A DNA stretch of 64,000 bases from Candidatus Microgenomates bacterium (lineage in GTDB: Bacteria; Patescibacteriota; Microgenomatia; Daviesbacterales; UBA10151). Positions within the stretch are counted from its first letter, which is position 1. Each line of letters begins with the position of its first letter. Below, piece after piece: positions 1 through 64,000 of this stretch. The position numbers and the translations under genes were made by a program. The notes under the pieces are model-generated. The model saw only the letters and a list, made by a program, of their open reading frames with translations. It was not told where the DNA came from and made no database searches. The stretch is taken from the NCBI GenBank assembly GCA_016182045.1, contig JACOYE010000009.1, forward strand, positions 1,328 to 65,327, given 5' to 3'.

Positions 1-115
1 AAAATTTTTACCATTTTTTAATTAAGGATTACAGTGGTGAGCGAAGTCGAACCACTTTTTTGTGGGTAATTTCCAGGTTGTGTACCATAAGTCTGAATAT
101 TATAATAATTGAATA

Positions 116-433
116 ATGCTAAATGGGAAAAATAAAAAATACCTGCATATATCATTGATAATAGGAGTGGCGATTGTACTATTTGGATATTTACAATATA
201 AAGCAAAAGTTGAGGAAACTTATTCCCAAGAAAGAATTTATAATAATAAAGTTGAAAATTTACAAAAATGTCTTAATAATGCTGACAACAGACATGACAA
301 ACAAGGAATAGATTTATGTGAAAGTGTAGGAATGAATTCAACAAATTGTAGCTTACCGAACGATCAGATTCAACAATTAAGACAGGAGAGACAAAAGGAG
401 CGAGAAAACTGCTATAAGACATTTAAAGATTAA
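116..433 (+). CDS. hypothetical membrane-anchored protein
   Basis: ORF with an N-terminal hydrophobic segment (ISLIIGVAIVLFGYL) followed by a polar, coiled region. No recognisable family. Confidence 0.35.
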   Translation: MLNGKNKKYLHISLIIGVAIVLFGYLQYKAKVEETYSQERIYNNKVENLQKCLNNADNRHDKQGIDLCESVGMNSTNCSLPNDQIQQLRQERQKERENCYKTFKD

Positions 434-593
434 AACAACAATTTGCCATCTGTCATATCACCTAGGAGGTAGAGTAGGCTTGACACCTGCGGATTTTTTA
501 CCATTTTTGAGGCTAAGAAGCTATGGGTGATGTGGCCAAGCTAGGCTTGATAGATTGCATAAAGATCTAATCTCGTGTTAGAATAGACTTAAC

Positions 594-788
594 ATGAAAC
601 AAGCAAAAATTCCCACAAATATCTTTAATAAATATCCTGGCAAAAGGGTGGCTATTGTCGAAGGAAAAGTGATCGCCGCATCTTTTGATGCTACTGTTGC
701 TTATGAATCTGCCAAAAAGAAATATCCCAATAAAAAAATTAGCATTTTTGCAGTTCCCCGAAAAGAAGACAAGTACCTCCTGGTATGA
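594..788 (+). CDS. small protein, partner of the retropepsin-like protease (DUF5678-like)
   Basis: 64-aa ORF whose stop overlaps the next start (ATGA at 785-788). This matches the small-protein plus retropepsin pairing seen in prokaryotes. Confidence 0.45.
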   Translation: MKQAKIPTNIFNKYPGKRVAIVEGKVIAASFDATVAYESAKKKYPNKKISIFAVPRKEDKYLLV

Positions 789-1162
789 TTTTCCCCTATA
801 TTGATAACGAGCCTATTGTTCCGCTTGAAATTCAAACAGAGAATAGAGAATGGATTGAATTCCATGCTTATATAGATTCTGGTGCAGGCTATAGTGTTTT
901 CCATTCAGACCACGCGGAGTTGTTGGGTTTAAAGCTTGAGAATGGAAGAAGAGTTTACTTTACTGTTGGTGATGGTTCACAAATTCCCGCTTATGTTCAC
1001 AAAGTCAGTGTAAAGTTTGCAGGGAAAAAGTTTGAGGCACAAATAGCTTTCTCCTCCAGTCTGGGAGTAGGTACTAATCTCTTGGGTCTTGTTTCATTTT
1101 TTGACGAATTTTCATTCTGTTTTCATCACTTCAAGAAGTACGTTGAAATTAAGCAAAGATAA
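785..1162 (+). CDS. retropepsin-like aspartic protease
   Basis: Carries the IDSGAG (D-S/T-G-A) catalytic motif. At ~125 aa it is the size of a single-lobe retroviral-type protease. Confidence 0.65.
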   Translation: MIFPYIDNEPIVPLEIQTENREWIEFHAYIDSGAGYSVFHSDHAELLGLKLENGRRVYFTVGDGSQIPAYVHKVSVKFAGKKFEAQIAFSSSLGVGTNLLGLVSFFDEFSFCFHHFKKYVEIKQR

Positions 1163-1409
1163 TAAGCGGCAAGTTTTAGGACTTTCACTGGTGGTGAGTC
1201 AATCCTTCGACAAACTCAGTGTAAACTTTGTCTAATCCAATCGAACCATGAGAAATATTGTCCAAATTAAAATTTGGAATAACTTTTAATCAAGCTCACT
1301 GTTAGTTCATCGTCTGATAAGGCACGTTTAAGAATACTCTTTAATTTAGTGTTATTTCTCTTATATCTTTTAGTTGGTTTACAAAGACCGCAAGTAGATT
1401 TAGAAACTA

Positions 1410-1688
1410 TCATGTTAATTGAATTTTTAATTTTAGGTTTAGAGCTGAAGCTACTTTTTGTATAAGCCCAATTGACGGGTTAGCACTCATACTCTCCAGC
1501 CTGGAAATAACCGCCTGGGTGGTATTTGCCCTTTTAGCCAGATCTCTTTGTGAGATCTTTTTATGCAGCCTGGCTGCAATAAGTGCTCTGCTGATTTGAT
1601 ACTCAGCCTCTGACTCTTCCCAAGCCTTTTTAAACTCGGGATCTTTTAAACTTTCTTTAAGATGCTGTCTGAATGTGTATATTTTCAT
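1410..1688 (-). CDS. XRE-family HTH antitoxin (HigA-like)
   Basis: Helix-turn-helix motif ISQRDLAKRANTTQAVISRLE. It lies immediately downstream of the Gp49/HigB-like toxin. Confidence 0.7.
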   Translation of the reverse strand: MKIYTFRQHLKESLKDPEFKKAWEESEAEYQISRALIAARLHKKISQRDLAKRANTTQAVISRLESMSANPSIGLIQKVASALNLKLKIQLT

Positions 1689-1712
1689 ATTTTGATGATA
1701 TCCTAAAAGATA

Positions 1713-2060
1713 TCACTTTGTCAAGCTGTCAACTTCTTTTAACCGCACCAAAGCCACATTAATTTCTTTTGTAGGAGTTTTATTAGTCTTTTTAACAAAA
1801 GCGTGGAGCAATAAAACTTGTTTTTCCTGGCGGGTTACATATAAAATCCTTACACTATCTTCTCCTAAAATTCTGATCTCCCAGAGTGGAGTTCCAGTTA
1901 ACTTTTTAATATGTGGGGTAACAGAAGTTAATCCATACTCTTCTATATTAGAAAAAATTCTTAAAGCTTTAACTTTAGCTTTCAAATTAACATCTAGAAA
2001 CTCTTTTACAGGACTGTTACCAGAAAGTAAAATATAGTAATTAACTTTCCATTTATCCAT
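1713..2060 (-). CDS. RelE/ParE-superfamily toxin, Gp49/HigB-like (DUF891)
   Basis: Motifs typical of the phage Gp49-like HigB family: PHIKKL, LWEIRI, RILY and LLHAFVKKTNKTP. Confidence 0.7.
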   Translation of the reverse strand: MDKWKVNYYILLSGNSPVKEFLDVNLKAKVKALRIFSNIEEYGLTSVTPHIKKLTGTPLWEIRILGEDSVRILYVTRQEKQVLLLHAFVKKTNKTPTKEINVALVRLKEVDSLTK

Positions 2061-2065
2061 TGAGA

Positions 2066-2218
2066 CTATTTCTTTTCTTTTTTTAAGTCTCTTGTACTTA
2101 TTAAGACTACTAATGGTTTTCCAGACCGGGTTATAAGAATCTTTTTTCTACCAAAATGAACTTCATTTAAAACCTCTGCAAAATTTTGTCTGGCATATTT
2201 TGCTGTAACAGTTTTCAT
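2066..2218 (-). CDS. Phd/YefM-family antitoxin
   Basis: Internal Met start gives MKTVTAKYARQNFAEVLNEV...GKPLVVLIS, the Phd/YefM signature. The ORF-track start at 2254 adds 12 N-terminal residues with little support. Confidence 0.6.
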   Translation of the reverse strand: MKTVTAKYARQNFAEVLNEVHFGRKKILITRSGKPLVVLISTRDLKKEKK

Positions 2219-2474
2219 TAATAATATTCTATTAACTAAGAGTCTAAAATGCAAATTGTGTACATTTGATACACTTTGTATATATTGACAAGTAGATTTA
2301 AATACAGTTATTATTAAAAAGATATGCTAGACATCAATGTTACATACGGGAATAGCAAATTGAGTAATTGTAAAATGAGTAATTTTCATTTCCTCAAAGA
2401 ATAATTCCCAATAAAATAATTTAATTGGTTAGTTAAATTAGGCCTAATTAACTCCCGGAAAGCGGTGAGTTAAT

Positions 2475-2660
2475 ATGTCAACAATAAGCGGTGGTAGAAA
2501 AGGTCGAAAGATTGGACGTAACAAAGCAAAGTGCGAAAGATACAGGCTTTCCCACCGCCGAGAGAAAAATAAAATTAGAAAAATTCTGAAGCATCTTAAA
2601 AAGCATCCAAATAATACGGCTGCATTAAGGAGGATTGAAGAATTAAAAAGAATAATTTAA
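2475..2660 (+). CDS. small highly basic protein (hypothetical)
   Basis: 61 aa and rich in K and R. It directly precedes a GC-rich structured region. No family recognised. Confidence 0.3.
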   Translation: MSTISGGRKGRKIGRNKAKCERYRLSHRREKNKIRKILKHLKKHPNNTAALRRIEELKRII

Positions 2661-2664
2661 TAAC

Positions 2665-3030
2665 AGGTGGAGGGATAAGCTGACCCCCTCATAATTCCGC
2701 AAGGATAAGTAGAGTTCTGCAAGGTTGCGCGGCATCTAGGCGGGAAACTCCCGACGTAGGTCTAGTAACAACCAGCCTGTTTTGAAATTATTTTAATGGG
2801 TAGTGGCTGAATAATCCGCTATGCAGGGATAAAGCGGCTTCTGCTCCGATGAAAATCGGAGAGCCAACGGCAAGTGCTGAGGCTAAACAGGAGTGCTGGG
2901 AGCCAAAATTGGTTTGACCTGAACCCAAACCGGTCTAACTACTGCAGAGGCTCCAAAACTTGGAAGAGTAGGTTAAGAAGAGGAGAGAAGTCTCTGAATC
3001 AAGACAATTCTTCCCTACCCACTTATTTTT
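2665..3030. ncRNA. unclassified structured RNA candidate
   Basis: About 360 nt with GC content well above the AT-rich surroundings and no credible ORF. Several GNRA-capped hairpins are present (CTCCGAT-GAAA-ATCGGAG, CGGGA-AAC-TCCCG, GGTTTG...CAAACC). The class is unresolved. It is not RNase P, which lies at 34549-34909. Confidence 0.4.
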
Positions 3031-3083
3031 AAGCAAATTTTAGGATTTTTGGGAAATATTGTCTAGCATGGTAAGATTATTTT

Positions 3084-3542
3084 GTGAAGACTGTTTTTGT
3101 TATCATTGCAGTGTTTGCTGTTTTGGTAGCTAGTATCATTTATCTAAACAGATCGAAAATCCCCCAACCTGCTACTCAAATTTCAACCCCTACACCTGTA
3201 TTAGAAGAAAAAGTAAATATTAAAGCCACTTTCACCATCATTACCGGCAATATTACAAGAAGTTTTAGGGCTGAAAAATATCATAATCAATCACCTAATG
3301 TTTATATCCAAAATCCCGATCCTTCAGTTGTCTATGTCACCAAAAAAGGAATTAGATGGAGTGATTTTTTTAATACACTGCCAATGAAACTAACCAAAGA
3401 ATGCTTAACAACAGGCGATGGTGAGACTTTTTGTGATGGCAAAGATGGATCCTTAAAATTTTACCTAAATGATATTGAAACTCCAAATCTTTTAGAAGAG
3501 CAAATTAAAGAAGTTGATAAAGCTCTAATTAAATTTAACTAA
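3084..3542 (+). CDS. hypothetical secreted or membrane-anchored protein
   Basis: N-terminal transmembrane or signal segment (VFVIIAVFAVLVASIIYL). No recognisable domain. Confidence 0.45.
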   Translation: MKTVFVIIAVFAVLVASIIYLNRSKIPQPATQISTPTPVLEEKVNIKATFTIITGNITRSFRAEKYHNQSPNVYIQNPDPSVVYVTKKGIRWSDFFNTLPMKLTKECLTTGDGETFCDGKDGSLKFYLNDIETPNLLEEQIKEVDKALIKFN

Positions 3543-3564
3543 CTGGAAATGCTAAAATACAAGT

Positions 3565-4059
3565 ATGTCACACCACATACATGAGGATTATTTAAGATCT
3601 GCTCTTTTTGGGATACAGGATGGGCTGGTTTCCACCACTGGCGTGGTGGTGGGGATCTCCACCGGAGTTGAGGATAAAGCCATCATCATTTTGGCCTCTT
3701 TAGTGGCAGTCACAGTTGAGGCCTCGTCCATGGCAGCCGGACAATATTCTTCCGAAAAAGCAGTCCATCAGATGGATAAAACCGGAAAGCATACAGACAG
3801 CTTAATAGTAGGAGCTTTGATAATGTTTTTTGGATATTTATTGGGAGGAGTAGTCCCCATCATCCCCACTATTCTTTTTAACCAACCACAAGCCAGGATC
3901 ATTGCCATCATCGCAGCTTTTGTGGGACTTTTTCTTTTGGGGTATGCTAAAGGACAAATCGTAGAACACAAACCCTTAAGATCAGCTGCCGAGCTTTTTA
4001 TCATCGGAGCTCTTGCTACCACCATTGGTCTGGTAGTAGGATATTTATTCAGGGTTTAA
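3565..4059 (+). CDS. VIT1/CCC1-family (DUF125) Fe/Mn transporter
   Basis: N-terminal GIQDGLVSTTGVVVGIS motif and a polytopic membrane topology. Confidence 0.7.
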   Translation: MSHHIHEDYLRSALFGIQDGLVSTTGVVVGISTGVEDKAIIILASLVAVTVEASSMAAGQYSSEKAVHQMDKTGKHTDSLIVGALIMFFGYLLGGVVPIIPTILFNQPQARIIAIIAAFVGLFLLGYAKGQIVEHKPLRSAAELFIIGALATTIGLVVGYLFRV

Positions 4060-4727
4060 TCATATTTAGCAGATAAAAACTGACATTCCGGGAAAGAAAT
4101 ACAGCCGTATTTAATTACCTTGCTCATGGCAGCAAGTCTTTTGCCTAAAATTCTGGCAATTTTTTTATCTCCGTCCGAAAGTTGCTGATTACCCTTGTGT
4201 CCTGAAACATAAACTGCCCCGTAAGGAGAACCTGCATCAAAATCAGATCCCTCTCCCTGAACCGGATAAGGCACCCCTATGGGGATCATGCCCAAATTTA
4301 AAAGAGGGATCATGGTGGAAATAAGCGCCGCTTCCTCTCCGCCATGCATGGAGCCGGCAGAACAAAAAAAGGCAGCCGGTTTCCCGACCATGGTACCCTT
4401 GATAAATACGGGAGAAAGTTGATCTATAAATTGTTTAAGCTGGGAAGCAAAAGATCCAAAATGAACCGGTGTTCCAAAAGCCACCCCATCAGCAGATGTT
4501 AAATCCTCCAAGTTGGCCACAGGAACATCGGCAAAGACTTCCTTGGTTTTTTTTAGTTCCAGCTTGCTCTCAAAAAAACTATCCGGCAAAAGCTCTGGGA
4601 CTTGTTTTATTTCCACTTGTGCTCCTTCAATTTCTTCTGCCCCCTCAGCAATATATTTGGCAAGCTCAGCTGTATGTCCTGTAAATGAGTAAAACAAAAC
4701 TAGAATTTTAAATTTTGTTTCCACCAA
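4056..4727 (-). CDS. wrbA: NAD(P)H:quinone oxidoreductase WrbA (flavodoxin-like)
   Basis: Aligns along its full length with E. coli WrbA (ILVLFYSFTGHT, FGTPVHFGSFASQLKQFIDQ, SPYGA). Confidence 0.8.
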   Translation of the reverse strand: MVETKFKILVLFYSFTGHTAELAKYIAEGAEEIEGAQVEIKQVPELLPDSFFESKLELKKTKEVFADVPVANLEDLTSADGVAFGTPVHFGSFASQLKQFIDQLSPVFIKGTMVGKPAAFFCSAGSMHGGEEAALISTMIPLLNLGMIPIGVPYPVQGEGSDFDAGSPYGAVYVSGHKGNQQLSDGDKKIARILGKRLAAMSKVIKYGCISFPECQFLSAKYD

Positions 4728-5368
4728 TTCATGGTATCATGAAATCAATGGTCAAACAATCTCAATTTAATAGAATAGTTGAATTCGGAATCCCGATATT
4801 ACTGTTGTGGATGTTTTTTCAGTTTTATAACTTTGGAAAAGTTACCCCCTCAGAAATGATTAAAACCACCGGACTTTTGGCTATTAGTCTTTTAGGGATT
4901 ACCCTTCTGATCGGACCTCTTAGCAGAATACTACCCGGTCTGAATTTTCTGAAAGCCTTTCGGAAAACATGGGGCATCTTAAGTTTTGTAGCGGCTTTTA
5001 TGCATACTCTTTTAGTTTATACCTACTTTTTCAAATTTAATTTTTTGCGTTTTATAGATACGTCAAACCCAAAATATGGCGGGATTTTATCTGGGCTTTT
5101 AGCTTTAATAATCCTTCTTTTAGTCACCTTAACCTCCAACCAGAAAGCCATCGATAAACTGTCTCCCAGGATATGGAAGATTATTCAAACCACCAGCTAT
5201 TTAGCTTTAATTTTGGCTGTTTTGCACTTTTATCTGATGGAGCAGGCAGACGGAGCCTTGGTTATCAGAAGACTATTGGGGCAAATCACTTATGTGGCTG
5301 CTATTTTGGTAATCATACTGAGATTATTAATCCTGTTTTTGCCCTCTAAAAAAGAAGCTTCTCACTAG
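4715..5368 (+). CDS. ferric-reductase-like heme-binding membrane domain protein (MsrQ/YedZ-like)
   Basis: Six-TM protein with conserved His in TM helices (WGILSFVAAFMHTLLVY, LAVLHFYL), matching the YedZ/MsrQ architecture. The true start may be an internal Met. Confidence 0.55.
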   Translation: MFPPIHGIMKSMVKQSQFNRIVEFGIPILLLWMFFQFYNFGKVTPSEMIKTTGLLAISLLGITLLIGPLSRILPGLNFLKAFRKTWGILSFVAAFMHTLLVYTYFFKFNFLRFIDTSNPKYGGILSGLLALIILLLVTLTSNQKAIDKLSPRIWKIIQTTSYLALILAVLHFYLMEQADGALVIRRLLGQITYVAAILVIILRLLILFLPSKKEASH

Positions 5369-5452
5369 ATCAGCCATAAAGTTGCCCAACGCCACCATAC
5401 CTGCCAAAAGGACTGTAATGGTTTGTTCACAAACTCCACAAACCCATCCCAA

Positions 5453-6436
5453 TTATTTTCCTTTCATTTTTAAAACATGAGTTACGCCCTTAATAATAGC
5501 TTCTTTGGTTAAACCGAATTTTTCCAAAAGTTCATTTGGCTCGCCGGATTCACCAAATCTATCTTCAACTCCAATAATTTTTATAGGTACCGGATAATTT
5601 TGAGAAACTACCTCCGAAACAGCTGAACCTAATCCTCCATGGATTTGATGTTCTTCCACAGTTACAATTGCCCCACATTCTTCTGCAGCTTTTAGTATGG
5701 TATCTTTATCTAAAGGCTTAATAGTGTGGGAATTTATTACTCGAACACTAATTTTGTGCGATTCCAGCTCTTTCGCAGCTATTAAAGCTCTATACACCAT
5801 TTGACCGCAGGCGATCACAGCTACATCCTTACCATCTAGATAAATCTCTGCTTTACCAATCACAAATGGGGTTTGCTCTGTCGTGATAACAGGCACTTTT
5901 TCCCTGGATAACCTTATATAACAGGGTTGGGGATGATGAGCTATAGCTAAGGTAGCTTTTCTGGCTTCAATGGCATCTGTTGGACAAATCACCACCATAT
6001 TTGGTAAGGCTCTGGTGATGGCCATATCCTCCAAAGCCTGATGTGTAGCACCATCAGGGCCAACAGAAATACCAGCATGGGAACCAATAATTTTGACAGG
6101 TCTATCGTTATAACAAATGGTGGTTCTGATTTGTTCCCAATTCCTGCCTGGGGAAAACATGGCATAAGAGGTGATAAAGGGAATCTTTCCCACCGCTGCC
6201 ATGCCGGAGGCAACAGTTGCTAAATTTTGTTCAGCCACTCCCATCTCCACAAACCTGTCTGGAAATTTATCTTTAAAAGCTTGAGTCCTGGTTGACTCTG
6301 TCAAATCAGCACACAAAGCCACCACATTTTTATTCTCTTCACCAGCTAAAACTAAACCCTCTCCATATCCATTTCTGGAAGGCACTTGCTCAATATCTTC
6401 ATCAAACAGCTTTGTATTTAGATGTGGATCACTCAT
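5453..6436 (-). CDS. transketolase, C-terminal (pyrimidine-binding) subunit
   Basis: Transketolase pyrimidine-binding and C-terminal domains. It forms a split-tkt pair with the upstream ORF, overlapping it by 8 nt. Confidence 0.85.
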   Translation of the reverse strand: MSDPHLNTKLFDEDIEQVPSRNGYGEGLVLAGEENKNVVALCADLTESTRTQAFKDKFPDRFVEMGVAEQNLATVASGMAAVGKIPFITSYAMFSPGRNWEQIRTTICYNDRPVKIIGSHAGISVGPDGATHQALEDMAITRALPNMVVICPTDAIEARKATLAIAHHPQPCYIRLSREKVPVITTEQTPFVIGKAEIYLDGKDVAVIACGQMVYRALIAAKELESHKISVRVINSHTIKPLDKDTILKAAEECGAIVTVEEHQIHGGLGSAVSEVVSQNYPVPIKIIGVEDRFGESGEPNELLEKFGLTKEAIIKGVTHVLKMKGK

Positions 6437-7316
6437 GTTCGCTCCTAATCTTTCCTTGTAAGGTTCTTAGTTCTTTTAAGGCCACTTCTGCCTGATGGCC
6501 TTTTGGTGGAGCTCCTTTGACATCTCCCGCATCTGGTGGAATACCATGCCATTTGAAATCTTTCTCCATAAAATCTACCCCTTTCCCAGGAATAGTGTGA
6601 GCTATAATTACCACTGGTTTTTCATATATGGCCTTTGCTTCATTGCAGGCATCTATAATCTGTTCAAAATTATGCCCGTCAATTTCAAGTGCGTGCCAGC
6701 CAAAAGCTTCATACTTTTCCTTTAAAGGTTCCAAAGGCATGATATTTTCTGTAAAACCATCAATTTGAATATTATTTCTATCCATAATGGCAGTGATATT
6801 ATTCAGTTTATTTTTGCCGGCAAACATAACTGCCTCCCAGGTATTACCAGCATCTTGCTCTCCATCAGACATTAAACAATAAACCCATCTTTTGGAATTA
6901 TCCATCTTCAAAGCCAGAGCCATCCCACAAGCTTGAGATAAGCCGGAACCTAAGGGACCGGAAGTTGTTTCAACACCAGGAAGAGCACCTCTGTGTGGAT
7001 GACCCTGAAGTCTGGTACCCAACTTTCTTAAAGTTTTTAACTCTGAAACAGGAAAATATCCAGCATGTGCTAAAGTAGCATACCAAACAGGACAGATATG
7101 ACCATTTGATAAAACTAACATATCCCTTTCATCCCAGTTCGGATTTTTGGGATCATGTTTTAAAATATGAAAATACAAAGCAGTAAAAATATCTGCCATA
7201 CCCAAAGGACCTGCAGAGTGACCTGATCCAGCTTCAAGCAACATCTTGATGATATCCTGACGGACCAAATTGGCCTTTTCTTCTAATTTATGGAAATCAT
7301 CTATCTTTTTTGACAT
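6429..7316 (-). CDS. transketolase, N-terminal (TPP-binding) subunit
   Basis: TPP-binding region, including GHSAGPLGMADIF and the GDG...N motif. Confidence 0.85.
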   Translation of the reverse strand: MSKKIDDFHKLEEKANLVRQDIIKMLLEAGSGHSAGPLGMADIFTALYFHILKHDPKNPNWDERDMLVLSNGHICPVWYATLAHAGYFPVSELKTLRKLGTRLQGHPHRGALPGVETTSGPLGSGLSQACGMALALKMDNSKRWVYCLMSDGEQDAGNTWEAVMFAGKNKLNNITAIMDRNNIQIDGFTENIMPLEPLKEKYEAFGWHALEIDGHNFEQIIDACNEAKAIYEKPVVIIAHTIPGKGVDFMEKDFKWHGIPPDAGDVKGAPPKGHQAEVALKELRTLQGKIRSEHE

Positions 7317-7339
7317 ACGATAACTGTACCAGCAAATTC

Positions 7340-7999
7340 TTAAAGGGTAAAGGCTTGTTCCTCATCATTGTCAACTCTTAAATGAATATGTTTGCCCTCT
7401 TTTATTTCCCTGCCAAATTCTGTGATGGCCACCAATACTTCATGAGGTGAGTTGACAATTTTAAAAACAGACAAATCACCTTCCCGAAGATGCATATTTT
7501 TTTTAAAAGCTTCAATAATCTCATGCCAAAAATTACCGTAAAGAATCAATGGCTTGTGGTGACCAAAGTAAAGCCGAGCCAGACCCCAAGCCATACCAAA
7601 TTCAGAGATAGTCCCTGTCCCGCCATTTAAAACCACATAAACTTGTCCACGTTCCAAAAGCCTCAAAGTTCTTTCCACATAATTTTGGGTGATAACTTCC
7701 TCATCTACCTGATTTTGCGGATCTTTGCCTTCATACCTGATTATCTCTTTGGGGTAGAATGTCACCCCTGTCACTTTACCGCCTACTGCATGAGCACCTT
7801 CGGTGGCTGCTCTCATCACCCCTGGCCCTCCGCCATTAACCACCAAATAACCAGTTTGAGCCAATATTTTGGCCACATTAAAGGCATCTTTGTAAAGGTT
7901 ACTATTCACTGGCGCATCGGCAAATCCAAAAATGGCCACCCGGTCAATATTTCCCGCCTTCTCGTGATCTTTTGGATTTTCGCAGTTAAGGTTATCCAT
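7340..7999 (-). CDS. LOG-family (TIGR00730) nucleotide 5'-monophosphate phosphoribohydrolase
   Basis: GGGPGVM and LNGGTGTISE motifs of the LOG / lysine-decarboxylase-like family. Confidence 0.8.
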   Translation of the reverse strand: MDNLNCENPKDHEKAGNIDRVAIFGFADAPVNSNLYKDAFNVAKILAQTGYLVVNGGGPGVMRAATEGAHAVGGKVTGVTFYPKEIIRYEGKDPQNQVDEEVITQNYVERTLRLLERGQVYVVLNGGTGTISEFGMAWGLARLYFGHHKPLILYGNFWHEIIEAFKKNMHLREGDLSVFKIVNSPHEVLVAITEFGREIKEGKHIHLRVDNDEEQAFTL

Positions 8000-8639
8000 G
8001 TATTGCTTCCCACAATCTTTCTAAATTTTCATCAATATCTCCCTTAAAAAGAAACGATCCCACCGCCAAATTATCTACTCCAGCTTCCACCAAACTTTTT
8101 ACTGTTTGCGGATTTATTCCCCCATCTTCTCCAATCAAAAAATCATATTTTAATTTCAACTGTGCCAGTTTCTTGATTTTATCCAAAGTCTCCGGTATCA
8201 ATTTTTGTCCTTGAAATCCCGGACGTACTCCCATTACTAACACTAGATCTATTCTATCAAGAAACTCTAGTAATTTATCTACCTCAGTTTCAGGGTTTAT
8301 TGATAATCCAACTTGGATGTGATAATTTTTCACCTGCGTTATCAATTCAGCAGTATTTCCCACTTCAATAGGAAAAATGATCCTTTTAAATCCTAATTCA
8401 ACCAACTCATCAATCCAATCTTGTGGGTCAGCCACCATGAGTTGAGCTTCTTTTTGGGAATTAATGGGATATTTGGCAACCACCTCCAAGCCAATACTCA
8501 AATTTGGAACAAATTTATTGTCCATGAGGTCAATTTGTACCCAACCATCTTTGAAGGCACCGCTAGATTGAATCTGTTCTATCTGTTTTTTATAACCTTC
8601 TTCAGTTGTGGCAAATACTGTGGGTAAAATTTGTACCAT
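7992..8639 (-). CDS. rpe: ribulose-phosphate 3-epimerase
   Basis: Full-length Rpe similarity (DLMDNKFVPN, GVDNLAVGS). Confidence 0.85.
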   Translation of the reverse strand: MVQILPTVFATTEEGYKKQIEQIQSSGAFKDGWVQIDLMDNKFVPNLSIGLEVVAKYPINSQKEAQLMVADPQDWIDELVELGFKRIIFPIEVGNTAELITQVKNYHIQVGLSINPETEVDKLLEFLDRIDLVLVMGVRPGFQGQKLIPETLDKIKKLAQLKLKYDFLIGEDGGINPQTVKSLVEAGVDNLAVGSFLFKGDIDENLERLWEAIHG

Positions 8640-8732
8640 AAAGCTCTTCCCTTGTCAAAAATGATCATTTAGATCATTTTTGCAAGCGATCTCCTTCGTG
8701 AAGAAAAGTTTGAGATCAATTTTAACTTTTCT

Positions 8733-9191
8733 TCACTTCAGTCCGATTTCTATTTTTTTAATCTTTTCAATTCTCCTTATGTGCCTTTCTTCATTGGTAA
8801 ATGGGGTCTCCAGCCAAAGTTTAACGGCGTCGATAGCATCTTCCTCTTTTAAAAACCTTGCCCCCAAAGATAAAACATTGGCATCGTTATGCTGCCTGCC
8901 AAGTTTCACTATATCCAAGCTACCACCATAAAATACAGTAGTTCTAATATTGGGAAACTTATTGGCCACAATTGCCTCACCCTGACCTGATCCACCTAAA
9001 ATTATGGCCTTACTGCTTGGATCTTTTGAAACTGCTTGGGCTGCTTTGGAAATAAAGTCAGGATAATCATCTTCCGCATCCATTTGATATGCCCCGAAAT
9101 CTTCCACCTCATACCCTCCATCTTGCAGAAATTTTTTAATCTTTTCTTTTAACTCAAACCCAGCATGATCCGTTGCAAGATAAATTACCAT
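8733..9191 (-). CDS. rpiB: ribose-5-phosphate isomerase B
   Basis: RpiB/LacAB family (YLATDHAGFELK...). Confidence 0.85.
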   Translation of the reverse strand: MVIYLATDHAGFELKEKIKKFLQDGGYEVEDFGAYQMDAEDDYPDFISKAAQAVSKDPSSKAIILGGSGQGEAIVANKFPNIRTTVFYGGSLDIVKLGRQHNDANVLSLGARFLKEEDAIDAVKLWLETPFTNEERHIRRIEKIKKIEIGLK

Positions 9192-9197
9192 ACTTAT

Positions 9198-9230
9198 ATT
9201 GTAAATTGTAAATTGTAAATTGTAAATTGA
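9198..9230. repeat. tandem heptanucleotide repeat (TTGTAAA, about 4.5 copies)
   Basis: attgtaaattgtaaattgtaaattgtaaattga sits 7 nt upstream of the rpiB start codon on the minus strand. Read on the coding strand it gives repeated TACAAT, -10-like hexamers. Confidence 0.8.
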
Positions 9231-9310
9231 CTTGATATATTTTGTTATACTTGACTGGAAAATTTTCTTCTGCTATAAATGCTAATGCTTGTATAATAGC
9301 AAGTTCTCAA

Positions 9311-9345
9311 GAAAACTCGCCATGCGCGAGTTTTTTTGTGGGTTG
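9311..9345 (+). terminator. intrinsic-terminator-like hairpin plus T7; flanking-repeat copy 1
   Basis: ACTCGC-CATGC-GCGAGT stem-loop followed by TTTTTTT. It shares the 18-nt string CGCGAGTTTTTTTGTGGG with 11494-11512. Confidence 0.6.
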
Positions 9346-9381
9346 ACAACAAATATTAATAATAGTAATTTGATATAGGAT

Positions 9382-11481
9382 ATGCTTATCCGAATTGCAG
9401 TATTTTTACTAACCTTTGTTTTTTTATTAACCCCTATTCAAACCGCATTCGCAGACACTGTTACATTTAGCACTCCAGTCAATATCTCTAATACCCCTGG
9501 TCCATCAGAATTTCCAGCTCTCGCCGTCGATAAAAATGGCACAGCTCATGTTTTCTGGGTAGAAAGACATCAAGGATCGGTTTGGGACTACTCGCAAGCA
9601 AAAATTTTTTATGCGACAAAAACCGAGGATGATCCTTGGAGTGAACCTATTGCAATGTCTGGAGTCACGGTAGCTCAATATCTGCCTGTACCGGCTGTTG
9701 ACGAAAACGGTACTATCCATGTGGTTTGGAGGGCGCTAGATACCCAACTCCTCCAATCTGGTATGTTTTACGCAAAAAAGCCTAGGGGCGGCAGTTGGAG
9801 TGAACCAACAATAATTCCAGGCACCGTTGAAATTCCTAACTCCATTACAGACCCGGGTGGCCTTGCAGTTGATGAGAGTGGTACTTTACACTTGGTGTGG
9901 CACGGCGGGGATGGAGTTGATAATGGCTGGTATGCTACCAAGGCGCCTGCTGAAAACTGGACTGAACCCACCAAATTCTTAGAGGCTGCTTATTTGCCCG
10001 ATATTGTCGTGGGCCCAGACAGAACCCTTCACGTAGTCACTCACGCATTTGGCCGCATACGCTACACTACTAAACCATTAGCAGGTTCCTGGACCGACTT
10101 GGTAGAGATTCCAACTCCAATTTATCCTCAGATGCCAACTTTGGCCATCGACGCAAGTGGCAATGTACATCTTACATGGAATGATCAAGGACAAATTTCT
10201 TATATGTTCAAACCAATAGATGGTAATTGGAGTACTCCTATACAAGTATCCCTGCCACCACGCGACAACTTGGGATACCCATCGTTGCTGATGGCAGGCG
10301 AAACGCTGCATGTTGTTTGGCAGGGGTCTGTTAACATGGCTCAAATATTTTACGCCTCCAAATCCCTTCAGGGCGAATGGACTGCTCCAATCACTATTTC
10401 AACTAACCCCACGAATAAGGGTGCTGTTCAGCCGAGAATCGCCGTTGGAGGAGGCAGAGCTCACATTGTTTGGCTCGATGATTCAAGTATGTTGGGGACG
10501 CAAGACGGGCGGGAAATATTTTGGTCCACAGCTAATGTTGATACTACTTCTCCAGTCATAACTTACGCTATTACAGGAACACTAGGTAATAATGGTTGGT
10601 ATACATCTGATGTTAGTGTTTCATGGAATGTGAGTGATCCGGAATCTACAATTACCTCAACTAGTGGTTGTGATCCAAGTGCGGTCACTGCGGATACAGC
10701 AGGCATAACCTTCACCTGTAATGCTACTTCTGCCGGTGGAACAGCTTCCCAATCCGTTACAATCAAACGGGATTCGACCGCCCCCACTGTCACTGTCACC
10801 TCACCTGATAATTTTGCAGTAGTGCCAATGGGTACAACTTTAAATTTTAATGCCGATGATAATCTAAGCGCTCTTGTAAATGTTACAGGAAGCCTATCTG
10901 ACGGAACAACCATAATAAATGTCACAAATGGCTACACAATAACCCAGCCAGGTGTTTATACTCTGATAGTAGAGGCAACAGATAGTGCAGGAAATACTGC
11001 AACTGAGACCCGCTATTTCGTTGTTTATAATCCTTCCTCTGGTTTTGCATCAGGCAGTGGGGTATTTACTCCTGGTGGCCAAAGTAGTGATTTAGGTGAC
11101 AATCTTCCGGGTTTGGATAACAAAAGTCCAGCTAGGTTTGGTTTTGTTGTCAAATATAATCCGGGAGCTACAACTCCAGATGGCCAACTGGAATTCCAAT
11201 ACCGTCAGGGGAACTTTAACCTTAACTCAACCGGGGTTGATTGGTTGGTTATTGTCAACAATAATTGGGCCAAGTTTCAGGGAAACGCAACAATTAAAGG
11301 TTTAACTGGCGAATATCCTTTCAGGGTTGATGCAAGGGATGGCGATTTTGGTGGGGGGAATCAATCAGATCGTTTCATCATTAAAATTTGGTCTCCTGGT
11401 GCCAATCCTGATCTGGCAGACCCCATTTATAAAGCTTCTGGTGACCTAATGGGAGGAAACATAGTAATTCATACTCAGTAG
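9382..11481 (+). CDS. secreted repeat protein: 7-bladed beta-propeller-like region plus Ig-like (HYR/BIg-like) domain
   Basis: Signal peptide. Seven repeats of ~50 aa each end in an xHxVW motif (HVFWV, IHVVW, LHLVW, LHVVT, VHLTW, LHVVW, AHIVW). A Cys-containing Ig-like module follows (DTTSPV...SGC...FTC), then a C-terminal beta-rich region. Confidence 0.6.
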   Translation: MLIRIAVFLLTFVFLLTPIQTAFADTVTFSTPVNISNTPGPSEFPALAVDKNGTAHVFWVERHQGSVWDYSQAKIFYATKTEDDPWSEPIAMSGVTVAQYLPVPAVDENGTIHVVWRALDTQLLQSGMFYAKKPRGGSWSEPTIIPGTVEIPNSITDPGGLAVDESGTLHLVWHGGDGVDNGWYATKAPAENWTEPTKFLEAAYLPDIVVGPDRTLHVVTHAFGRIRYTTKPLAGSWTDLVEIPTPIYPQMPTLAIDASGNVHLTWNDQGQISYMFKPIDGNWSTPIQVSLPPRDNLGYPSLLMAGETLHVVWQGSVNMAQIFYASKSLQGEWTAPITISTNPTNKGAVQPRIAVGGGRAHIVWLDDSSMLGTQDGREIFWSTANVDTTSPVITYAITGTLGNNGWYTSDVSVSWNVSDPESTITSTSGCDPSAVTADTAGITFTCNATSAGGTASQSVTIKRDSTAPTVTVTSPDNFAVVPMGTTLNFNADDNLSALVNVTGSLSDGTTIINVTNGYTITQPGVYTLIVEATDSAGNTATETRYFVVYNPSSGFASGSGVFTPGGQSSDLGDNLPGLDNKSPARFGFVVKYNPGATTPDGQLEFQYRQGNFNLNSTGVDWLVIVNNNWAKFQGNATIKGLTGEYPFRVDARDGDFGGGNQSDRFIIKIWSPGANPDLADPIYKASGDLMGGNIVIHTQ

Positions 11482-11512
11482 AAAGCTCACGTCGCGAGTT
11501 TTTTTGTGGGAG
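11481..11512 (+). terminator. terminator-like element, flanking-repeat copy 2
   Basis: gaaagctcacgtcgcgagtttttttgtggg directly follows the stop codon. It is identical to copy 1 across the 18-nt GC-hairpin and T-run core. Confidence 0.55.
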
Positions 11513-11514
11513 CA

Positions 11515-11543
11515 TAGTCGAATGTATTTTCTTGTGCTATAAT
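11515..11543 (+). promoter_or_regulatory. extended -10 promoter (TGcTATAAT)
   Basis: tgctataat at 11535-11543. The -35 is weak. Confidence 0.45.
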
Positions 11544-11548
11544 CTAAC

Positions 11549-11770
11549 TATTCTTTCGGGGTTTTGTGTAAGTCAAAATCGGTGGTAAAACTCCACGATC
11601 CCGCACCGTCTGGTGCAGGAACGAACTGGTGAAAATCCAGTAGCGACCGTACAGTCGGAATGAAAGAAAGACGTCGTCCCCGCGAAAGCGGGGAACCATA
11701 AAATAATTATATGGATCCCAGACTTGATCTGGAATGACTGATGAATTTAGCCCCGAAAGGGGCTTTTTTG
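11549..11770 (+). ncRNA. orphan small RNA (~220 nt), class unknown
   Basis: Its own promoter lies upstream. It is GC-rich with multiple hairpins (GCACC-GTCT-GGTGC, ACTGG-TGAAAAT-CCAGT, CCCCGC-GAAA-GCGGGG). It ends in a canonical intrinsic terminator (AGCCCCGAAAGGGGCT plus T6 at 11749-11770). No + strand gene follows, and the minus-strand ORF over it looks spurious. Confidence 0.5.
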
Positions 11771-11898
11771 ATTCCTTCAGTCTCGAGCTTAACAATTTCT
11801 GAACGTGGTAAAATTCCAAAAGCGGTTTCTTTGAAGCTAGTTGCTGATTTAAGTTTAGTAGATTTTCTCACAGCTCAATTCTAACACAACAGTAGCTG

Positions 11899-12171
11899 TT
11901 ACCTAAAAAGAGCTCGAGCTTGTTTGCGAGAGATTTTTTCCCCTTCCAGACGCATAGTATGGTAGACATCTTCAGGAAGAAGATTTTTTACATCAGGTTT
12001 TTTACCCATATTTAAATAGCGTTTCTTAAAGGTTCTAAACGCTTGGATAAGGCTTTTGTTTTTATTCACTAATTGAATGCTGGTCATACACCTATTATAG
12101 CACTTTTTACTATTTCTAATCTGGCCTAGTGGTATAATCGAGCCTAACATATGGACGAACTCTGTCTCCAA
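11899..12171 (-). CDS. hypothetical small protein; possibly a truncated Fic N-terminal-like fragment
   Basis: The C-terminal HTMRLEGEKISRKQARALF resembles the xIEG motif of Fic-family N-terminal regions, but no Fic core follows. Low confidence. Confidence 0.25.
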   Translation of the reverse strand: METEFVHMLGSIIPLGQIRNSKKCYNRCMTSIQLVNKNKSLIQAFRTFKKRYLNMGKKPDVKNLLPEDVYHTMRLEGEKISRKQARALFR

Positions 12172-12184
12172 ACTTTTTTCTTAA

Positions 12185-12235
12185 AACGCTTGATTTTGCT
12201 GAGCACTCCGGTCAGGACCCATCCTATCGTTATAA
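12185..12235. repeat. conserved ~50-nt 3'-flank element, copy A
   Basis: ttgctgagcactccggtcaggacccatcctatcgttataacta abuts the stop codon of 12236..13006. It is about 75% identical to copy B at 13745-13797. Confidence 0.6.
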
Positions 12236-13006
12236 CTAAGTAATTAGTGACTCAAACTTTGGCACCAAGCTCTCAACTTCATTAATCATAGATTGAATTG
12301 TTTCAATTAGTATTTCTCCCTCAATAATGCCAGGCTCATTTAGAACAATATTAAATCTAAATTGCATATTTGGAATTGGTTTTGCATCTGGACCATCAAT
12401 AAAAAGCTCATCTCCAACCTTAAGTGGAAATAGTATATCTGCAGGCTTGATAAATAAAGGTATGGCAGGTACTTTCAAGTCAGGAAAAGCTTTGGTCGTT
12501 GATACTTGTAGATGTTTACCAATATCCATACTTCCAAATGAGGATCCTACCGTAACAAGTAATCGATGTTTATCAATATTATTCAGCTGAGAAATTCTCC
12601 ATAGATTAATGTTGCCTTCTTTGTATGGCTTAACTGAATCAATTATGTCTTTAGCTTGTTGTGAAATTCCTTCAGTTTTTTTAATTTTCTCTCGTTGATA
12701 ATGATCAAAATCTTGGGATATCGGAAAATAGATATGACGGCCTATGTTACCATTTCCAGAACCAATGGTGAAAAGCTGATAAGCTAAATAGTCCAAAGCA
12801 CTTCTTAAATTCTGGATGATATCTCCTGTTATAAAAGCAATCTTTTCCGGAACCTGCTCTGCTTTAACAAGATAATAAATTAAACGCTTTGATTGTGGAT
12901 CGGATTTAGTATCAATTTTGTAAGGTTGTGAATCAAAAAAAGATTTTACCTCTTTTTGCAATTCCTCTTTTAACTGCTTAGCGCGTTCAATTTTACTTGT
13001 CCACAT
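12236..13006 (-). CDS. hypothetical protein (256 aa), accessory-island gene
   Basis: Clean ORF with no recognisable family. Confidence 0.5.
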   Translation of the reverse strand: MWTSKIERAKQLKEELQKEVKSFFDSQPYKIDTKSDPQSKRLIYYLVKAEQVPEKIAFITGDIIQNLRSALDYLAYQLFTIGSGNGNIGRHIYFPISQDFDHYQREKIKKTEGISQQAKDIIDSVKPYKEGNINLWRISQLNNIDKHRLLVTVGSSFGSMDIGKHLQVSTTKAFPDLKVPAIPLFIKPADILFPLKVGDELFIDGPDAKPIPNMQFRFNIVLNEPGIIEGEILIETIQSMINEVESLVPKFESLIT

Positions 13007-13085
13007 AAATGTGATGGCTTACGATCACTTTAGGTGCCCATCTTAACTGGCACAAGTCGACTATGTGGGAACTTTTTATTCCTAT

Positions 13086-13655
13086 CTATAACTTCCATTC
13101 TTTAGTTAATTTTTTTACTAAATCCTCTATATATTGTTCTAGGGTTGTGAAATCTTTCCTTGGATTGACAATTAAGGAATATGTCTTGTCCGTATTTTCC
13201 AGATCAATTATCTTAAATCTTACCTCCCCATTTGATGACAGACTACTTCGCTTATGAGCAATAATTTCCTTTCCGTACTTTTCATCTGGATGTGCTGAAA
13301 GTCTATGCCTTTTTTCTTTTATTTCAATTATCCACTCATCAAAGACCGAAGACTTAGATAATTTTTTACCAAAATTTATACATGAAGCTATATAGGCATA
13401 CGTTGCTATTGCAGAGCTGAAAATTTTGTACTGCATATCACTATATTTAGGATGATCAGATGTAGCTAGTTCATTAAGTTGTGGAACATTATTTTCCTCA
13501 AAAACTCTTACTTGGGCTTCGGCGTAGGTTAAATAAAGATATAGAGCTGATAACAGAAATCCTCTTTTATACCATAAAAGATCTGTTTGCATTAATTTAT
13601 TAACAGATAAATAAAGAGAATTAAGATTATCGTATGTATAAGGAATATCTGGCAT
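13086..13655 (-). CDS. hypothetical protein (189 aa), accessory-island gene; possible HEPN-like Rx4-6H motif
   Basis: Clean ORF. An RHRLSAH (R-x5-H) motif sits in a predicted helical region. This is speculative. Confidence 0.45.
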   Translation of the reverse strand: MPDIPYTYDNLNSLYLSVNKLMQTDLLWYKRGFLLSALYLYLTYAEAQVRVFEENNVPQLNELATSDHPKYSDMQYKIFSSAIATYAYIASCINFGKKLSKSSVFDEWIIEIKEKRHRLSAHPDEKYGKEIIAHKRSSLSSNGEVRFKIIDLENTDKTYSLIVNPRKDFTTLEQYIEDLVKKLTKEWKL

Positions 13656-13744
13656 TTAAATTGAAGTATATCAGAAGCTAAAATTCTTTACACTTGGAAC
13701 TTAATTTAAGTTGTTACAATAGTCTAAAGTGTTAAAAAAAGCTG

Positions 13745-13797
13745 ATCGTCCAAGTTTGCTGAGCGTACCGGTCTAGGACCATTTAGTCCTATAACTA
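13745..13797. repeat. conserved ~50-nt 3'-flank element, copy B
   Basis: ttgctgagcgtaccggtctaggaccatttagtcctataacta abuts the stop codon of 13798..14394. Confidence 0.6.
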
Positions 13798-14394
13798 TTA
13801 TATCTTCTTAAGTCTTTTTATGATAGATTCGCAGATGTCTGAAAAAGTATTAGCCCAATGTTCGTTTATTTCCTCACCCTCAGATAATTCTTCATGCAAG
13901 TGGACAAAGTTTCTTAAATCTTTTATTAAATGTATTTTGTAAAATTCTTTCTCAGAAATTAGATTGTTACTTAAAGCCGCATCAAGTGCGATATCAAATT
14001 TTTCTTTTCCGGTATATTCTCTTAGCACAGCTTCGATCAGCGAACCATACAAGATAATTGTTGGTTTCCATAACCTATTTTTTAGACATACTTTTGCAGA
14101 TTTGTAATCTCGTTGAAGAAGAAGTCTCAATCTATTGTTGTTTATAAAATCAAAAGTCCTACTACCAGCAATCTTACGATAATCAATATCAGTTCTTTCA
14201 TATTGTTTCTTCATTCGATTTCTTTGAAATTCTCTGAAATTGTCTGAAACAATTTTTGCACCTGGATATTTACGTAAATAGTCAGCCTTACTCAAATCAT
14301 GTTTTTTTAACAGATGAGTGGTCATATTCGTAAATTCATTTTGGCACTCCAAACATTTAATCTTCATAGACATATTTGACAAGATCTTTCTCAA
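13798..14394 (-). CDS. MucR/Ros-like C2H2 zinc-finger protein with an unknown C-terminal domain
   Basis: The N-terminal KCLECQNEF...THLLKKH...YLRKYP matches the MucR/Ros zinc-finger signature. The C-terminal ~140 aa are unknown and contain RNFVHLH (R-x5-H). The gene starts 13 nt after the tRNA-Gln CCA end. Confidence 0.5.
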   Translation of the reverse strand: MRKILSNMSMKIKCLECQNEFTNMTTHLLKKHDLSKADYLRKYPGAKIVSDNFREFQRNRMKKQYERTDIDYRKIAGSRTFDFINNNRLRLLLQRDYKSAKVCLKNRLWKPTIILYGSLIEAVLREYTGKEKFDIALDAALSNNLISEKEFYKIHLIKDLRNFVHLHEELSEGEEINEHWANTFSDICESIIKRLKKI

Positions 14395-14406
14395 AAACTC
14401 TTAGCT

Positions 14407-14480
14407 TGGCTGCTGGGCTTGGATTTGAACCAAGATAGATAGCTCCAGAGGCTATCGTCCTACCGTTAGACGACCCAGCA
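14407..14480 (-). tRNA. tRNA-Gln (anticodon CUG), CCA encoded
   Basis: Manual fold: acceptor stem TGCTGGG paired with CCCAGCA (U1-A72), discriminator G73 and encoded CCA; D-arm GTCT-AACGGTA-GGAC; anticodon stem ATAGC paired with GCTAT around loop CTCTGGA; T-arm CTTGG-TTCAAAT-CCAAG. Confidence 0.8.
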
Positions 14481-14594
14481 ATATTTGGCAAAATTATAAG
14501 GACCTACTTCGCACTTCGGTGTGAAATATTTTACCTCGTGCTCGCAGAACCTGTTAATTCTCTCCGAGAATTATATCAATTTTTAAACTGGAAA

Positions 14595-14960
14595 CTAATG
14601 GGGGAATTTGCGGAGACCCCAGCCTGCTATTATGGCTGAGGCAGAAATTATTCCCAATAAAAAGGTGGGGAAGGCTGTTTTGGGTAATGTTTCAACACCA
14701 CCCTTTGTTCGCTCAGCTATTCTGCTGTAGGCGGAAGCTGGTGTAGGTGAGGGAGCCATGAAAGTATCCTGACCTAAAACTGAGGAAGGACTCGGAGACG
14801 ATGTTGGGCTACCTTCTATTTGAGCTACCTCAACCTGAGAGTTACTAACCTTTCGGGCTGAAAATCCACCACTAATTAAAAAATATCCCACTGCCAAGGC
14901 TGCTAATACAAGTCCAATAGTTATTAATCTAAGCCAACGAGGATCATCCATGTTGGGCAT
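14595..14960 (-). CDS. hypothetical membrane-anchored Pro/Ser-rich protein
   Basis: N-terminal TM segment and a low-complexity S/P-rich stretch. Co-directional with and downstream of gltX. Confidence 0.4.
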   Translation of the reverse strand: MPNMDDPRWLRLITIGLVLAALAVGYFLISGGFSARKVSNSQVEVAQIEGSPTSSPSPSSVLGQDTFMAPSPTPASAYSRIAERTKGGVETLPKTAFPTFLLGIISASAIIAGWGLRKFPH

Positions 14961-14984
14961 TCTATCACAAAGCTATGAGTCTTA

Positions 14985-16307
14985 TCAACTTGATGATTTC
15001 TCCAGATATGCTAAAGCTTCATTTGCTCTTTTTAAAGTCTCTTCTTCCCCCAATATTTTAACACTCTCAAAAAGCGGCGGGCTAACCAATTGGCCCGAGA
15101 TAGCCACTCTGATCAACTGGAAAGTTTGGGTCGCTGAAAGTCCATGGCTTTCACCAAATTGTCTGAATGTTTTTTCAAACATATCAGCCTTCCATGGTTT
15201 CTCCATCTTTTCCATCACCTCTAACATCTCTTTCAATAACTTCACTATGTCCAACCTTTTCTTAACCACTTTTTCAAATACCTCTTGTTCGTACTCCGGT
15301 TTTTCCCAGAGAAAATCTGTCAGCGGTATGAAATCCGATAACTTCTTAATCCTCTCTTTAACAAGCGGTATAACTTTATCTAGCTCCTCATCTGCTGGAT
15401 GTTCTAGTTTTCCTTGAGAGATATCCTTCAAATATTCTAAGATTTGAGTTTTGAGTTTTGAGTTTTGAGTTTTCCTAATATATTCTCCATTCATCCATTC
15501 CAGTTTCCGGACATCAAAAATGGCAGGGGCAGTATTTAAATCTTTCAAATCAAATTCTTCTATCATCTCCGACAGAGTTAAAATTTCTTTTCCAGAGGGA
15601 GGGGTCCATCCCAAAAGCACCAGGAAATTGATCAACGCCTCTGGTAAAAATCCATCTCTTTTATAATCTAAAACACCTATGCTTCCATGTCTTTTGGAAA
15701 GTTTACTTCTATCAGTTGCTAAAATATTGGGAGAGTGGGCAAACTGCGGAATATCCCATCCAAATGATTCATACAACATGATGTGTTTTGGTGTTGATGA
15801 AATCCAGTCTTCACCACGAGTCACATGAGAAATGTTCATCAGATGATCGTCAACCACGGAGGCCAAATGATAGGTGGGATATTCATCGGATTTTAAAATT
15901 ACAAAATCTTCCACCTGCCTATTCTCAAACTTAATGCTCTTATTACCCACTAAATCAATCCAGGAAGTTGAACCCTCTTTTTTTGTCTTAAAGAAAATTG
16001 CTTCTTCCTGTTGGTAAGCTTTATCAGAATTCAATAATTGAAGTGCATGTTCTTTATAAATATCCAATCGTTCTGACTGAAGGATTACTTTCTCGTCCCA
16101 ACTCAGACCAAGCCACTTTAAGCTATCATAAATGGCACTATAACTTTCCTCAACTTCCCTTTTTTTGTCGGTATCCTCAATTCTTAAAAGAAATTTACCC
16201 CTGTTGTGTTTTGCAAAAAGATAGGTAAAAAGTGCAGTTCTCATATTACCCACATGAGGATTACCGGTAGGTGATGGTGCATATCTTACTCTAACTTCCT
16301 CAGCCAT
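14985..16307 (-). CDS. gltX: glutamate--tRNA ligase
   Basis: Class I HIGH region (APSPTGNPHVGNMRTALF) and KMSKS-like motif (KLSKRHG). Confidence 0.85.
   Translation of the reverse strand: MAEEVRVRYAPSPTGNPHVGNMRTALFTYLFAKHNRGKFLLRIEDTDKKREVEESYSAIYDSLKWLGLSWDEKVILQSERLDIYKEHALQLLNSDKAYQQEEAIFFKTKKEGSTSWIDLVGNKSIKFENRQVEDFVILKSDEYPTYHLASVVDDHLMNISHVTRGEDWISSTPKHIMLYESFGWDIPQFAHSPNILATDRSKLSKRHGSIGVLDYKRDGFLPEALINFLVLLGWTPPSGKEILTLSEMIEEFDLKDLNTAPAIFDVRKLEWMNGEYIRKTQNSKLKTQILEYLKDISQGKLEHPADEELDKVIPLVKERIKKLSDFIPLTDFLWEKPEYEQEVFEKVVKKRLDIVKLLKEMLEVMEKMEKPWKADMFEKTFRQFGESHGLSATQTFQLIRVAISGQLVSPPLFESVKILGEEETLKRANEALAYLEKSSS
15445..15473. repeat. tandem heptamer (TGAGTTT x4) inside the gltX coding sequence
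   Basis: tgagttttgagttttgagttttgagtttt. It is read through as KLKTQ... on the coding strand. Confidence 0.7.
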
Positions 16308-16308
16308 A

Positions 16309-17349
16309 GTGCTTAGATTATACTACCAATGTATAATAAATATGTCCAAAAATATTATGACCTTAACTCAAACTGCCATTATCACCAAAAATATTATCAC
16401 CATAAGCGTATTGGCAACAGTTTTAAGTATCTTAAGCTTTATTGGTTACAAACTTTGGTATGCCTATTACTTGTCCGCCATTCCCCCAGTTGAGGAAAAA
16501 CCGGACTATAAATTTGGCAGTTTACCACCGATAGATTTCCCCGAGGCTACTGTTTCTTCCTCCAATTTTTCCTACAGTATCGATACCACCACCGGTAACC
16601 TCCCCAAAGTGGGGATAGATCCCGGCTTTGAAAAGATCATAAAAGTTTATTTTGTGATAAAACCCGTAGCTACCCTTTTATCTTCGGAGAAAAGTTTGGA
16701 TTTGGCTGAAAAATTCGCCATTTTCGCTCCTTTAGAAATCCTCTCTGAAACCTCTTATCAATTTCAGGAAAACGACAAAAATCTGAGGGTGGATATAGAT
16801 AGTGGAAATTTTATCTACACCAAGGAGTCTAGTCCATCTGCCAGAGAAAATCTTGATGATGAAGATAAGTTAGCTCAAGATTTTCAAAATATGCTCTCCT
16901 TTTTGGGAATCTCAAAGGATGAACTTAAAAATGGCCGGTCAAAAGTTATTATTTTAAATGATGAAGAGGGATTAGCTCAAATCTCCTTATGGCCAAAATT
17001 TTTTGATAAAAGAGAAGTCTTTACACCTCAGTTTAATAAATCTTTAGTAAACGCGGTGGTGAGAAGATCAGCAGATAATTTGGAGAATTATCTTGCCCTA
17101 AATTTTACATTCTGGAATGTTGATACTACCACCTTTGCAACTTACCCCACAAAATCTGCTGAGGCGGCTTTTGAGGACCTCAAATCTGGTAAGGGAGTGA
17201 TTACGATTGAACCATCCAAGCCACAGGTGTCCATCACCTCCATCTCTTTGGGGTATTATTTAGCAGATAACTATACTCTTTATCTTCAGCCAATTTATAT
17301 ATTTGAAGGACCTCAATTTGCATCCTATGTGTCGGCCGTCAATCAGTAA
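16309..17349 (+). CDS. hypothetical membrane-anchored protein
   Basis: TM segment near the N-terminus. The true start is probably an internal Met (MSKNIM or MTLTQ), because the called start abuts the gltX start. Confidence 0.45.
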   Translation: MLRLYYQCIINMSKNIMTLTQTAIITKNIITISVLATVLSILSFIGYKLWYAYYLSAIPPVEEKPDYKFGSLPPIDFPEATVSSSNFSYSIDTTTGNLPKVGIDPGFEKIIKVYFVIKPVATLLSSEKSLDLAEKFAIFAPLEILSETSYQFQENDKNLRVDIDSGNFIYTKESSPSARENLDDEDKLAQDFQNMLSFLGISKDELKNGRSKVIILNDEEGLAQISLWPKFFDKREVFTPQFNKSLVNAVVRRSADNLENYLALNFTFWNVDTTTFATYPTKSAEAAFEDLKSGKGVITIEPSKPQVSITSISLGYYLADNYTLYLQPIYIFEGPQFASYVSAVNQ

Positions 17350-18265
17350 AATCAGACCAGCTAAAGTTTGAGTAGGTCCAATCAATCAGTTTAGTGGTTT
17401 CTGCAAATCTATTATCACTGCCTAAAAGTACAATTAAAACCCGGTGTCCGTCCCTTTCGATTAAGGTGATTAAATTTTCCTTAGCTGCTTCTGTTTTACC
17501 GGTTTTAACACCCAAAACACCGACCACTTCCGATAGCAGTCTATTAAGGTTAGCTAACCTATGATTGTATCTTTTATCCAAAGAGACAATATTTGTTTGC
17601 TTAGTGGCAAAAATCCGGCTCAGTTGATAATCTTTCAAAGCCTCCTGGGTAATTTTGGCCATATCGGAGGCCGAGGAAAAATGTCTGGATGAATCGAATC
17701 CTGCCGGGTTATCAAAATGTGTATTTTTAAGATTCAGGTGTGAGGCTTTCTTATTCATGGCCGAAACAAAACCTATTATCCCTCCTGGGTAATTTTCTGC
17801 AATAGTATATGCCGCATCATTACCTGATGATAAAAGCATACCGTATAGTAGGGATCTGAAAGATAAATCCTCATCTCTAAAAAGTCCTACTTTGGTACCG
17901 GGAATACCAGCGCTATCAGAAACTTTCAAAACAGAATTCTGCTTAAAATACTCTACTCCCACCAAAGCCGTCATAATCTTGGTGGTTGAGGCAATGGGTA
18001 AGGGTAGGTTGATATCTTGTTGATATAAAATTGTATCTGTTTCCAAATCTTTAATTAAAATGGCCCGGGCGGAAATTTGAGGAAATGGTAAATTTTTCGA
18101 AACAGGTGGAATGTTATATTTTTGCACTCCTGCCACTTGGGCATTATTCTTAGGAATCTGTAAGCTTAATAATGCATCCCCTGTTATACTAACAACAAAA
18201 GGTAGAATACTAATAACAGCAACAGCAACAAATATTAGTCCAGTAGAATATAAATAATACTTCAT
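17339..18265 (-). CDS. dacA: D-alanyl-D-alanine carboxypeptidase (peptidase S11, PBP5-like)
   Basis: Signal or TM segment; SxxK motif (ASTTKIMTA), SGN-like motif (SSGND) and KTG motif (KTGKT). Confidence 0.75.
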   Translation of the reverse strand: MKYYLYSTGLIFVAVAVISILPFVVSITGDALLSLQIPKNNAQVAGVQKYNIPPVSKNLPFPQISARAILIKDLETDTILYQQDINLPLPIASTTKIMTALVGVEYFKQNSVLKVSDSAGIPGTKVGLFRDEDLSFRSLLYGMLLSSGNDAAYTIAENYPGGIIGFVSAMNKKASHLNLKNTHFDNPAGFDSSRHFSSASDMAKITQEALKDYQLSRIFATKQTNIVSLDKRYNHRLANLNRLLSEVVGVLGVKTGKTEAAKENLITLIERDGHRVLIVLLGSDNRFAETTKLIDWTYSNFSWSDFTD

Positions 18266-18355
18266 GCAATAATTTAAAAATTAAAGTGTAAAATGAAAAA
18301 TGACAGATTAAAATGTAAAATGTTCGATTAAATTTTTAATTTTACATTGTCATTT

Positions 18356-19729
18356 TTATTTTTTATTTTTAATATTTACATTTAGTCTTATATCAACTCT
18401 CTCCATATCTCTTGGGAAAAGGGCGGCCTCTCTGATATTTGCAAGACCTAAGATTTGCATGATCATTCTCTCCAGTCCAAAAGAAAATCCTCCCTCAGGC
18501 GGCATACCGTATTTGAAGGCCATTAAATACATCTCAAAATCTTTTGGATCCATGCCGTGAGACTTTATTGACTCGACCAATTGTTGATAGTCATTTATTC
18601 TTTGACTTCCAGACAGTATTTCAATCCCTTTAAATAGTAAATCATAACTTAGGCTGTATTCTGAATTTTTTGGATCCGGCATGGTGTAAAAAGGCTTGGC
18701 AGCAGTTGGGAAATGAGTGACAGTTATAAAATCAGAATTGTGTTTCTTTTTTGCCCATTTGCATAGATCCTGCTCATCTTGGGGTGTTAAATCTTTTTCT
18801 TTCTTATTGTCTCTACCATATTCTTTAAGAATAACTTCCTGAGCTTCTCTTAAAGTTAATCGGGGAATTTTATTATAGACAATCTCCTCTGCACCATATT
18901 CTTTAAGATATAGCTTGGATGAATTTTGAACATGCTCCACCATGCTTATGGCAATACTTTCATAAATATCCATTAATTCATCAAAGGAGGTAAATCCAAA
19001 TTCACAATCCATTTGAGTAACTTCCGCAAGATGCCTGGTAGTGACTGAAGGTTCTGCCCTATATGCTTTGGTAATTGTAAAAACCCTCTCAAAAACAGGA
19101 ACTAACATCTGCTTATAAAGCTGGGGGCTTTGGGTCAAAAATGCTTTATGTTCAAAATATTCTATCCTAAATACCTCCGCACCACCTTCTGTGGATGAGG
19201 CAGCAATGGTTGGAACAACAACTTCAGTACAACCTAATTTTTGACAAACTTGTCTAAATGAAGAAAGCAAAGCTTCTTGGACTTTAAAAATGGCCTTGAT
19301 TTTTGGGTGTCTTAAGCTGAGAGTACGCCAGTCTAAAAGAGTTGGCAGTTCCAAATTAAGAGTTGGACCTCCCATGTCAAATGGCAACTCCGAAGCTTTT
19401 GATAAAATCTCTATACTTTCTGCTGAAATTTCAATTTCTCCAGTGGGAATATTTTTATTGACCAGATTGGTAGGCCTTTTGTTTACCTTACCTATAATGC
19501 AAACCACATCTTGCGGGCTTATCTCACCTCCGAGGTGAGCTGAAGATGTAACCTTGCTCACACCTCGGAGGTGTGTGTCTTGGGATACAACTACTTGTAT
19601 TAACCCAGTTCTATCCAAAACATCCAAAAATAAAATCTTCCCGTGATCGCGCCTGGTCTGAATCCAACCGTAAATGGTCACTATTTCGCCAACTTTATCA
19701 TTACAATCTAAAATTAAAGTTCTTTCCAT
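18356..19729 (-). CDS. aspS: aspartate--tRNA ligase, archaeal/eukaryal-type (class IIb; could be AsnRS)
   Basis: N-terminal OB anticodon-binding fold; class II motifs; C-terminal GGFSFGLERMIM...FPRD. At ~457 aa it fits archaeal-type AspRS. Confidence 0.65.
   Translation of the reverse strand: MERTLILDCNDKVGEIVTIYGWIQTRRDHGKILFLDVLDRTGLIQVVVSQDTHLRGVSKVTSSAHLGGEISPQDVVCIIGKVNKRPTNLVNKNIPTGEIEISAESIEILSKASELPFDMGGPTLNLELPTLLDWRTLSLRHPKIKAIFKVQEALLSSFRQVCQKLGCTEVVVPTIAASSTEGGAEVFRIEYFEHKAFLTQSPQLYKQMLVPVFERVFTITKAYRAEPSVTTRHLAEVTQMDCEFGFTSFDELMDIYESIAISMVEHVQNSSKLYLKEYGAEEIVYNKIPRLTLREAQEVILKEYGRDNKKEKDLTPQDEQDLCKWAKKKHNSDFITVTHFPTAAKPFYTMPDPKNSEYSLSYDLLFKGIEILSGSQRINDYQQLVESIKSHGMDPKDFEMYLMAFKYGMPPEGGFSFGLERMIMQILGLANIREAALFPRDMERVDIRLNVNIKNKK
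19524..19574. repeat. pair of CACCTCCGAGGTG-type palindromic motifs inside the AspRS coding sequence
   Basis: ctcacctccgaggtgag ... ctcacacctcggaggtgtg. Locally GC-rich, it encodes SAHLGGEISPQD within the N-terminal domain. Confidence 0.6.
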
Positions 19730-19761
19730 CTGTCTTGCATCATATCAGTTGACGGGAACAG

Positions 19762-19790
19762 TTGACAAGATCAAAAATAATTGCTATATT
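19762..19790 (+). promoter_or_regulatory. consensus sigma70-like promoter (TTGACA-17-TATATT)
   Basis: ttgaca at 19762-19767, a 17-nt spacer, and tatatt at 19785-19790. Confidence 0.6.
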
Positions 19791-19796
19791 GCAAGA

Positions 19797-19935
19797 TATG
19801 CAAAAACCACAAGGAAGAAATTTTGGTTTCTTCTTTACCTTCGCTTAAGCGGAGGTTGGCCTGCCTGTCGGCAGACAGGTTTTTGCAAAGCTAACTAAAT
19901 TAGACTAACCTCCGAGATTATTGCGGAGGTTTTTT
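19797..19935 (+). ncRNA. ~140-nt leader or small RNA with two tandem intrinsic terminators
   Basis: Terminator 1 is CCTGTC-GGCA-GACAGG plus T5 (19858-19884). Terminator 2 is CCTCCG...CGGAGG plus T6 (19907-19935). CGGAGGTT at 19846-19853 can pair alternatively with AACCTCCG at 19901-19908. The element lies upstream of the ORF at 19966. Confidence 0.45.
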
Positions 19936-19965
19936 AGTGGGTTAAAAAGAAAGGAGGAGATAAAA

Positions 19966-20295
19966 ATGCCAGCAGAATTTGAACAAGGTAAATTTGACAG
20001 ATTTCATATAAAGCTGACTCAACCAGGTAACGAGGAGGTTCATATATTCACCTATTTATTAACTGAGAGTAGCTGTTTAGGCTATCATATTATTCGTGAT
20101 GGTAATGGCAAACTACCAGAAGATCTACTAAGAAGTATCGTAGAGGAAACACCTCCACATAGACAAGCTATCAGTAATCTCCGAAATTCTCTGCGGCTTT
20201 TAGGAAAAAAAAGGTTGATCAATGAATTACCAGAAGATAATCAACCACTAGTTATTTATCAAAGTGTTAAACGGGCAGTTGACAAAAGTAAATAG
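19966..20295 (+). CDS. hypothetical protein
   Basis: Strong RBS (AAGGAGGAG) 8 nt before ATG 19966. The ORF track starts earlier, at 19921, without an RBS. Confidence 0.5.
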   Translation: MPAEFEQGKFDRFHIKLTQPGNEEVHIFTYLLTESSCLGYHIIRDGNGKLPEDLLRSIVEETPPHRQAISNLRNSLRLLGKKRLINELPEDNQPLVIYQSVKRAVDKSK

Positions 20296-20451
20296 GTATT
20301 ATAGTATGGTTTTATTGTATGTCAAAAACAATTGCTATAGATTTAAAAAGAGTTGAAATTTTGTTTGGCCTCCTTATCTTGGCACTCCTTGGGGGTGCTA
20401 TTTTGGGAGGTCTTTTTAGGTAAAATTTAACCTAGAAAAGAAAGGAAATTA

Positions 20452-20475
20452 GACCTCCCGAAGGGGAGGTTTTTT
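20452..20475 (+). terminator. intrinsic terminator (CCTCCC-GAAG-GGGAGG plus T6)
   Basis: gacctcccgaaggggaggtttttt. Confidence 0.6.
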
Positions 20476-20486
20476 AATGGGGAAAT

Positions 20487-20720
20487 ATGGAAAGAATGGA
20501 AGGAGAAGAACGCAATTACCCTATTGGATCATTAAATGAGACTATACCCTTAAAGGGTGCTCCACCTCATTCAGACTATCAATCATTAGCAGGTAAACTA
20601 GCATTAAGAAAAGGTCAGGGTCTTGAATATCTTAAAAGGATAACTGACCCGCTTGTTTATGGAAAGAAATATGGTGACCCTGAAGAAAGAAAAAGAAGAA
20701 TAGATGATATAAATGCATAA
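20487..20720 (+). CDS. hypothetical protein
   Basis: 77-aa ORF with no recognisable family. Confidence 0.4.
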   Translation: MERMEGEERNYPIGSLNETIPLKGAPPHSDYQSLAGKLALRKGQGLEYLKRITDPLVYGKKYGDPEERKRRIDDINA

Positions 20721-20742
20721 ATTATAAAAGGAGGTGGATAAA

Positions 20743-21141
20743 ATGGCAAGATCAGAAGGAGAACCCGGTATGGAAGTAGCTATTCATCAAGATCCCGAGG
20801 AAAATATTGACCGTCTATATGCATCAATGGCTGCAATAGCTAAAATAGGACCAGAGCATGCTACTAGCGTCATATTGAAGACAAGACATTGGATTATTAA
20901 TTTCATACAGGGTGAAAGAGAGAAAATTGGAGATACTGTAAATAAAATCCCTCCTCAGTTAACAGAAGGTGATATGTTTAAAGAAGAAAATGCAATAATG
21001 TATGCGGGTATATTAACAACGCATCTGAGAGAAATGATTGGTAGAGGGGGGACACCTTTACCTGACAAAGCATTGGAAGTCGTTGGAGTCTTCAGTAAAT
21101 GGGTTCGTGAGAAATATAATAATGGTGAAGAAAATCGATAA
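20743..21141 (+). CDS. hypothetical protein
   Basis: RBS AAAGGAGGTG precedes ATG 20743. The called GTG at 20734 is less likely. Predicted helical protein. Confidence 0.45.
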   Translation: MARSEGEPGMEVAIHQDPEENIDRLYASMAAIAKIGPEHATSVILKTRHWIINFIQGEREKIGDTVNKIPPQLTEGDMFKEENAIMYAGILTTHLREMIGRGGTPLPDKALEVVGVFSKWVREKYNNGEENR

Positions 21142-21145
21142 TTAT

Positions 21146-22726
21146 CTAATTTATTTTTACATCTTTCACTTTTAATTGCAGTTTTTCATCCCCATTAAAG
21201 TCATTTAACTCTGGGATATATGCCAAATCAATTTGTTGACCATTTTGTAACATGCTTTGTAGATCCCCCATTCCAAAAGCAATGGCATCAAATCCGTCGA
21301 CCTTAAACTTCAGATGTTTGCCTTCACCTACTGTTCTTATATCTGAAACTTGCATCTTTCTTGTTGCAAAAATGGGTCTGGGATTTCCCAAACCAAATGG
21401 CTCAAATTTATTCAATTGGTCAACCAATCCTTTGGTCAGTTGTTTTCCATCTACTTCCGCCTCAATTTGCAAAACCCGTTCCACCTCGTCCGGCAAAGCA
21501 ATCACAATCTCCTCCAGTCTTTTTTTAAATAAAGTAATATTTTTGGTGGCAATGGAAAATCCGGCAGCTTTAGGATGACCCCCTACATCAACCAATAAAT
21601 CGGCATGTTTTCTAATCAGCTCCACAATGTTTACTCCATCAACGGATCTGGCTGATCCTTTAGAAACAGTCTCACCTAAAGATATAGCTATGCTGGGACG
21701 CAGGTACTCATCAGTAATCCTGCCAGCAATAAGACCAATTATTCCCGGCGACCACTTGTGAGATGTCAAAATATGAATTTTTTTACTTCGATCAATCAAA
21801 AGCTTGGCCTGCTCTATTGCGTCTGTTGTAAGCTGTTGACGGGTGGTATTGGTTTCAGATAAAAGTTTAGCCAGTTTTTTAGCTTTTTGCGGATCTTTTG
21901 TGCAAAGTAATCTTAAAGAATCTATGGCATGTTCAAGTCTTCCCATGGCATTAAGACGAGGCCCTAAAATATGGCCAACCTCATAAGATGAGATTTCTCC
22001 CAACATTAGTGATGATTCATTTATTAAAGATAAAAGTCCCAAGTTTGTTGTTCTATTTAGAATTTTAAATCCCTCGAAAACAAACGATCTACCTAAACCA
22101 ACAAGTGGCATTAAATCACAAACCGTGGCAAGGGATACAAATTGCAACAACTCTTCCCTTAATTCCCTTTTCACTATTCCCTCTATTAAACACCAAGCTA
22201 CCGCCGCTCCGCACATCTTGGTGGAATGAACTATCTCATATGCGACAGGTTTTTTATCTAAAGGTAGATGATGATCAGTAATAATCAAATCCAAACCAAT
22301 TTCTCTGGCATATTCTGCTTGTTCCAAGGCAACAATGCCATTATCAACCGTAACAACCAATGATGCGCCTTGATTCTTGGCAAAATCTAAACCCACTTTT
22401 GACAACCCGTATCCTTCTCTTTCTCTGTGCGGGATATATGGTAAAACCTTAGCACCCATCGATGTCAGCCCTTTGTATAGAATGGCTGATCCACAGATCC
22501 CATCAACATCATAATCCCCATATACTATTATCGGTTCTCCATTCTTAATGGCCTGCAAAATTCTTTTTTGAGCTTTTTCAGTTCCTGGAATCTTCAAATC
22601 TTTTTCAAAATCAGAAATCTTAGGATGAAAAAACTGATGCTTTTCTTCTTGAGTTATAAGTCCTCTATTAATTAATAGCTGCTTAATAAGATTATCTGAT
22701 TTTTTCGGGGCTATTCTCCACTTCAT
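21146..22726 (-). CDS. recJ: single-stranded-DNA-specific exonuclease RecJ (DHH/DHHA1)
   Basis: DHH motifs VYGDYDVDGICGSAIL and ITDHH; DHHA1-like C-terminal part. Confidence 0.8.
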   Translation of the reverse strand: MKWRIAPKKSDNLIKQLLINRGLITQEEKHQFFHPKISDFEKDLKIPGTEKAQKRILQAIKNGEPIIVYGDYDVDGICGSAILYKGLTSMGAKVLPYIPHREREGYGLSKVGLDFAKNQGASLVVTVDNGIVALEQAEYAREIGLDLIITDHHLPLDKKPVAYEIVHSTKMCGAAVAWCLIEGIVKRELREELLQFVSLATVCDLMPLVGLGRSFVFEGFKILNRTTNLGLLSLINESSLMLGEISSYEVGHILGPRLNAMGRLEHAIDSLRLLCTKDPQKAKKLAKLLSETNTTRQQLTTDAIEQAKLLIDRSKKIHILTSHKWSPGIIGLIAGRITDEYLRPSIAISLGETVSKGSARSVDGVNIVELIRKHADLLVDVGGHPKAAGFSIATKNITLFKKRLEEIVIALPDEVERVLQIEAEVDGKQLTKGLVDQLNKFEPFGLGNPRPIFATRKMQVSDIRTVGEGKHLKFKVDGFDAIAFGMGDLQSMLQNGQQIDLAYIPELNDFNGDEKLQLKVKDVKIN

Positions 22727-22735
22727 ATTATTCCA

Positions 22736-22794
22736 CCTCCGAGGTGTAATTGCTCGCCTCGCTGCGAAGCGGGCATTTCTTCACCTCGGAGGTG
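22736..22794. repeat. composite palindromic element in the recJ-cca intergenic region
   Basis: CACCTCCGAGGTG at 22736-22748, then GCTCGCCTCGCTGCGAAGCGGGC at 22752-22774, then CACCTCGGAGGTG at 22782-22794. Confidence 0.7.
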
Positions 22795-22844
22795 TATTGA
22801 TAGAGCAAATTGTATCACACACCCCAGGAGTGTAAAATGACTAC

Positions 22845-24254
22845 ATGGATTATAAATTACCTAATGAGGTAAAAATTATTTTAAATAAATTTCAAAAAGC
22901 TAATTTCCAAATTTATATTGTGGGAGGGGCTGTCCGTGACCTTTTAATGGGCAAGGTTGTAAGAGATTGGGATTTTACCACAGATGCTAAACCTGAGGAA
23001 ATTTTGAAAATAATCCCTGGGGGTTTTTATGACAATAAATTTGGTACGGTAGGTTTGGCAGTTGAGGATGGAGTATTTGAGATTACAACGATGAGGAAGG
23101 AGGGCGTCTACAAAGATTTCCGTCATCCTGACTCGGTTTCCTGGACCAATAAAATTGAGGAGGATTTAGGCAGACGAGATTTTACTGTCAATGCTATGGC
23201 ATTAGTTCCTAAAAGCGTCATTGCGAGCGAAGCGAAGCAATCTTCCACGGAAGATCGCCACGTCGCTAGCGCTCCTCGCGATGATAAATGGATGTTAGCA
23301 GATCCATTTCATGGACAACAGGACATCAAGGATAAACTGACTAGAGCAGTTGGAGATCCTAATACCCGTTTCCAAGAAGATGCTCTACGTCTAATAAGAG
23401 CTATCAGATTTGCCACAGAATTAGATTTTGACATAGATCCTAAAACTTTTGAGGCAATCCAAAAAAATGCTCCTCTTTTAAATGAGATTGCCAATGAAAG
23501 AGTTCGTGATGAGCTGTTTAAAATACTTGCCTCAGATAATGCTTATGAAGGAATCATCAAGTTAAGAGAGGCAAAATTACTACAAATTATTTTGCCGGAG
23601 CTGGAAAAATGCTTTGGTATTGTGCAGCAAGGACCAAAGCATGATAGAACTTATGATATTGGTGAACACTCTTTACTCACCCTTAAATACACCCCCTCTG
23701 GTGATTCATTAGTAAGATTGGCTTCTCTACTTCATGATATTGGTAAAACAGATACGGTAAAAGCTTCTCCCGATGGCAATGTCACTTTTTATCAGCATGA
23801 TGTGGTTGGCGGTGAGATTGTCAAAAAAATTGCCAAAAGATTTAATCTGTCTAAAAAACAAGCTGAAAAATTATCTCGATTAGTCAGATGGCACATGTTT
23901 ACAGTTTCAGAACACCAAACCGATTCTGCCATCAGAAGATTCATTAAAAATGTAGGTCTAGACAATATTAATGACATGATGGCACTACGAATCGGTGATA
24001 GATTAGGTGGTGGTACACAAACAGAAACCTCTTGGAGGATGGAAAAATTTCAACAAAGAATTAAACAGGTCCTCAAAAAACCATTTTCCATAACTGATCT
24101 TAAGGTTAATGGCAATGATGTGATGGAAGTACTTAACATAAAACCGGGCCCCAAAGTCGGCGAAATACTGCAGAAACTTTTTGAAGAAATCTTAGAAGAT
24201 TCTAATAAAAATAATCGTGATTATCTTTTAAATAGAATAAAGAATATAGAATAA
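22845..24254 (+). CDS. cca: CCA-adding enzyme (tRNA nucleotidyltransferase with HD domain)
   Basis: Pol-beta NTase head (IYIVGGAVRDLLMGK...DWDFTT) and an HD domain (LLHDIGK). Confidence 0.8.
   Translation: MDYKLPNEVKIILNKFQKANFQIYIVGGAVRDLLMGKVVRDWDFTTDAKPEEILKIIPGGFYDNKFGTVGLAVEDGVFEITTMRKEGVYKDFRHPDSVSWTNKIEEDLGRRDFTVNAMALVPKSVIASEAKQSSTEDRHVASAPRDDKWMLADPFHGQQDIKDKLTRAVGDPNTRFQEDALRLIRAIRFATELDFDIDPKTFEAIQKNAPLLNEIANERVRDELFKILASDNAYEGIIKLREAKLLQIILPELEKCFGIVQQGPKHDRTYDIGEHSLLTLKYTPSGDSLVRLASLLHDIGKTDTVKASPDGNVTFYQHDVVGGEIVKKIAKRFNLSKKQAEKLSRLVRWHMFTVSEHQTDSAIRRFIKNVGLDNINDMMALRIGDRLGGGTQTETSWRMEKFQQRIKQVLKKPFSITDLKVNGNDVMEVLNIKPGPKVGEILQKLFEEILEDSNKNNRDYLLNRIKNIE
23216..23286. repeat. 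GC-rich imperfect palindromic element inserted in-frame in cca
   Basis: cgtcattgcgagcgaagcgaagcaatctt...cgctagcgctcctcgcgatga. Its first 29 nt exactly equal the reverse complement of 24327-24355. It encodes SVIASEAKQSSTEDRHVASAPRDDK. Confidence 0.7.
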
Positions 24255-24261
24255 AGAGTTG

Positions 24262-24358
24262 AATCGTCATTGCGAGGAGTAAAACGACGAAGCAATCTTG
24301 ATAGAATTAAATTAAATAATCATTAAAAGATTGCTTCGCTTCGCTCGCAATGACGTAA
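24262..24358. repeat. MITE-like hairpin element with ~29-nt inverted arms, 3' of cca
   Basis: Left arm cgtcattgcgag[gagtaaaacgac]gaagcaatctt; right arm aagattgcttcgcttcgctcgcaatgacg; AT-rich loop between. Confidence 0.7.
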
Positions 24359-24410
24359 AATTTAATGGCCTAATTTTTCTTCCCAAAATAATTGAACAGT
24401 AATTTATTAT

Positions 24411-24435
24411 TCCATTGATTTAAATCATTAAAACA
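24411..24435. promoter_or_regulatory. palindromic operator-like motif, copy 1 (TCCATTGATTTAAATCATTAAAACA)
   Basis: Contains the 12-bp perfect palindrome TGATTTAAATCA, 15 nt upstream of ATG 24450. Confidence 0.6.
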
Positions 24436-24449
24436 GATAGAATTAAAGC

Positions 24450-24902
24450 ATGGGACAAATATCTAAATATCCTATCTCTAAAGACGTGGCTGATAGAATT
24501 TTTGATGTATTTATTAAGTCTTTCATTAAAGTTAAAAATGACAAGGATGCTCAAATTTTGGCCAATGATTTATTCACACCTACTGAAAGAATCATGTTGG
24601 CAAAAAGACTTGCTATTGCCTTTTGTTTAATGCAAGGATATGAATATAGAGAAATTTCCAAACTCTTAAGAGTAAGCGTAACTACTGTTGCGTCTGTAAA
24701 TATGACATTAAAATACGGTAGCAATGGTTATAGAACCATACTTGAGCGGATTAATAAAGAAGAAAAGCTTGAGGATCTATTCAAAAATATCGCCGAGAAA
24801 GTTTTAGCAATGGGTTCTTATGGCAAAGGTAGTGGGACTTGGAGATACTTACGAGCAGAAGTTCAAAAGTCTAGGGATAAAAAATTAAAAAAGCCATTTT
24901 GA
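24450..24902 (+). CDS. TrpR-like YerC/YecD-family HTH protein
   Basis: TPTERIMLAKRLAIAFCLMQGYEYREISKLLRVSVTTV is the YerC/YecD signature. Confidence 0.65.
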   Translation: MGQISKYPISKDVADRIFDVFIKSFIKVKNDKDAQILANDLFTPTERIMLAKRLAIAFCLMQGYEYREISKLLRVSVTTVASVNMTLKYGSNGYRTILERINKEEKLEDLFKNIAEKVLAMGSYGKGSGTWRYLRAEVQKSRDKKLKKPF

Positions 24903-24927
24903 TCCATTGATTTAAATCATTAAAACA
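24903..24927. promoter_or_regulatory. palindromic operator-like motif, copy 2
   Basis: tccattgatttaaatcattaaaaca sits between the upstream stop codon and ATG 24933. Confidence 0.6.
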
Positions 24928-24932
24928 AATAT

Positions 24933-25709
24933 ATGGGAGTTATAAAGCCGCCATGGATTTCCAAAAGATGGTTTAATAAAGTTCCTTTTAATTACTGTGA
25001 TCATTTTGGTGATAAGAAGCAACTGGCCACTATCTGTAAAATTTGTGATGAAGAAATTAAAACAATAGAAAAATATAGAAGAGAAGGTAAGGATCCTTAT
25101 GTTTGGGAAAACGTTTTTAAAGAGGTAGCTAATGATTTGGCGGAATCAATAAGACTCCTTTACCAGGGAGCTAAGAAATGGGGAATAGATTTGGATGGCT
25201 TACCGGATGTGGAAGAACCTGAACTACCAAGGTCAGATACTTATCCAATTTATCGCTTAGTTACAAAATATAGTGATGGAGTAAGACAAATAATCAAAGA
25301 GCTTGAAGCTGTACCAATTGAGACCGATACTGAATTATTAGAAAAATCTGTTGACGTCTTAGCCCATTCTGAACACTACATTGTTGCTAAAATAGGCAGA
25401 GCCTTAAGTAGCAGATGGAGATGGAAAAATGACCCAATTTTGGATGATACCCATGATGATAAGACGTCAGCATTCCTGGCATTTGTTGCAATAGAGAGAA
25501 ATTCAAGAGCTCTTCTTGCACTCTCTAAACACAAACCCCTAGGGCACTTAAGAACAAAAAATCTTAAACTGGCAAAGTTGAGTTTAGAGCTTTGCAGTGT
25601 GATCAAAGAAGAATTTTTCCCTGAATATAAATTAAATTATGAAGAATTTGGAGTCGAAGAATTAGATGTTTACCTGAAACGCCTTGGATCCATTGATTTA
25701 AATCATTAG
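24933..25709 (+). CDS. hypothetical protein with an N-terminal Cys cluster
   Basis: CDHFGDKKQLATICKICDEE. Helical, no recognisable family. Its last codons are encoded by motif copy 3. Confidence 0.45.
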   Translation: MGVIKPPWISKRWFNKVPFNYCDHFGDKKQLATICKICDEEIKTIEKYRREGKDPYVWENVFKEVANDLAESIRLLYQGAKKWGIDLDGLPDVEEPELPRSDTYPIYRLVTKYSDGVRQIIKELEAVPIETDTELLEKSVDVLAHSEHYIVAKIGRALSSRWRWKNDPILDDTHDDKTSAFLAFVAIERNSRALLALSKHKPLGHLRTKNLKLAKLSLELCSVIKEEFFPEYKLNYEEFGVEELDVYLKRLGSIDLNH

Positions 25710-25713
25710 AACA
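25689..25713. promoter_or_regulatory. palindromic operator-like motif, copy 3
   Basis: tccattgatttaaatcattagaaca overlaps the stop codon of 24933..25709. Confidence 0.5.
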
Positions 25714-25756
25714 TTTATAGACAATCCTTATCTTACTTATTCTTAAAAGAATACTA

Positions 25757-26641
25757 TTAATGACCCAGTTTCTCTTCCCACCAAACTAAAAGAGCTGTGG
25801 CATTAAAGATGGAGGAATAAGTTCCGGAGATGATCCCTATCAATAAGGCCACCACAAACCACCTAATGGTTTCCCCACCAAAAAGTAAAAGAGCTACCAA
25901 AACAAATACCACTGTCAGTGATGTGTTTAGGGACCTACCAAGTGTTTGAACAACAGATATATTGACAACATCAATAAATTTCTTGCCAATATTTTTTATT
26001 AAATTTTCTCTAATTCTATCAAACACCACAATGGTATCGTGAACCGAAAAGCCAATGATAGTTAAAAGCGCTGTTACAAAAAGAGTATCCACTTCAACAC
26101 CTAAAAATTTTCCCAAAATGGCGAATGCTCCTACTACTATTAAAACATCATGCAATAATGCCGCAATGGCGGCAATTCCAAATCTTAGGGAAGAAGTAGG
26201 TTTGGGAACTTTTCTAAAGGAAAATGAAATGTATAAAACAATGGCAATACTAGTTAAAATTAAAGCATAAATTGCCTTCTGACGAAGTTCAGATCCGATC
26301 ACCGGCCCCACATTCTCCACCCTTCTTTCCTCTATCTCACCATAATTTTTTGCCAAGCTGGTCTTGATAGCATCAAGTTGATCCTGCTCTAAAGGTTTTG
26401 TTCGAACAATATAGATATTCTTGCCTGCACTTGTTATTTGCCCGATTCCCACTCCCTTCTCTTCCACCACCTTTTTTAAATCTTCTACTTTAACTTCCTT
26501 TTCGATCTTGTATTCCAAGAGTGCCCCACCGGTAAAATCGATCCCCAATTTTAAACCCCCACTCATAAGAAAATAAAGACCTGGCAAAATCATCAGAAAG
26601 GAAAATATGAAGTACCAAATTTTATATCTCATCAAGTTCAT
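25757..26641 (-). CDS. secF: protein-export membrane protein SecF
   Basis: SecF signature GIDFTGG and the SecD/SecF TM topology. Confidence 0.8.
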   Translation of the reverse strand: MNLMRYKIWYFIFSFLMILPGLYFLMSGGLKLGIDFTGGALLEYKIEKEVKVEDLKKVVEEKGVGIGQITSAGKNIYIVRTKPLEQDQLDAIKTSLAKNYGEIEERRVENVGPVIGSELRQKAIYALILTSIAIVLYISFSFRKVPKPTSSLRFGIAAIAALLHDVLIVVGAFAILGKFLGVEVDTLFVTALLTIIGFSVHDTIVVFDRIRENLIKNIGKKFIDVVNISVVQTLGRSLNTSLTVVFVLVALLLFGGETIRWFVVALLIGIISGTYSSIFNATALLVWWEEKLGH

Positions 26642-26967
26642 TTTTTTTCTTTTTGACCTTTTTGTATATCTTCATGAAGCTCATTAATCAACCCATCTGC
26701 TGCTTTTTTAATTTTTTCCTCAATATTGTCCACTTTCTCATTCAAAAATTGCCATATCTTATCATGATCATCTTCATGAACATGTTTTAAAAATAATCTT
26801 TTATCTTCCTCTGCAAGTTGCGATAAAATTGCATCCAATATGGTGTGATGCAAGCTGGAGTCTATTAAATGAGCAAGATGTATTCTCTCCTCATCAGTTA
26901 AATCAAGCTTATCTAACTCGGCGGTGATAGTTTCTATTTTAACAATATGACTATAAAACTGTTTCAT
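26638..26967 (-). CDS. hypothetical acidic helical protein
   Basis: 109-aa ORF overlapping the secF start by 4 nt. No recognisable family. Confidence 0.4.
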   Translation of the reverse strand: MKQFYSHIVKIETITAELDKLDLTDEERIHLAHLIDSSLHHTILDAILSQLAEEDKRLFLKHVHEDDHDKIWQFLNEKVDNIEEKIKKAADGLINELHEDIQKGQKEKK

Positions 26968-27869
26968 GCTTCAGACTCCACTTTAATAGGACCTAAAGGG
27001 ATCTTATCTTGCGGATCATCAATAAAAAAGTACAATACAGGACCTTTCCTCATACCATGTGACAACCCTAAAAAATGCATCACCTCAGGAGAACCCCCCA
27101 AATGCTTACCAGTCCACTCTGCTGGTCCGGCATCACCCACAACTGCCACCACAGACTGACCTGTTTTGGGATTTACCACCAGCATTTTTCTAAATTTAAA
27201 AAAATCTCTGTATTTGGGGAAATTTTCTGCAAAACCTGGAGCCAAAAAAGTTTGAATTGCCAAATAGAACCTTTCTCTTTCTTTGTCTGCTTGGGAAAAT
27301 TCCTGTTTGGAAGGAGCAAAATATCCCCAGGCTCCCAGTCCCGGAGCCATACCGGATGAGCCAAACATGGCCCAATCGGATGTGTTTTCGGCATGAGCAT
27401 ATAAATTATCCCCAGGATAGCGATAAAGATGTTGCTCTCCTCCTATTAAGCCGTAATTTCTATTTAACTTGATACCTTCTAACTGGGCTGTTACTTTCAT
27501 ACCAAAACTTTTAGACAATAAATCTGTAATTGCTTCCTCATCCTTGGGATCGAACGGCCGAACTTCTTTAGGTACTATCTCATTAAGTTGAGCGGCCAAC
27601 AATAAATTTTGATCAAAACCTTTTAAGATATCATCCCTACTAACAGCCAGATTAGCTGCCGGTAAGCTATGTTGTGGAGGAGCAGTTAAAAGCAGTAATC
27701 CACCCAAAGAGCCAAGAGCCAATTTTTGAGGGGAGATATTTTTTGACAGCCAATTCAAAGACTGGTGATGTTTTTCCCACAGCTTTTGTTGGATGTTGCG
27801 GTGTTTAGCCACCCATTTTTTACGCAATCTCTCATAGTGTGGCCTTTTAGATATAAATGATTTTGCCAT
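26964..27869 (-). CDS. membrane-anchored protein with RlpA-like double-psi beta-barrel (DPBB) C-terminal region
   Basis: N-terminal TM segment; C-terminal VVAVVGDAGPAEWTGKHLGGSPEVMHFLG resembles the RlpA / 3D-domain core. Confidence 0.4.
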   Translation of the reverse strand: MAKSFISKRPHYERLRKKWVAKHRNIQQKLWEKHHQSLNWLSKNISPQKLALGSLGGLLLLTAPPQHSLPAANLAVSRDDILKGFDQNLLLAAQLNEIVPKEVRPFDPKDEEAITDLLSKSFGMKVTAQLEGIKLNRNYGLIGGEQHLYRYPGDNLYAHAENTSDWAMFGSSGMAPGLGAWGYFAPSKQEFSQADKERERFYLAIQTFLAPGFAENFPKYRDFFKFRKMLVVNPKTGQSVVAVVGDAGPAEWTGKHLGGSPEVMHFLGLSHGMRKGPVLYFFIDDPQDKIPLGPIKVESEA

Positions 27870-27873
27870 ATTT

Positions 27874-29175
27874 TTATTTAATAATTAACCTTAGAAAGGT
27901 TCTTGTTACTACAATTGCTGTAAACATAGACACTAATACCCCAATTGCCAAAGTAACGGCAAAACCTCTAATGATGGATGTCCCAAACAAATACAAGATG
28001 ATGGCCGTAATTATAGAGGAAACATTTGATGCCCAAATTGAGGACCAAGCCCTTTTAAATCCCAAATCCAAGGCTAAACTCTTACTTTTACCCCACCTTA
28101 TTTCCTCTTTCATCCTCTCAAATATTAAAATATTGGCATCAACTGCCATGCCTATTGATAAAATAAATCCGGCAATTCCTGCCAAAGTTAAGGTAATGGG
28201 AGGTAGAATAAAAAGCCCTGTTTTAAAAATTGCCAAAACCAAACCAGTATAAATCAGCAATGCCATATCAGCAACTATCCCCAAAAATCCATAAAAAATG
28301 GCCATATAGATTATCACAATACCAAGCCCGATAATACCAGCCACCAAACTTTTGTTGACTGACTCCTGACCCAAAGTTGGCCCGATCAGTCTTTGCTCTA
28401 AAATTCTAATCGGTACAGGTAAGGCCCCCGCATTTAGCTGAATTACCAATTCTTTAGCTTCTTGACTGGTAAATTGTCCTGTAATCACGGCTGAGCCTCC
28501 CACAATTTCCTGCCTCACAGTAGGTGCAGAAATTGGTTGACCATCCAGAAAAATCGGTAGGGCATTGCCAATGTTTCTTCTGGTAATTTCGGTAAATTTT
28601 TCGGCACCATCAGCAGTAAATTCAATGGCAACTTGCGGGCCGGATCCTCCCCCTTCAACTGTTCCAAAAGTGACTTGAGCTTTTTTTAAATCCGCCCCAG
28701 TCAAACCAGTTTCCCTACTTAAAAATATTAAAGGAATTCCAGATTTAGTAGCTTCTGTTTCTTGAGCAGATAAAGTAGCTGGTAATTCTCTAAATTCCAG
28801 CTGTGCTGTTTTACCCACTAAATTTGCAGCAGCTGAGGCATCTTTGATACCGGGCAGTTCCACCAAAATTCTTCTTTCGTCCCTAACTTTAGAACTTTGA
28901 ACTACCGCTTCTGACACTCCGAATAAATTTACTCTTCTTTCAATCACTTTTCTGGCAGATTCTAACGCATCATCTCTGTTTTGAGAATCAATCTTGTCCA
29001 TCTGGGTACCTAAAATCAGTTGCGTACCACCTTGTAAATCCAGACCCAATTTTAGAGGAAAACTTAACTCAAACTGTTTATCTAAAATCCGGATAGTGGG
29101 TAATTTTGGAAGATTTATGATTAAAGACAATAGGGTTATACCAACGATAACCCACGGCAAAATCTTATACTTCAT
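27874..29175 (-). CDS. secD: protein-export membrane protein SecD
   Basis: LGLDLQGGTQL motif, periplasmic P1 head and SecD TM bundle. Confidence 0.8.
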   Translation of the reverse strand: MKYKILPWVIVGITLLSLIINLPKLPTIRILDKQFELSFPLKLGLDLQGGTQLILGTQMDKIDSQNRDDALESARKVIERRVNLFGVSEAVVQSSKVRDERRILVELPGIKDASAAANLVGKTAQLEFRELPATLSAQETEATKSGIPLIFLSRETGLTGADLKKAQVTFGTVEGGGSGPQVAIEFTADGAEKFTEITRRNIGNALPIFLDGQPISAPTVRQEIVGGSAVITGQFTSQEAKELVIQLNAGALPVPIRILEQRLIGPTLGQESVNKSLVAGIIGLGIVIIYMAIFYGFLGIVADMALLIYTGLVLAIFKTGLFILPPITLTLAGIAGFILSIGMAVDANILIFERMKEEIRWGKSKSLALDLGFKRAWSSIWASNVSSIITAIILYLFGTSIIRGFAVTLAIGVLVSMFTAIVVTRTFLRLIIK

Positions 29176-29178
29176 TTC

Positions 29179-29775
29179 TTAAGCAATCACCCCTTCTAAT
29201 AACTCGTCTTCATCCCCCAAAAGCATCACCTTTGGTTGAACCAACACCCTTAAGATAAACGGATCTCTTCTTTTGACTCTAAATTTGAATTCAGCTTCAT
29301 CCATAAAAGAATAGTTAATCTCTGATTCTTTCTTGGCCTGTTCATCGGCAATGATGGCTTGCAGCTCGGGCAAGACAATGCTACCTACCACCAGAAGATC
29401 AACGTCCTCGGCAGAAGATTCCCCACCTTTTAAAAACCTGGTCGATATAAATGCGAACTTTATTTTGCCCAGTTTGGCTTTACTCTTGACAAGATTACCA
29501 CCTAACCCAGAAGTTTTTGCCACCATCCCCAAAAGCTCTCGGTAAAAAATATAATCCTTGCGAAATCGATATAATCTTCTATTGGCTCTCCATTCGGAGG
29601 AGACCACTCCATATTTCTCCATCCTTCCTAGCTCTCGTCGTACTGCATTAATCTCCTCTGAAACCCGGCGAACTATCTCACGCACATGAAATAACTGTTG
29701 GGGAGAAGTTAAAAAAAGCTGCAGTATTTTTACCCGGACTCTTGAGATAAATAATTCTTCTAACATTTTCACCAC
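29179..29775 (-). CDS. winged-helix transcriptional regulator with nucleotidyltransferase-like C-terminal region
   Basis: N-terminal wHTH (SRVRVKILQLF...VREIV). The C-terminal region carries a DVDLLVVGS pattern. Confidence 0.4.
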   Translation of the reverse strand: MVKMLEELFISRVRVKILQLFLTSPQQLFHVREIVRRVSEEINAVRRELGRMEKYGVVSSEWRANRRLYRFRKDYIFYRELLGMVAKTSGLGGNLVKSKAKLGKIKFAFISTRFLKGGESSAEDVDLLVVGSIVLPELQAIIADEQAKKESEINYSFMDEAEFKFRVKRRDPFILRVLVQPKVMLLGDEDELLEGVIA

Positions 29776-29790
29776 CTTTCTAGGCAGCGT

Positions 29791-30984
29791 TTAATAATTA
29801 ACCTTGGATCCCTCCGGGACAGTTTGAATCCAAATTTGCCCTCTGTTAAATTCAATCTCTTTACCATCCTCATCCACATACTTAGTTCTGGCGGTTCTGG
29901 AATTTTTAATCCATCTGCCTTCTATCACATTTCCATCCTGAAAAATTAAAACCCGACCTTGTCCAGTTGTTTTATAAAGCAGATGCACATTACCGGGATA
30001 ACCGTCATTGGCATTGGACTCCCGCATAAATTGCACCACAATATTTTTGGCAGTTAATTGTTGTTTATTATTCAGATCTATATGATCCTCACCATTCTTC
30101 CTTTTATATGAATTGGTGGCTGCATCATAATTCCACTCCACCTGATAATTTGGTTGGCTTTCCCAGAAATTAACCGTGATTTTGGAAGTTGTACCACCAC
30201 CCTTATCTTCCTTAAATTTCCAAGGAGCAAAATTCTTGTCCCATCTAATATTTGCAGAATCTGTGGCTACCCAACCTCTTTTGGCTCCCACCTCCCAAAG
30301 TTTAGCTGTTGTGGAATACATGGTATGTTCTGTGGCAACTGGATGACCCAATCTTTGATAATCGCGCCAAAATACAGGAAATCCTATACTAAATTGGTTT
30401 AGGTCTTTAATCCCATATCTTATTATTTGTCCCAGAGCATCAGCGGGACCTGGAGTGTTGGCTCCCCCAACATGGGCATACAGAGCATCATATTCAGACA
30501 GCCAATCAAGATAATAAGTCCTTGCTGATCTAACAGGGCCGACCTGAACATCTGACAGATTACAATAAAATAGTGCCATAAAGCGGGTAATACCACCTTC
30601 TGCTACAGCCTCATAAATAATATCAGCAGCTGTCAGGCCAGATTGTGGCCGTGCCTCGGTGTGATTTTCAATCATCACCGCCAAAGGACGTCTCTTTTCC
30701 CAAAACTCCTTGGCCTTTTTGGTATGTAACTCTCCATCCAAGGGACAGCCTTCCGTTCTGGGTTCATTTGGATCTTCTTCAAAAGCAGCAGTAGGTCCAG
30801 GTAAGACAGCTTTAAAATCTGCACCACCGTTTCTAACAGAAGGTGCCAGTTTATTAAAGATGGAATAGGATAAAGAGGTGGAGGTACTGAAGGCCACCAC
30901 TGCCAGGATGATTAAGACTAAAATCTTTTGTAAATTTGTTAACTCCCCAAAGGTTTCGGAAAAATTATTTATGACATTATTCAT
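29791..30984 (-). CDS. DUF3048 (YerB-like) lipoprotein/secreted protein
   Basis: PLAVMIEN...ARPQSGL..ADIIYEA.AEGGITRF is characteristic of DUF3048. Confidence 0.65.
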   Translation of the reverse strand: MNNVINNFSETFGELTNLQKILVLIILAVVAFSTSTSLSYSIFNKLAPSVRNGGADFKAVLPGPTAAFEEDPNEPRTEGCPLDGELHTKKAKEFWEKRRPLAVMIENHTEARPQSGLTAADIIYEAVAEGGITRFMALFYCNLSDVQVGPVRSARTYYLDWLSEYDALYAHVGGANTPGPADALGQIIRYGIKDLNQFSIGFPVFWRDYQRLGHPVATEHTMYSTTAKLWEVGAKRGWVATDSANIRWDKNFAPWKFKEDKGGGTTSKITVNFWESQPNYQVEWNYDAATNSYKRKNGEDHIDLNNKQQLTAKNIVVQFMRESNANDGYPGNVHLLYKTTGQGRVLIFQDGNVIEGRWIKNSRTARTKYVDEDGKEIEFNRGQIWIQTVPEGSKVNY

Positions 30985-31447
30985 CTTTTTGCCTCATCGC
31001 CTCATCAATCACCTGTTGTTCCTCTTTGGAAAACTGATATTTTTCAGCCTTTCCTTTAATAACCGGCTTGGCAAATACTCTGGTACTAGATCTGGCATGC
31101 AAACTGGTCACAATAATTCCTGTCCCTCCGTTATCTAATAAGGCAACTGAAAAACTCTGATCCCCTCCTGTATCTTCATAAGGGTTATAGCGTAAAAGCT
31201 CTACCTTTTGTATATGTATCAAGCTTTGTTTATCAAGCTGAAATAATTTACCTTCCAGTTCACCCAACTGATCCTTAAAATTTGTAACTGCCTTAGTTAT
31301 CTCTTCAAATTTTTTCCTGATATCTCTTTCGCCTGATTTTGGAAAAAGAGATTTCAAAAAACCTCTTAATTGCCAGATTAAAAAACTCAAAACCAAAAGC
31401 CAAACAAAAACTGCCAAAAGCAGCAACCAAACCCAATCCGAATACAT
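30977..31447 (-). CDS. DUF4446-family membrane-anchored protein
   Basis: N-terminal TM segment; RYNPYEDTGGDQSFSVALLD...TSLH matches DUF4446. Confidence 0.55.
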   Translation of the reverse strand: MYSDWVWLLLLAVFVWLLVLSFLIWQLRGFLKSLFPKSGERDIRKKFEEITKAVTNFKDQLGELEGKLFQLDKQSLIHIQKVELLRYNPYEDTGGDQSFSVALLDNGGTGIIVTSLHARSSTRVFAKPVIKGKAEKYQFSKEEQQVIDEAMRQKDE

Positions 31448-31615
31448 AAGTTACTCTTTTAATATACTGGATGAATACAAACTTTGTCAACCACAACTAT
31501 GTAAACTAGTTGTGGTCAATGAAGGATTTTTAAAAGCAAAATGGAGGCTGTACTAAACAAATCCTGCGTAAATCTTCCGATCCGGGATCGGAATAGATAT
31601 AACGAAACGGTATTC

Positions 31616-32017
31616 TTAAAGTAATTTAACAAATTTAAATTTGGTTTGTTTGATAAACTGTTCATCTGCTGTTATCAGTATTGTCCCATTAGCTTTGGCC
31701 ACAACTGCATATAACATATCATAAACAGAAGTTTTATATTTTTTAGCCAGTCTTGCTGCTTCTTTTACATCATCCTCTGTAGGGTGGTATATTTCAATTT
31801 GTGTTTTATAAATTATGGTTATAGACCTTGTAACTGCTCGTTGAGGAATAGTTGCTTTCGTAGCCAAAGTATTTGCCACTTCATATAAAAGAAGGTCTAA
31901 AGAGATGATTCGCTCAAGTCCATCTGAATGATTTTGAAATATTTCTTTTACCTTTATATGACCTTCTTCGTAGGGTAAAACTAGCTTATTAGCTACTGAT
32001 GCATCAATTACAATCAT
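31616..32017 (-). CDS. vapC: PIN-domain toxin VapC
   Basis: MIVIDASVA... with PIN-domain acidic residues. Overlaps the upstream antitoxin by 4 nt. Confidence 0.7.
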   Translation of the reverse strand: MIVIDASVANKLVLPYEEGHIKVKEIFQNHSDGLERIISLDLLLYEVANTLATKATIPQRAVTRSITIIYKTQIEIYHPTEDDVKEAARLAKKYKTSVYDMLYAVVAKANGTILITADEQFIKQTKFKFVKLL

Positions 32018-32304
32018 TCTTGATATCTTATTTCTCTTAAGGCTTTAACTGAATCGAAGCCCTTAGTGTATTTTGCATTTTCCTTTGCCACCTCTTCGAT
32101 TTCTTTCATCAACTGTTGAGTCCTTTCTTCCCCTCCTTGAGCGGTTTTAGACTCAACTACTTTTTCACCAGCTTCACGCAAAACTTTCGCCAAGCTTTTC
32201 TTTTCCTTAGCAGCTTTAATCTTTAGCTTGGTATGCAGCTCTTCAGGTAATCTAATATGAGTAGCAATCCAATTCATAATAGTGGTACTATTGTACCATA
32301 GCAA
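32014..32304 (-). CDS. vapB: ribbon-helix-helix antitoxin (VapB-like)
   Basis: RLPEELHTKLKIKAAKEKKSLAKVL is RHH-like. It precedes and overlaps vapC. The real start is probably the internal MNWIAT. Confidence 0.6.
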   Translation of the reverse strand: MLWYNSTTIMNWIATHIRLPEELHTKLKIKAAKEKKSLAKVLREAGEKVVESKTAQGGEERTQQLMKEIEEVAKENAKYTKGFDSVKALREIRYQE

Positions 32305-32394
32305 TATATTTTGTCAACCCAACGATTAGTTTTATCTCATAGTTTTAGGTTCAATTGGTGCTTGACAAGCGTGCATCGTGCGTGGTAGGCTCAA

Positions 32395-32739
32395 GTGTGC
32401 GTACTGGAATCTAACATGGCTATCCAGCAAACCAAGAAACAATCTGATTTGGAGAAAAGATTAAGGCTTCTTCGTCAACAAGTCTATGGGAAAGTTTCAG
32501 AACACTCTGAAAACTCAGTAAACCAGAGGGTCAGAAAGCCGGATAATCTGACTCTCAGATATTCTGATACACTAATTTCATCTGGTACTCCGAGTCATTC
32601 TGAACCATTCCGATCTGACATCACCTATCTTCGCCATGACCTTATCAAGATTGGTACGCTGGCCACTTTAGCTTTCGGTATCCAAGCAATCCTTTATTAT
32701 TTTTTACAAAATCATATAGTGAATTTAAATTTCTTTTGA
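32395..32739 (+). CDS. hypothetical protein with a C-terminal TM segment
   Basis: ORF with no recognisable family. Confidence 0.35.
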   Translation: MCVLESNMAIQQTKKQSDLEKRLRLLRQQVYGKVSEHSENSVNQRVRKPDNLTLRYSDTLISSGTPSHSEPFRSDITYLRHDLIKIGTLATLAFGIQAILYYFLQNHIVNLNFF

Positions 32740-32758
32740 GAGGAGGTGATATTACTTT

Positions 32759-32896
32759 ATGCAAATGTATTGCGTCAAATGCCGCACCAAAAGAGATGCT
32801 GAAAACGTTCAACAAGTTACCATGAAAAATGGCAAGAAAGCCTCAAAAGGTACTTGTCCGGTTTGTGGCACCTCAATGTTTAGAATTGGCGGCTAA
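32759..32896 (+). CDS. unannotated 45-aa C4 zinc-ribbon protein (DUF5679-like)
   Basis: Not in the ORF track because it is under 60 aa. RBS GAGGAGGTG lies 11 nt upstream. Translation is MQMYCVKCRTKRDAENVQQVTMKNGKKASKGTCPVCGTSMFRIGG*, with CxxC...CxxC. A terminator follows. Confidence 0.6.
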   Translation: MQMYCVKCRTKRDAENVQQVTMKNGKKASKGTCPVCGTSMFRIGG

Positions 32897-32930
32897 TTTA
32901 AGTGGTGAATGCATTCATCATTTCGATAGT

Positions 32931-32958
32931 CCCGCACCAGATGGTGCGGGATTTTCGT
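32931..32958 (+). terminator. intrinsic terminator
   Basis: CCCGCACC-AGAT-GGTGCGGG followed by ATTTTCGT. Confidence 0.6.
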
Positions 32959-32962
32959 GGCT

Positions 32963-34495
32963 TTAGGATTCATCTCTGGCCCGATACTGTAGTGCCTCAG
33001 CTATATGTTCGGTTAGAATATTTTCTGAAGAAGCCAAATCAGCAATTGTTCTTGCCAGTTTCAAAACTCTATGATAACCTCTGGCAGATAGATTCAAAGA
33101 AGAGATGGCCATTTTTAAAAGCTCTAATCCATCTTGGGTAATGGAACAATACTCCTTTATATCCTGATTGCTCATTTCCGAATTAGTTAAAATCCTACCT
33201 TTAAATCTATCTTGTTGAATTTTTCTTGCACCCCTCACCTTATCTCTGATTGTTTTAGAATCTTCTGCCACCAATTCGGCAGATAATTTATCCACCTCCA
33301 CTGCAGGTACTTCTAAATAGATATCAATCCGATCCAAGAGAGGTCCAGAAATCCTACGTTTATATTTGGCAATCTGTCCTGGCATACAGCTACAAGAGCG
33401 TTTTCTATCTCCCAAGAAACCACAAGGGCAGGGATTTTGAGCGGCCATCAGGATAAATTGGGCGGGAAAAGTCAAAGATCCTGAGGCACGAGAAATGGTG
33501 ATTTTATGATCCTCTAGAGGTTGGCGTAAGCTTTCCAAGACCTGCCGCGGGAACTCCGGCAACTCATCCATAAATAAAACTCCTCTGTGAGCCAAAGATA
33601 TCTCTCCAGGTCTTGGGGAATTTCCACCACCAATTAAACCTATATGAGAAGCGCTATGATGAGGTGATCTGAAGGGACGAGTAGTAATAAGTGATAAGCC
33701 ATTTGGCAAAAGTCCTGCAATAGAATAAATTTTGGTAGCTTCAATTGCCTCGGAAAAAGTTAAGGGAGGTAAAATGGAAGGAAAAGCTCTGGCAAGCATA
33801 GTTTTACCGGCACCTGGCGGACCTTTTAGTAAAATATTGTGTCCGCCGGCCGCCGCAATCTCTAAGGCCCTTTTGGCCTGTTCTTGTCCTTTGATCTGAG
33901 AAAAATCATATTCATAATTTAAATCATCATCTAAATTGAGTGGCGGTTTAGGAATTGGTTTTATGAATTCCTGTCCCAAAAGTATCTTGATCACCTGCTG
34001 TAAAGAATTGGGGGCAAAAACTTTAATTCCTTCAATGATGGCTGCCTCTCCTCCATTTTCTTTGGGAACTAAAATATTTTTGAAACCGATCTCTTTTGCC
34101 AGAATTGCCAATGGTAAAATGCCATGTGTTTTTCTCAATGTCCCATCTAAAGATACTTCACCAACCACCAAAGTTTCATTAAGATTCAAAGAAGAATTTT
34201 GATGAATAATTTGACCTGACGATAAAAGTAAACCCAAAGCTATTGGCAAATCAAAGTAGGGTCCTTCTTTTGGTAAATCTGCAGGAGCTAAATTAACAGT
34301 GATCTTTTTAGCTGGGAACTCTATGTCACAATTTCTGATGGCAGATCTGACTCTTTCTTTAGACTCCTCGACTGCTCGATCAGCTAAACCGACTATGGTA
34401 AATGAAGGTAAACCTTTAGAGGCTATATCAACTTCAACAGTGACTGTTATGGCATCTAGTCCAACGTTAGCGCCAGAAAAAATTTTGGCAAACAT
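32963..34495 (-). CDS. comM: YifB/ComM-family Mg-chelatase-like AAA+ ATPase
   Basis: N-terminal MFAKIFSGANVGLDAITVTVEVD, Walker A GPPGAGKT, and a ChlI-like C-terminal region. Confidence 0.8.
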   Translation of the reverse strand: MFAKIFSGANVGLDAITVTVEVDIASKGLPSFTIVGLADRAVEESKERVRSAIRNCDIEFPAKKITVNLAPADLPKEGPYFDLPIALGLLLSSGQIIHQNSSLNLNETLVVGEVSLDGTLRKTHGILPLAILAKEIGFKNILVPKENGGEAAIIEGIKVFAPNSLQQVIKILLGQEFIKPIPKPPLNLDDDLNYEYDFSQIKGQEQAKRALEIAAAGGHNILLKGPPGAGKTMLARAFPSILPPLTFSEAIEATKIYSIAGLLPNGLSLITTRPFRSPHHSASHIGLIGGGNSPRPGEISLAHRGVLFMDELPEFPRQVLESLRQPLEDHKITISRASGSLTFPAQFILMAAQNPCPCGFLGDRKRSCSCMPGQIAKYKRRISGPLLDRIDIYLEVPAVEVDKLSAELVAEDSKTIRDKVRGARKIQQDRFKGRILTNSEMSNQDIKEYCSITQDGLELLKMAISSLNLSARGYHRVLKLARTIADLASSENILTEHIAEALQYRARDES

Positions 34496-34548
34496 TTATC
34501 TTAGTATATAATAAACTGAAATTTTGGAGAATAATTGAAGTAAAAATA

Positions 34549-34909
34549 GTGCCTAGGAAGAGAGTAAGCCAGATTCTGTTTTCTCGCTTCGCGAAGCGAG
34601 TAGATGATCATTTATCTAATGCTCCTCATTTCGACTAGTTGGCGAGCAGCCTAAGTCGGTTCTAGGATTGCAGCGGGGAGGATTGCCCTTCGACTCGTCC
34701 CGATTACATCGGGACTCGCTCAGGGCTATAGCCCTTTGCTTATCGAATACCCTGTGGCTTGATCGTTTCACTCGGCGCCACCCGAATCGTCACTGTTGCT
34801 CTATACTCGCGGTCACCCGGTCTCGCCTTGCGGCGGACACCCTACTCTTTGCTGTCTGGACTTTCCTGTCCCGATTTAATCGGGACCGATCATCCTTCTT
34901 CCTAGGCTT
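34549..34909 (-). ncRNA. rnpB: RNase P RNA (bacterial type A-like)
   Basis: On the minus strand: P1 AGCCTAGGAAGA paired with TCTTCCTAGGC; P2 GATGATC with GATCATC; P3 hairpin GGTCCCGATTAAATCGGGAC; universally conserved ACAGGAAAGTCCAGAC (P4 5' strand); CAACAGTGA (J11/12-like); P4 3' strand CTAGAACCGACTTAG. A TATAAT -10 sits just upstream. The overlapping + strand ORF 34668-34967 is spurious. Confidence 0.8.
34583..34600. repeat. perfect GC palindrome CTCGCTTCGCGAAGCGAG embedded in rnpB
   Basis: It lies between the P2 3' strand and the P1 3' strand of the RNase P RNA and belongs to the same repeat family as the coding-region insertions. Confidence 0.6.
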
Positions 34910-34922
34910 ATATATTATACAC

Positions 34923-36005
34923 CTAAACTTTATTTGCTTCAATTATTTCTGTAGCCACTATCTGTAAAACTACTGCAATTGGAACTGCCAAAAGCGCCCC
35001 GGCAAATCCCAGAAGTCTAGATCCTATGGCGATGGCTAAAATTACCACCAAAGGATTAAGCCCAACTGCCCGTCTCATCACCTGAGGAACTATCAGATGA
35101 TTCTCCAGTTGCTGAATAACAAAGTACATTGCAGCAACTCCCAAAGCTAGGATCGGCGAAATAGTCAAAGCAATAATGATACCTGGTATTGATGAAATAA
35201 TTGGTCCTATCACCGGTATAACTTCCAATACGCCTGCTACCACAGCCAGCGGTATGGCAAAGGGGATATCTAAAATAATCAAACCCAAATAAGTAAGCAC
35301 TCCCACGATCAAGCTAAGCAGTATCTGACCGCGAAGCCAAGCGCCTAATTTTTCCTCTATTTGAACAATCAGTTTTTTGACTCTTTCTTCTCTGCCTATA
35401 AAAACAGAAGCCGCTTTAGTTTCCAAATTATCTCTTTCAACTAAAAGATAAAAGGTTAACACCAAAAGAAAAATAATAGCCAAAAGATTATCAAATATAC
35501 CCAAGGTGATGGAAAAGACATTCTTTGATAAGGCAGCCAGCTCTGATTGAACAACAGACCTGTCGATATTTAAAATACTAAAAACTTGTGCCAGTATGGG
35601 AGGCAGTGAACTAACCAAATGTGTTGTTTGCTCAATCAGTGGCGGCAAGATACTAAATAGTAATCCCCCAATCAAGGATATAATAATAATGTAGGTAATA
35701 CCAATACTTAAGGCTTTCGGCATCTTAGCTTTGGTAAATAAATTAACCAAAGGATTAAGTGCAGACATTAAAATTATTCCTATAAAAATAATAACTAGAA
35801 GATCACGGATTAAATAAAGCGCCCAAAGACCCAAGATAAAAGCTGCAATAAAAATTATTGTTTTATGTGAGATATCAATTTTTTGTATCATCAGCTTGAT
35901 GATACCATCCTGCAACCATTTTTGCCACATTATCTGGAAAATTCTTACGTTTTTCGTCAGAAAAAGGAAAGCTCTGCTTATCAAGAATATCAAACCAATA
36001 GACAT
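34923..36005 (-). CDS. AI-2E family transporter (PerM/YhhT, UPF0118)
   Basis: 8-TM permease with AI-2E conserved motifs. Start uncertain, since it overlaps the miaA 3' end by ~130 nt as called. Confidence 0.65.
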   Translation of the reverse strand: MSIGLIFLISRAFLFLTKNVRIFQIMWQKWLQDGIIKLMIQKIDISHKTIIFIAAFILGLWALYLIRDLLVIIFIGIILMSALNPLVNLFTKAKMPKALSIGITYIIIISLIGGLLFSILPPLIEQTTHLVSSLPPILAQVFSILNIDRSVVQSELAALSKNVFSITLGIFDNLLAIIFLLVLTFYLLVERDNLETKAASVFIGREERVKKLIVQIEEKLGAWLRGQILLSLIVGVLTYLGLIILDIPFAIPLAVVAGVLEVIPVIGPIISSIPGIIIALTISPILALGVAAMYFVIQQLENHLIVPQVMRRAVGLNPLVVILAIAIGSRLLGFAGALLAVPIAVVLQIVATEIIEANKV

Positions 36006-36900
36006 TTTTTTCTTTTTTAAACCAGGTTAATTGCCTTCTGATATAGCCGTGAATTTTGTTTTGCATGATTTCAATTAAACCCTGATCTCCCTCGATCACC
36101 CTTATTTTCCCATCTAAATAATCAGCCAATACTCCATATTCCAATCCCAACTGCCTCATTCTTTTTAAACTGAGTCCCCCTTTATACAATCTTTTTGCTT
36201 CCTCAACCATTCCCTGGTTTAGCCTTTTAACTACACGTTCATCTGATCCTTGATAAAGAATCCTCCTTGATGCGGTCAGTCCAATCTTTAAAGTATTAAG
36301 ACCACCTCGGATGGTGGCCCGTAGGGACTCCTCCGAGATGAATTCAGCTGATGCAAGCTCTATAGCCCTAACCAGTCTTCTTGGATTTTGTCTATCAGAA
36401 TCATTCATTTTCTTCCATCTTTGGGGGGAAAGTTTTTGTAATCTTGCCTGCAATTGAGACAGAGGTAACTTCTCCAGCTCTTTTCTTAACTTTAAATTTG
36501 GTGGAATTGCCAAAGCAGGTAATCCTTCAAGCAGGGCCTTCAGGTATAACCCCGTCCCACCAACTACAATAGGTAGCTTGCCTCTTTCCCTTATTTCCCC
36601 AATTACCCTATTTGCATCCTTGACATAATCAAAAACTGTATATTGCTTTTTAGGACTAATCACATCATGCATCCACACCCTAATCCCCCCAATCTCCCAA
36701 AACCCCTGTCCCTTCTTCCAGTTTCCATCTTCCAGTTTCCATCTTCCGCTGGGTAGTTTACCCGTCCCTATATCAAGTCCCACATAAACTTGTCTAGAAT
36801 CACAAGAAACCAATTCCCCATCAAATTTTTTGGCCAAAATTAATGCCAAATCAGTTTTGCCTGTGGATGTTGGACCCAAGATAACTAAAAGTTTTTTCAT
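35875..36900 (-). CDS. miaA: tRNA dimethylallyltransferase
   Basis: P-loop ILGPTSTGKT plus DSRQVY. Contains an in-frame 15-nt tandem duplication at 36728-36757. Confidence 0.8.
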   Translation of the reverse strand: MKKLLVILGPTSTGKTDLALILAKKFDGELVSCDSRQVYVGLDIGTGKLPSGRWKLEDGNWKKGQGFWEIGGIRVWMHDVISPKKQYTVFDYVKDANRVIGEIRERGKLPIVVGGTGLYLKALLEGLPALAIPPNLKLRKELEKLPLSQLQARLQKLSPQRWKKMNDSDRQNPRRLVRAIELASAEFISEESLRATIRGGLNTLKIGLTASRRILYQGSDERVVKRLNQGMVEEAKRLYKGGLSLKRMRQLGLEYGVLADYLDGKIRVIEGDQGLIEIMQNKIHGYIRRQLTWFKKEKNVYWFDILDKQSFPFSDEKRKNFPDNVAKMVAGWYHQADDTKN

Positions 36901-36948
36901 TTCTCAAGATTATACTGTAACTGCTTAGAACTTTGGTACAATTATTCA

Positions 36949-38286
36949 ATGAAGATTGCCATATTGGGTGCTGGTTTTACCGGACTTTCTGCTGCCTTTA
37001 GACTTTTACAAAAAGGTTATCAGGTGACTATTTTTGAGAAGGAAGAAAGTTCAGGCGGATTGGCCGTGGGGTTTAAATTAGCCAACTGGCAGTGGAGTTT
37101 AGAAAAAGGTTATCATCACTGGTTTACCAATGATGATTCCATTTTGCATTTGGCCAAAGAGATAAATCACCAGGTAATCATTGAACGTCCTAGTACAGAT
37201 GTTTTTACTCATGGTAAGCGTTTACCTTTTGATAGTGCGACCACCCTGATAAATTTTAGATACCTACCAATTATTGACAGAGTCCGGGTAGCTTTAATCT
37301 TGGCATTTTTAAAAATACTACCAAGCCATCATTTACTTGATGGTAAAAAAGCTTTACCTTGGATCAGAAAATTTATGGGGGAAAAATCCACCAAACTTAT
37401 CTGGAACCCCCTTTTTACTTCTAAATTTGGCAAGTTTAGTGAACAGATTGCTCTCACCTGGTTTTGGGCCAGAATTAAAAAAAGAACCCCTTCTTTGGCT
37501 TATCCCCAAGAAGGATTTCAAGCTTTTGCCGATCATCTAGGTAAAGAGATTAAAAAAATGGGTGGGGAAATCTTGCTAAATACTCAAGTTGTCGAATTGG
37601 TAAGTAGAAATAACGATGTTGTTGTTAAAACTACCAACTACCCGCTTCGCGACTTTCGTCGACGCAGGCGCGAGGCGAGCCAACTACCAACTACCAACTA
37701 CTATTTCGACAAAGTAATAGTTACTTTACCCTCTCCTATCTTTACAAAAATTGCCCATGGACTGCCCAAGCAATACACGGATAGAATAACCTCAATTCCT
37801 CATCTGCATGCTCAGGTATTAATCCTGATTTTAAACAAACCTTTTATGGATAAAACCTATTGGTTAAATATTACAGAAAAGGATTTCCCTTTCTTGATCT
37901 TGGCAGAACATACCAACTTTATGGATTCCAAATACTATGGCGGACAACATATCTTATATATAGGCAATTATCTGCCGCCTGATCATCCGTATCTTAAGAT
38001 GACTGTGAAAGAATTATTAAAAGTTTTTGACCCTTTTCTTAAAAAGATAAATCCAAACTACCAACTACATACTACAAACTACCAACTATTCATTGGTCCT
38101 TTTGCCCAGCCCATTGTCACAGTTGACTACCCAAACTTGATTCCATCATTTACAACTCCACTAAAAGGAGTTTATCTTGCCAACTTAGACATGGTCTATC
38201 CTTGGGATAGGGGAACAAATTATGCTGTTGAGCTGGGAGAGAAAATTGCTGATATGATAGATAAAGATCATGCCAAAGTTAAATAA
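36949..38286 (+). CDS. FAD-dependent oxidoreductase (amine-oxidase / phytoene-desaturase-like Rossmann fold)
   Basis: Dinucleotide-binding motif IAILGAGFTGLSAA...IFEKE. First gene of the GT-C cluster. Confidence 0.65.
   Translation: MKIAILGAGFTGLSAAFRLLQKGYQVTIFEKEESSGGLAVGFKLANWQWSLEKGYHHWFTNDDSILHLAKEINHQVIIERPSTDVFTHGKRLPFDSATTLINFRYLPIIDRVRVALILAFLKILPSHHLLDGKKALPWIRKFMGEKSTKLIWNPLFTSKFGKFSEQIALTWFWARIKKRTPSLAYPQEGFQAFADHLGKEIKKMGGEILLNTQVVELVSRNNDVVVKTTNYPLRDFRRRRREASQLPTTNYYFDKVIVTLPSPIFTKIAHGLPKQYTDRITSIPHLHAQVLILILNKPFMDKTYWLNITEKDFPFLILAEHTNFMDSKYYGGQHILYIGNYLPPDHPYLKMTVKELLKVFDPFLKKINPNYQLHTTNYQLFIGPFAQPIVTVDYPNLIPSFTTPLKGVYLANLDMVYPWDRGTNYAVELGEKIADMIDKDHAKVK
37641..37681. repeat. 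GC-rich palindromic element inserted in-frame in the FAD-oxidoreductase gene
   Basis: cccgcttcgcgactttcgtcgacgcaggcgcgaggcgagcc is ~75% GC in an AT-rich gene and encodes PLRDFRRRRREAS. It shares end motifs CCCGCTTCGC...GCGAGGCGAGCC with 54102-54130 and 22752-22774. Confidence 0.7.
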
Positions 38287-39874
38287 GCAATTTCTTCTAT
38301 TAGCATTAATCATCATAATTGGGTCATTTTTACGCTTCTACAAACTGGACTGGGGTGAGGGATTATTTACTCACCCGGATGAATATCATATAGCTAGCTC
38401 TGTTAGGCAATTATCTTTTCCTTCTCAGATGAATCCACATTTTTTCAATTATGGAACAGTCATTATTTACCTAAATTTTCTTACTAAAGAGATTTTGCAA
38501 AACTTTAATCTGGATCCATTTTTGATTGGACGTTTTTATTCAAGCTTATTCTCAACACTAACTATCTTCGTAATATACAAAATCAGTAGATTTATTCTGG
38601 ATAAAAAATGGGCTCTTGTGTCAGCATTGTTAGTTGCCATCACTCCAGGACTAATTCAGCAAGCTCATTTTTCAACACCCGAATCCACCCTCACATTCTT
38701 TATTACTTCAGCGCTGCTATTTCTTCTTCACTTTATTAGAGATGGCAGGCTAAATTATCTACTTCTTTCATCCGTTTTTTTAGGATTAGGTATGGGGACT
38801 AAAGTTGTGGCAATTCTTTTTTTGCCATTATTCATATTAGGAATAATTATCAAATCTTTAAAAAAGCCCTCAAATTTACTGCTGCTTGTGGCTGCTGCCA
38901 CCATTACCACCATCACCATATTTGCCATATCTTCACCATTCGTTTTTCTAGACTTCTCAAGTTGGCGTTCCTCATTCAATTATGAGCAATCACTGGCAAT
39001 GGGAAAAATACCGATTTTCTACACCAGACAATTTATTAATACTTATCCCATTCTTTTTCAGCTAGAAAAAATCTTGCCGTTTACTTTGGGGATACCACAG
39101 TCAATTTTCGCTGTCTTTGGTTTTATCTTTATTCCCTTCTTGTTAATCAGAAAATTTAAGCCAGATTTGTTCATTATTTTATTAGTATTCTTAATTTTTT
39201 TTCTTACCAACGCACTTCTTTTTACCAAATGGACTCGCTTTGTTACCCCCACTTTTCCTTTTTTTGCAATTTTTACCTCCCTTTTCCTGCAAGAAATATC
39301 AAAGAAAGCTCGCTCTTTAGGATTGATATTAACTACTGTCACAGCTATCCTAACAATAATCTGGTCATGGGCATTCTTTTCAATTTACTTAAATCATGAT
39401 GTCCGTATTGAAGCTGATAAGTGGCTAAAGTCGCAACTGCCAAAAGAGTCTGTTTTTTTGGTGGAAGGAGGAAACATCGTTGATTTACCATTGACTGGCT
39501 CTGAAAGAATATCTCTAGATTTTTACCATCTGGAGGATGATCCAGCTGTCAGGCAAAAAATAATCGAGACCCTAGCCAGATCTGATTATTTTCTTATTCA
39601 ATCTCGTCGAGTTTTTTTAAATCATCAAAGACTCTCCACTCTTTATCCTAAAACAGCTCGCTTCTATGATGCTCTTTTTAGTGGCCAACTGGGATTTGAG
39701 CAAATTAAGCAGTTTCATTCCTATCCCCGCCTATCTTTGGGAGCTTTCATTTGGGAGTTTCCTGATGAACAAGCAGAAGAAACCTGGTCTGTTTTTGATC
39801 ATCCAATCATTCGAATTTTCCAGAAAAAAGTAAAATTAACTAAGGAGGATTATGAAAAAATTATTGAGCAATAA
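38270..39874 (+). CDS. GT-C-fold membrane glycosyltransferase (GT39/GT83, PMT/ArnT-like), paralog 1
   Basis: Many TM helices; conserved first-loop motif LRFYKLDWGEGLFTHPDEYH; C-terminal soluble domain. Confidence 0.65.
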   Translation: MPKLNKQFLLLALIIIIGSFLRFYKLDWGEGLFTHPDEYHIASSVRQLSFPSQMNPHFFNYGTVIIYLNFLTKEILQNFNLDPFLIGRFYSSLFSTLTIFVIYKISRFILDKKWALVSALLVAITPGLIQQAHFSTPESTLTFFITSALLFLLHFIRDGRLNYLLLSSVFLGLGMGTKVVAILFLPLFILGIIIKSLKKPSNLLLLVAAATITTITIFAISSPFVFLDFSSWRSSFNYEQSLAMGKIPIFYTRQFINTYPILFQLEKILPFTLGIPQSIFAVFGFIFIPFLLIRKFKPDLFIILLVFLIFFLTNALLFTKWTRFVTPTFPFFAIFTSLFLQEISKKARSLGLILTTVTAILTIIWSWAFFSIYLNHDVRIEADKWLKSQLPKESVFLVEGGNIVDLPLTGSERISLDFYHLEDDPAVRQKIIETLARSDYFLIQSRRVFLNHQRLSTLYPKTARFYDALFSGQLGFEQIKQFHSYPRLSLGAFIWEFPDEQAEETWSVFDHPIIRIFQKKVKLTKEDYEKIIEQ

Positions 39875-41519
39875 TCAGTATTTTTATTTAGTGATCATCC
39901 TAATTATTGCAGCAACTTTGAGATTCTATGGCCTTAACTGGGATCAAAACCAACATCTTCACCCAGATGAGAGGATGATAACGATGGTGAGTTTGAATAT
40001 CCGTTTACCTCAAGATAAATATGAATGGCAGAATATTATGACGCCACAAAGTGTTCTTAATCCAAAATTTTTTGCTTATGGCAATTTTCCTATTTATCTT
40101 TTAAAAATTAGCGGATCTTTATTGGGACAAATTGATCACAAATTATCCACTTACGATGGGATAAACTTATTGGGAAGAATCTGGTCTGTGATTTTTGATA
40201 TTGGTATTATAATCATACTTTTCCTTTTAGGTAAAAAATTATTCAGTGAAATAATAGGAATATTTTCAGCCTTTTTCTATACTATCTCGGTTTTAGCAAT
40301 TCAACTGGCTCATTTTTATGCTGTTGATACACCCTTAACTTTTTTCATATTATTGACACTTTATCAAAGTATCAGATTTTATGAGAGGCCAACCAAACTA
40401 AGAGCAGTTTTTGTGGGGTTTTTATTTGGTCTCTCCCTGTCCATCAAAACAAGTGCATTACTTTTGGTCTCATCAATTGGCATTGCCTTAGCTGTCCCTC
40501 ACATTTGGTTCCCTCATTTGCCATTATTTATGAAAAAACTTCTTATGAATGGACTGATTATTATTGCCATCAGCATAATAACTTTTGTAATATTTGAACC
40601 TTTCGCTTTGATCGACTTTTCTAGCTTTTGGAGTCAAACTCAAGAACAACGAAGAATGACCTATGATCCATTTACCTTTCCCTATACCTTACAATATGTG
40701 GGAAAAATCCCCTATATTTATGAAATAAAAAATATCTTTCTTTGGGGAGAGGGCCCAATTCTTGCCACACTATCATTTATCAGCATTTTCTATTTCACAT
40801 ATCTAGCACTTAAAAAATACAGGCAACCAGTTTGGGCAAAGGAATTAATCCTTGTGATATTTTTTTGGGTGTATTTTTTTGTGGTGGGAAATTTTTCCAT
40901 CGGTTTTATGCGCTATATGCTTCCTATTTATCCTATATTTTGTCTGGCAGCAGCAGTTTTATTTTATGCTGTTTTCAAAAGATTACCCATTATTCTTTAT
41001 TCTTTATTCATAATTCTATCACTGATCTGGCCTTTATCATTTATTAATATTTATTCACAACCAAACACCAGAGTCTTAGCAACAGATTGGATCAATAAAA
41101 ATATTCCATTGGGTTCAACTATAGCTACCGAGCATTGGGATGATGGTTTGCCTCTTGGTACTCAAGACAATTACAAAGTTTTAGAATTACCAATGTATGA
41201 ACCGGATGCGCCCGCTAAATGGGATAAGATTAATCAAATATTACAAGAAACAGAATATATAATTATTGCATCAAACAGACTTTATACCCCATTACAAAAA
41301 CTTACCAACTGCTCAAAACTTCCTCCTGGCCGTTGTTATACTCAAACAGCCCAGTATTATAAAAAATTATTTGACGGTTCTTTGGGTTTTAAAAAAATTG
41401 CCGAATTTTCAATTTACCCAAAAATTCCATTTCTAAATATTGAAATTGAAGATCAAAATGCCGATGAATCATTCACTGTCTATGATCATCCAAAAGTTTT
41501 GATTTTTAAAAAATCATAA
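39852..41519 (+). CDS. GT-C-fold membrane glycosyltransferase (GT39/GT83-like), paralog 2
   Basis: Paralogous first-loop motif LRFYGLNWDQNQHLHPDERM. Confidence 0.65.
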   Translation: MKKLLSNNQYFYLVIILIIAATLRFYGLNWDQNQHLHPDERMITMVSLNIRLPQDKYEWQNIMTPQSVLNPKFFAYGNFPIYLLKISGSLLGQIDHKLSTYDGINLLGRIWSVIFDIGIIIILFLLGKKLFSEIIGIFSAFFYTISVLAIQLAHFYAVDTPLTFFILLTLYQSIRFYERPTKLRAVFVGFLFGLSLSIKTSALLLVSSIGIALAVPHIWFPHLPLFMKKLLMNGLIIIAISIITFVIFEPFALIDFSSFWSQTQEQRRMTYDPFTFPYTLQYVGKIPYIYEIKNIFLWGEGPILATLSFISIFYFTYLALKKYRQPVWAKELILVIFFWVYFFVVGNFSIGFMRYMLPIYPIFCLAAAVLFYAVFKRLPIILYSLFIILSLIWPLSFINIYSQPNTRVLATDWINKNIPLGSTIATEHWDDGLPLGTQDNYKVLELPMYEPDAPAKWDKINQILQETEYIIIASNRLYTPLQKLTNCSKLPPGRCYTQTAQYYKKLFDGSLGFKKIAEFSIYPKIPFLNIEIEDQNADESFTVYDHPKVLIFKKS

Positions 41520-41521
41520 TT

Positions 41522-43690
41522 GTGAATAAGAAAAATATTTTAATATCTGTACTTTTTTGTATGCTTCTGATTATCTTCTGGCTATCTATAGGCAGGAAAG
41601 TGGAACTGGAAATTCATACTGGAAGTGTAAGCACTGTCTGGCAAAATAATAAACTTCTCGTCCAAAGGCAATCTAATCTTGAAAACATTAACTCTGCTTC
41701 TTTATTTATTCAAAATGATGCTGATGCTATATGGGTTACCCCATTTAGAAACCAAGAGGTGAGGATTTTCTATACCAATGGTCAATCTGAATCTTTGTAT
41801 TTTAAAAAACCAACCGCCTCTGACTTGATCGAACAACTTAAGCTACAACTTTCACCTTCACATCCTCCCTTTGCTGCAAAAGTACTCTACCGAGATCAAA
41901 GTTTTACAACTCAACTAACAATTCCTATAAAAAATGGTGAGCGAATAGAAAAAATTGTTCTTACGCTTTGGAATCCTACAGAAATAAAAATAGAGATAGG
42001 AACAGATTCTGAAAAAAGTCTATCCCTTTGGGCTCGACCAAAAATTCATCATGATGGGACAATAACAACTCCTCTCGGTACTACACCATTCATGCTATCT
42101 GTTAACAAATCCTCGTCATATTATCTTCAAATTATTCTTAGTTTATTAACAAGAAGTATTTTTGGCACTTTCATATTACTTGGGATATTTTTACCTTTTA
42201 CCAAGCTGAAATTTACAGTACCTAAATTTCATCTAGGAAAATTTTCGCAGCAAATATTAGTTTACTCTTTACCTATTATTGTTTTCCTTATTACTTCTTA
42301 TATAGCGGTTAATTATTTTGAAAAAATCCCGCACTCTCAAGATGAAGTTGCATATCTTTTTCAGGCAAAAATTTTTTCTCGCGGAGAACTGTTTGCCTAC
42401 TCTTTACCCAACGATCTAAGAAGATTTTTTGATCATGAATTTATTATCAATGACGGACAGTGGTTTGGTAAATATCCTCCGGGAACTTCTCTTTTGCTGA
42501 CAGTTGGCGAACTCTTTAGGATCCCATACCTTATCAACCCTCTTATTTCAGCTGTAAATATTTTTATATTAATAAAGCTTGCAAAAAAAATTGTACCAGT
42601 TCATATGGCGCTATTGACTGCTATCTTACTTGGATTATCTCCTTTCTTTCTACTTATCTCCAGTAGTTATTTAAGTCACCCCAGTGCTCTTCTTTTTATC
42701 CTACTGTCTCTTTTAGGATTTGTTAACATTCAAAATAATCCTAATAATAAACAAGAGTGGGTGCTTTTGGGATTTGGCATTGGATTTCTCTCTTTAATAA
42801 GACCGATTAATGCAGTTCTGATAGGAGTAGTATTTGCGATACCTCTAGTAAAATCTTTTTTTCAATATTTTAGGAATGCTAGTTTAGCACTTTTTGTTGT
42901 CCTAATTTTTTTAGCAATAAATATGTTTTATAATTTTAACCTTACAGGAAATCCCTTTTTATCTCCTTACCAGCTTTATAGTAAATACGATATGTTAGGT
43001 TTTGGGATACGAGGGACGGATTTCGGCAGTGAATTTGCCTTGAGCGATGCTTTTAGAAATTTCAGCTTCAACATCCACTCACTTCTTGATATGCTATTTC
43101 GATGGCCTAGCTTCCTAACATTAGCATTTATTCCTTTTGCTTTTATGGGTAGATTTCGCAAAAAGGCTTTCTTTTTAACACTCCTTTTTATATCTCAGGT
43201 TGGTCTATACTTTTTTCACTTCCATGAAGGAACATTCTACGGACCAAGATTTTGGTTTGAGGTTATATGGATCATTCCGCTTTTAACAGTCATGGGTCTT
43301 GCTACATTACCAAGAATATTTCCGTCTGTACGAAATATCTTACTAGTTTCTCACACTATATTAATTACACTATTAATTTTTACTATAATAAATTTTGCCT
43401 ATATCCTGCCTCAATTCAAAGGATTCAATGGGATGCAACCAATAAGCACCCTTCCTGTAAAGACACCCGCTCTCATTTTTATTTCAGATGTTGATGACAA
43501 CTGGGTAAATTATAGTCGATATTTTATCGAGCAAAATCCGTTCTTAGATACCCCTGTTATTTTTGCTCGAGATCAAGCTCTACATAATATCTCTAATAGT
43601 TTACCTCCATTATCTAATACATCTTTAATGCGTTTTTTTTCTGACAGATACTTCTATATCCTCCGAGGAAATTCCTTATCGGAAATATGA
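41522..43690 (+). CDS. large polytopic membrane protein, probable GT-C-type glycosyltransferase
   Basis: 722 aa and more than 12 TM helices. Carries a DE-containing loop (SQDEVAYLFQAKIF) analogous to the GT-C catalytic loop. Confidence 0.45.
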   Translation: MNKKNILISVLFCMLLIIFWLSIGRKVELEIHTGSVSTVWQNNKLLVQRQSNLENINSASLFIQNDADAIWVTPFRNQEVRIFYTNGQSESLYFKKPTASDLIEQLKLQLSPSHPPFAAKVLYRDQSFTTQLTIPIKNGERIEKIVLTLWNPTEIKIEIGTDSEKSLSLWARPKIHHDGTITTPLGTTPFMLSVNKSSSYYLQIILSLLTRSIFGTFILLGIFLPFTKLKFTVPKFHLGKFSQQILVYSLPIIVFLITSYIAVNYFEKIPHSQDEVAYLFQAKIFSRGELFAYSLPNDLRRFFDHEFIINDGQWFGKYPPGTSLLLTVGELFRIPYLINPLISAVNIFILIKLAKKIVPVHMALLTAILLGLSPFFLLISSSYLSHPSALLFILLSLLGFVNIQNNPNNKQEWVLLGFGIGFLSLIRPINAVLIGVVFAIPLVKSFFQYFRNASLALFVVLIFLAINMFYNFNLTGNPFLSPYQLYSKYDMLGFGIRGTDFGSEFALSDAFRNFSFNIHSLLDMLFRWPSFLTLAFIPFAFMGRFRKKAFFLTLLFISQVGLYFFHFHEGTFYGPRFWFEVIWIIPLLTVMGLATLPRIFPSVRNILLVSHTILITLLIFTIINFAYILPQFKGFNGMQPISTLPVKTPALIFISDVDDNWVNYSRYFIEQNPFLDTPVIFARDQALHNISNSLPPLSNTSLMRFFSDRYFYILRGNSLSEI

Positions 43691-43708
43691 ACAATACTCA
43701 CTCATTAG

Positions 43709-44788
43709 TTACATAAGGTACTTAAATAGTCTAAGAATTCCCTGTTTCCAGCCAGCTGTATGGGTTATACCGGAAGTATGAGTTTTTATCTCCTTATAAT
43801 TTTTTAGATACCAATCATATGCTTTAATAAGTGCTTGTGCATTCGAATATTTTGGTTTCCAATTGAGTGTTTCCTTAAGTTTTTCTATAGAAACAAACGA
43901 ATCTTTATCTGCAGTATCATAAACCCATTGATATAAAGGAGACAATTTTAGCTTATCAAAAAGCCACAATAATTTTTTGATTAACCACGCAGGTGTTGGA
44001 AAAACTTTAGACCCGGATTTTGCAAATTTGAAAAGCTCCCCTAAATCCTTTTTTACTGTCCCAAACTTCTCGGCACCAATATTAAATACCCCATTGTAAG
44101 ATCCTTTATTCCCCCGGCAAAACAGATAAATTACCTCAACCAAATCATCCACATCTAATAGTTGATATCTGTTACCTCCGTTTCCTATCACAGGAATTTT
44201 CTTACCGTCATGAATCCAGTCGAATAGAATCTCAAAAACTCCCAACCTGCCTGTTCCCACAAAAGTTTTTGGTCTTATTACTGTAATTGGCATTCCTTCT
44301 TCTATTGCTTGAAAGCATAAATCCTCGGCAATTATTTTTGACTCCCCATATGGCCCAACCCCAATTCTGGGATCCTCCTCTTCTATCGGATGTTTTTTGG
44401 GAATACCGTAAACTGCGGTAGAAGAAATAAAAATCACTCTTCTTACTTTGTGTTTTTTGGTAAGTTCCAAAACATTTTTTGTACCATTAATATTGGTCGT
44501 ATAGATATCCTCTTTCCCCCAAAGTGGCAGAGCTGCGGCAGCATGAATAACAATATCTGCGCCTTTTATAAGTGGGTCTAATTTTTTCTTATTACGAACA
44601 TCACAATGGGCAAGTTTGTAGTTTCCCCTATATTCCTTTGTATTAAATTGTTGAATATCCAAAAGTGTTAATGCGTATCCTTTCTTATTAAGATAGGTGG
44701 TAAGGTGTAATCCTAAAAATCCGGCTCCTCCGGTAATTACAACTTTCATAAAATGATAGAATATAGTATATAATATTTTTAGACTCAC
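43709..44788 (-). CDS. NAD-dependent epimerase/dehydratase (extended SDR; UDP-hexose 4-epimerase-like)
   Basis: VVITGGAGFLGLHL Rossmann motif and YxxxK. Confidence 0.75.
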   Translation of the reverse strand: MSLKILYTIFYHFMKVVITGGAGFLGLHLTTYLNKKGYALTLLDIQQFNTKEYRGNYKLAHCDVRNKKKLDPLIKGADIVIHAAAALPLWGKEDIYTTNINGTKNVLELTKKHKVRRVIFISSTAVYGIPKKHPIEEEDPRIGVGPYGESKIIAEDLCFQAIEEGMPITVIRPKTFVGTGRLGVFEILFDWIHDGKKIPVIGNGGNRYQLLDVDDLVEVIYLFCRGNKGSYNGVFNIGAEKFGTVKKDLGELFKFAKSGSKVFPTPAWLIKKLLWLFDKLKLSPLYQWVYDTADKDSFVSIEKLKETLNWKPKYSNAQALIKAYDWYLKNYKEIKTHTSGITHTAGWKQGILRLFKYLM

Positions 44789-44789
44789 A

Positions 44790-45329
44790 ATGAATATTGG
44801 TTTTGACCTGGATAAAATTTTTATAGATTATCCACCTTTTATTCCTGGTGCCCTAATTGACTATTTGTATAAAGACAAATCCAATGGTATCTTGCGGTAT
44901 CGCCTTCCATCAAAAGGCGAACAGTTAATCAGGCTTTTAACCCACATTTCCTTTCTTCGACCTCCCATTATGACAAACATGGCAATGATCCAAAGAGAGG
45001 AGTCTAAGAATGGTAATAAATTCTACCTTATTTCAAGCAGATTCAGTTTTTTAAAACAACAAACCGAAAAAATTATAGAAAAATATGGCTTTGATAAAAT
45101 TTTTGATGATATGTTTTTTAATTTTGCAGATCAACAGCCTCATCTTTTTAAAAGTGAAGTTGTCAGACAATTAAAACTTGATCGTTACATTGACGATGAT
45201 TTACCTCTACTTCTGTTTCTCTCAAAACAAAATAAAAAGGTCGTCTTTTATTGGCTTAATAACAAAGAGAAAAAGAAAATTAAGGACAACCTCTTTGCCA
45301 TAACGCAACTTTCTGATATCCTATCATAA
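44790..45329 (+). CDS. hypothetical protein
   Basis: 179-aa ORF with no recognisable family. Confidence 0.4.
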   Translation: MNIGFDLDKIFIDYPPFIPGALIDYLYKDKSNGILRYRLPSKGEQLIRLLTHISFLRPPIMTNMAMIQREESKNGNKFYLISSRFSFLKQQTEKIIEKYGFDKIFDDMFFNFADQQPHLFKSEVVRQLKLDRYIDDDLPLLLFLSKQNKKVVFYWLNNKEKKKIKDNLFAITQLSDILS

Positions 45330-45341
45330 GTTAATCCTTTT

Positions 45342-47444
45342 ATGTTTATTTCTGATATACCTTCCATCCTTAGCTTTTGGTTTACTTTTTTCCTGATGGG
45401 AATTATTTTTCTGCCTCTGACACTACTTATCTTTTCTTCTTATTTGGACCGTGGATATATTTTTTCAAAAATTTTGGCAATACTTTTATTAAGCTACACC
45501 ATTTGGCTGCTTGCAAGTTTAAAAATTTTATCATTTACTTCTTTAAATATAATTTTGTTGCTAGGGCTATTTTTAATGATTAATCTTTATTCGGCCCGTA
45601 AATTCAAATTTATCAGCATTTTTAAATCTCATTGGAAAATATTCCTTTTTGAAGAATTTTTATTTTTGGCAGGACTCATATTTTGGAGCTTTATCAGAGC
45701 GTATGAACCATCCATTCATGGGTTGGAAAAATTTATGGACTTTGGATTTATCAATTCCATTTTACGTTCTGAATATTTTCCTCCCAAAGATTTATGGCTG
45801 ACTCCCGAAACAATCAACTATTATTATTTTGGTCACTTAACCGTCGCTGTTTTAACCAAATTATCTTTTCTTAATCCTACTGTAACATATAATTTGATGC
45901 TTGCAGCAATTTTTGGATTAACATTATCTACCTCATTTTCCATCGGCACCAGCTTGTATAGTTTTTTTTCAAAAAATACTTCTGCCATTTTTTTAGCAGG
46001 GGTGTTAAGTACATTTTTGGTTACTCTGGCTGGAAATCTTCAAACGATTTACGCCTTTTTTAAAAATTACCCTAATCCTGATTTACCTGTTCCTTTTTGG
46101 CAGCTTGAGCCAATGTTAAATTTTTCGGGCTATTGGTACCCAAATGCGACTCGTTTTATCCCCAATACCATACATGAATTCCCCATTTATTCTTTTGTCG
46201 TCTCCGACCTTCATGGTCATGTTTTAAACATCCCTTTTGTCTTCCTGATGATCGGTTTTTTAATCAAATTATATTATCAAACTAAAATTCATTTTAGGGA
46301 TTATCTTTTGATTAGTGGATTGCTTGGTGTTTTTTTAATGACTAATGTTTTGGATGGCCCCATCTACCTTATACTGATTGTACTTCTGCTTTTTTTCAAA
46401 CAGGCAAAATTCAGCTTAAATTCAATAATTTCCGCATCCAAACAAATCTTTTTAATTATTATATTTATGCTGTTTTTTTCCCTTCCCTTTTGGCTGGCCT
46501 TTAAACCGTTTTCCTCAGGAATAGGAGTCTTGTGTTCCCCTAATTTTTTAACACAGATTGGCAGATTTGGTCCATTAATATTTGAGGCAGATCACTGTGC
46601 CAGATCGCCTTTTTGGATGCTTCTTATTCTTTACGGCTTCTTTTATTTTATTTTTTTAACCTATCTTTTTAAGGTATTAAAATTAAGGATACCTAACATG
46701 TTAAAGAAAATACCTATGCTCTCACCTACTGATAGACTCATACTCATCTTTACCCTTTTTGCAACGGTAGCAATTATTATTCCGGAAATAGTCTACGTTA
46801 AGGATATATATCCAGGCCATTATCGTGCCAATACGGTTTTTAAATTTGGCTATCAGGCATTTATCATCTTGGCTATAGTAAGCGGCTATGCTATAACTCG
46901 TCTCATTAGGATAAAGCCTCCCATTCTTTACCGACTTTTATCTGTATTCCTTTTTTGTCTGATAGCTATATATCCCTATTTTGCCATTAATTCTTATTAT
47001 AATGGTTTAAAAAATTATCAGGGCCTTGATGGACTATCCTATCTGGAGACACTATATCCGTCTGATTATCGAGCCATTCTTTGGTTAAAAGAAAATATTC
47101 AAGGTCAGCCGGTTATCCTGGAAGCCCAAGGAGATTCATATACTGATTATGCCAGGGTTTCATCAAACACAGGACTGCCCACAGTAATAGGTTGGCCGGT
47201 ACATGAATGGTTATGGAGAGGAAGTCCTGAGGATGGTAGCAAAAGAAGTGATGAAGTCACCTTACTTTATGAAGATCAAGATCTAGAACAAACTAAAGAA
47301 TTGATTAAAAAATATAATATATCTTTGATCTTTATTGGATCCTTAGAGAGACAAAAGTATATAAATTTAAATGAAGATAAGTTTATCAGCTTGGGTAAAG
47401 TCATATTTAGAGATAATCAAACTGTTGTCTACCAGCTAAATTGA
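45342..47444 (+). CDS. YYY-domain (TIGR03662 / DUF2298) polytopic membrane protein
   Basis: Conserved TINYYYFGHL motif, many TM helices and a C-terminal soluble domain. Confidence 0.6.
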   Translation: MFISDIPSILSFWFTFFLMGIIFLPLTLLIFSSYLDRGYIFSKILAILLLSYTIWLLASLKILSFTSLNIILLLGLFLMINLYSARKFKFISIFKSHWKIFLFEEFLFLAGLIFWSFIRAYEPSIHGLEKFMDFGFINSILRSEYFPPKDLWLTPETINYYYFGHLTVAVLTKLSFLNPTVTYNLMLAAIFGLTLSTSFSIGTSLYSFFSKNTSAIFLAGVLSTFLVTLAGNLQTIYAFFKNYPNPDLPVPFWQLEPMLNFSGYWYPNATRFIPNTIHEFPIYSFVVSDLHGHVLNIPFVFLMIGFLIKLYYQTKIHFRDYLLISGLLGVFLMTNVLDGPIYLILIVLLLFFKQAKFSLNSIISASKQIFLIIIFMLFFSLPFWLAFKPFSSGIGVLCSPNFLTQIGRFGPLIFEADHCARSPFWMLLILYGFFYFIFLTYLFKVLKLRIPNMLKKIPMLSPTDRLILIFTLFATVAIIIPEIVYVKDIYPGHYRANTVFKFGYQAFIILAIVSGYAITRLIRIKPPILYRLLSVFLFCLIAIYPYFAINSYYNGLKNYQGLDGLSYLETLYPSDYRAILWLKENIQGQPVILEAQGDSYTDYARVSSNTGLPTVIGWPVHEWLWRGSPEDGSKRSDEVTLLYEDQDLEQTKELIKKYNISLIFIGSLERQKYINLNEDKFISLGKVIFRDNQTVVYQLN

Positions 47445-47457
47445 AAGGTGTCAGTAT

Positions 47458-48252
47458 TTAACTTGAGGCAGATGAGTATTGTTTTAATGAATAATTCCAT
47501 ATTTTTAATGAAAAAAATAATAAAAATAAAGCAAATACTATAGAGTAAATAATCAGTGCGGGTGAAAGTAATCCCAGAAAAGCTTTAGCGGGAAAACTCA
47601 TCATTAACCCCACCGGTATGATAAATGTTAGAAATCCTCGTAAAGGTTCCCGATAAATATCAATTGGGAAACGACCCATCCCCACAATATCCCGATACAT
47701 CATAATGGCATGATCTACTTCTGTGGTTAAAACTGCCAGTGCTAACACCAGAATATGAAATGATAAAGCAATGGTAAAACCTACACCAATTAACCCAAGG
47801 TACAAGACAGTGCTAGGAAGGCTAATCATTTGTAAACGACTCATATAAAAAACAATTGCTCCAAATAGTGGGATCAAGGTAATAAAATCAATTAAATCCG
47901 GACCACCCATTAAGCTTCTGTATAAAGAATTTATAGGTTTAACTAGATAAAAATCAAAAGTGCCTAACACGACGGCCTGCCTAAAACGATACACCTCACG
48001 AAATAGCAGTTGCGAAATAATATCTATCAAGTTAAATGATAAAAAGAAAAATATAGTCTGATCCAAACTATATCCTGCCAAAGCCTTAGTCTTACTGACT
48101 AAAATAACAATAAACAAAGTAAATATGGCAAATCTTAAGATTTTGCCTATTAAAAAAATTGTTAAGGCAAAACGATTGTTAAGTTGTGTTTGAAAACCAT
48201 TGATGGCAAATCTTAGCCAAACTTTAAAATATTTGTTAAAACTAGTTACCAT
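47458..48252 (-). CDS. ABC-2-type transporter permease
   Basis: 6-TM permease, paired with an adjacent paralog and an ABC ATPase. Confidence 0.5.
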   Translation of the reverse strand: MVTSFNKYFKVWLRFAINGFQTQLNNRFALTIFLIGKILRFAIFTLFIVILVSKTKALAGYSLDQTIFFFLSFNLIDIISQLLFREVYRFRQAVVLGTFDFYLVKPINSLYRSLMGGPDLIDFITLIPLFGAIVFYMSRLQMISLPSTVLYLGLIGVGFTIALSFHILVLALAVLTTEVDHAIMMYRDIVGMGRFPIDIYREPLRGFLTFIIPVGLMMSFPAKAFLGLLSPALIIYSIVFALFLLFFSLKIWNYSLKQYSSASS

Positions 48253-49051
48253 AAGCAGTATATCTTTTTAAACCAGCATCCAATATTTTAAGTATTAAAA
48301 GCAAACTTACTAATATCCAAAAAGATAAAATGATAAATCCTTTAATGATTTCAGCTGGAGGTAATGTTCCTAAATAAATTCTTGAGGGAAAATAGATTAA
48401 ATAAGGAAAAGGTGTCAGAAGTAGTGTATCAGTCAGAATCCTTGGCAAAATATCTATAGGGAAAAGTCCTCCCCCGAAACCTTCCAAAATTATGGTCACC
48501 AAAAATAAAGGTCCCCAAGCACTTTCCACCCAAAAGGCCAACATTCCTATTATAAAAGCAATAGCAAAATAGAGTAGTAATCCTAAACTAGCAGACATTA
48601 CAAATAAAAGTAATATTAATGGATCTTGTTGATAAATTATTGGAGGTTTTAGAATGGTGATCAGTAAAATTATCTCCACTAGGACAAAAGAGATATTAAG
48701 TAGTTTATCTGCCAAATCTCTTGAAAAATAATACCTAACAAACCCTAAAGGTTTGACCAAAAAATTAACCACCGACCCTTCATTGATATGTCCTGCTATA
48801 TCTATCGCCCGCGATGATAAAATGACGGCCCTTATTAAAGCTGCCACCATAATATAAGTCAAAATTGAGGATTGGGTATAACCAAAAACTTGAGTTTGAG
48901 ATTGAAAGACAGTCCACCAGATGAAGTAGACGAGTAATAGTTGCAAAACAGATCGTACACGCCAAAGTGTAAAATTTAATCTGTACACTAAACCTTGTTC
49001 CCAGCTAATCTTAAAAACTGCCCAGTATTTGCTAATCATTGGATTTCCCAA
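48242..49051 (-). CDS. ABC-2-type transporter permease
   Basis: 6-TM permease. Confidence 0.5.
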   Translation of the reverse strand: MGNPMISKYWAVFKISWEQGLVYRLNFTLWRVRSVLQLLLVYFIWWTVFQSQTQVFGYTQSSILTYIMVAALIRAVILSSRAIDIAGHINEGSVVNFLVKPLGFVRYYFSRDLADKLLNISFVLVEIILLITILKPPIIYQQDPLILLLFVMSASLGLLLYFAIAFIIGMLAFWVESAWGPLFLVTIILEGFGGGLFPIDILPRILTDTLLLTPFPYLIYFPSRIYLGTLPPAEIIKGFIILSFWILVSLLLILKILDAGLKRYTAYGN

Positions 49052-49325
49052 AAATCCAGGGTGTAGAGGATTTGATTTTAAATCTCGGTGTCTTCTTCTT
49101 AAAACCTTTGATTTCTGTTAATCTGATTACTCTGACAACAGTATCTGTACCAACCTTAAGCTCCTTTGCGATACTTCTTATTGACAATCTATCTTCCAAT
49201 AAATTCACAATCTGGAAGCGATTCTTTATCATTCTCATTTCTGAGGGAGTTAATAATTTGGGCAAAATTTCAGTTGGTATTTGAATGTTTTTATCTATCT
49301 TTGGCTTACTCATGTATCCATACAA
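49032..49325 (-). CDS. TrpR-like YerC/YecD-family HTH protein (second copy)
   Basis: LTPSEMRMIKNRFQIVNLLEDRLSIRSIAKELKVGTDTVVRV. It sits between the ABC ATPase and the permeases. Confidence 0.55.
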   Translation of the reverse strand: MYGYMSKPKIDKNIQIPTEILPKLLTPSEMRMIKNRFQIVNLLEDRLSIRSIAKELKVGTDTVVRVIRLTEIKGFKKKTPRFKIKSSTPWIFGKSND

Positions 49326-50306
49326 TCATACACCACTACTAAAGACTTGTCTAATGATATCTTCGATCTGTGGATCCTCAATTGTTAGATCGGCTACATG
49401 AAACTTATTTAATAGCCGACCTGATCTTTTTGCTGTTTCATTGTACGGCACATCAATCACAGCATGTAATCTAGTGAACTCCTTAACTTGACCAATTGAT
49501 TCTAACTGCTTTTTTTCAACTTCTGATTCAAAATCGACCTTGATTACCTTATGAGATGAAAATTTTTCAACTATATTTTTAAGCAAGCCATCATAAATAA
49601 TTTTCCCTTGATCGATAATAATTACTCTTTTGGTAAGCTGTTGCACATCTCCCATATAATGGGAAGTCAAAATGATGGTGGCATTAAACATTTTGTTATA
49701 TTCTCTTATAAAATCGCGCATGTTTTTCTGTGCTACCACATCTAATCCAATTGTTGGTTCATCTAAAAATAATACTCTTGGGGAGTGGAGTAAGGCTGCC
49801 ACCAGTTCACACTTCATCCTCTGACCTAAAGATAATTTTCTGACCTGGATTTTTAATATATCTTCAATCTCTAACATTTCAGATAACTGCTTTATTACCT
49901 TTTTAAATTGACCATCATCTATCTCATAGATCTCTTTATTTAAAATAAAACTTTCCCAGGCAGGTAAATCCCACCAGAGTTGATTTTTTTGACCCATGAT
50001 AAGTGTGAATTGTTTTTGAAATGCAGTTTGTCTTTTAAAAGGCTCAAATCCCAAAACTGACACTTGACCAGAAGTTGAATATAAAAGCCCTGATAAAACT
50101 TTCAAGGTGGTAGTTTTACCTGCTCCATTTGGTCCAATAAATCCCACCAACTCCCCTTCATCTATCTCAAAAGAAATATTATCTACAGCTTTTACTTCGT
50201 AATACTTTCGATAAAATAATGATTTAACTGATCCCCAAAACCCAGGTTCCTTTTGATTAACCTGGTAGTATTTTTTTAAATTTTTTACGAGAATTACAGG
50301 GGGCAC
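49326..50306 (-). CDS. ABC transporter ATP-binding protein
   Basis: Walker A GPNGAGKTT, signature LSLGQRMK, and Walker B LFLDEPT. Confidence 0.85.
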   Translation of the reverse strand: MPPVILVKNLKKYYQVNQKEPGFWGSVKSLFYRKYYEVKAVDNISFEIDEGELVGFIGPNGAGKTTTLKVLSGLLYSTSGQVSVLGFEPFKRQTAFQKQFTLIMGQKNQLWWDLPAWESFILNKEIYEIDDGQFKKVIKQLSEMLEIEDILKIQVRKLSLGQRMKCELVAALLHSPRVLFLDEPTIGLDVVAQKNMRDFIREYNKMFNATIILTSHYMGDVQQLTKRVIIIDQGKIIYDGLLKNIVEKFSSHKVIKVDFESEVEKKQLESIGQVKEFTRLHAVIDVPYNETAKRSGRLLNKFHVADLTIEDPQIEDIIRQVFSSGV

Positions 50307-50311
50307 AAAAT

Positions 50312-50584
50312 CTACTTTATCAATCTTTTAAGAGTTTTACCAGCTGTAAAACCTGGAATTTTTTTATTGGGAATCTGAATTGGTTCTCCGGTTTGAGGAT
50401 TTCTACCCCTTCTGGCCGCTCTGGATCTAATTAGAAAGGTGCCAAACCCCGTCACGACCACCTTTTCTCCTCTTGTTAAAGCATCACGGATCAAATTAAA
50501 GGTACTATCTAAAGCATCAGCAGCTGCTCTTTTTGTTAAATTGGCCTTTTTGGCAACCTTCTCAACCAACTCTTTTTTAGTCAT
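50312..50584 (-). CDS. hup: DNA-binding protein HU
   Basis: HU/IHF fold (GFGTF...RNPQTGE...IPA). Confidence 0.85.
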   Translation of the reverse strand: MTKKELVEKVAKKANLTKRAAADALDSTFNLIRDALTRGEKVVVTGFGTFLIRSRAARRGRNPQTGEPIQIPNKKIPGFTAGKTLKRLIK

Positions 50585-51979
50585 ATGAAAAATAACTTAC
50601 CAGAAGTTTATCCTTTTGTAAAGCCCCAAATAATCTTGCTGTATAATCTATATATGCTAGTTAAAAAACATTTGGGTATTTTATTAGTATTCATCTTTTT
50701 CTTTTCAATTTTTACCTATCATACTTTATATAGACATTGGACTTATAATTCCCATGCTTTTGATTTAGGTATCTATACTCAAGTTATTTACCTTTATAGT
50801 CAAGGGCTAACCCCTCTAAGTACTTTAAAACACATGAATATCTTAGGCGATCATTTTGGAGTAATTCTATTTTTATTATCACCAATTTATAAATTATTTC
50901 CCTTTCCAGAAGCCTTACTTGTTATCCAAGCTTTATTTGTCTCACTTAGTGGAATATTCATCTATCTTATCGCTTTGGATAAACTTAAAGATAAACTAAA
51001 GACTATTTTAATAACTGGGGTTTATCTTTCTTTTTCTGGAATTTTAACTGCTGTAAATTTCGATTTTCACCTGGCAACTCTCTCGGTTTTACCTTTATCA
51101 ATAATGCTTTACAGTTGGTATTTTAAAAAGTGGAAACTCTATTTTATAAGCTTATTTTTAGGCCTACTTTTTAAAGAAGATGTACCTCTTTTTATAGTAG
51201 GATTAGGGTTATTCGCAATTTTAAAAAAGCAAAGGCGTTTGGGAGTTTTAACTGTAATATTTGGATTACTAAGTTATCACATTATTAAATACCAAATCAT
51301 GGGTAGAATTTCTCCGGGTGCAGAAAATGCCTATATCAATACTGTATCTTTTTCTTCAATTTCTTCAATGTTTGACTCTCCAACTAAAATTCATACCTTG
51401 AAAAGTTTGTATGGGCAGTTTCTTTTCCTACCATTTCTGTCTCTCTTAAGCTGGCTAACTATAATTCCATACCTATTTATCAGATTCTCATCCACACAAC
51501 CTCACTACTGGGGCTTAAATTTTCACTATAATGCCAATTTGGCACCATTTTTGGCAACCAGTGCAATTTTTGTTTTATCAAAAATTCAAATCCCCAGATA
51601 TCAAATGATTGCTTATTTAATCGTAGCTTTAACTACGGAGAATTTATTTTTTAACAAATTTGTTTCTAATACCCTACAGTTTAATATCCAAGCTACCCAA
51701 CGTTTTAATTACATAAATAATGCTTTACAAACCTTTCCAACCGAAGCAGCTATCTCTGCTCAATCTCCTATAGTCCCTCATTTATCTAACAGAAACAAGG
51801 TATACCTTTATCCAGAAGTTTTAGATGCAGATTATATTATTGTGGATGAAAAATTAAACCACTATCCAATGAAGGTTAATGAATTTGAAGATAGAATTGC
51901 TTCCATTAAAACCTCATCAGAATGGATTTTAGAAAAACAAGTTAATAGTCTACTTATATTTAGGAGGGTAAGGTCATAG
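50585..51979 (+). CDS. polytopic membrane protein (DUF2079-like; possible GT-C glycosyltransferase)
   Basis: 464 aa and ~12 TM helices. Family assignment is tentative. Confidence 0.35.
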   Translation: MKNNLPEVYPFVKPQIILLYNLYMLVKKHLGILLVFIFFFSIFTYHTLYRHWTYNSHAFDLGIYTQVIYLYSQGLTPLSTLKHMNILGDHFGVILFLLSPIYKLFPFPEALLVIQALFVSLSGIFIYLIALDKLKDKLKTILITGVYLSFSGILTAVNFDFHLATLSVLPLSIMLYSWYFKKWKLYFISLFLGLLFKEDVPLFIVGLGLFAILKKQRRLGVLTVIFGLLSYHIIKYQIMGRISPGAENAYINTVSFSSISSMFDSPTKIHTLKSLYGQFLFLPFLSLLSWLTIIPYLFIRFSSTQPHYWGLNFHYNANLAPFLATSAIFVLSKIQIPRYQMIAYLIVALTTENLFFNKFVSNTLQFNIQATQRFNYINNALQTFPTEAAISAQSPIVPHLSNRNKVYLYPEVLDADYIIVDEKLNHYPMKVNEFEDRIASIKTSSEWILEKQVNSLLIFRRVRS

Positions 51980-53306
51980 TGGTATCTGAAAATCTTGTTT
52001 CTCTGATGGCAGTCACTTTCACAGCACCCGGCACCATCACTTCTTTGGAAATTCTATCTAAAATATCATGAGTTAATTTTGGCAGTTCATCATCCGAGAC
52101 TTTATCTGGAAAAACTACCACCCTGACCTCTCTTCCAGCTTGCAATGCAAAAGCCTTATCCACTCCCTCAAATGATGTGGCAATTTTTTCAATATCTGAA
52201 AGTCTTTTAATATAATCTTCTACATTTTCATGTCTGGCCCCTGGCCTTCCACCAGAAATAGCATCAGCAATATAAACTAGGATTGATTCTACCGAAGAAA
52301 AAGGTTGATCTTCATGATGCTCTGCAATACAATTAACCACTTCCTGAGGCATTCCAAATTTTTTGGCAACCTGCACTCCTTTCTCAACATGAGTCCCTTC
52401 ATCTCCTTCTGTAACTACCTTACCCACATCATGAAGTAAACACCCAAGTCTAACCACATTAGCATCTGCCCCGATCTCTTTGGCCAGAGCTACCCCAATT
52501 CTGGTTTCCTCCAGAGTATGTTGAATTAAATTCTGTCCGAAAGAAAATCTATACTTGAATCGTCCCAATATTTTTACTAAATCAACAGGCAGATTATAAA
52601 CTCCGGCATCTTGACAGAGTTTTTCACCTGTCTCCAGCATGATTTTTTCAAAATCTTGTTCAGTTCTTTTGACAATCTCCTCAATTCTTTGGGGTTGAAT
52701 TCTACCATCTGCAATTAATCTTTCCAAAGAAACTTTGGCAATCTCTCTTCTGACAGAATCAAAAGAAGATAAAATTAAACTGTCGGGAATCTCATCATCC
52801 ATGATTACATCCACTCCTGTGGCTTGCTCAAAAGTCCTGACATTTCTGCCCTCTTTGCCAATAATCCTTCCCTTAATCTCCTCATCAGGCAATTTAACTC
52901 TTGAAGTGGTAAACTCAGAGATATAGTCTGTAAAACCATGTACCATCGTATCAGCTAAAATTTCTTTGGCCTTTTCATCGGCTGTGAGTTTGATCTCTTC
53001 CTCCACCTCTTTTATTTTCTTGGAAATTTCAACCGCTAAATCTTTTTCAATTTGTTCTAAAAGAATTTTCTTTGCTTCATCCGACTGCATAGAAGATGCT
53101 TTCTCCAGTTTAAAGACAAGATCTTTTCGGATCTTTTCTAATTGTTCCAATCTCTCATCAATTAATTTTTGCTTTTCCCCGATTTGCCTCTCTCGTTCTT
53201 CTAAAATACCTTCTCTTTTGGCAAGCTCTGCTTCACGATGTGAAAAGTCTCCACCAGACAAAGTAGTAGAAGGACTAATATTTTTAGGACCAAATGTACG
53301 TTGCAT
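51960..53306 (-). CDS. rny: ribonuclease Y (KH plus HD domains)
   Basis: KH domain GRIIGKEGRNVR and HD motif LLHDVGK. No N-terminal TM segment in this ORF. Confidence 0.75.
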   Translation of the reverse strand: MQRTFGPKNISPSTTLSGGDFSHREAELAKREGILEERERQIGEKQKLIDERLEQLEKIRKDLVFKLEKASSMQSDEAKKILLEQIEKDLAVEISKKIKEVEEEIKLTADEKAKEILADTMVHGFTDYISEFTTSRVKLPDEEIKGRIIGKEGRNVRTFEQATGVDVIMDDEIPDSLILSSFDSVRREIAKVSLERLIADGRIQPQRIEEIVKRTEQDFEKIMLETGEKLCQDAGVYNLPVDLVKILGRFKYRFSFGQNLIQHTLEETRIGVALAKEIGADANVVRLGCLLHDVGKVVTEGDEGTHVEKGVQVAKKFGMPQEVVNCIAEHHEDQPFSSVESILVYIADAISGGRPGARHENVEDYIKRLSDIEKIATSFEGVDKAFALQAGREVRVVVFPDKVSDDELPKLTHDILDRISKEVMVPGAVKVTAIRETRFSDTTMTLPS

Positions 53307-53423
53307 AAATTTTGAAGAATCAAAAAGATACTTCGATTACTCGAAGTTTTGAGGAGTTAAAATTTTAAAGAATACTTTCTTCATATTTTTGCTCACTCTT
53401 AATCTGATCCTCTAAATACTATT

Positions 53424-54077
53424 TTACTTCTTTTTATTCAGATTTTCAACCACTTCTTTAACCACCTCATATTCAAAACCTCTTCTCATCAAAAACTCAT
53501 ATGCTTTTTTGCGAAATTCCATGGAGTCCAGATTTTTCCATTTACTGGCCTTCCGCTCCAAAGCACTTTCTGCCAACTCAGTTTGATTACCATCTCCTTT
53601 CAATGCCTCTATGATTATGTTCCGATCGACACCTTTTTGTAGAAGCTCTGCGGTGATTGCTCGATTACCTTTATATTTTGATATCCGCTTTGATCTAACC
53701 CATTCTTTAGCAAATTTCTCATCATCCACCATTCCTTTCTGTCGCAGTTTCTGAATTAATAGTTCCACAACAACTTCTGAAATCTCCTCTTTATCTTTAA
53801 CTTTTCTTTTAAAAGATAGACTTCTTAAATAGTTTCTGACTTCTTTTTCAGAACGGGGTCTAATATTCCATAACCTGTACATTCGTTCCATCAGCTTCCC
53901 AACTTCCGCCTCAAACAACAGCTTTTCCACATCTGATTCCTCAAGTAACTTCCCAGGGACTAAACGGTATTCCACTACCAAATCCTCATCTGCCCCAAAA
54001 GCAAAAGCACCATCTAGATAAATATTAAAACGTCGTGGATTTTTCTTTTGAGACTCTACTGAAGTAATTTTGGACAT
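53424..54077 (-). CDS. recX: regulatory protein RecX
   Basis: Three-repeat helical RecX architecture, downstream of recA. Confidence 0.65.
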   Translation of the reverse strand: MSKITSVESQKKNPRRFNIYLDGAFAFGADEDLVVEYRLVPGKLLEESDVEKLLFEAEVGKLMERMYRLWNIRPRSEKEVRNYLRSLSFKRKVKDKEEISEVVVELLIQKLRQKGMVDDEKFAKEWVRSKRISKYKGNRAITAELLQKGVDRNIIIEALKGDGNQTELAESALERKASKWKNLDSMEFRKKAYEFLMRRGFEYEVVKEVVENLNKKK

Positions 54078-55186
54078 TAAGCAGCAACTTCTTCAATTAT
54101 ACCCGCTTCGCCCGCGAAGCGAGGCGAGCCAGTTTCTTCCTCTTTTCCAACAACCATTTCTTTCCCTTCCTTTTGTTTACCCCAGGCTTCCCTTATTTCT
54201 TTTTCCAAATTTAGGGCCTCTTTCTTATTGGCTTTTAAGTAATCTATTGCAGCTTGTCTGCCCTGACCCAACATGATTTCATTCCATTTTATAAAGGCTC
54301 CTGACTTTTGTAGAATTCCAAGCTCCAATCCCACATCCAAAAGTTCTCCTTCGTGAGAAATTCCATTTTCATCCATATCAAATTCGGCAATTCTAAATGG
54401 GGGAGCCACTTTATTTTTGACAACCTTAACTCTGTGTCTTGAACCAACCACTGTGTCTCCCACTTTGATATTTTCAATTTTTCTAATATCTAGTCTAACT
54501 GATGTATAGAATTTTAAAGCTAATCCACCTGGAGTAGTCTCCGGGTTCCCAAACATCACTCCAATTTTTTGTCTTAACTGGTTAGTAAAAATAATAATCG
54601 TATTTGTATTTGATACTGCTCCGGTTAATTTTCTTAAAGCCTGAGACATCAGTCTTGCCTGCATACCCATCACAGCATCTCCCATCTCCCCTTCAAGCTC
54701 TGCCCTAGGCACCAAAGCTGCAACTGAGTCTATTACCAATACATCAATTCCGCCAGATCTGATCAAAGCCTCTGCAATTTCTAAAGCCTGCTCGCCAGTA
54801 TCTGGTTGGGAAATTAAAAGATCATCTAAATTAACACCTATCTTTTGTGCTCTTTGGGGATCCAAAGCATGCTCTGCATCAATAAATGCTGCCACTCCAC
54901 CTCTTTTTTGTGCCTCAGCTATAACATGAAGACAGACTGTGGTTTTTCCGCCTGCCTCTGGGCCAAAAACTTCAATAATCCTGCCTCTTGGCAAACCTCC
55001 AACTCCTAAAGCAAGATCTAAAGCGATAGAACCTGTGGGGATAACTTGGGTAGTCAGTTTCTCTGCTCTTTCACCCAACCGCATAATAGAACCAGTACCA
55101 TATTGCTTTTGGATCTGTTGCATGGCCGCGGCAATTGCAGCTTTACGGGCCTCATCATTGGGTTGTGCCATAATCCTATTATACAA
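54077..55186 (-). CDS. recA: recombinase RecA
   Basis: Walker [10 protein letters not shown] and the L1/L2 loop regions. The C-terminal tail contains a GC-rich element insertion. Confidence 0.9.
54102..54130. repeat. GC-rich palindromic element in-frame in the recA C-terminal tail
   Basis: cccgcttcgcccgcgaagcgaggcgagcc encodes SPRFAGEAG within the RecA tail. Confidence 0.7.
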
Positions 55187-55302
55187 AATTTAAATCCTAC
55201 CACAATACCCCAAAATCTACATGTATTGTTGTATGGATACATCAATCATTGTGTCGTAGGGTAGAGCAGAATATAAAAACCTGGTAAAATAGAAAGCTGT
55301 GA

Positions 55303-55374
55303 CGGAGACTAGTTCATCGGTAGAACGCTCGCATGGGGTGCGAGAAGTACGGGGTTCAATTCCCCGGTCTCCGA
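55303..55374 (+). tRNA. tRNA-Pro (anticodon GGG)
   Basis: Manual fold: acceptor stem CGGAGAC paired with GTCTCCG (the C1-G72 pair typical of bacterial tRNA-Pro), then U8 A9; D-arm GTTC-ATCGGTA-GAAC; anticodon stem CTCGC paired with GCGAG around loop ATGGGGT; T-arm CGGGG-TTCAATT-CCCCG; discriminator A. No CCA is encoded. Confidence 0.8.
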
Positions 55375-55381
55375 CTTTTAT

Positions 55382-56158
55382 ATGAAACTAATCTCATTAA
55401 ATACCTGGGGTGGAAAAGTTTACAAACCACTTATAAAATTTATCCAAGATTACTCAAAAGATACGGATATCTTTTGTTTTCAGGAAGTTTTCTACACTAA
55501 CTCCAATATTAAAGAGGATTTTGGTTTTAGAACCAATTTACTTAATGAAATAAAGAAAATTCTAAAAGATCATATCTGCTTTTTTGCCCCCACCATAGAC
55601 AATTATCTGGTGGGAAGCTTTAAAAAAGAGTTTACAAATTATCATCTATCTTCGGGGTTAGCAATCTTTATTAATAAAAATCTTCAGGTAAAATCAGCTG
55701 GAGATTTTTTTGTTTTTAGACAAAAAAATGATTATGAGTTAGGAAATTACAATACCATGCCCAGAAATATTCAATTTATCAATTTTACTAAAAGCAATAA
55801 AAAATTCACTATTTGTAATGTGCATGGAATTTGGGTAGATAAAGATAAGGGCGATACTCCTTCCAGAATAAAACAATCAGAAATGATACAGAAATTTTTA
55901 GATAACGAGGCGGGAGAGAAAATAGTGTTAGGAGATTTTAATTTAACATTAAATACTGAAAGTATAAGGATTTTAGAAGAAAATTTAAGGAATTTAATCA
56001 AGGAATATAAAATTTTATCTACCAGAAGTAAGTTCTTCCCCGGAGATGAAAGGTATGCTGATTTTACTCTAGTCTCATCAGGGATCAAAGTGATCTATTT
56101 TCAAGTTCCTAATATTGAAGTATCTGATCATCTTCCAATGATACTGGAATTTTTATGA
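55382..56158 (+). CDS. endonuclease/exonuclease/phosphatase (EEP) family protein, paralog 1
   Basis: CFQEV, GDFN and SDH motifs of the EEP fold. Confidence 0.7.
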   Translation: MKLISLNTWGGKVYKPLIKFIQDYSKDTDIFCFQEVFYTNSNIKEDFGFRTNLLNEIKKILKDHICFFAPTIDNYLVGSFKKEFTNYHLSSGLAIFINKNLQVKSAGDFFVFRQKNDYELGNYNTMPRNIQFINFTKSNKKFTICNVHGIWVDKDKGDTPSRIKQSEMIQKFLDNEAGEKIVLGDFNLTLNTESIRILEENLRNLIKEYKILSTRSKFFPGDERYADFTLVSSGIKVIYFQVPNIEVSDHLPMILEFL

Positions 56159-56219
56159 ATGATTGTTCCAATGTTGATGAAATCCATCTGTTTAGGATAG
56201 AATCTACCAATGGAGTGAT

Positions 56220-56849
56220 ATGAAACAGTCCTTGCGAATAATCGATATTTCTTTACCCATCGGCGAGAAAATGGTAATTTTCCCCAACAACCCTCCTGTT
56301 AAATTCAAACCTCTGAGAACACCTACTACCTACATTTCTGAGATCACATTTGGATCTCACACAGGAACTCATATCGATGTTCCCAGGCATATTTCTAAAA
56401 AGGGAATCGGTGTAGACAAAATTAATTTAGATCAACTTATTGGACCCTGTAGGGTTTTAGACATGACCCATTGTAAAGTATCTATCACTACTGATGATTT
56501 TAGAAAAGAAGATATCCAAAAGCAAGAACGAATTTTAGTTAAAACTAATAATTCTCTAAAGGGTTTTAAAAAGTTTTATCCAGATTATATTTATCTTGAT
56601 GGAGATGCGGCAGAATTTTTGGCTTCTAAAAAAATTGTCCTTTTTGGCATTGATTCTTTATCAGTCAAAAAGCAAGGTTCACCTGATACAAGACCACATA
56701 CAGAGCTTTTAAAAAACAATATTGTCATTATAGAAGGCCTAGATTTATCAGAAGTTACTCCGGGCCAATATGATATTTTCTGTCTACCTTTAAAACTAGT
56801 CGGATTTGATGGGGCTCCTGCTAGAACAATTCTTATAAATTCAACATGA
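56220..56849 (+). CDS. cyclase-family protein (kynurenine-formamidase-like)
   Basis: HTGTHIDVPRH metal-binding motif. Confidence 0.7.
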   Translation: MKQSLRIIDISLPIGEKMVIFPNNPPVKFKPLRTPTTYISEITFGSHTGTHIDVPRHISKKGIGVDKINLDQLIGPCRVLDMTHCKVSITTDDFRKEDIQKQERILVKTNNSLKGFKKFYPDYIYLDGDAAEFLASKKIVLFGIDSLSVKKQGSPDTRPHTELLKNNIVIIEGLDLSEVTPGQYDIFCLPLKLVGFDGAPARTILINST

Positions 56850-57631
56850 AGCTTATTTCTTTAAACACCTATGGTGGTAAATATTTTAAACCACTGATCA
56901 ATTTCATTAGACAGTTTGAAAGTGATATTGACATATTTTGTTTTCAAGAAGTTTTCAGTACAACTTCCAACTTCAAACAATTTCCAGAATATAGAGCCAA
57001 TTTACTGGAAGAAATATCGAAAATCTTACCAGAGTTTAATTACTTTTTTAATCCAGTAATGGAAGAATTGGATACCTATGCAAACCCGGTAGATTTCGAT
57101 TTAAAGCATGGCCTGGCAATATTTGTAAAAAAGGATATTTTATTAAAAAATTATCAAACCTTCTTTCTTTATAAAGATAGTGTTGTCAAAATAATTAAAA
57201 AAGATTTTTCAGATATCCCTGTTAATATCCAATTGCTAAGTTTTATAAAAAAAGATACAGAATTTATAGTTTGTAATTTTCATGGTACCGCTTATCCCGG
57301 ATCTAAGTTGGATACTTCTCAAAGAATTGAACAATCACAAAAGATTATGGATCTTCTTAAAGAAAAGGTTGGTGCAAAAATAGTTGTGGGAGATTTTAAC
57401 TTGATGCCCAATACACAAAGTGTCAATATCCTAGAAAAGGATTTGATAAATTTAATCAAGGAATACAATATAGACAAAACCAGATCTAGATTGTCTCCAT
57501 TTTATGGAAAATCTGATTTTCAAAAATTTGCAGATTATACATTTGTCACAAATGATGTTAATGTTGAAAAATTTGAAGTTCCTGAAGTGGAAATCTCTGA
57601 CCACCTACCAATGATTCTTGAATTTTCCTGA
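56846..57631 (+). CDS. EEP family protein, paralog 2
   Basis: Paralogous to 55382-56158, with the same motif set. Overlaps the cyclase stop by 4 nt. Confidence 0.7.
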   Translation: MKLISLNTYGGKYFKPLINFIRQFESDIDIFCFQEVFSTTSNFKQFPEYRANLLEEISKILPEFNYFFNPVMEELDTYANPVDFDLKHGLAIFVKKDILLKNYQTFFLYKDSVVKIIKKDFSDIPVNIQLLSFIKKDTEFIVCNFHGTAYPGSKLDTSQRIEQSQKIMDLLKEKVGAKIVVGDFNLMPNTQSVNILEKDLINLIKEYNIDKTRSRLSPFYGKSDFQKFADYTFVTNDVNVEKFEVPEVEISDHLPMILEFS

Positions 57632-57655
57632 ATAATTAACTATTATTTAACATCT

Positions 57656-58210
57656 ATGGCTGTTGAGTCTACAATGCTCGCTCTGGGAACAAAAGCTCCT
57701 AATTTTAATTTAGTGGATGTAGTATCCAATCAACCGATCTCTCTTGAAACATTTAAAGATAAAAAGGCTTTACTTGTCATGTTTATCTGCAGACACTGCC
57801 CTTATGTTAAACATGTGCAAAATGAGTTAACCAAGCTAGGAAGGGATTACCTGGATAAAAGTATTGGCATTGTTGCAATATCAGCAAATGATCCAGCCGC
57901 ATATCCAGAGGATGCGCCAGAATCTTTAAAAGAACAGGCAGAGGAATTAGGATTTACCTTTCCTTATTGTTTTGACGATACCCAGACTACCGCTAAATCT
58001 TATACAGCAGCATGCACTCCTGATTTCTTTCTATTTGATGAAGATAGAAAACTTGCATACAGAGGTCAACTTGATGACTCACGACCAAACAGTGGCATCC
58101 CGGTCACTGGAAAAGATTTAAGAGATGCCATAGATGCTCTATTAAATAACCAACCTATCAACCCTGATCAAAAACCCAGTATGGGATGCTCTATTAAATG
58201 GAGATCTTGA
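57656..58210 (+). CDS. thioredoxin-fold redoxin (AhpC/TSA-like thiol-disulfide oxidoreductase)
   Basis: Active-site CRHCP within a thioredoxin fold. Confidence 0.6.
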   Translation: MAVESTMLALGTKAPNFNLVDVVSNQPISLETFKDKKALLVMFICRHCPYVKHVQNELTKLGRDYLDKSIGIVAISANDPAAYPEDAPESLKEQAEELGFTFPYCFDDTQTTAKSYTAACTPDFFLFDEDRKLAYRGQLDDSRPNSGIPVTGKDLRDAIDALLNNQPINPDQKPSMGCSIKWRS

Positions 58211-58215
58211 ATTGT

Positions 58216-58240
58216 TCCATTGATTTAAATCATTAGAACA
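58216..58240. promoter_or_regulatory. palindromic operator-like motif, copy 4
   Basis: tccattgatttaaatcattagaaca sits between the redoxin stop codon and the acyP ATG at 58254. Confidence 0.6.
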
Positions 58241-58253
58241 TTTTGTTAATAAA

Positions 58254-58535
58254 ATGCTAAAGCATCTAAATATTAGAGTTTACGGTAGAGTACAAGGCGT
58301 ATTTTTTAGAGTAACTGCAAAGGAAGAAGCAGAAAAACTTGGGATTAAGGGTTTTGCCAAGAATGAACCCGATGGGTCTTTGTATATTGAGGCTGAAGGA
58401 GAAGAGAAAGAGTTGAATAAATTCTTAAGATGGTGTCATGATGGTCCGCAAGCTGCCAAGGTAGATAAGATAGAAATCAGCCAAGGACAGCTTAAAAATT
58501 TTTCGGAATTTGGCAGAGATTTTATTGATTATTAA
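58254..58535 (+). CDS. acyP: acylphosphatase
   Basis: VxGxVQGVxFR signature (VYGRVQGVFFRV). Confidence 0.8.
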   Translation: MLKHLNIRVYGRVQGVFFRVTAKEEAEKLGIKGFAKNEPDGSLYIEAEGEEKELNKFLRWCHDGPQAAKVDKIEISQGQLKNFSEFGRDFIDY

Positions 58536-58539
58536 TATG

Positions 58540-59658
58540 TTAAACAATTCTTTCCCAAGGAAATTCTTCGCGGCCGAAGTGACCATAAATAGCAGTGGGC
58601 AAATAGATTGGTCTTTGCAAATCCAATCCTTCCAAGATACCTTCCACTGATGTATCTAAAATTTTATTCATAAAAGAAATTAAAACTTTATGAGATTTTT
58701 TAGCAGTCCCAAAAGTTTCCACCTCTTGCATAGTTGGTCTTTTTGCTCCAATAAAATATGCAAGTCTTACTTCTGCCTTATCTGCCAATTTATTTGCCAC
58801 CACATTTTTGGCCAAAAACCTGGCAGCATATGCTCCAGATCTATCAACTTTTGTTGGGTCTTTTCCTGAAAAACATCCTCCGCCAACTCTGGCGTATCCA
58901 CCATATGTATCTACTACAATTTTTCTACCTGTCACCCCACAATCAGATGCCGGCCCTCCCCAATGCCAAACACCAGTACCATTAACTATCAAATCCTTTA
59001 TATTTATCTTGAAGCCATACTGATCTAAAACTGGAATTACCACTGTATTATAAAGTTCCTTCTTAACCTGATTTAGGTTGATTGATTCCTCATGTGGTAC
59101 TGCTATCACTACTTGCAAAACCCTTACTGGCTTACCATTTTTATATTCAATGGTAACTTGACTCTTACCATCCGGTCTTAAATAAGGAACCAATTTTTCT
59201 TCTCTAACTTGATCCATTCTTTTTGTTAAACCGTGGGCCAAAGTTATCGGCAGTGGCATAAATTGAGGGGTCTCTCTGCAGGCGAACCCGAACATCATTC
59301 CTTGATCACCGGCACCTTTATCTTTCTTGACACCTACGGCAATTTCTGGCGATTGTTCATGAACATATACTTCAATAGGGGATTTGTCAGAAAAATTATA
59401 CAAAGAATCTGTATATCCTAGTCTTCTTATTTGCTCTTTGGCAATTTTTTTGAAATCTACTTTTGCGTTGGCTGTTACCTCTCCGGCAATAACTACCCTG
59501 TTAAAACCAACCAATGTCTCGCAAGCGACATGACCATATCTGTCTTGGGCCAAAACTGCATCTAAAATAGCATCAGAAATTTGGTCACAAATTTTATCTG
59601 GATGACCGGCACAGACAGATTCAGATGTAAATGTAGTTATACCGTTACTTTTTATCAT
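58540..59658 (-). CDS. metK: S-adenosylmethionine synthase
   Basis: ESVCAGHPDKICDQISD and GGGAFSGKD-like motifs. Confidence 0.9.
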   Translation of the reverse strand: MIKSNGITTFTSESVCAGHPDKICDQISDAILDAVLAQDRYGHVACETLVGFNRVVIAGEVTANAKVDFKKIAKEQIRRLGYTDSLYNFSDKSPIEVYVHEQSPEIAVGVKKDKGAGDQGMMFGFACRETPQFMPLPITLAHGLTKRMDQVREEKLVPYLRPDGKSQVTIEYKNGKPVRVLQVVIAVPHEESINLNQVKKELYNTVVIPVLDQYGFKINIKDLIVNGTGVWHWGGPASDCGVTGRKIVVDTYGGYARVGGGCFSGKDPTKVDRSGAYAARFLAKNVVANKLADKAEVRLAYFIGAKRPTMQEVETFGTAKKSHKVLISFMNKILDTSVEGILEGLDLQRPIYLPTAIYGHFGREEFPWERIV

Positions 59659-59716
59659 AAGAACCTCGCTTCGCGAGAACCTTGCGATAGTTCCGACTTC
59701 GTCGTAATAACTATCT

Positions 59717-59855
59717 AAAAAAACCTCTCATTCGAGAGGCTTAAGTTTCCTCATCCGCCATTAGGCGAGACGGGCACATCTTCCTCTCGGATTGGCACCG
59801 TTTCTTTTCGGTTGCCGTCATGCACCATACGGTACATGAACTCTTGATGCATTAT
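59717..59855 (-). promoter_or_regulatory. SAM-I-clan (S-box-like) riboswitch with terminator, upstream of metK
   Basis: Read on the minus strand: P1 and J1/2 ATCAAGAG; a GCAACC-GAAAAGAAA-CGGTGCCAATCC core matching SAM-I GCAACC...GGUGCCAAUUCC; 3' P1 GGATGAG; then terminator CCTCTC-GAAT-GAGAGG plus T7. P2 is divergent and lacks the GGAGGGA k-turn. Confidence 0.6.
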
Positions 59856-59876
59856 TAGTAAACCATAAATTGTCTA

Positions 59877-61298
59877 CTATTGCAAGGCGTCAGTATTTAC
59901 ACCTTCTTTAAAATCAATTTCCGGATATTTATGTAAAATTTCAGAAAGTGTCTTTTTCAATTTTATATATTCCTCTACATCTTTAGCCTCATATTTTACT
60001 GTTAAGTATGGACCATTTTGAGAAGCACGGATTACTGCCATTAAATCTTCGGTATCAAAACGCACACCATCAATCTCAACATAAGAAGCAGTTGGATAAA
60101 TTGCTTTAATATCTTTGGCAATTCCCTCAGAGACAAGTTTAAACTTGATGCTATCTGGACAACCAACTTTAATCTCCGGGCTACTGTGGTATTTTGGCAA
60201 CTCATCAACGACCTGATCTAAGGACTTGCCCACCCGAGTTAAATATGCCAAAAGCCGCAGTGTCGCATATGCCTCATCATCATGTCCGTAAAAATTATCC
60301 GCAAAAAACATATGACCTGATAATTCCCCTGCAAAAGGAGCTCTTTCTTCTTTTAATTTGGCCTTAATGAATGAGTGGCCAGTTACCCATATTACCGGCT
60401 CTCCACCATGAGCTTCAATCACGTCTCTAGTTTGTTTTGAACAAAGAACATTAAAAACAATTTTTGCACCCGGCATAAAATCTAAAACATCCATGGCAAA
60501 TATTGCTACCAGTGTATCATTCCAAATGAGTCTTCCGGAAGAATCCACTATCCCCATCCGATCCCCATCAGTATCATAAGAAAATCCAATATCTGCCTTT
60601 TCTTTTTTGACTCTTTCAGCCAGTCTTTCTTGAACTTCCCGCTCAGTTGGATCTGCAGTTCCTAGAGGAAAAGTTCCGTCAAGCTCTGTATGCTGCTCAA
60701 TAACTTCACATCCGGCCTCTTGCAAAATTTTTGGTAAAAACATACCCGCAGTTCCATAAATTGTATCTACCACCACTTTAAATTTACCAATTTTCCCGGC
60801 TCTTCTTAAAATATCTTTTTTATATTCCGGAAAAATATCCTTTTTTATTAAAGTGGCTTTTCTATTAAACTTTTTAAACTGTCCATCTTTGGCAATTTCT
60901 TTTAATTTCTGAATTTCCGGGCCAGTCATGGTATCGGAAAAACCAACAGCCATCTTAAGACCATTATATTGAGCTGGATTATGAGAAGCCGTAATCATGG
61001 CTGCTCCTTTAAAACGAAGCGGATATTGAGCAAAATAAACAATCTGGGCCAAAGATAAACCTATATCAACAACATCAACGCCACTATCTAGAAGTCCTTT
61101 AATGAATGCTTTAGTGTATGCTTCAGAAGTAGTTCTATTATCTCTTCCCACAACTACTTCCCAAATTCTTCTTTGGTACAAAAAAGTTGCATAAGCTTTA
61201 CCTAAAAGCTCCATCACTTCTTCATTTAAATCTGTTCCAGAAACTCCGCGCAGATCATAGCCGCGGAATATGTGATCATTAATTGTTGCTTTAGCCAT
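59877..61298 (-). CDS. phosphoglucomutase/phosphomannomutase (alpha-D-phosphohexomutase)
   Basis: Active-site TASHNPAQYNG. Confidence 0.8.
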   Translation of the reverse strand: MAKATINDHIFRGYDLRGVSGTDLNEEVMELLGKAYATFLYQRRIWEVVVGRDNRTTSEAYTKAFIKGLLDSGVDVVDIGLSLAQIVYFAQYPLRFKGAAMITASHNPAQYNGLKMAVGFSDTMTGPEIQKLKEIAKDGQFKKFNRKATLIKKDIFPEYKKDILRRAGKIGKFKVVVDTIYGTAGMFLPKILQEAGCEVIEQHTELDGTFPLGTADPTEREVQERLAERVKKEKADIGFSYDTDGDRMGIVDSSGRLIWNDTLVAIFAMDVLDFMPGAKIVFNVLCSKQTRDVIEAHGGEPVIWVTGHSFIKAKLKEERAPFAGELSGHMFFADNFYGHDDEAYATLRLLAYLTRVGKSLDQVVDELPKYHSSPEIKVGCPDSIKFKLVSEGIAKDIKAIYPTASYVEIDGVRFDTEDLMAVIRASQNGPYLTVKYEAKDVEEYIKLKKTLSEILHKYPEIDFKEGVNTDALQ

Positions 61299-61432
61299 AA
61301 AGGTGTGCTTTTTATACTAACATTTAGAGAAAAAGTGAGCAACTGTTAATTATCCCTTAATCGGAATGGTTTGCTCTAATGATTCGTATCATTTAAATAG
61401 GGTTAAGCGGTGGGGTAATTTTTAACTCGCCG

Positions 61433-62533
61433 TTACCATACCTTCCTAGCTACTTTTGAAACCAATCTCAATTTCTTTTCTTGATCCTTAAATGATAAAT
61501 TATTTCCTCTAGCAACAGATGCAAACCCGCATTGAGTGCTTATTGCCAGTCGTTCTTTTGGTACGAATCGCGCTGCTTCTTCTATCCTTCTTATAATATC
61601 TTTTGGGTTTTCTAATACTGGCGTTTTTGTAGATATGAGACCTAACACCACTATTTTGTCCTCTGGCACATGAGCCAAAGGAGAAAAATCACCAGCTCTA
61701 TCGCTATCAAATTCTAATAATAATCTGTCTACTTTGGCTTTTTTAAATACTATTTTAGCAATTTTCTCATACCCGCCTCTTGCCATGAAACGATTCTTAT
61801 CATTGCCCCTGCATATATGAAGACCTTTTATTCCTGAAAAATCTTCTAATACTTTATTTATCATTTCTACACCATCACTAACTAAAGTATCTGGATTTAA
61901 CCCTTTAGCCTTAAACCATTCTTGTTGAATCGGATCAAGTAGCATCCCAAACTCTGGTGCATCTATTTGTATGTAGGTAACACCAATCCGCTCTAGTTCA
62001 GCCACACCCTCTTTTAATATTCGAGTAACTTCTTTTAAATACTCTAAAGGTGAAGGATAAATTTTGTCAGAAATCCCAGGTACAAAATAATAACTCATCA
62101 TTGTTGGGCTGGGAATAGTGATTTTTTTGGGTTTGTCTGTGATGCTTCTCAAGAATGAGAATTCATCAACAGAGATGTCATGTTTTTTCTGCAATTTTTT
62201 TACTACCCCAACTGTTACCGGATCTATAATTTTATTTCCCTGCATATCAAACCAAATAACTGTATTGCCTTTGATATTCCACTTAAATCCATCAACTGCT
62301 TTCACAAAATTATGGCAAAATACCGGCCTTCGCATTTCTCCATCGGTCAAAACATCAACCCCTACCTTTTCCTGAATACCAACAGCTTCTTTTACTGCTT
62401 TATCTTCAAATCTAACAAATTCTTCATGTGTAATTTTTCCCTCTTTTATTAGAGTTTGAGCTTCTAGTAGAAATTTAGGCCTTAGCATACTCCCAATAAC
62501 TTCTGCCCTAATAATTTTGGGGTTTATTTTCAT
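61433..62533 (-). CDS. metE: cobalamin-independent methionine synthase catalytic-domain-only protein (core MetE-like)
   Basis: 366 aa with full-length similarity to the MetE C-terminal (UroD-like) domain, including the Zn-ligand region. Confidence 0.65.
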   Translation of the reverse strand: MKINPKIIRAEVIGSMLRPKFLLEAQTLIKEGKITHEEFVRFEDKAVKEAVGIQEKVGVDVLTDGEMRRPVFCHNFVKAVDGFKWNIKGNTVIWFDMQGNKIIDPVTVGVVKKLQKKHDISVDEFSFLRSITDKPKKITIPSPTMMSYYFVPGISDKIYPSPLEYLKEVTRILKEGVAELERIGVTYIQIDAPEFGMLLDPIQQEWFKAKGLNPDTLVSDGVEMINKVLEDFSGIKGLHICRGNDKNRFMARGGYEKIAKIVFKKAKVDRLLLEFDSDRAGDFSPLAHVPEDKIVVLGLISTKTPVLENPKDIIRRIEEAARFVPKERLAISTQCGFASVARGNNLSFKDQEKKLRLVSKVARKVW

Positions 62534-63366
62534 AACTCCTCCTTTTGAATAATGACTCTAAGTGAAATAGGACCGTAATCCATTATATGACCCTTAACAA
62601 AATCAGCATCAACTCTTTCCCATTTTTTTTGAGTTAATGTTGGAGGTTCAGCATCAGTAACCAAAAATTTTCTTATGCCTGGTATTGAACACACTACGCT
62701 CCCAAACTCTCCTTTTGAGAAAGCTGCTGTAAATGAAGGAATCAAGAGAGGAACTATTTCTGGTCTAGTAAATTGTAACCTTTCTTCTGATGCTCTGATA
62801 AAATTTGGAGTCGTAGATCTTTGGTAATCAGCAATAACAATATGCCCTAAAGGTACAGTTATACGCAGGAATTCTCTCATAACCATACCTAATCTATCTA
62901 TACTTGCCATCTGATGAGTAGCATTGTGACATATTACAAGATCAAATGAATTATCTGGAACAGGTATACTTTCTACAGGTGATGTAATAACATTAATAGT
63001 TTGTCCATCATTTAAAACTTTTAATGCTTCCTCTTTTGCATGGCTGGTCATTATTTCATCTCCATCATGAAACCAAACGCTTTGTACGCCTAAACCTAAA
63101 AACTCTCTTCCTAATCTTCCAGGTCCACACATAGCATCAAGTATCCGTATTCTTCCAATACTATCTTGACCAAACATCCTTTGGACTTCTAAAGCAAGCA
63201 ACAAATCATCTGCTGACTCTGGGTAATCACACCCCTCTATGTAGGCTCTGGCTTCTCCCTCATCAAATATTTCAGACTTTTCAGGAACTCGGACACTAAA
63301 GTCAAAGCCCCTAAGGCCAAAAGGGTCAGAATCAAATTGTCTTACTTTTAATTCTTCTTGCGTCAT
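62530..63366 (-). CDS. class I SAM-dependent methyltransferase
   Basis: Motif I ILDAMCGPGRLG. Translationally coupled to the core-metE gene by a 4-nt overlap. Confidence 0.6.
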   Translation of the reverse strand: MTQEELKVRQFDSDPFGLRGFDFSVRVPEKSEIFDEGEARAYIEGCDYPESADDLLLALEVQRMFGQDSIGRIRILDAMCGPGRLGREFLGLGVQSVWFHDGDEIMTSHAKEEALKVLNDGQTINVITSPVESIPVPDNSFDLVICHNATHQMASIDRLGMVMREFLRITVPLGHIVIADYQRSTTPNFIRASEERLQFTRPEIVPLLIPSFTAAFSKGEFGSVVCSIPGIRKFLVTDAEPPTLTQKKWERVDADFVKGHIMDYGPISLRVIIQKEEL

Positions 63367-63390
63367 ATTTTCTCCTTTTAGAGCTTTTCA

Positions 63391-63705
63391 TTAAAAAAGC
63401 CCTTGCCTAATCACCAAAAATGATGATCAGACAAGGGCCTTCAAAGGCGGTACCACCTTGTTTTCCATTATTGCCATTAAAAAACTCACCGTGTGGTGAG
63501 TCTCGAAATTTTAGCAAAAATGCTTATTCTCGAGTGCTCCGATTTCTTACGACACACTCATGCGTTGTTACGGTTCGCACCCGGCAAAGCTTTTGGCTTA
63601 CAACTCCAGAGGGTAATTCGAATAAATTGCTTGGTAAGCTTTCTCCAACCGCTTACTCTCAAATGACCCCAATTTACTCTACTATTTCTCTATCACAGTC
63701 TTTAC
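63391..63705 (-). promoter_or_regulatory. T-box leader (tRNA-sensing riboswitch) with promoter and terminator
   Basis: Read on the minus strand: promoter TTGACA-16-TATACT; AGTAGAGTA Stem-I-base motif; T-box sequence AACAAGGTGGTACCGCC (consensus AGGGUGGNACCGCG). A canonical antiterminator (A1 CAAGG with CCTTG, UGGU bulge, A2 GCC-UUUGAA-GGC) is mutually exclusive with the terminator GCCCTTG...CAAGGGC plus T6. A candidate AUG-A specifier lies ~160 nt from the TSS. Confidence 0.7.
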
Positions 63706-63753
63706 AATATTTAATTGTTAATATAAGTATACCACAAAAAGTCAAGGTGTCAA

Positions 63754-63975
63754 CTATGGGATAATAAACTCCCACGGTTCTTTTTTATTTTTAGTTTCTT
63801 TGGCTTTAACTACAATTTTGCCCTCTTCTTTTAAACCAGGAATTAACTTCTCATTCATCCTATTAAGGATATTGTCGCTTGCTGAAAAAGGCACTATAGA
63901 AGCTCCAGAGGGTATGCTTTTGTTTACCTCGGGATGAGTAGTTATAAAATCTGCAAGCTTCGCAGTAAGTCTCAT
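63754..63975 (-). CDS. partial ORF at the window edge (hypothetical)
   Basis: The ORF runs toward the window end. Its 5' extent and identity cannot be assessed. Confidence 0.2.
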   Translation of the reverse strand: MRLTAKLADFITTHPEVNKSIPSGASIVPFSASDNILNRMNEKLIPGLKEEGKIVVKAKETKNKKEPWEFIIP

Positions 63976-64000
63976 GTTTTTATCAAGCTGTTGTTTGTTA

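Follow-up and report, generated by a model that had tools for sequence, protein, structure and literature searches.

The window that we analyzed, that is, the whole 64-kb stretch of DNA, is from the genome of a tiny groundwater bacterium of the Candidate Phyla Radiation (CPR), Candidatus Daviesbacteria; the genome is AT-rich and gene-dense, with ~86% of it coding. The gene of primary interest is cca, encoding a 469-aa CCA-adding tRNA nucleotidyltransferase; its homologs, annotated as CCA tRNA nucleotidyltransferase of Candidatus Daviesbacteria, match PF01743, PF12627, PF01966, and PF13735. GC-rich hairpin repeats are located within cca, in the spacer between recJ and cca, 3′ of cca, and at more distant sites; across the window, they are sited in essential genes, one RNA gene, and one spacer. 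The features are the following:

19525–19573, no strand assigned: family B dimer in the Asp/Asn-tRNA synthetase (AspRS) gene (18356–19729, minus strand), in frame as HLRGVSKVTSSAHLGG.
22734–22794, no strand assigned: family B dimer (CACCTCCGAGGTG … CACCTCGGAGGTG) in the recJ–cca spacer.
22752–22773, minus strand: unit C1 (CCCGCTTCGC-A-GCGAGGCGAGC), located within this B dimer, in its spacer.
22845–24254, plus strand: cca, from the open reading frame list; hosts a family A dimer.
23216–23244, plus strand: unit A1, the left arm of the cca insert, an Ssn-related motif (CGTC-tagged REP).
23250–23286, minus strand: unit A2 in cca, diverged and inverted (TATCATCGCGAG-GAGCGCTAGCGAC-GTGGCGATCTTC).
24265–24299, plus strand: unit A3, with the interior GAGTAAAACGAC, the left arm of a gene-less dimer 3′ of cca.
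24300–24326, no strand assigned: AT-rich spacer of 27 nt between A3 and A4, the position of the ssn gene in full modules (cf. loci L195 and L292).
24327–24355, minus strand: unit A4, the exact reverse complement of A1 and the right arm of the dimer 3′ of cca.
34583–34600, no strand assigned: the 18-nt perfect palindrome CTCGCTTCGCGAAGCGAG in the RNase P RNA gene (34549–34905, minus strand), at the P19 position.
37641–37680, plus strand: unit C2 in a FAD-dependent oxidoreductase gene (36949–38286), adding PLRDFRRRRREAS in frame.
54102–54130, plus strand: unit C3 in the C-terminal tail of recA (gene 54077–55186, minus strand), with a 10-residue reading.

A previous sequence-only reading of this DNA had assigned the palindromes to one family built on shared cores. 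The sequences that it quoted are present, within 1–3 nt of where it placed them; however, no common CGCTTCGCGAAGCG core is found, and the repeats form three separate families (A, B, and C) with different conserved ends. Each motif recurs two to four times in the window as compared with zero expected from dinucleotide-preserving shuffles. Family A has the unit CGTCATTGCGAG-(variable mini-hairpin)-GAAGCAATCY, and the pattern GTCATYGCGAG..GCRATC has three matches in the window versus zero expected from the shuffles. Family B consists of CACCTCSGAGGTG as an inverted pair (four matches, at 19525, 19561, 22734, and 22782, versus zero expected). Family C is CCGCTTCGC…GCGAGGCGAGC, and CCCGCTTCGC..GAGGCGAGC has three matches (22752–22773 on the minus strand, 37641–37680, and 54102–54129), again versus zero expected. 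Among the additional copies that had been listed as related, those at the 37641, 54102, and 19524 loci do belong here (to families C, C, and B, respectively); however, the palindrome at 34583–34600 is a separate element of uncertain family and single in the window, and the sequence at 59664–59677, a 14-nt, 5-bp hairpin over the metK ribosome-binding site, could be tied to no family. The region 22600–24500 matched no Rfam family (chance-level matches only); literature searches with the DNA words of the motifs and their encoded peptides returned PCR primers or nothing, and searches for palindromic or intragenic insertions in CPR returned nothing relevant.

The consensus of family A is 5′-(C/T)GTC-ATTGC-GAG-(variable mini-hairpin)-GAA-GCAAT-C-Y; the units are 26–35 nt in length, run from (C/T)GTCAT to AATC(T/C), and contain a 5-bp basal stem, a 3×3 internal loop, and an inner hairpin whose length varies (interiors of 4–44 nt). 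In A1, these parts are the CGTC tag, the ATTGC/GCAAT basal stem, the GAG/GAA internal loop, the GCGAAGC mini-hairpin, and a CTT tail. The basal stems vary compensatorily (ATTGC/GCAAT, ATCGC/GCGAT, ATTCC/GGAAT, ATTCT/AGAAT, and ATCCC/GGGAT) in units that were picked by their position in cca, not by pairing; A2, with ATCGC/GCGAT, is the example in the window. The 29-mer CGTCATTGCGAGCGAAGCGAAGCAATCTT occurs at 23216–23244 (plus strand) and 24327–24355 (minus strand), that is, two matches versus 0.00 expected. This exact repetition had been taken as an argument for transposition or recombination of a defined element; for recent local transposition, it is not good evidence, because the 29-mer is the family consensus: the same 26–27-mer is the commonest variant worldwide, and A1, which in IMG/VR is the most frequent variant, has the same sequence as units in a Gottesmanbacteria locus (L195) and in Novosphingobium pSA1.

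The cca insert is 71 nt in length (A1, a 5-nt loop at 23245–23249, and A2) and is read in frame as VIASEAKQSSTEDRHVASAPRDD. It adds 25 codons to a loop that is 35 aa in the window versus 8–10 aa in most relatives. In the AlphaFold model, pLDDT is <50 only at residues 127–146, and disorder is predicted for the peptide that the insert encodes; in our explanation, the insert is tolerated at this place, a surface loop with conserved head-domain motifs on either side. The dimer 3′ of cca (24262–24358) is gene-less, and both it and the cca insert are inverted heterodimers of family A; interiors nearly identical to that of A3 flank ssn genes in two other loci (L236 and L278).

Family B provides the dimer in the recJ–cca spacer, in which the unit adjoining recJ provides the recJ GGAGGTG ribosome-binding site. 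This spacer is 118 nt in the window versus 17–45 nt, B-free, in the relatives with a clean spacer; in other relatives, it contains a single B unit (L132 and L139) or a dimer (L146 and L131). Because L146 has the same B dimer without C1, the latter is a 21-nt insertion for which the empty site is available. The second B dimer is located in a loop of the OB-fold domain of AspRS that is ~14 residues shorter in most relatives than in the window and that, in others, contains B dimers or other palindromes. In family C, C2 adds 13 aa at a β-turn of the oxidoreductase and is missing in the closest ortholog (P0242, 76% identity); the 39 nt inserted in the DNA separate two units of a native array of CAACTAC heptamers. 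The ends of family C are also found, with different interiors, in two additional loci (L128 and L153). In the Rfam alignment, the RNase P palindrome falls in additional bases that separate the 3′ strand of P2 from that of P4; at the P19 position, the window has 29 nt versus 10–11 nt in ten relatives (+18 nt).

All of the copies that could be compared with orthologous sites (cca, AspRS, oxidoreductase, RNase P, and the recJ–cca spacer) are insertions, and all of the copies in coding sequences are in frame. The proposal that palindromes are dispersed among protein genes, an RNA gene, and a spacer is borne out by empty orthologous sites in relatives, including insert-free sites for cca (the loop of 8–10 aa) and the oxidoreductase (P0242). 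One loop can hold different hairpin families in different species. Folded as ssDNA, three of the elements are strong hairpins relative to shuffles (24262–24358, −25.9 kcal/mol, z = −7.3; 22731–22797, z = −6.7; 19522–19576, z = −5.8), whereas the cca insert has a z of only −1.5.

Family A is pan-bacterial. It is found in at least 120 IMG/VR contigs with GC contents of 30–72% and in 33 plasmid or megaplasmid records (Novosphingobium, Methylosinus, Methylobacterium, Calothrix, Planktothrix, and others), with at least 40 copies identical over 27 nt in one plasmid record; the same 26-mer is shared by alphaproteobacteria, cyanobacteria, and viral contigs. Families B and C are less common and, to date, confined to the lineage of the window.

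The sequence-only reading had overlooked a partner gene for family A, that is, a gene for a small GIY-YIG nuclease of the Ssn family. In the Gottesmanbacteria locus L195, the order is unit (plus), gene, unit (minus), and the gene product matches PF01541 (E = 2e-13). We counted strict family A units within 150 nt of the GIY-YIG gene in 80 metagenomic homolog loci: an upstream unit is present in 42 of 77 loci and a downstream unit in 48 of 75; of 72 loci, 33 have units on both sides and 51 have at least one flanking unit. The density elsewhere in these loci is 0.22 per kb. The two flanking units have different interiors in 31 of 32 pairs, as in the window. A fixed side for the longer unit was considered and rejected (the upstream unit is longer in 19 pairs, shorter in 9, and equal in 4). 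Clustering of the open reading frames in 120 family A loci from IMG/VR identified phage structural proteins only; ssn is below the length cut-off of that analysis.

One Daviesbacteria genome has a family A-flanked ssn module (GCA_016187035.1; L292). A 98-aa Daviesbacteria protein (P0133) shares 43% identity over its full length (E = 3e-29) with a 94-aa protein from N. gonorrhoeae, the gene for which has twelve NTS repeats within the surrounding 1.5 kb; by this sequence comparison, P0133 is homologous to Neisseria SsnA (cd10448, ~94 aa). Its match to UPF0213 (PDB 1ZG2) is weak (E = 0.0011), and no NCBIfam model was found for the small GIY-YIG protein. From these sequence relationships, we regard the family A motif as the putative cognate ssDNA site of an Ssn-family GIY-YIG nuclease that has one domain and ~96 aa. 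The gene for this nuclease normally sits between two inverted, non-identical copies of the motif, and the family A copies in the window, in which neither ssn nor any other GIY-YIG gene nor a transposase gene was detected (tblastn, and Pfam on 70 open reading frames), would be gene-less versions of this module. Ssn is not known to mobilize its own motifs, and we know of neither DNA rejoining by GIY-YIG enzymes nor strand-transfer chemistry for the nuclease discussed here; likewise, we know of no partner enzyme for families B and C.

Several known systems resemble these repeats. SsnA cleaves ssDNA next to the NTS, CGTCATTCCCGCGMAVGCGGGAATCYRG; Ssn-related motifs (SRM), of which the NTS is the Neisseria version, are located near 71% of ssn homolog genes, and the NTS is present in hundreds of copies per genome in Neisseria, with 2% inside genes in N. 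meningitidis (Chenal et al., 2025, Nat Commun, PMC11893778). Like these motifs, family A is a 20–50-nt hairpin repeat oriented by a non-palindromic 5′ CGTCAT tag; it shares the frame CGTCATT…AATCY with the NTS and occurs as inverted copies around a ~94–98-aa single-domain GIY-YIG gene, an arrangement seen in the family, not in the window. Unlike the published motifs, family A here has the ATTGC/GCAAT stem, the GAG/GAA internal loop, and the variable inner hairpin, and its setting is a CPR host with ~2 copies per 100 kb, ~74% of the copies intragenic, and no ssn in the window. The published SRM string, HGTCWYN(0-2)YYVSBRHN(0-5)WNVSBRGN(0-2)RNCYNB, matches the NTS but not the units in the window because the stem has G where the string first requires Y in it; by this measure, family A appears to be a variant outside the published search string, although the regular expression as transcribed is perhaps too literal because NTS-like units of L127 and L124 also are missed.

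The sequence-only reading had likened the repeats to Rickettsia palindromic elements (RPE), and in kind the likeness is good: RPE are selfish palindromes that lie, in frame, in conserved genes for proteins and in RNA genes, the genome being reduced and AT-rich. Elements of the classic RPE-1 type are 100–150 bp and unrelated in sequence to those in the window; that type also is Rickettsia-specific, whereas the elements here are three families of 13–97 nt, one of which (family A) crosses phyla. With RPE-1, they have only the behavior, in-frame insertion, in common. The analogy holds in kind, and is close for family A, because RPE-4 and RPE-6 have been equated with the CGTC-tagged REPs, a class defined to include heterodimers and in-frame intragenic dimers of 20–30 aa and for which no transposase association was reported (Di Nocera, De Gregorio and Rocco, 2013, BMC Genomics, PMC3733652). 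Family A shares with these REPs the terminal tag (CGTC or TGTC, unpaired), AT as the first bases of the stem, and a 3′ tail that is short and likewise unpaired, as well as a preponderance of inverted dimers (often heterodimers), in-frame intragenic dimers, and the lack of a transposase. The CGTC-tagged REPs have continuous 8–9-bp stems and 4–5-nt loops, whereas family A has a 5-bp stem plus an internal loop; CPR is not among the five phyla listed, and our comparison of family A with CGTC-1 to CGTC-4 is by description. The REP/REPIN-RAYT system (Bertels and Rainey, 2011, PMC3116915) and IS200/IS605 elements also have hairpins that are recognized as ssDNA, a doublet as the unit, and a single-copy enzyme gene flanked by its own repeats; REP/REPIN-RAYT differs in using an HUH Y1 transposase and a GTAG tag instead of a GIY-YIG nuclease and a CGTC tag.

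We quantified the repeats in the window and its relatives (1.57 Mb). A generic detector (GTCAT plus any 5-bp stem) was too noisy (93 matches versus ~60 in shuffles) and was replaced for this count by a GC-filtered detector, with which 34 GC-rich tagged units were found versus 1–4 in shuffles; 25 of the 34 (~74%) are inside long open frames, and the copy number is low (~2 per 100 kb). We consider it very probable that three unrelated hairpin families occupy permissive sites in this genome, family A being an Ssn-linked CGTC-tagged REP and families B and C being lineage-restricted, REP-like insertions. The division into families, the capacity to form hairpins, the association of family A with ssn, the homology of the nuclease to SsnA-type proteins of Neisseria, and the insertion status of the copies are direct results of this analysis, whereas the way in which the repeats spread is inferred. 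In this explanation, the short GC-rich hairpins would have colonized permissive sites of the Daviesbacteria genome, spreading while the DNA is single-stranded, that is, during replication, repair, or natural transformation; for family A, Ssn would first cut 5′ of the hairpin, and repair or recombination would follow. Selection would then retain only copies that are in frame, lack stop codons, and are located in loops; because ~86% of the genome is coding, most of the surviving copies would be expected inside genes.

Two alternatives invoke a conventional transposase. The hairpins could be classical REP/REPINs mobilized by a RAYT (Y1, HUH), as in Pseudomonas or E. coli; such repeats also are short imperfect hairpins with inverted doublets that fold as long structures and singletons that resemble decayed doublets, and REPs within genes are documented. 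This is very unlikely given the CGTC/TGTC rather than GTAG 5′ tag, the published lack of a transposase association for CGTC-tagged REPs (PMC3733652), and a GIY-YIG nuclease rather than a Y1 transposase as the product of the gene between the units; also, no open reading frame in the window matched Y1_Tnp (Pfam). We assign an equally slight probability to ordinary MITEs, that is, deletion derivatives of insertion sequences with DDE transposases that have terminal inverted repeats and target-site duplications. The ~30-nt inverted arms around an AT-rich spacer in the element 3′ of cca and the apparent 12-nt direct repeat that flanks C2 are what a MITE would provide, but each arm is itself a conserved hairpin common to several phyla, and the window is without a transposase. 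A target-site duplication around C2 was rejected because the direct repeat is the native CAACTAC array, which is present at the empty site, and no duplication was found at the cca, recJ–cca spacer, or RNase P sites; the label 'MITE-like' given to the element by the sequence-only reading is therefore misleading.

The remaining alternatives involve no mobile element. Features selected by the host (RNA hairpins, terminators, structures that hide ribosome-binding sites, or protein loops) could be immobile, inherited vertically, and repeated by convergence. The ribosome-binding site that a B unit provides for recJ, with a B unit in the same place in L132, L139, and L146, would be understandable in these terms, as would the hairpin 3′ of cca, where REPs are thought to stabilize mRNA, and the enlargement of the cca and AspRS loops in many species. 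In addition, of the 12 family A-type inserts in cca, 11 have the same codon phase, an observation consistent with common ancestry or with selection on the encoded peptide, and also with repeated insertion. We nevertheless judge host function to be unlikely: identical or nearly identical units are found in unrelated genes, RNA genes, and spacers, and family A is found in distant phyla; presence and absence differ between sister taxa, and on a rough tree for one loop, at least 11 changes are needed for the A-type inserts and 4 for B; different families occupy the same loop across species; and the peptide inserted in cca is predicted to be disordered. As for termination, the hairpin 3′ of cca was rejected as an intrinsic terminator (no terminator pattern was matched). 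It is quite unlikely that families B and C and the RNase P palindrome were made locally and de novo by template switching or hairpin-primed repair, even though the elements concerned are short (13–41 nt), the perfect RNase P palindrome has no second copy in the window, no family B was found in IMG/VR, and the IMG/VR matches to family C are mostly chance in GC-rich DNA. Family C retains its asymmetric, imperfect ends (CCCGCTTCGC and GCGAGGCGAGC) at three sites in the window and in L128 and L153, and the same family B 13-mers recur at several genes in several genomes; independent local origins would not be expected to give the same mismatches.

The repeated, same-loop insertion suggested by these comparisons is a separate and more doubtful matter. 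It is conceivable, and we put it forward tentatively, that in CPR both Ssn-linked hairpins and at least two unclassified palindrome families have been inserted repeatedly into the same few loops at the surface of essential proteins (cca, AspRS, and an oxidoreductase) and into RNase P RNA. If so, either a targeted, ssDNA-directed insertion mechanism or very rapid turnover would be implied, families B and C would have partner enzymes of their own, and the repeats would be a major overlooked source of the lineage-specific insertions that characterize CPR proteins and RNAs.

The very probable reading, that is, three unrelated hairpin families in permissive sites, extends the Ssn nuclease–hairpin repeat system to CPR, with family A as an apparent sequence variant missed by the published search motif. 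In a genome that is nearly without spacer DNA, the repeats are mostly intragenic (~74% here versus 2% in Neisseria). Such repeats encode peptides like VIASEAKQS, PRNDG, and HLRGE…HLGG that are found in metagenomic proteins, and annotation can mask or flag them. The repeats provide a concrete origin for insertions in CPR proteins and RNase P RNA, and the hot-spot loops that they have in common are a natural test bed for the spread of hairpin repeats.

The window is AT-rich (30-45% GC), and its cca gene (CCA-adding tRNA nucleotidyltransferase; 22845..24254, +) has a closest homolog 77% identical; the homologs bearing names are from Candidatus Daviesbacteria (Microgenomates, CPR). The sequence-only reading placed the GC-rich palindromes around cca in one family built on common cores; all of the sequences that it quoted occur in the window, but they belong to three families of hairpin repeats (A, B and C). 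The three motif classes have 3, 4 and 3 matches in the window versus 0 expected, and the 29-mer CGTCATTGCGAGCGAAGCGAAGCAATCTT is found at 23216-23244 (+) and 24327-24355 (-), with no occurrence expected by chance. The family A consensus is (C/T)GTC-ATTGC-GAG-[variable interior]-GAA-GCAAT-C-Y; that of family B is CACCTCCGAGGTG … CACCTCGGAGGTG; and that of family C is CCCGCTTCGC-[1-19 nt]-GCGAGGCGAGC, forming an 11-bp stem in which all copies share the mismatch and the wobble.

Palindromic elements in the window
19525-19573, family B, inside the AspRS (Asp/Asn-tRNA synthetase) gene
22734-22794, family B, recJ-cca spacer
22752-22773, family C copy C1, nested in the family B dimer
23216-23244, +, family A unit A1, with A2 the cca insert
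23250-23286, -, family A unit A2, diverged, with a compensated ATCGC/GCGAT stem
24265-24299, +, family A unit A3, half of the hairpin 3' of cca
24327-24355, -, family A unit A4, other half of that hairpin
34583-34600, RNase P palindrome, a unique fourth item
37641-37680, family C copy C2, in an oxidoreductase gene
54102-54130, family C copy C3, recA tail
59664-59677, small hairpin covering the metK ribosome-binding site, relation to any family not found

The hairpin 3' of cca is A3 and A4 separated by an AT-rich 27-nt spacer. Folding as single-stranded DNA, a check that the sequence-only reading had proposed, gave values far better than shuffles for three dimers or composites: z = -7.3 for the hairpin 3' of cca, -6.7 for the composite in the recJ-cca spacer and -5.8 for the dimer in AspRS. 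For the cca insert z was only -1.5.

Family A is widespread. Its motif, GTCATTGCGAG-N(4-34)-GAAGCAATC, has at least 120 matches in IMG/VR, the contigs ranging from 30 to 72% GC; among the matches listed, the commonest interior is CGAAGC (that of the window), followed by other CGNAGC variants, and the flanking bases are pyrimidines. In PLSDB, Novosphingobium resinovorum pSA1 matches the family A query (27/27 nt) in at least 40 places, and other matches are found in Methylosinus, Methylobacterium, Calothrix, Aulosira, Planktothrix, Psychrobacter and Legionella; inverted pairs are frequent among the plasmid copies. Plasmid pSA1 (L121, NZ_CP017076.1) is a 66% GC alphaproteobacterial megaplasmid that shares the same 26-27-mer with the 37% GC CPR window; its copies form inverted pairs with a CAGGGC…GCCCTG spacer. 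The sequence-only reading took the two copies of the 29-mer as an argument for transposition or recombination. That A1 and A4 are identical reflects the family consensus; Novosphingobium and Gottesmanbacteria have the same 26-mer, so the match gives no sign of a recent local event.

Among 80 cca loci drawn from Microgenomates genomes, one from Gottesmanbacteria (L195) has a 98-aa ORF between two inverted family A units; this ORF encodes a GIY-YIG domain protein (PF01541, E = 2e-13) with more than 6,700 homologs, the best 120 of which share 60-74% identity with the query and, where named, belong to CPR, cyanobacteria and Chloroflexi. We then surveyed the flanks of 80 metagenomic loci encoding GIY-YIG homologs for strict family A units within 150 nt of the gene: a unit is located upstream in 42/77 loci, an inverted unit downstream in 48/75, units on both sides in 33/72, and a unit on at least one side in 51/72 (median distances 27 nt upstream and 10 nt downstream; background density 0.22 per kb). 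In 31 of 32 flanking pairs the two interiors are unlike; the dimers in the window are heterodimers of the same kind. Family A is paired with an Ssn-type nuclease gene (Ssn, small single-domain GIY-YIG nucleases) across phyla. Dimers without a gene, as in the window, are common. Within the 64-kb window neither an ssn gene nor any GIY-YIG gene or transposase was found. The Daviesbacteria genome GCA_016187035.1 bears a module of this kind, a GIY-YIG gene with family A units. The Daviesbacteria protein shares 43% identity (E = 3e-29) with a Neisseria gonorrhoeae homolog whose gene has 12 copies of the Neisseria motif (NTS) in the surrounding 1.5 kb. In another Daviesbacteria contig (L139, JAQUSJ010000001, 1100-1600) a tRNA gene adjoins a small GIY-YIG gene unlike this one, belonging to the UPF0213 type; a partial duplicate of the tRNA 5' half lies upstream, resembling insertion into a tRNA gene.

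The system has been described in two papers. CGTC-tagged REPs were defined by Di Nocera et al. (2013; PMC3733652) as a class that takes in dRS3 of Neisseria as well as RPE-4 and RPE-6 of Rickettsia, forms heterodimers, can lie within genes as dimers that read in frame for 20-30 aa, and is described there as having no dedicated transposase. SsnA, a 94-aa GIY-YIG protein, cleaves single-stranded DNA beside the NTS, CGTCATTCCCGCGMAVGCGGGAATCYRG; motifs of this kind flank its homologs throughout the bacteria, and the Neisseria system acts as a modulator of natural transformation (Chenal et al., 2025; PMC11893778). Given these descriptions, the flanking of GIY-YIG genes and the 43% identity to the Neisseria homolog, family A is an Ssn-related motif. 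It is a variant one, since it is not matched by the degenerate search string as published and as transcribed here. The core idea of the sequence-only reading, in-frame insertion of selfish palindromes like those of Rickettsia, was right in kind, and for family A the link is documented through RPE-4 and RPE-6; it needs the correction that a partner nuclease is known.

Judged against orthologs, all of the copies tested are insertions, and the comparison proposed by that reading gave empty sites for both cca and the oxidoreductase. The cca loop between RDFT(I/V)NA and DPF contains 35 aa in the window versus 8-10 aa in most of 80 relatives, and the site is empty in the nearest (L123); the AlphaFold model (mean pLDDT 86.8) has low confidence solely at residues 127-146, inside the insert. 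The oxidoreductase has 13 residues that are absent from its closest ortholog (76% identity); in a further ortholog this turn is occupied by a family A unit (VIARSETTKQS). In the DNA, C2 adds 39 nt exactly between two heptamers of a native CAACTAC array, so the flanking direct repeat is not a target-site duplication, and that candidate was rejected. The label "MITE-like", which the sequence-only reading gave to the hairpin 3' of cca, does not fit, as these elements are not MITEs with target-site duplications. The tandem array at this beta-turn (37620-37705) reads AAACTAC in a relative (L298). The RNase P palindrome occupies the optional P19 position (29 nt versus 10-11 nt in ten relatives). Most relatives whose recJ-cca spacer is clean have 17-45 nt there, versus 118 nt in the window. 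In a relative's locus (L146) the same family B dimer lacks the nested C1, so that the site of this 21-nt insertion is empty. The lengths with a known empty site (21 nt, 22752-22773; 18 nt, 34583-34600; 39 nt, 37641-37680) are all multiples of three, even for the two insertions in non-coding DNA; this may be chance. The catalytic domain of a Glu/Gln-tRNA synthetase (14985-16307, -) matches Pfam in two separate stretches and may have a further insertion.

The same cca loop contains Ssn-type units in other species (stems ATTGC, ATTCC, ATTCT or ATCCC; dimers or singletons; beginning 11-12 or 19-23 nt past the motif) and family B dimers in still others; a rough neighbour-joining tree requires no fewer than 11 changes to account for the A-type inserts and 4 to account for the family B inserts. 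Another cca loop, the first in the gene, between KFGT and EITT (loci L123-L202; baseline 10 aa), and the AspRS OB-fold loop behave likewise and are also hot spots. In the cca loop that holds the window's insert, 11 of 12 Ssn-type inserts share a codon phase (GTC = Val; VIA…/VIP…/VIL…), the exception being L127 (CHSG…), which may be due to any of shared ancestry, a site preference or selection acting on the peptide that the inserts encode. The Daviesbacteria hot-spot loops encode differing palindrome peptides, for example TSKVGSDSFEV, ISYQLSDKKQKKSDDRRL and HLRGE…HLGG, so the repeat families exceed the three in the window.

Family B forms 21 groups in 81 sequences (80 relative loci and the window), in Daviesbacteria loci only; most are intragenic, reading HLRGE…HLGG, and the family was not found in IMG/VR. 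Its 13-mer includes the strong ribosome-binding sequence GGAGGTG, and the adjoining family B unit is the ribosome-binding site of recJ. Family C is rare (3 copies in the window, 3 in relatives): two relative copies form the interiors of Ssn-type units (L128 at 17152, and L153), and the third is in the spacer of an Ssn-type dimer (L128 at 6319). No gene associated with either family was found at the loci examined; we treat both as REP-like hairpins.

The window contains other repeats. An AT-rich repeat of about 36 nt, TCCATTGATTTAAATCATTARAACA, has four intergenic copies (24406-24441, 24898-24933, 25684-25719, 58211-58246) directly upstream of + strand genes, one of which encodes a Trp-repressor-like protein. 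The repeat contains the perfect palindrome TGATTTAAATCA and a sigma-70-like TTGATT-17-TAGAAT, and probably acts as a promoter or operator common to these genes. An AT-rich inverted repeat (18271-18382; 51-nt arms, 75% complementary, 10 nt apart) is located between the D-Ala-D-Ala carboxypeptidase and AspRS (18356-19729, -) genes. An FMN riboswitch (11548-11675, +; Rfam, 86.7 bits) is followed by no + strand ORF of at least 90 aa, the next long ORFs being on the minus strand. Two likely toxin-antitoxin pairs encode a Gp49-like and an HTH protein (1410-2060) and a PIN domain protein preceded by a small ORF (31616-32304).

Family A units are orientated hairpins with compensatory variation in the basal stem. 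Ssn may recognize and nick them as single-stranded DNA, and the units might then spread or be exchanged in repair, replication or transformation; selection would purge gene-breaking copies, leaving those that are in frame, stop-free and in loops. Daviesbacteria have about 34 units in 1.57 Mb (window and relatives) versus 1-4 in shuffles, and 25 of the 34 are within long open frames, which make up 86% of the bases; in contrast, only 2% of motif copies are intragenic in N. meningitidis (PMC11893778), a difference that may be explained by the near absence of spacer DNA here. What is new is the CPR lineage, a variant missed by the published motif, a mostly intragenic lifestyle with common hot-spot loops, and two unclassified companion families.

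Follow-up and report, generated by a model that had tools for sequence, protein, structure and literature searches.

A palindromic motif that brackets a YerC-like gene in a Microgenomates genome is probably the operator of an autoregulated TrpR-family repressor

The Trp repressor of Escherichia coli is an autoregulated protein with promoter-overlapping operators at trpR, trpEDCBA and aroH, on whose repeated half-sites dimers bind in tandem (PDB 1trr). Palindromic operators of 20 bp serve YerC/HisR and TrpR proteins, also at these proteins' own genes (PMC9413887). HisR, the YerC protein of Bacillus subtilis (Firmicutes), is a member of the YerC/YecD, TrpR-like family; its palindromic operators of ~20 bp have key bases 4–8 nt in from the outer edge, its targets are genes for histidine biosynthesis and uptake, and candidate sites occur at the regulator's own gene too (PMC9413887). 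Phage lambda (OL-cI-OR) and lac (O1-O2) are familiar cases in which two cognate sites, separated by anything from a few hundred bp to a few kb, enclose the regulated gene or the gene of the regulator. To our knowledge, bacteria of the candidate phyla radiation (CPR) have very few transcription factors, and we know of almost nothing about their regulation.

The DNA analyzed here, referred to as the window, is a stretch of 64,000 nt from a Candidatus Microgenomates bacterium (GCA_016182045.1, contig JACOYE010000009.1). It contains a repeated palindromic motif that, judging from its sequence and placement, is most likely the binding site of a YerC-like repressor encoded beside it, and the best reading of the arrangement is an autoregulated TrpR-family repressor whose operators bracket a gene in an unusual way: there is one at either end of the gene for the repressor itself, the second with that gene's stop codon built in. 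This offers a concrete, testable pairing of a conserved Microgenomates regulator with a putative DNA site, together with a predicted leaderless promoter and a predicted specificity rule that relates residue 78 of the protein to the central base pair of the site.

The 25-nt sequence TCCATTGATTTAAATCATTARAACA occurs at 24411, 24903, 25689 and 58216, all on the + strand and with 0 mismatches, just as a preliminary description of this DNA had reported, and the exact 12-bp palindrome TGATTTAAATCA, given there as the core, is found at these four positions only. In 100 shuffled windows there was no match, even with 3 mismatches permitted, and the flanks of the four copies are dissimilar, which means that no longer repeat surrounds the motif in this genome. 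The 25 nt do not, as had been supposed, make up the full unit: they are the core of a 28–32 bp imperfect palindrome, in which an inner palindrome (TTGATTT/AAATCAt) is flanked by outer arms (TGTTC/GAACA), and the symmetric unit is a 28-mer with TGTTCCATTGATTT as its left half and AAATCATTAGAACA as its right. Read directly in the forward orientation, the motif contains a stop codon in each of the three frames. Among 32 distinct sites, complementarity is 91–100% at positions ±2–6, ±8 and ±11 and 78% at ±13, and conservation reaches ±13–14 bp; positions that pair in the dyad show conservation instead of co-variation, with consistent asymmetry at three positions. The dyad thus has the symmetry over ~20 bp or more of a TrpR-family autoregulatory operator, and it shares with HisR sites the placement of the key bases 4–8 nt inside the outer edge. 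Its consensus differs from that of HisR (cacTTTAnnnnnnTAAAgtg in HisR, CCATTGATTTAAATCAWTRG here) and is also unlike the TrpR operator, although repeated TGWTYY elements ~8 nt apart resemble the tandem layout of TrpR sites, and the 28–32 bp would probably hold more than one dimer, as TrpR operators do.

In coordinates of the 28-mer, all on the + strand and scored with a position weight matrix built from the 32 sites, site 1 (24408–24435, 41.1 bits), a putative operator, marks the 5′ end of the yerC-like gene; site 2 (24900–24927, 43.6 bits) has the yerC stop codon TGA as its first three bases; site 3 (25686–25713, 41.8 bits) is the terminal site after a gene for a Cys-cluster protein; and site 4 (58213–58240, 44.8 bits), the most symmetric copy, lies between an AhpC-like gene and an acylphosphatase gene. 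Scanning the window with the matrix adds a candidate fifth and weaker site, TGCTCTAATGATTCGTATCATTTAAATA (61372–61399, no strand assigned), which scores 22.9 bits; 20 shuffles gave no more than 11.2 bits. The distances from the motif to the next start codon, previously put at 15–20 nt, are 14 nt for the yerC-like gene, 5 nt for the Cys-protein gene and 13 nt for the acylphosphatase gene, and the statement that each copy directly follows the previous stop codon holds for copies 2 and 4 only (the 25-nt copies begin right after the yerC TGA and 5 nt past the upstream TGA, respectively), whereas copy 1 lies 156 nt past the stop of cca. Another palindromic repeat has entered the coding sequence of this cca gene. 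Two contigs, of 289 kb and 368 kb, carry one exact copy of the motif each, a number low enough for a transcription-factor site and unlike that of a dispersed repeat.

The gene behind site 1 (24450–24902, + strand) encodes the presumed binder, a helix-turn-helix (HTH) protein of 150 aa that is a bona fide member of the TrpR/YerC family. It scores 53.7 bits against PF01371 (cutoff 27) and 47.9 against TIGR02531 (cutoff 42.2), but 24.2 against the TrpR equivalog TIGR01321 (cutoff 67.25), which makes it a YerC/YecD-type protein and not TrpR proper; its identity to E. coli TrpR is ~23%. Sequence matches in the PDB are 3frw, 3kor and 3g1c. An AF2 model (pLDDT 70.6 overall, 78–87 in the core) has an all-helical TrpR-like fold with an HTH, and in Foldseek it matched 3kor, 3frw, 3g1c and E. 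coli TrpR (TMt 0.64–0.82), with which it shares its fold; TM values for the YerC-type and E. coli TrpR structures are 0.75–0.82. YerC proteins, in contrast, are ~100 aa long and lack the C-terminal extension of ~45 aa with a conserved GKGSGxWRYL found here.

The motif is tied to this gene in relatives. Eleven loci with a yerC-like gene were compared in related Microgenomates genomes; they span protein identities from 100% down to 30% and three genomic contexts. At all 11 a site stands 1–16 nt ahead of the yerC start codon and a second at the stop codon, from which it is displaced by −8 to +3 nt (+14 in L025); it abuts or overlaps the stop at 10 of the 11, and the site centers are 462–512 bp apart. 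The gene order is cca-yerC-secF at most loci, but the bracket also occurs within an rpsL-rpsG...fusA operon (L089) and in other contexts (L088, L086), so that it must belong to the yerC unit itself rather than to the genes around it. The regions on both sides of yerC differ between genomes. Since the 3′ site faces a convergent gene at 6 of 13 loci, it cannot serve there as an upstream operator for the downstream gene; convergent secF directly follows it in L028, L069, L025 and L057, and a different minus-strand gene in L010. Conservation at orthologs, raised as a check in the preliminary description, holds for yerC but not for the Cys-protein and acylphosphatase genes, which carry the motif in a lineage-specific way. 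Accordingly the three-gene regulon proposed there, with an operator upstream of each gene, gives way to a conserved bracket around yerC, and a wider regulon is not conserved between genomes. The genes that neighbor the sites (yerC, the Cys-protein gene, acylphosphatase, secreted proteins and glycosyltransferases) match neither the amino-acid biosynthesis targets of TrpR nor those of HisR; no histidine biosynthesis or uptake gene adjoins a site here. A bracketing arrangement has not been reported for HisR, and E. coli trpR is not known to have a second operator at its 3′ end.

Promoter scanning placed an inferred σ70 promoter of yerC at 24415–24443 (+ strand), with a −35 element TTGATT (24415–24420), a 17-nt spacer, a −10 element TAGAAT (24438–24443) and 6 nt to the ATG. 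Because the −10 element is only 6 nt from the start codon, the yerC mRNA would be leaderless, with its start placed by inference; Shine-Dalgarno sequences are scarce among the genes here, and a −10-like hexamer 6–9 nt before the ATG is common. In the clade of the window the left half-site TTGATT is itself the −35 element (TTGATT-17-TAnAAT-6-ATG). Elsewhere −10 hexamers recur at equal spacing, 6 nt from the start, as TAAAAT, TATAGT, TACAAT, TATAAT and TATTAT in L024, L025, L028, L029 and L088; L069 has TAGAAT with 8 nt to the ATG, and L087 only a degenerate AAGAAA at the −10 position. In L089 the 5′ site directly follows a TTGACA-17-TATCAT promoter, and in L086 it covers the −10 position and is preceded by a perfect TTGACA. 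Core promoter elements are thus always overlapped by the 5′ site, in varying ways, which is typical of a repressor; in the window, site 1 covers the −35 element and the spacer, so that a protein bound there would repress its own gene.

This placement also bears on whether the element acts as RNA, that is, as a hairpin at mRNA ends serving as terminator, stabilizer or processing site. Several copies do lie at the 3′ ends of genes, and those versions in L087 that are perfect palindromes have folding energies of −9 to −13.7 kcal/mol. In the window's clade, however, the 5′ copy is upstream of the inferred transcription start; copies 1–3 of the window form no stable hairpin and fold no better than shuffled sequence (−0.5 to −2.7 kcal/mol, z +0.2 to +0.5); there is neither a G+C-rich stem nor the U-run of an intrinsic terminator; and paired positions are conserved, three of them asymmetrically, rather than co-varying. 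An RNA function is hardly credible on these grounds.

The protein that binds the motif is indicated by co-variation with the HTH. Where the site center is TT·AA, in eight genomes, residue 78, which opens the recognition helix, is T; it is G in L029 and L087, where both sites read TC·GA, and P in L089, where both read TC·AA. The rest of the helix (RVSxTTIAxVN) and the core of the motif are both conserved. The three variant genomes on which the pattern rests are not each other's closest relatives by pairwise identity. Operator changes thus track a DNA-reading residue, which points to the YerC-like protein as the binder, and this agrees with the suggestion already made in the preliminary description that the protein binds the motif and is autoregulated: the bracket at 11 of 11 loci, the promoter overlap, the residue-78 pattern and the family membership of the protein all favor it.

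A different regulator, for example one of the Crp/Fnr family with yerC as merely one target, is suggested by the core TTGATTTAAATCAt, which shares 13 of its 14 positions with the FNR box TTGAT-N4-ATCAA (the match is perfect in L024), and by the citation of the identical 12-mer as an FNR site in E. coli papers. Relative to the inferred transcription start, however, site 1 is centered at about −28.5 rather than at −41.5 or −61.5; the conserved stretch reaches further out, to ±13–14 bp, than a Crp/Fnr site does; no cNMP-binding or Crp-type HTH protein was found among the window ORFs; and both the two-sided linkage to a TrpR-like gene and the co-variation would go unexplained. Binding by such a regulator is therefore very unlikely.

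The motif is thus probably the operator of the YerC-like TrpR-family repressor. When the protein occupies site 1, transcription of its own gene would be shut off, and sites 1 and 2, ~490 bp apart, may cooperate. They could form a repression loop that encloses yerC, which would recall the lambda and lac pairs, although looping is only inferred here, the second site is welded to a stop codon, and protein family and site anatomy are unrelated to those systems. Alternatively, the sites could act as roadblocks and shield yerC, together with whatever gene is inserted behind it, from transcription that reads through from either side. If functional, the bracket would give a very small genome a compact means of looping or insulating a gene. 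Extra copies may place a few lineage-specific genes under the same control, namely the Cys-protein gene, acylphosphatase and possibly phosphoglucomutase. Several points count against this reading: plain autoregulation needs no 3′ site, yet the 3′ site is as conserved as the 5′ one, and the fit to the FNR consensus, the cassette-like arrays, the gain of copies by insertion and the sites in L045 and L049 have also to be set against it. In the last two genomes the site abuts an ATG behind a terminator-like hairpin, with no recognizable promoter.

The Cys-protein gene (24933–25709, + strand), which belongs to no Pfam family, is bracketed by sites 2 and 3, the former ending 5 nt before its ATG. It is missing from the position next to yerC in most relatives (L028, L069, L025, L057, L010) and occurs with sites in the window and L030 only; its distant homologs lack sites. 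Both genomes, like L088, in which the equivalent bracket holds a DNA-alkylation-repair gene, have site-gene-site-gene-site arrays that resemble cassette arrays. These observations, with the variability of both yerC flanks, are what would be expected if the sites were crossover points of a site-specific recombinase (Xer/dif-like or integron-like), a gene plus a site forming a cassette and the YerC-like protein being at most accessory. The 28-mer also parses as 11-6-11 (TGTTCCATTGA-TTTAAA-TCATTAGAACA) with slightly different arms, and in this it resembles Xer dif sites and the pdif/dif modules of Acinetobacter, 28-bp imperfect palindromes that bound single genes in arrays (PMC6449649, PMC13141974). 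The arms, however, are unlike XerC or XerD arms. The four sites are all on the + strand with the same asymmetric positions, whereas dif modules alternate, and they are chromosomal and conserved around one gene: the yerC bracket has survived deep divergence at one locus, even though recombination between direct repeats would cut the gene out. A chromosomal dif occurs once per replicon at a skew switch, and with 4–5 sites in 64 kb and a cumulative GC skew that runs monotonically through the locus, without an extremum, the sites are not of that kind. No tyrosine or serine recombinase domain was found in the 51 window ORFs that encode 150 aa or more; a solo 47-nt insertion (described below) is unlike the product of site-specific integration; and the HTH co-variation is left unexplained. 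Recombination sites are for these reasons an unlikely identity for the motif.

That 47-nt insertion (58214–58260, + strand), seen on alignment with L090 and L091, holds site 4 together with the new start codon of the acylphosphatase gene (58254–58535, + strand), a lineage-specific candidate target. It is missing from three relatives, in which the acylphosphatase orthologs lack the motif and overlap the upstream gene. The candidate fifth site lies 74 nt upstream of a phosphoglucomutase gene (59877–61298, minus strand). In L055 an in-frame copy replaces a variable loop in an amine-oxidase gene, and in L076 a second copy lies inside an ORF. New copies appear, from the 47-nt insert and the L055 loop, to arise by insertion rather than by point mutation, which bears on how regulons gain members.

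A small, self-copying palindromic repeat (REP- or MITE-like), with an incidental or secondary gene association, could leave such traces: the two insertion polymorphisms and the L076 copy, the near identity of copies within a genome, the occurrence of the same 25-mer in lineages whose YerC proteins are only 43% identical, and the other palindromic repeat within cca would all suit it, and a single-copy gene between cognate palindromes that are found elsewhere recalls the RAYT genes flanked by REPs in REPtrons. The copies are nevertheless few, one exact copy per contig of ~300 kb in two contigs rather than hundreds; in the alignment of the 47-nt insert, terminal inverted repeats other than the dyad itself are not visible, and a clean duplication of the target could not be made out; matches in viral contigs are of chance type only; the flanked gene encodes an all-helical TrpR fold and not an HUH transposase; and the sites keep their place with respect to the promoter and the stop codon of yerC. 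A mobile repeat of this sort is accordingly unlikely.

It is conceivable, though rather unlikely, that operator and insertion are two sides of one element, the 28-bp site being a self-spreading operator module. The repressor gene would sit between copies of its own site, and ready-made units of ~30–50 nt would be pasted at gene junctions and even, in the one frame that is open, into coding sequence, so that each insertion recruits or insulates a gene in one step; in a related form, the sites would double as cassette boundaries, with genes moving in and out of the bracket.

Site 3 closes the bracket around the inserted Cys-protein gene. Its embedded stop codon TGA is mutated to GGA, so that the ORF runs on for seven codons into the motif, which encodes the tail GSIDLNH, as the preliminary description had noted; L030 retains TGA in the equivalent site, and in an AF2 model of the window protein the tail (residues 253–258) is disordered.

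The 25-mer TCCATTGATTTAAATCATTARAACA occurs at positions 24411, 24903, 25689 and 58216 (copies 1–4), always on the + strand and with 0 mismatches, exactly as in the preliminary description; the shuffled window yielded zero matches with three mismatches permitted. The 12-bp palindrome within it is likewise confined, as an exact match, to these four places in the window. The neighboring genes were also correctly named: a Trp_repressor-family gene encoding a YerC-like protein (yerC, 24450–24902), a gene without family assignment encoding a Cys-cluster protein (24933–25709), and an acylphosphatase gene (58254–58535) behind an AhpC/redoxin-like gene (57656–58210). Distances had been misjudged, since the gaps to the three start codons measure 14, 5, and 13 nt instead of 15–20 nt, and the statement that every copy directly follows a stop codon has to be given up for copy 1, which lies close behind none. 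The copies do not belong to a larger repeat: aligned with 60 nt per side, they cease to resemble one another at ~28 nt. A scan of the window with a position weight matrix (PWM) added a weaker, candidate fifth site at 61372–61399 (22.9 bits vs. a shuffle maximum of 11.2), 74 nt upstream of the minus-strand phosphoglucomutase gene (59877–61298). Genome contigs scanned for the 19-mer core returned mostly single chance matches and two CPR loci; L010 was informative, and the match in L016 is probably due to chance.

Once related sites had been collected, the full unit appeared as a 28–32 bp imperfect palindrome, (t)TGTTCCATTGATTT|AAATCATTAGAACA(a). Over 32 different sites, complementarity reaches 91–100% at dyad positions ±2–6, ±8, and ±11 and 78% at ±13, a conserved G/C pair; asymmetry is consistent at ±7, ±9, and ±10. 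Only at the center is complementarity higher than expected from column composition; the symmetric bases are thus conserved and not co-varying, which is, judged from the aligned sites, the signature of a protein site rather than of a base-paired stem. Independent symmetric co-variation was accordingly dropped as evidence of base pairing, and an RNA hairpin or terminator was rejected on the folding of copies 1–3, whose energies (−0.5 to −2.7 kcal/mol) are no better than those of shuffled sequence. The forward motif carries a stop codon in every frame (TGA, TAA, and TAA/TAG); the reverse orientation has one open frame.

Eleven yerC-like loci, spanning 100% to 30% protein identity, were drawn from contigs encoding homologues and from public metagenomes scanned for the 19-mer core, and in all 11 a site stands at both ends of the gene. 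The 5′ site ends 1–16 nt ahead of the start codon. At the other end, the 3′ site touches or overlaps the stop codon (−8 to +3 nt; +14 in one locus), and in 8/11 loci the 28-mer begins with this stop codon, TGA; the two site centers lie 462–512 bp apart. Two partial loci (L010 and L057) have the 3′ site too. Genomic contexts of this bracket are of three types: most loci share a recJ-cca-yerC-secF neighborhood, L089 has yerC inside an rpsL-rpsG…fusA-tuf operon with the bracket kept, and L088 and L086 place it in yet other surroundings. Its persistence across contexts indicates that the bracket is a property of the yerC unit. Six loci have a convergent gene beyond the 3′ site, so that this site cannot serve as an upstream operator of the downstream gene. 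The earlier proposal of a regulator acting on an operator survives in its core, but not as a set of three genes that each have an operator upstream.

At the 5′ site, seven of the eight loci of the window's clade (the window, L024, L025, L028, L029, L069, and L088) share a layout in which the left half-site TTGATT is followed, after 17 nt, by TAGAAT, TAAAAT, TATAGT, TACAAT, TATAAT, or TATTAT, and then, after 6 nt (8 nt in L069), by the yerC start codon; in L087 the −10 position holds nothing better than the degenerate hexamer AAGAAA. Read from sequence, this is the geometry of a predicted σ70 promoter giving a leaderless mRNA. Such a promoter is in keeping with the genome at large: a Shine-Dalgarno-like sequence precedes only 10 of the 51 long ORFs (≥150 aa) in the window, and many ORFs have a −10-like TAnnnT 6–9 nt before ATG, which suggests that leaderless mRNAs are common in this organism. 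L089 has its promoter, TTGACA-17-TATCAT, immediately upstream of the site, which there covers the start region, and in L086 a perfect TTGACA stands 17 nt ahead of the site's central TTTAAA. In L045, where the site adjoins the ATG after a terminator-like hairpin, no promoter was recognized between hairpin and ATG. Overlap with the core promoter in varying registers is what a repressor operator would be expected to show. The idea that the motif is simply a promoter was rejected, because a good −10 element at the correct spacing accompanies the yerC 5′ copies only, and none was found at copies 2–4 or at the 3′ copies of L010, L028, and L029. An extended −10 element within the motif (TGaTTTAAA) was also rejected, its hexamer missing both key bases, A at position 2 and T at position 6. 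In loci of another lineage (L045, reverse strand, 1–82; L049, 8825–8896; L083), a ~65-nt module is common to the regions 5′ of yerC and 5′ of a secreted-protein gene; it consists of a terminator-like hairpin (GCCGGAT…ATCCGG plus a T-run), the 28-mer, and AG-ATG.

The candidate binder is the YerC-like protein, whose sequence is identical to that of a protein annotated on a 91-kb contig of a Candidatus Microgenomates MAG. It scores above the curated cutoffs for both PF01371 and TIGR02531, the YerC/YecD model. Its sequence matches crystal structures of the YerC type, and its AF2 model can be superposed on them as well as on TrpR of E. coli; an additional C-terminal region of ~45 residues carries a conserved GKGSGxWRYL motif. 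Its recognition helix, RVSxTTIAxVN, is conserved over the whole range of overall identity, 100% to 30%, as is the motif core. Residue 78, at the start of this helix, is T in eight genomes with the site center TT·AA, G in L029 and L087 (TC·GA in both sites of each), P in L089 (TC·AA in both), and A in L088 (center TT·AA). The three variant genomes (L029, L087, and L089) are not mutual nearest relatives by pairwise identity, and this pattern is the strongest single clue to the probable binder. In a set of 47 homologues, T occupies position 78 in 18, P in 13, and G in 7, counts from which a prediction for the P78 and G78 lineages follows. The core TTGAT-N4-ATCAA hints at a Crp/Fnr-type protein as the binder instead, although such a protein fits neither the position and extent of the site nor its linkage to yerC and the co-variation with residue 78 in the three variant genomes. 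On the best-supported account the motif is, with fair probability, the operator of an autoregulated YerC/TrpR-like repressor. YerC of B. subtilis has been described as HisR, a repressor of the TrpR family whose 20-bp palindromic operators are found at its own gene as well (PMC9413887); the consensus and targets of HisR are unlike those described here. No description of the motif or of the bracketing arrangement was found in the literature; the predicted operator is a TrpR-family autoregulatory one with a new consensus and a gene-bracketing layout, in a little-studied phylum.

What the 3′ site of yerC does can only be inferred: it may join the 5′ site in a loop that encloses the 450-bp gene or, alternatively, act as a roadblock shielding yerC, and any gene behind it, from read-through. 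Left unexplained by the operator model are the weld of this site to the stop codon and the recurrence of site-gene-site arrays. Copy 3 closes a second bracket, around the Cys-protein gene, whose closest homologue (L030, 79% identity) is bracketed likewise behind an upstream neighbor other than yerC; the motif is absent from the more distant homologues in L031 and L032. In L030 the TGA embedded in the site is the stop codon of the gene, and in the window it is changed to GGA, so that the ORF continues for seven codons into the motif, which explains the C-terminal GSIDLNH already attributed to copy 3; the tail is disordered in the predicted structure. Decoding of TGA as glycine, which would put this tail on both proteins, was rejected, as translation table 11 leaves the long ORFs intact and TGA is the last codon of several. 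Since secF directly follows the yerC 3′ site in L028, L069, L025, and L057, the Cys-protein gene with one site looks inserted. A comparable site-yerC-site-gene-site array occupies 9959–11250 of L088, with a DNA-alkylation repair gene in the middle and the third site two bases past its stop codon; the second and third sites there have the common variant half-site TGTTTT. The Cys-cluster family is widespread in Microgenomates and has no Pfam or NCBIfam model; C22, H24, and C38 are among its invariant residues, C35 is nearly invariant, and the confident AF2 model (pLDDT 92), mostly a helical bundle, has no significant fold match in the PDB.

Nor does the operator model account for new copies that arrive as ready-made units. 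Copy 4 is specific to the lineage of the window: in three relatives the acylphosphatase gene overlaps the upstream gene and lacks the motif, and alignment with L090 and L091 reveals a clean 47-nt insertion bringing copy 4 and a new acylphosphatase start codon. The overlap in these relatives (window 58150–58260 compared) is 13–19 nt, the two genes there are probably translationally coupled, and the insertion uncouples them in the window, where the former acylphosphatase ATG (58196–58198) starts a 13-codon ORF ending inside the motif. The stop-codon weld, the recurring arrays, and these insertions keep alive the reading of the sites as recombination or cassette sites, against which stand their uniformly direct orientation, the stability of a bracket around one gene, the failure to find a recombinase in the window, and the absence of a GC-skew extremum at the locus. 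On the same three observations a small mobile palindrome also stays in contention, despite the HTH fold of the flanked protein and a very low copy number (one exact copy each in contigs of 289 kb and 368 kb). A phage or plasmid link was discarded: PHROGs and PADLOC scans gave nothing useful, and the viral-contig matches are of the chance type.

Further metagenomic sites lie ahead of secreted-protein genes (L045 and L049/L083), amid glycosyltransferase genes (L044), between convergent genes (L047), and in frame within two genes (L055 and L076). At 1416–1440 of L055, motif-encoded CSNDLNQWNK replaces a variable 35–45-residue segment of the orthologues; the gene is amine-oxidase-like, in an oxidase/PMT_2/DUF2298 envelope cluster (compare window 36949–38286). 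The membrane glycosyltransferase-like gene of L076 encodes CFNDLNQWNK in a loop, and no homologue of its product was found among the compared loci. An in-ORF copy in L050 was rejected as a chance 19-mer match, as its other positions fit poorly and the segment is normal reverse transcriptase. A second, unrelated, G+C-rich repeat, CGTCATTGCGAGCGAAGCGAAGCAATCTT, forms a perfect 29-nt inverted pair at 23216–23244 (+) and 24327–24355 (−). One copy is part of an in-frame palindromic insert inside cca encoding …SVIASEAKQSSTEDRHVASAPRDDK…, the other is an arm of a ~95-nt MITE-like element (24262–24355) between cca and yerC, and a remnant-like sequence lies downstream of yerC in L028.

Follow-up and report, generated by a model that had tools for sequence, protein, structure and literature searches.

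The RNA of RNase P is an essential ribozyme whose optional helices tend to be taken as lineage-specific structural adaptations. Short repeats known from other bacteria differ in length and arrangement: STRRs are tandem heptamer arrays that extend helix P12, Rickettsia palindromic elements (RPE) are about 100–150 bp long, and REP/BIME elements are imperfect palindromes of ~20–40 nt that are present in many copies, at times in tandem or inverted pairs, are RAYT-mobilised and are extragenic by definition. STRR repeats were reportedly found inside rnpB of heterocyst-forming cyanobacteria by Vioque in 1997 (Nucleic Acids Res 25:3471), and RPE are said to have been described by Ogata et al. in 2000.

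RPE are also mentioned in a passage of PMC1779305. [quoted passage not shown] With respect to RNase P RNA itself, optional P19 helices occur in type B RNAs and in some class-A RNAs, such as those of the PVC superphylum, and RNAs without P19 carry a 4-nt R19 linker at that place (PMC9945441). The RNase P RNAs of CPR bacteria are diverged, with helices either missing or extended (PMC8172020). We describe here a palindrome located in the rnpB gene of a Daviesbacteria-like CPR bacterium, which is probably a copy of a small dispersed palindromic element lodged in the R19 linker and carried by the RNA as a P19-like hairpin.

The rnpB gene and its P19 position

The window, that is, the whole stretch of 64 kb that was analyzed, contains a single RNase P RNA gene found by Rfam. 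The gene matches RF00010 (RNaseP_bact_a) with 107.3 bits, the gathering score being 100 (E = 7.6e-32), and the match covers model positions 1–367 and is not truncated. On one side rnpB has comM (32963–34495) as its neighbor, and on the other a gene for an AI-2E-type permease. When the ComM protein was used for a search, matches with 67–77% identity were obtained in genomes of Candidatus Daviesbacteria (Microgenomates, CPR), and rnpB adjoins comM in 15 Daviesbacteria genomes. A hairpin situated after the comM stop codon (32930–32951) is identical at 23 of 24 positions to P12 of the rnpB gene of L001 (loci of relatives are designated by L numbers); it is also similar to the variable stem that the window's FMN riboswitch has at 11601–11618. 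At the orthologous comM 3′ site, the terminator carries three different hairpin families in three genomes.

The window rnpB has the features of a class-A RNA. Its P1, P2 and P4 strands are complementary; the 5′ strand of P4, GGAAAGUCCAG (34856–34866), and its 3′ strand, ACAGAAUCUGGCUUAC (within 34564–34582), pair as GUCCAG/CUGGCU. This pairing includes an A-U covariation common to all relatives, and the conserved nucleotides of J3/4 and J19/4 are present.

An earlier note on this DNA had pointed to a perfect 18-nt palindrome embedded in the RNase P RNA gene. The same sequence, CTCGCTTCGCGAAGCGAG, is found exactly at 34583–34600, with two 9-nt arms that are reverse complements of each other, and the full-length RF00010 match (34549–34905) contains it. 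The note had located the palindrome between the 3′ strands of P2 and P1, an interval that the covariance-model alignment narrows to the one between the 3′ strands of P2 and P4: read as RNA, the P2 3′ strand is followed by UA, the palindrome, J19/4 with the P4 3′ strand, and the P1 3′ strand. The comparison with the model that the note had suggested was run against RF00010. The palindrome is aligned to unpaired variable columns between the P2 3′ strand and the ACAGAA of P4, and 7 nt are scored as an insertion relative to the model. This location between the P2 3′ strand and J19/4-P4 is that of P19, and the palindrome replaces the 4-nt R19 linker there; the extra hairpin that had been likened to P19 is thus placed by the alignment in the P19 slot. 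Coordinates of the features are listed in Table 1.

Table 1. Position of the rnpB elements and of the palindromic repeats in the window and in relatives.
Feature	Position	Strand	Remarks
rnpB, class-A RNase P RNA, 357 nt	34549-34905	-	RF00010 match; fold z-score -6.2
P1 3′ strand	34553-34561	-	Covariance-model alignment
J19/4 A-run and P4 3′ strand, AAAACAGAAUCUGGCUUAC	34564-34582	-	Intact, directly 3′ of the putative insertion
P19-like hairpin, palindrome CUCGCUUCGCGAAGCGAG	34583-34600	-	Family B member; predicted 7-bp stem and CGCG loop
P2 3′ strand, GAUCAUC	34603-34609	-	Covariance-model alignment; intact, 2-nt UA spacer to the palindrome
Composite S-domain hairpin, CCCUGAGCGAG[UCCCGAUGUAAUCGGGA]CGAGUCGAAGGG	34686-34725	-	Inner stem 34697-34715
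Family B, GCTCGCCTCGCTGCGAAGCGGGC	22751-22774	+	recJ/cca divergent intergenic spacer
Family B, expanded centre	37641-37681	-	In frame in FAD-dependent oxidoreductase ORF (36949-38286)
Family B, GGCTCGCCTCGCTTCGCGGGCGAAGCGGG	54102-54130	-	In frame, RecA C-terminal tail; 10 residues encoded
Short family-B-like hairpin, CTCGCTTCGCGAG	59665-59677	+	metK 5′ leader; the start codon follows after 6 nt on the strand of the gene
Family-A palindrome, CTCACCTCCGAGGTGAG	19523-19539	-	Non-discriminating AspRS
Family-A palindrome, CACACCTCGGAGGTGTG	19559-19575	-	Non-discriminating AspRS
Family B copies in relatives	L023:5926-5983; L002:5908-5955 (tandem pair); L127:4106-4130; L192:about 1334		

Features of the palindrome

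In the whole 64-kb window, CTCGCTTCGCGAAGCGAG is the sole perfect palindrome with arms of at least 9 nt. When base composition is left aside, a perfect 18-nt palindrome is not rare by chance, as 39% of 300 dinucleotide shuffles contain one. Palindromes of this length with at least 60% G+C are present in 0.3% of 300 shuffles, the G+C content of the window being ~37%. The segment, folded alone with its flanks, has a predicted energy of −9.0 kcal/mol for the stem and loop given in Table 1. Downstream of the hairpin the sequence reads AAAACAGAA in RNA sense, and TAGATGATC on the opposite strand. As the hairpin is followed by AAAACAG and not by a U-run, it does not constitute an intrinsic terminator.

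A dispersed family of palindromic repeats

No second match to CTCGCTTCGCGAAGCGAG is present in the window, even when up to 3 mismatches are allowed, and its 12-mer core has no second copy there either. The repeat family surfaced once each 9-nt arm was searched on its own, and it is on these arms that the family membership of the rnpB palindrome rests. The arm motif CGAAGCGRG is present 7 times in the window vs 0.09 expected, and none of 100 shuffles reaches 7. The matches fall at five loci, namely rnpB, the recJ/cca spacer, the oxidoreductase ORF, the RecA tail and the metK leader; three of the five (rnpB, the oxidoreductase ORF and recA) are inside genes. The motif CTCGCYTCG, with at most 1 mismatch, occurs 18 times in the window vs 4.8 expected. 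Copies of this family, which we term family B, have the termini (GG)CTCGCYTCG(C) ... (G)CGAAGCGRG(YA), separated by a centre of 0 to ~35 nt. In alignment A1 these termini are common to 10 copies of 13–58 nt from four genomes (the window, L023, L002 and L127). Family B thus has the attributes of a dispersed family: multiple related copies, far above chance, presence or absence of copies at orthologous sites, and the same termini in relatives. With the enrichment of arm motifs and the in-frame copies in the oxidoreductase and RecA, the earlier proposal that the rnpB palindrome belongs to the same family as palindromes within coding genes is borne out.

Some copies are combined with other sequences. 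The one in the recJ/cca spacer is flanked by inverted palindromes of a second family, family A (CACCTCCGAGGTG at 22734–22746 and CACCTCGGAGGTG at 22782–22794), and in L127 (4106–4143) an identical B core is followed by an A element. Each of the copies of L002 is followed by TAGCTGG. With these L002 copies the window palindrome has 14 consecutive identical bases (CTCGCTTCGCGAAG), a match that links it to the family and not to selection for RNA pairing. It is devoid of the outer GG...YA that most family-B copies include, and it is a perfected palindrome with a minimal centre; the rnpB copy is hence either an edge member of the family or a remodelled one.

The family is not enriched across the loci of the relatives taken overall, where 9 arm motifs in 705 kb are about what chance would give; family B is therefore concentrated in few genomes and is not lineage-wide. 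A scan of viral_contigs with the pattern CTCGCYTCGC-N(0-30)-GCGAAGYGRG gave 32 loci, 31 of them at 52–73% G+C and one at 40%, and these were taken as background.

We also compared the copies located in protein genes with the corresponding genes of relatives. The oxidoreductase copy encodes about PLRDFRRRRREASQ (+14–20 aa), an insert that is absent from the 5 orthologs in the loci and from 10 aligned homologs (alignment A2); the protein is 445 aa long in the window vs 407–442 aa in all 119 homologs listed. The element is situated inside a tandem array of the heptamer CAACTAC. The closest relative, L192, has such an array and no element, and several more distant homologs have other short inserts at the same stretch. 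RecA orthologs diverge or stop before the tail in which the family-B copy is found. The family A motif CACCTCSGAGGTG is present 4 times in the window vs 0.00 expected. Each of the two AspRS palindromes of this family corresponds to a separate 7-aa in-frame insertion, and both are absent in the orthologs L154 and L094. Relative to the orthologs, the coding copies are insertions.

The P19 site in relatives

The P19 site was compared in 93 relatives, all of them Daviesbacteria-type rnpB 3′ ends, of which 15 come from GTDB genomes, 77 from metagenomes and 1 from a Logan contig. The scan for the rnpB 3′ end that yielded the 77 metagenome loci allowed 1–31 nt between the 3′ strands of P2 and P4. In 79 of the 93 the site contains a linker of 3–5 nt alone (TAAA, GAGA, TTGA, TAA and similar), an example being ATCATC-TAA-AACAGAA in L014. 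This agrees with the published 4-nt R19 rule for RNAs devoid of P19 (PMC9945441). The site is also empty in L192, the closest relative among those compared, whose oxidoreductase is 78% identical to that of the window in alignment A2 and 76% by BLASTP: the sequence reads ATCATC-AAA-AACAGAA, vs ATCATC-UA[18 nt]AA-AACAGAA in the window, and the rest of the rnpB 3′ domain is nearly identical in both. The sequence of the empty site is ATCATCTAAAACAGAA. All comparisons of filled and empty sites, at rnpB as well as at the oxidoreductase, are between species.

Hairpins are present at the site in the other 14 relatives, and they comprise about nine unrelated sequences that are not alignable; every longer linker is predicted to fold as a hairpin. 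L023 is the only one of the 14 carriers in which the hairpin, CTCGCCTCGATTCGTCGAAGCGGG, resembles the window palindrome, and its flanks are identical. This sequence form is accordingly present in 2 of the 94 Daviesbacteria-type rnpB genes sampled. On the P2 side, the flank ATCATCTA does not differ between relatives that have a hairpin and those that lack one. On the P4 side, AACAGAATCTGGCTTA is found in all 15 genome loci; its invariance in the 77 metagenome loci follows from the way in which these were selected. Logan contigs with an identical ComM do not reach the palindrome and stop 6 nt before it, at window position 34576.

The slot is thus conserved and the helix is not, there being no native P19 with compensatory changes across the relatives; different hairpins have come to lie in this slot time and again. 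The conserved native P19 or P18 helix with covariation that the earlier note had named as the observation that would speak against its reading was thus not encountered.

These data bear on another possibility, a P19 expansion helix that is native to the RNase P RNA of this sub-lineage, has been inherited vertically and serves a structural role; the resemblance to other palindromes of the genome would then be coincidental, or those palindromes would derive from the helix. Class-A RNAs, e.g., those of the PVC group, are known to include P19 as an optional helix (PMC9945441), and a hairpin is also found at the P19 site of a canonical 488-nt rnpB group (L086 and others, 209 bits). The related hairpin of L023 is located at exactly the same site, and the window, L023, L014, L007 and L192 have the start of an extended S-domain in common, which suggests that their rnpB genes are related. 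However, L192, L014 and L007 exhibit this S-domain signature without any hairpin, and L002, which a poorly resolved comM tree places as sister to L023, is also devoid of it, so that a native helix requires losses in L192, L014, L007 and L002. In addition, the arms match dispersed copies located in unrelated contexts, and coincidence does not account for an enrichment of 7 vs 0.09 arm motifs. The hairpin of L023, CTCGCCTCG-ATTCGT-CGAAGCGGG, has a U.G at position 2 and a C.A at position 6, the same as the intergenic and coding copies; it keeps the non-complementary positions of the family, which points to a repeat origin and not to selection for pairing. We consider a native helix unlikely on these grounds. 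The presence of a related hairpin at the identical site in L023 could still be part of a pattern of vertical inheritance with losses; the comM neighbor-joining tree is star-like and does not decide whether a single ancestral insertion accounts for the hairpins of both the window and L023.

Origin of the rnpB hairpin

The palindrome might instead have been made in place, by fold-back or template-switch repair (quasi-palindrome perfection) and with no transfer from another copy. The perfect symmetry of the rnpB copy, vs the imperfect family consensus, would fit such an event, and templated inverted insertions of very small size are documented at yeast DNA breaks (PMC11724301). One of the arms should then pre-exist in the flank, but the empty sites (TCTA/AAAAC) have neither of them, and the arms are common to at least 9 other copies, which makes an origin in place improbable. 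Template switching may account for how the palindrome became perfect, but not for its origin; the symmetry of the rnpB copy suggests a later quasi-palindrome correction.

It is most improbable that the hairpin is a DNA or RNA signal, such as a protein-binding site, uptake sequence or terminator, which functions as such and overlaps rnpB by chance. In favor of a signal, the family motif is over-represented, one copy is located in the metK leader near the ribosome-binding region and another between divergent promoters, and these genomes contain further hairpin families with the look of bidirectional terminators. Against it, the rnpB hairpin has no U-run after it in RNA sense, a motif density of ~0.1 per kb is too low for an uptake sequence (known ones are far denser), the coding copies are insertions and not point-mutated matches, and the site is empty in most relatives.

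Insertion of a dispersed element, which we favor, would have taken place at the DNA level, a family-B copy entering the 3–5-nt R19 linker between the P2 3′ strand and J19/4-P4 and leaving the conserved flanks (P2, the A-rich J19/4, P4 and P1) untouched. The inserted copy would then be transcribed as part of the RNase P RNA and, being self-complementary, should fold on itself into the 7-bp hairpin with its CGCG loop. Such a P19-like hairpin would stand out from the catalytic core where other bacteria have the optional P19. As it is predicted to point away from the P4 core, the ribozyme is likely to tolerate the insertion, and the hairpin would be a tolerated passenger, neutral for catalysis, comparable to the in-frame copies that persist in a variable stretch of the oxidoreductase and in the RecA tail.

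The copies may have spread through an enzyme that acts in trans and is encoded elsewhere, or else other copies may have served as the source for templated insertion or gene conversion. A Pfam scan of 20 small ORFs in the window, i.e., in 64 kb of a roughly 1 Mb genome, identified no Y1/RAYT-type transposase among them. No clear target-site duplication was seen at the rnpB site, where the A-run makes one undetectable. The sequence GCGAAGC is known to form an unusually stable DNA mini-hairpin. It is contained in each family-B arm of the palindrome, and it could matter for a mechanism based on single-stranded DNA.

Other rnpB helices and a possible exchange of hairpins

The inner stem of the composite S-domain hairpin (34697–34715) has the same stem sequence as P3 of the window rnpB (GUCCCGAUUAAAUCGGGAC, 34868–34886). 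The composite is identical at 35 of its 40 positions to L001:2227–2266, which lies outside the rnpB gene of L001, and small relatives have ~4 nt here. A 17-mer of the P3/S-domain stem, TCCCGATTAAATCGGGA, is found again in L009, at a place outside rnpB, and L016 and L156 have a 16-mer variant of it outside rnpB. In 72 relatives, P3 exhibits about ten cassette-like sequence types, and the length of rnpB in relatives varies from 261 to 418 nt. GC-rich 14-mers of rnpB are found outside rnpB 93 times, vs 22 in a reversed-sequence control, a recurrence which suggests that hairpin cassettes may be exchanged in general.

We put forward, quite tentatively, that Daviesbacteria have a common pool of short GC-rich hairpin cassettes (at least six families) which are exchanged among peripheral helices of RNAs, terminators and variable protein stretches, the P19 hairpin being one instance of this. 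The RNA sites that such a pool might reach, a point on which we are equally doubtful, would be P3, the S-domain, P18 and P19 of RNase P RNA and the variable stem of the FMN riboswitch.

Comparison with described systems and significance

The case of cyanobacterial rnpB is similar to the present one in that a genome-wide short repeat feeds a helix at the periphery of an RNase P RNA that is normal in other respects. The STRRs, however, form a tandem array that extends P12, whereas here a single palindromic unit would have created P19, and the phylum is another. The likeness to RPE is by description, and no sequence relationship is claimed. In both instances a dispersed palindrome is present in non-coding DNA and also, in frame, in ORFs, and its presence is tolerated at harmless places; the in-frame copies found here are those of the oxidoreductase and the RecA tail and the two AspRS insertions of family A. 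The elements described here are of 18–60 nt (13–58 nt as aligned) vs 100–150 bp for RPE, and they reside not in Rickettsia but in a CPR bacterium that is free-living or epibiotic. The tandem pair of L002 and the A-B-A cluster at 22734–22794 resemble REP/BIME arrangements, but family B is present inside ORFs and in an RNA gene and does not correspond to REP sensu stricto, which are extragenic.

The closest analogy is provided by the GC clusters and by the double-hairpin elements of fungal and sponge mtDNA, which are also short GC-rich hairpins in an AT-rich genome. They differ in being organellar, and those of the GC42 type have a defined AG target, whereas none is definable here. With respect to the P19 expansion helix of other bacteria (PMC9945441), position and simple hairpin form are the same, and so is the apparent dispensability, given the absence of the hairpin in most relatives; here its sequence is that of a dispersed repeat, and unrelated hairpins are present at the site in other lineages.

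We found no account of such dispersed palindromic repeats in CPR bacteria in the literature, and a literature search with the motif strings gave unrelated primer matches alone. The earlier note had considered that a helix contributed by a repeat to an essential ribozyme would be unusual. It is indeed uncommon, but it is not unprecedented, in view of the optional P19 and of the STRR in rnpB. There are precedents for every ingredient; the family and the phylum are new, and the kind of optional helix was already known.

The rnpB scores are of 84–99 bits in several relatives vs 107 in the window, and insertions help to explain why rnpB genes of CPR bacteria score near or below the Rfam threshold. 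The repeats of CPR bacteria are largely undescribed, and short coding palindromes are here recorded in a member of this group. If the rnpB palindrome is a copy of family B, the origin of one optional helix would be traceable to a dispersed palindromic repeat that is also present inside protein genes, and this would be a concrete case of ribozyme expansion segments that arise from selfish or repair-derived hairpins at permissive linkers. Were the pool of hairpin cassettes to exist, the peripheral structure of RNAs in reduced genomes would evolve mostly by insertion, nesting and replacement of cassettes, and not by compensatory point mutation.

Hairpins at the 3′ end of comM

The hairpin located directly past the comM stop codon is identical at 23 of 24 positions to the P12 hairpin of the RNase P RNA gene (rnpB) of L001, a locus from a Daviesbacteria-type relative, as are all L-numbered loci. 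When the orthologous site 3′ of comM was compared between the window, L132 and L192 (the closest relative among those compared), the flanks were found to be kept, but each of the three genomes has a terminator-like hairpin from a different sequence family. Hairpins at this site seem to take each other's place. The window's post-comM hairpin, TCCCGCACCATCTGGTGCGGGA (minus strand), is also similar to CCGCACCGTCTGGTGCAG, the FMN riboswitch's variable stem.

Stems shared between rnpB and other sites

In the window rnpB, P3 and an S-domain hairpin have the stem GTCCCGAT...ATCGGGAC in common. Its sequence is found again beyond rnpB, as TCCCGATTAAATCGGGA and as the variant CCCGATTAAATCGGGG, and a variant of it occupies the P19 site (the linker between the P2 3′ strand and J19/4-P4) of L127. 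A further motif, CCTGAGCGA..GTCGAAGG, is shared by the window, L014, L007 and L120 in their rnpB S-domains, where the motif in some cases has a second hairpin nested at its centre; it also turns up at non-rnpB sites of other genomes. The GC-rich palindrome CCTGCCTGCCGGCAGG is repeated across many Daviesbacteria loci and within the rnpB of L083, and a related sequence lies upstream of the window AspRS gene.

Palindromes and repeats within coding genes

The non-discriminating AspRS contains two family-A palindromes, CACCTCCGAGGTG and CACCTCGGAGGTG, each of which adds 7 amino acids in frame; sequence comparison showed that both inserts are missing in the orthologs of L154 and L094. The same pair brackets a copy of the GC-rich palindromic family B. 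Another family-B element is located within a tandem repeat of the heptamer CAACTAC in the FAD-dependent oxidoreductase ORF. The L192 ORF has CAAACTA as its tandem heptamer, and the repeats of both encode TTNY-type repeats; in other homologs, the same protein stretch holds short inserts of unrelated sequence.

Coordinates of the features (window positions unless a locus is named)
Feature	Location	Remark
FMN riboswitch	11548-11675	CCGCACCGTCTGGTGCAG at 11601-11618
CACCTCCGAGGTG, CACCTCGGAGGTG	19523-19539, 19559-19575	Mutually inverted
CCTGCCTGCCGGCAGG-related	19857-19884	
CCTGCCTGCCGGCAGG copies	L135:3027, L139:1744, L112:3628, L088:13108, L144:1643, L003:1780, L083 rnpB	
Family-B copy with bracketing pair	22734-22794	
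Post-comM hairpin	32930-32951	
Compared comM 3′ sites	32890-32960, L132:250-330, L192:about 1700-1750	
CCTGAGCGA..GTCGAAGG	34686-34725	rnpB S-domain
CCTGAGCGA..GTCGAAGG	L001:2227-2266, L012:6004-6024, L088:7666-7685	Non-rnpB
S-domain hairpin	34697-34715	
P3	34868-34886	
TCCCGATTAAATCGGGA	L009:6888-6904	
CCCGATTAAATCGGGG	L016:6542-6557, L156:5375-5390	
Heptamer repeat	37620-37705	
L192 oxidoreductase ORF	L192:5612-6889	
rnpB 3′-end repeats	L138:7234-7253, L012:3628-3645, L126:1990-2009, L133:1731-1750	

Position, 3′ end and size of rnpB

Among L001-L023 and L192, rnpB adjoins comM, yet their relative orientation varies between species: the window, L014, L016 and L018 have both genes on one strand; in L023, L003, L017, L005, L006, L012, L002 and L192 they lie on opposite strands. 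In several relatives the final 18-20 nt of rnpB (e.g., GCTTACTATCTTCCTAGGCA) are duplicated 25-50 nt 3′ of the gene, which looks like an att-type duplication or the remnant of a 3′-end insertion.

Many Daviesbacteria (L016, L018, L010, L088, L104 and others) have an rnpB of just 261-285 nt, with about 4 nt in place of P13/P14 and without P18, and in several relatives Rfam scores of 84-99 bits fall under the gathering threshold. Both features are consistent with the diverged RNase P RNAs reported for CPR bacteria (PMC8172020).
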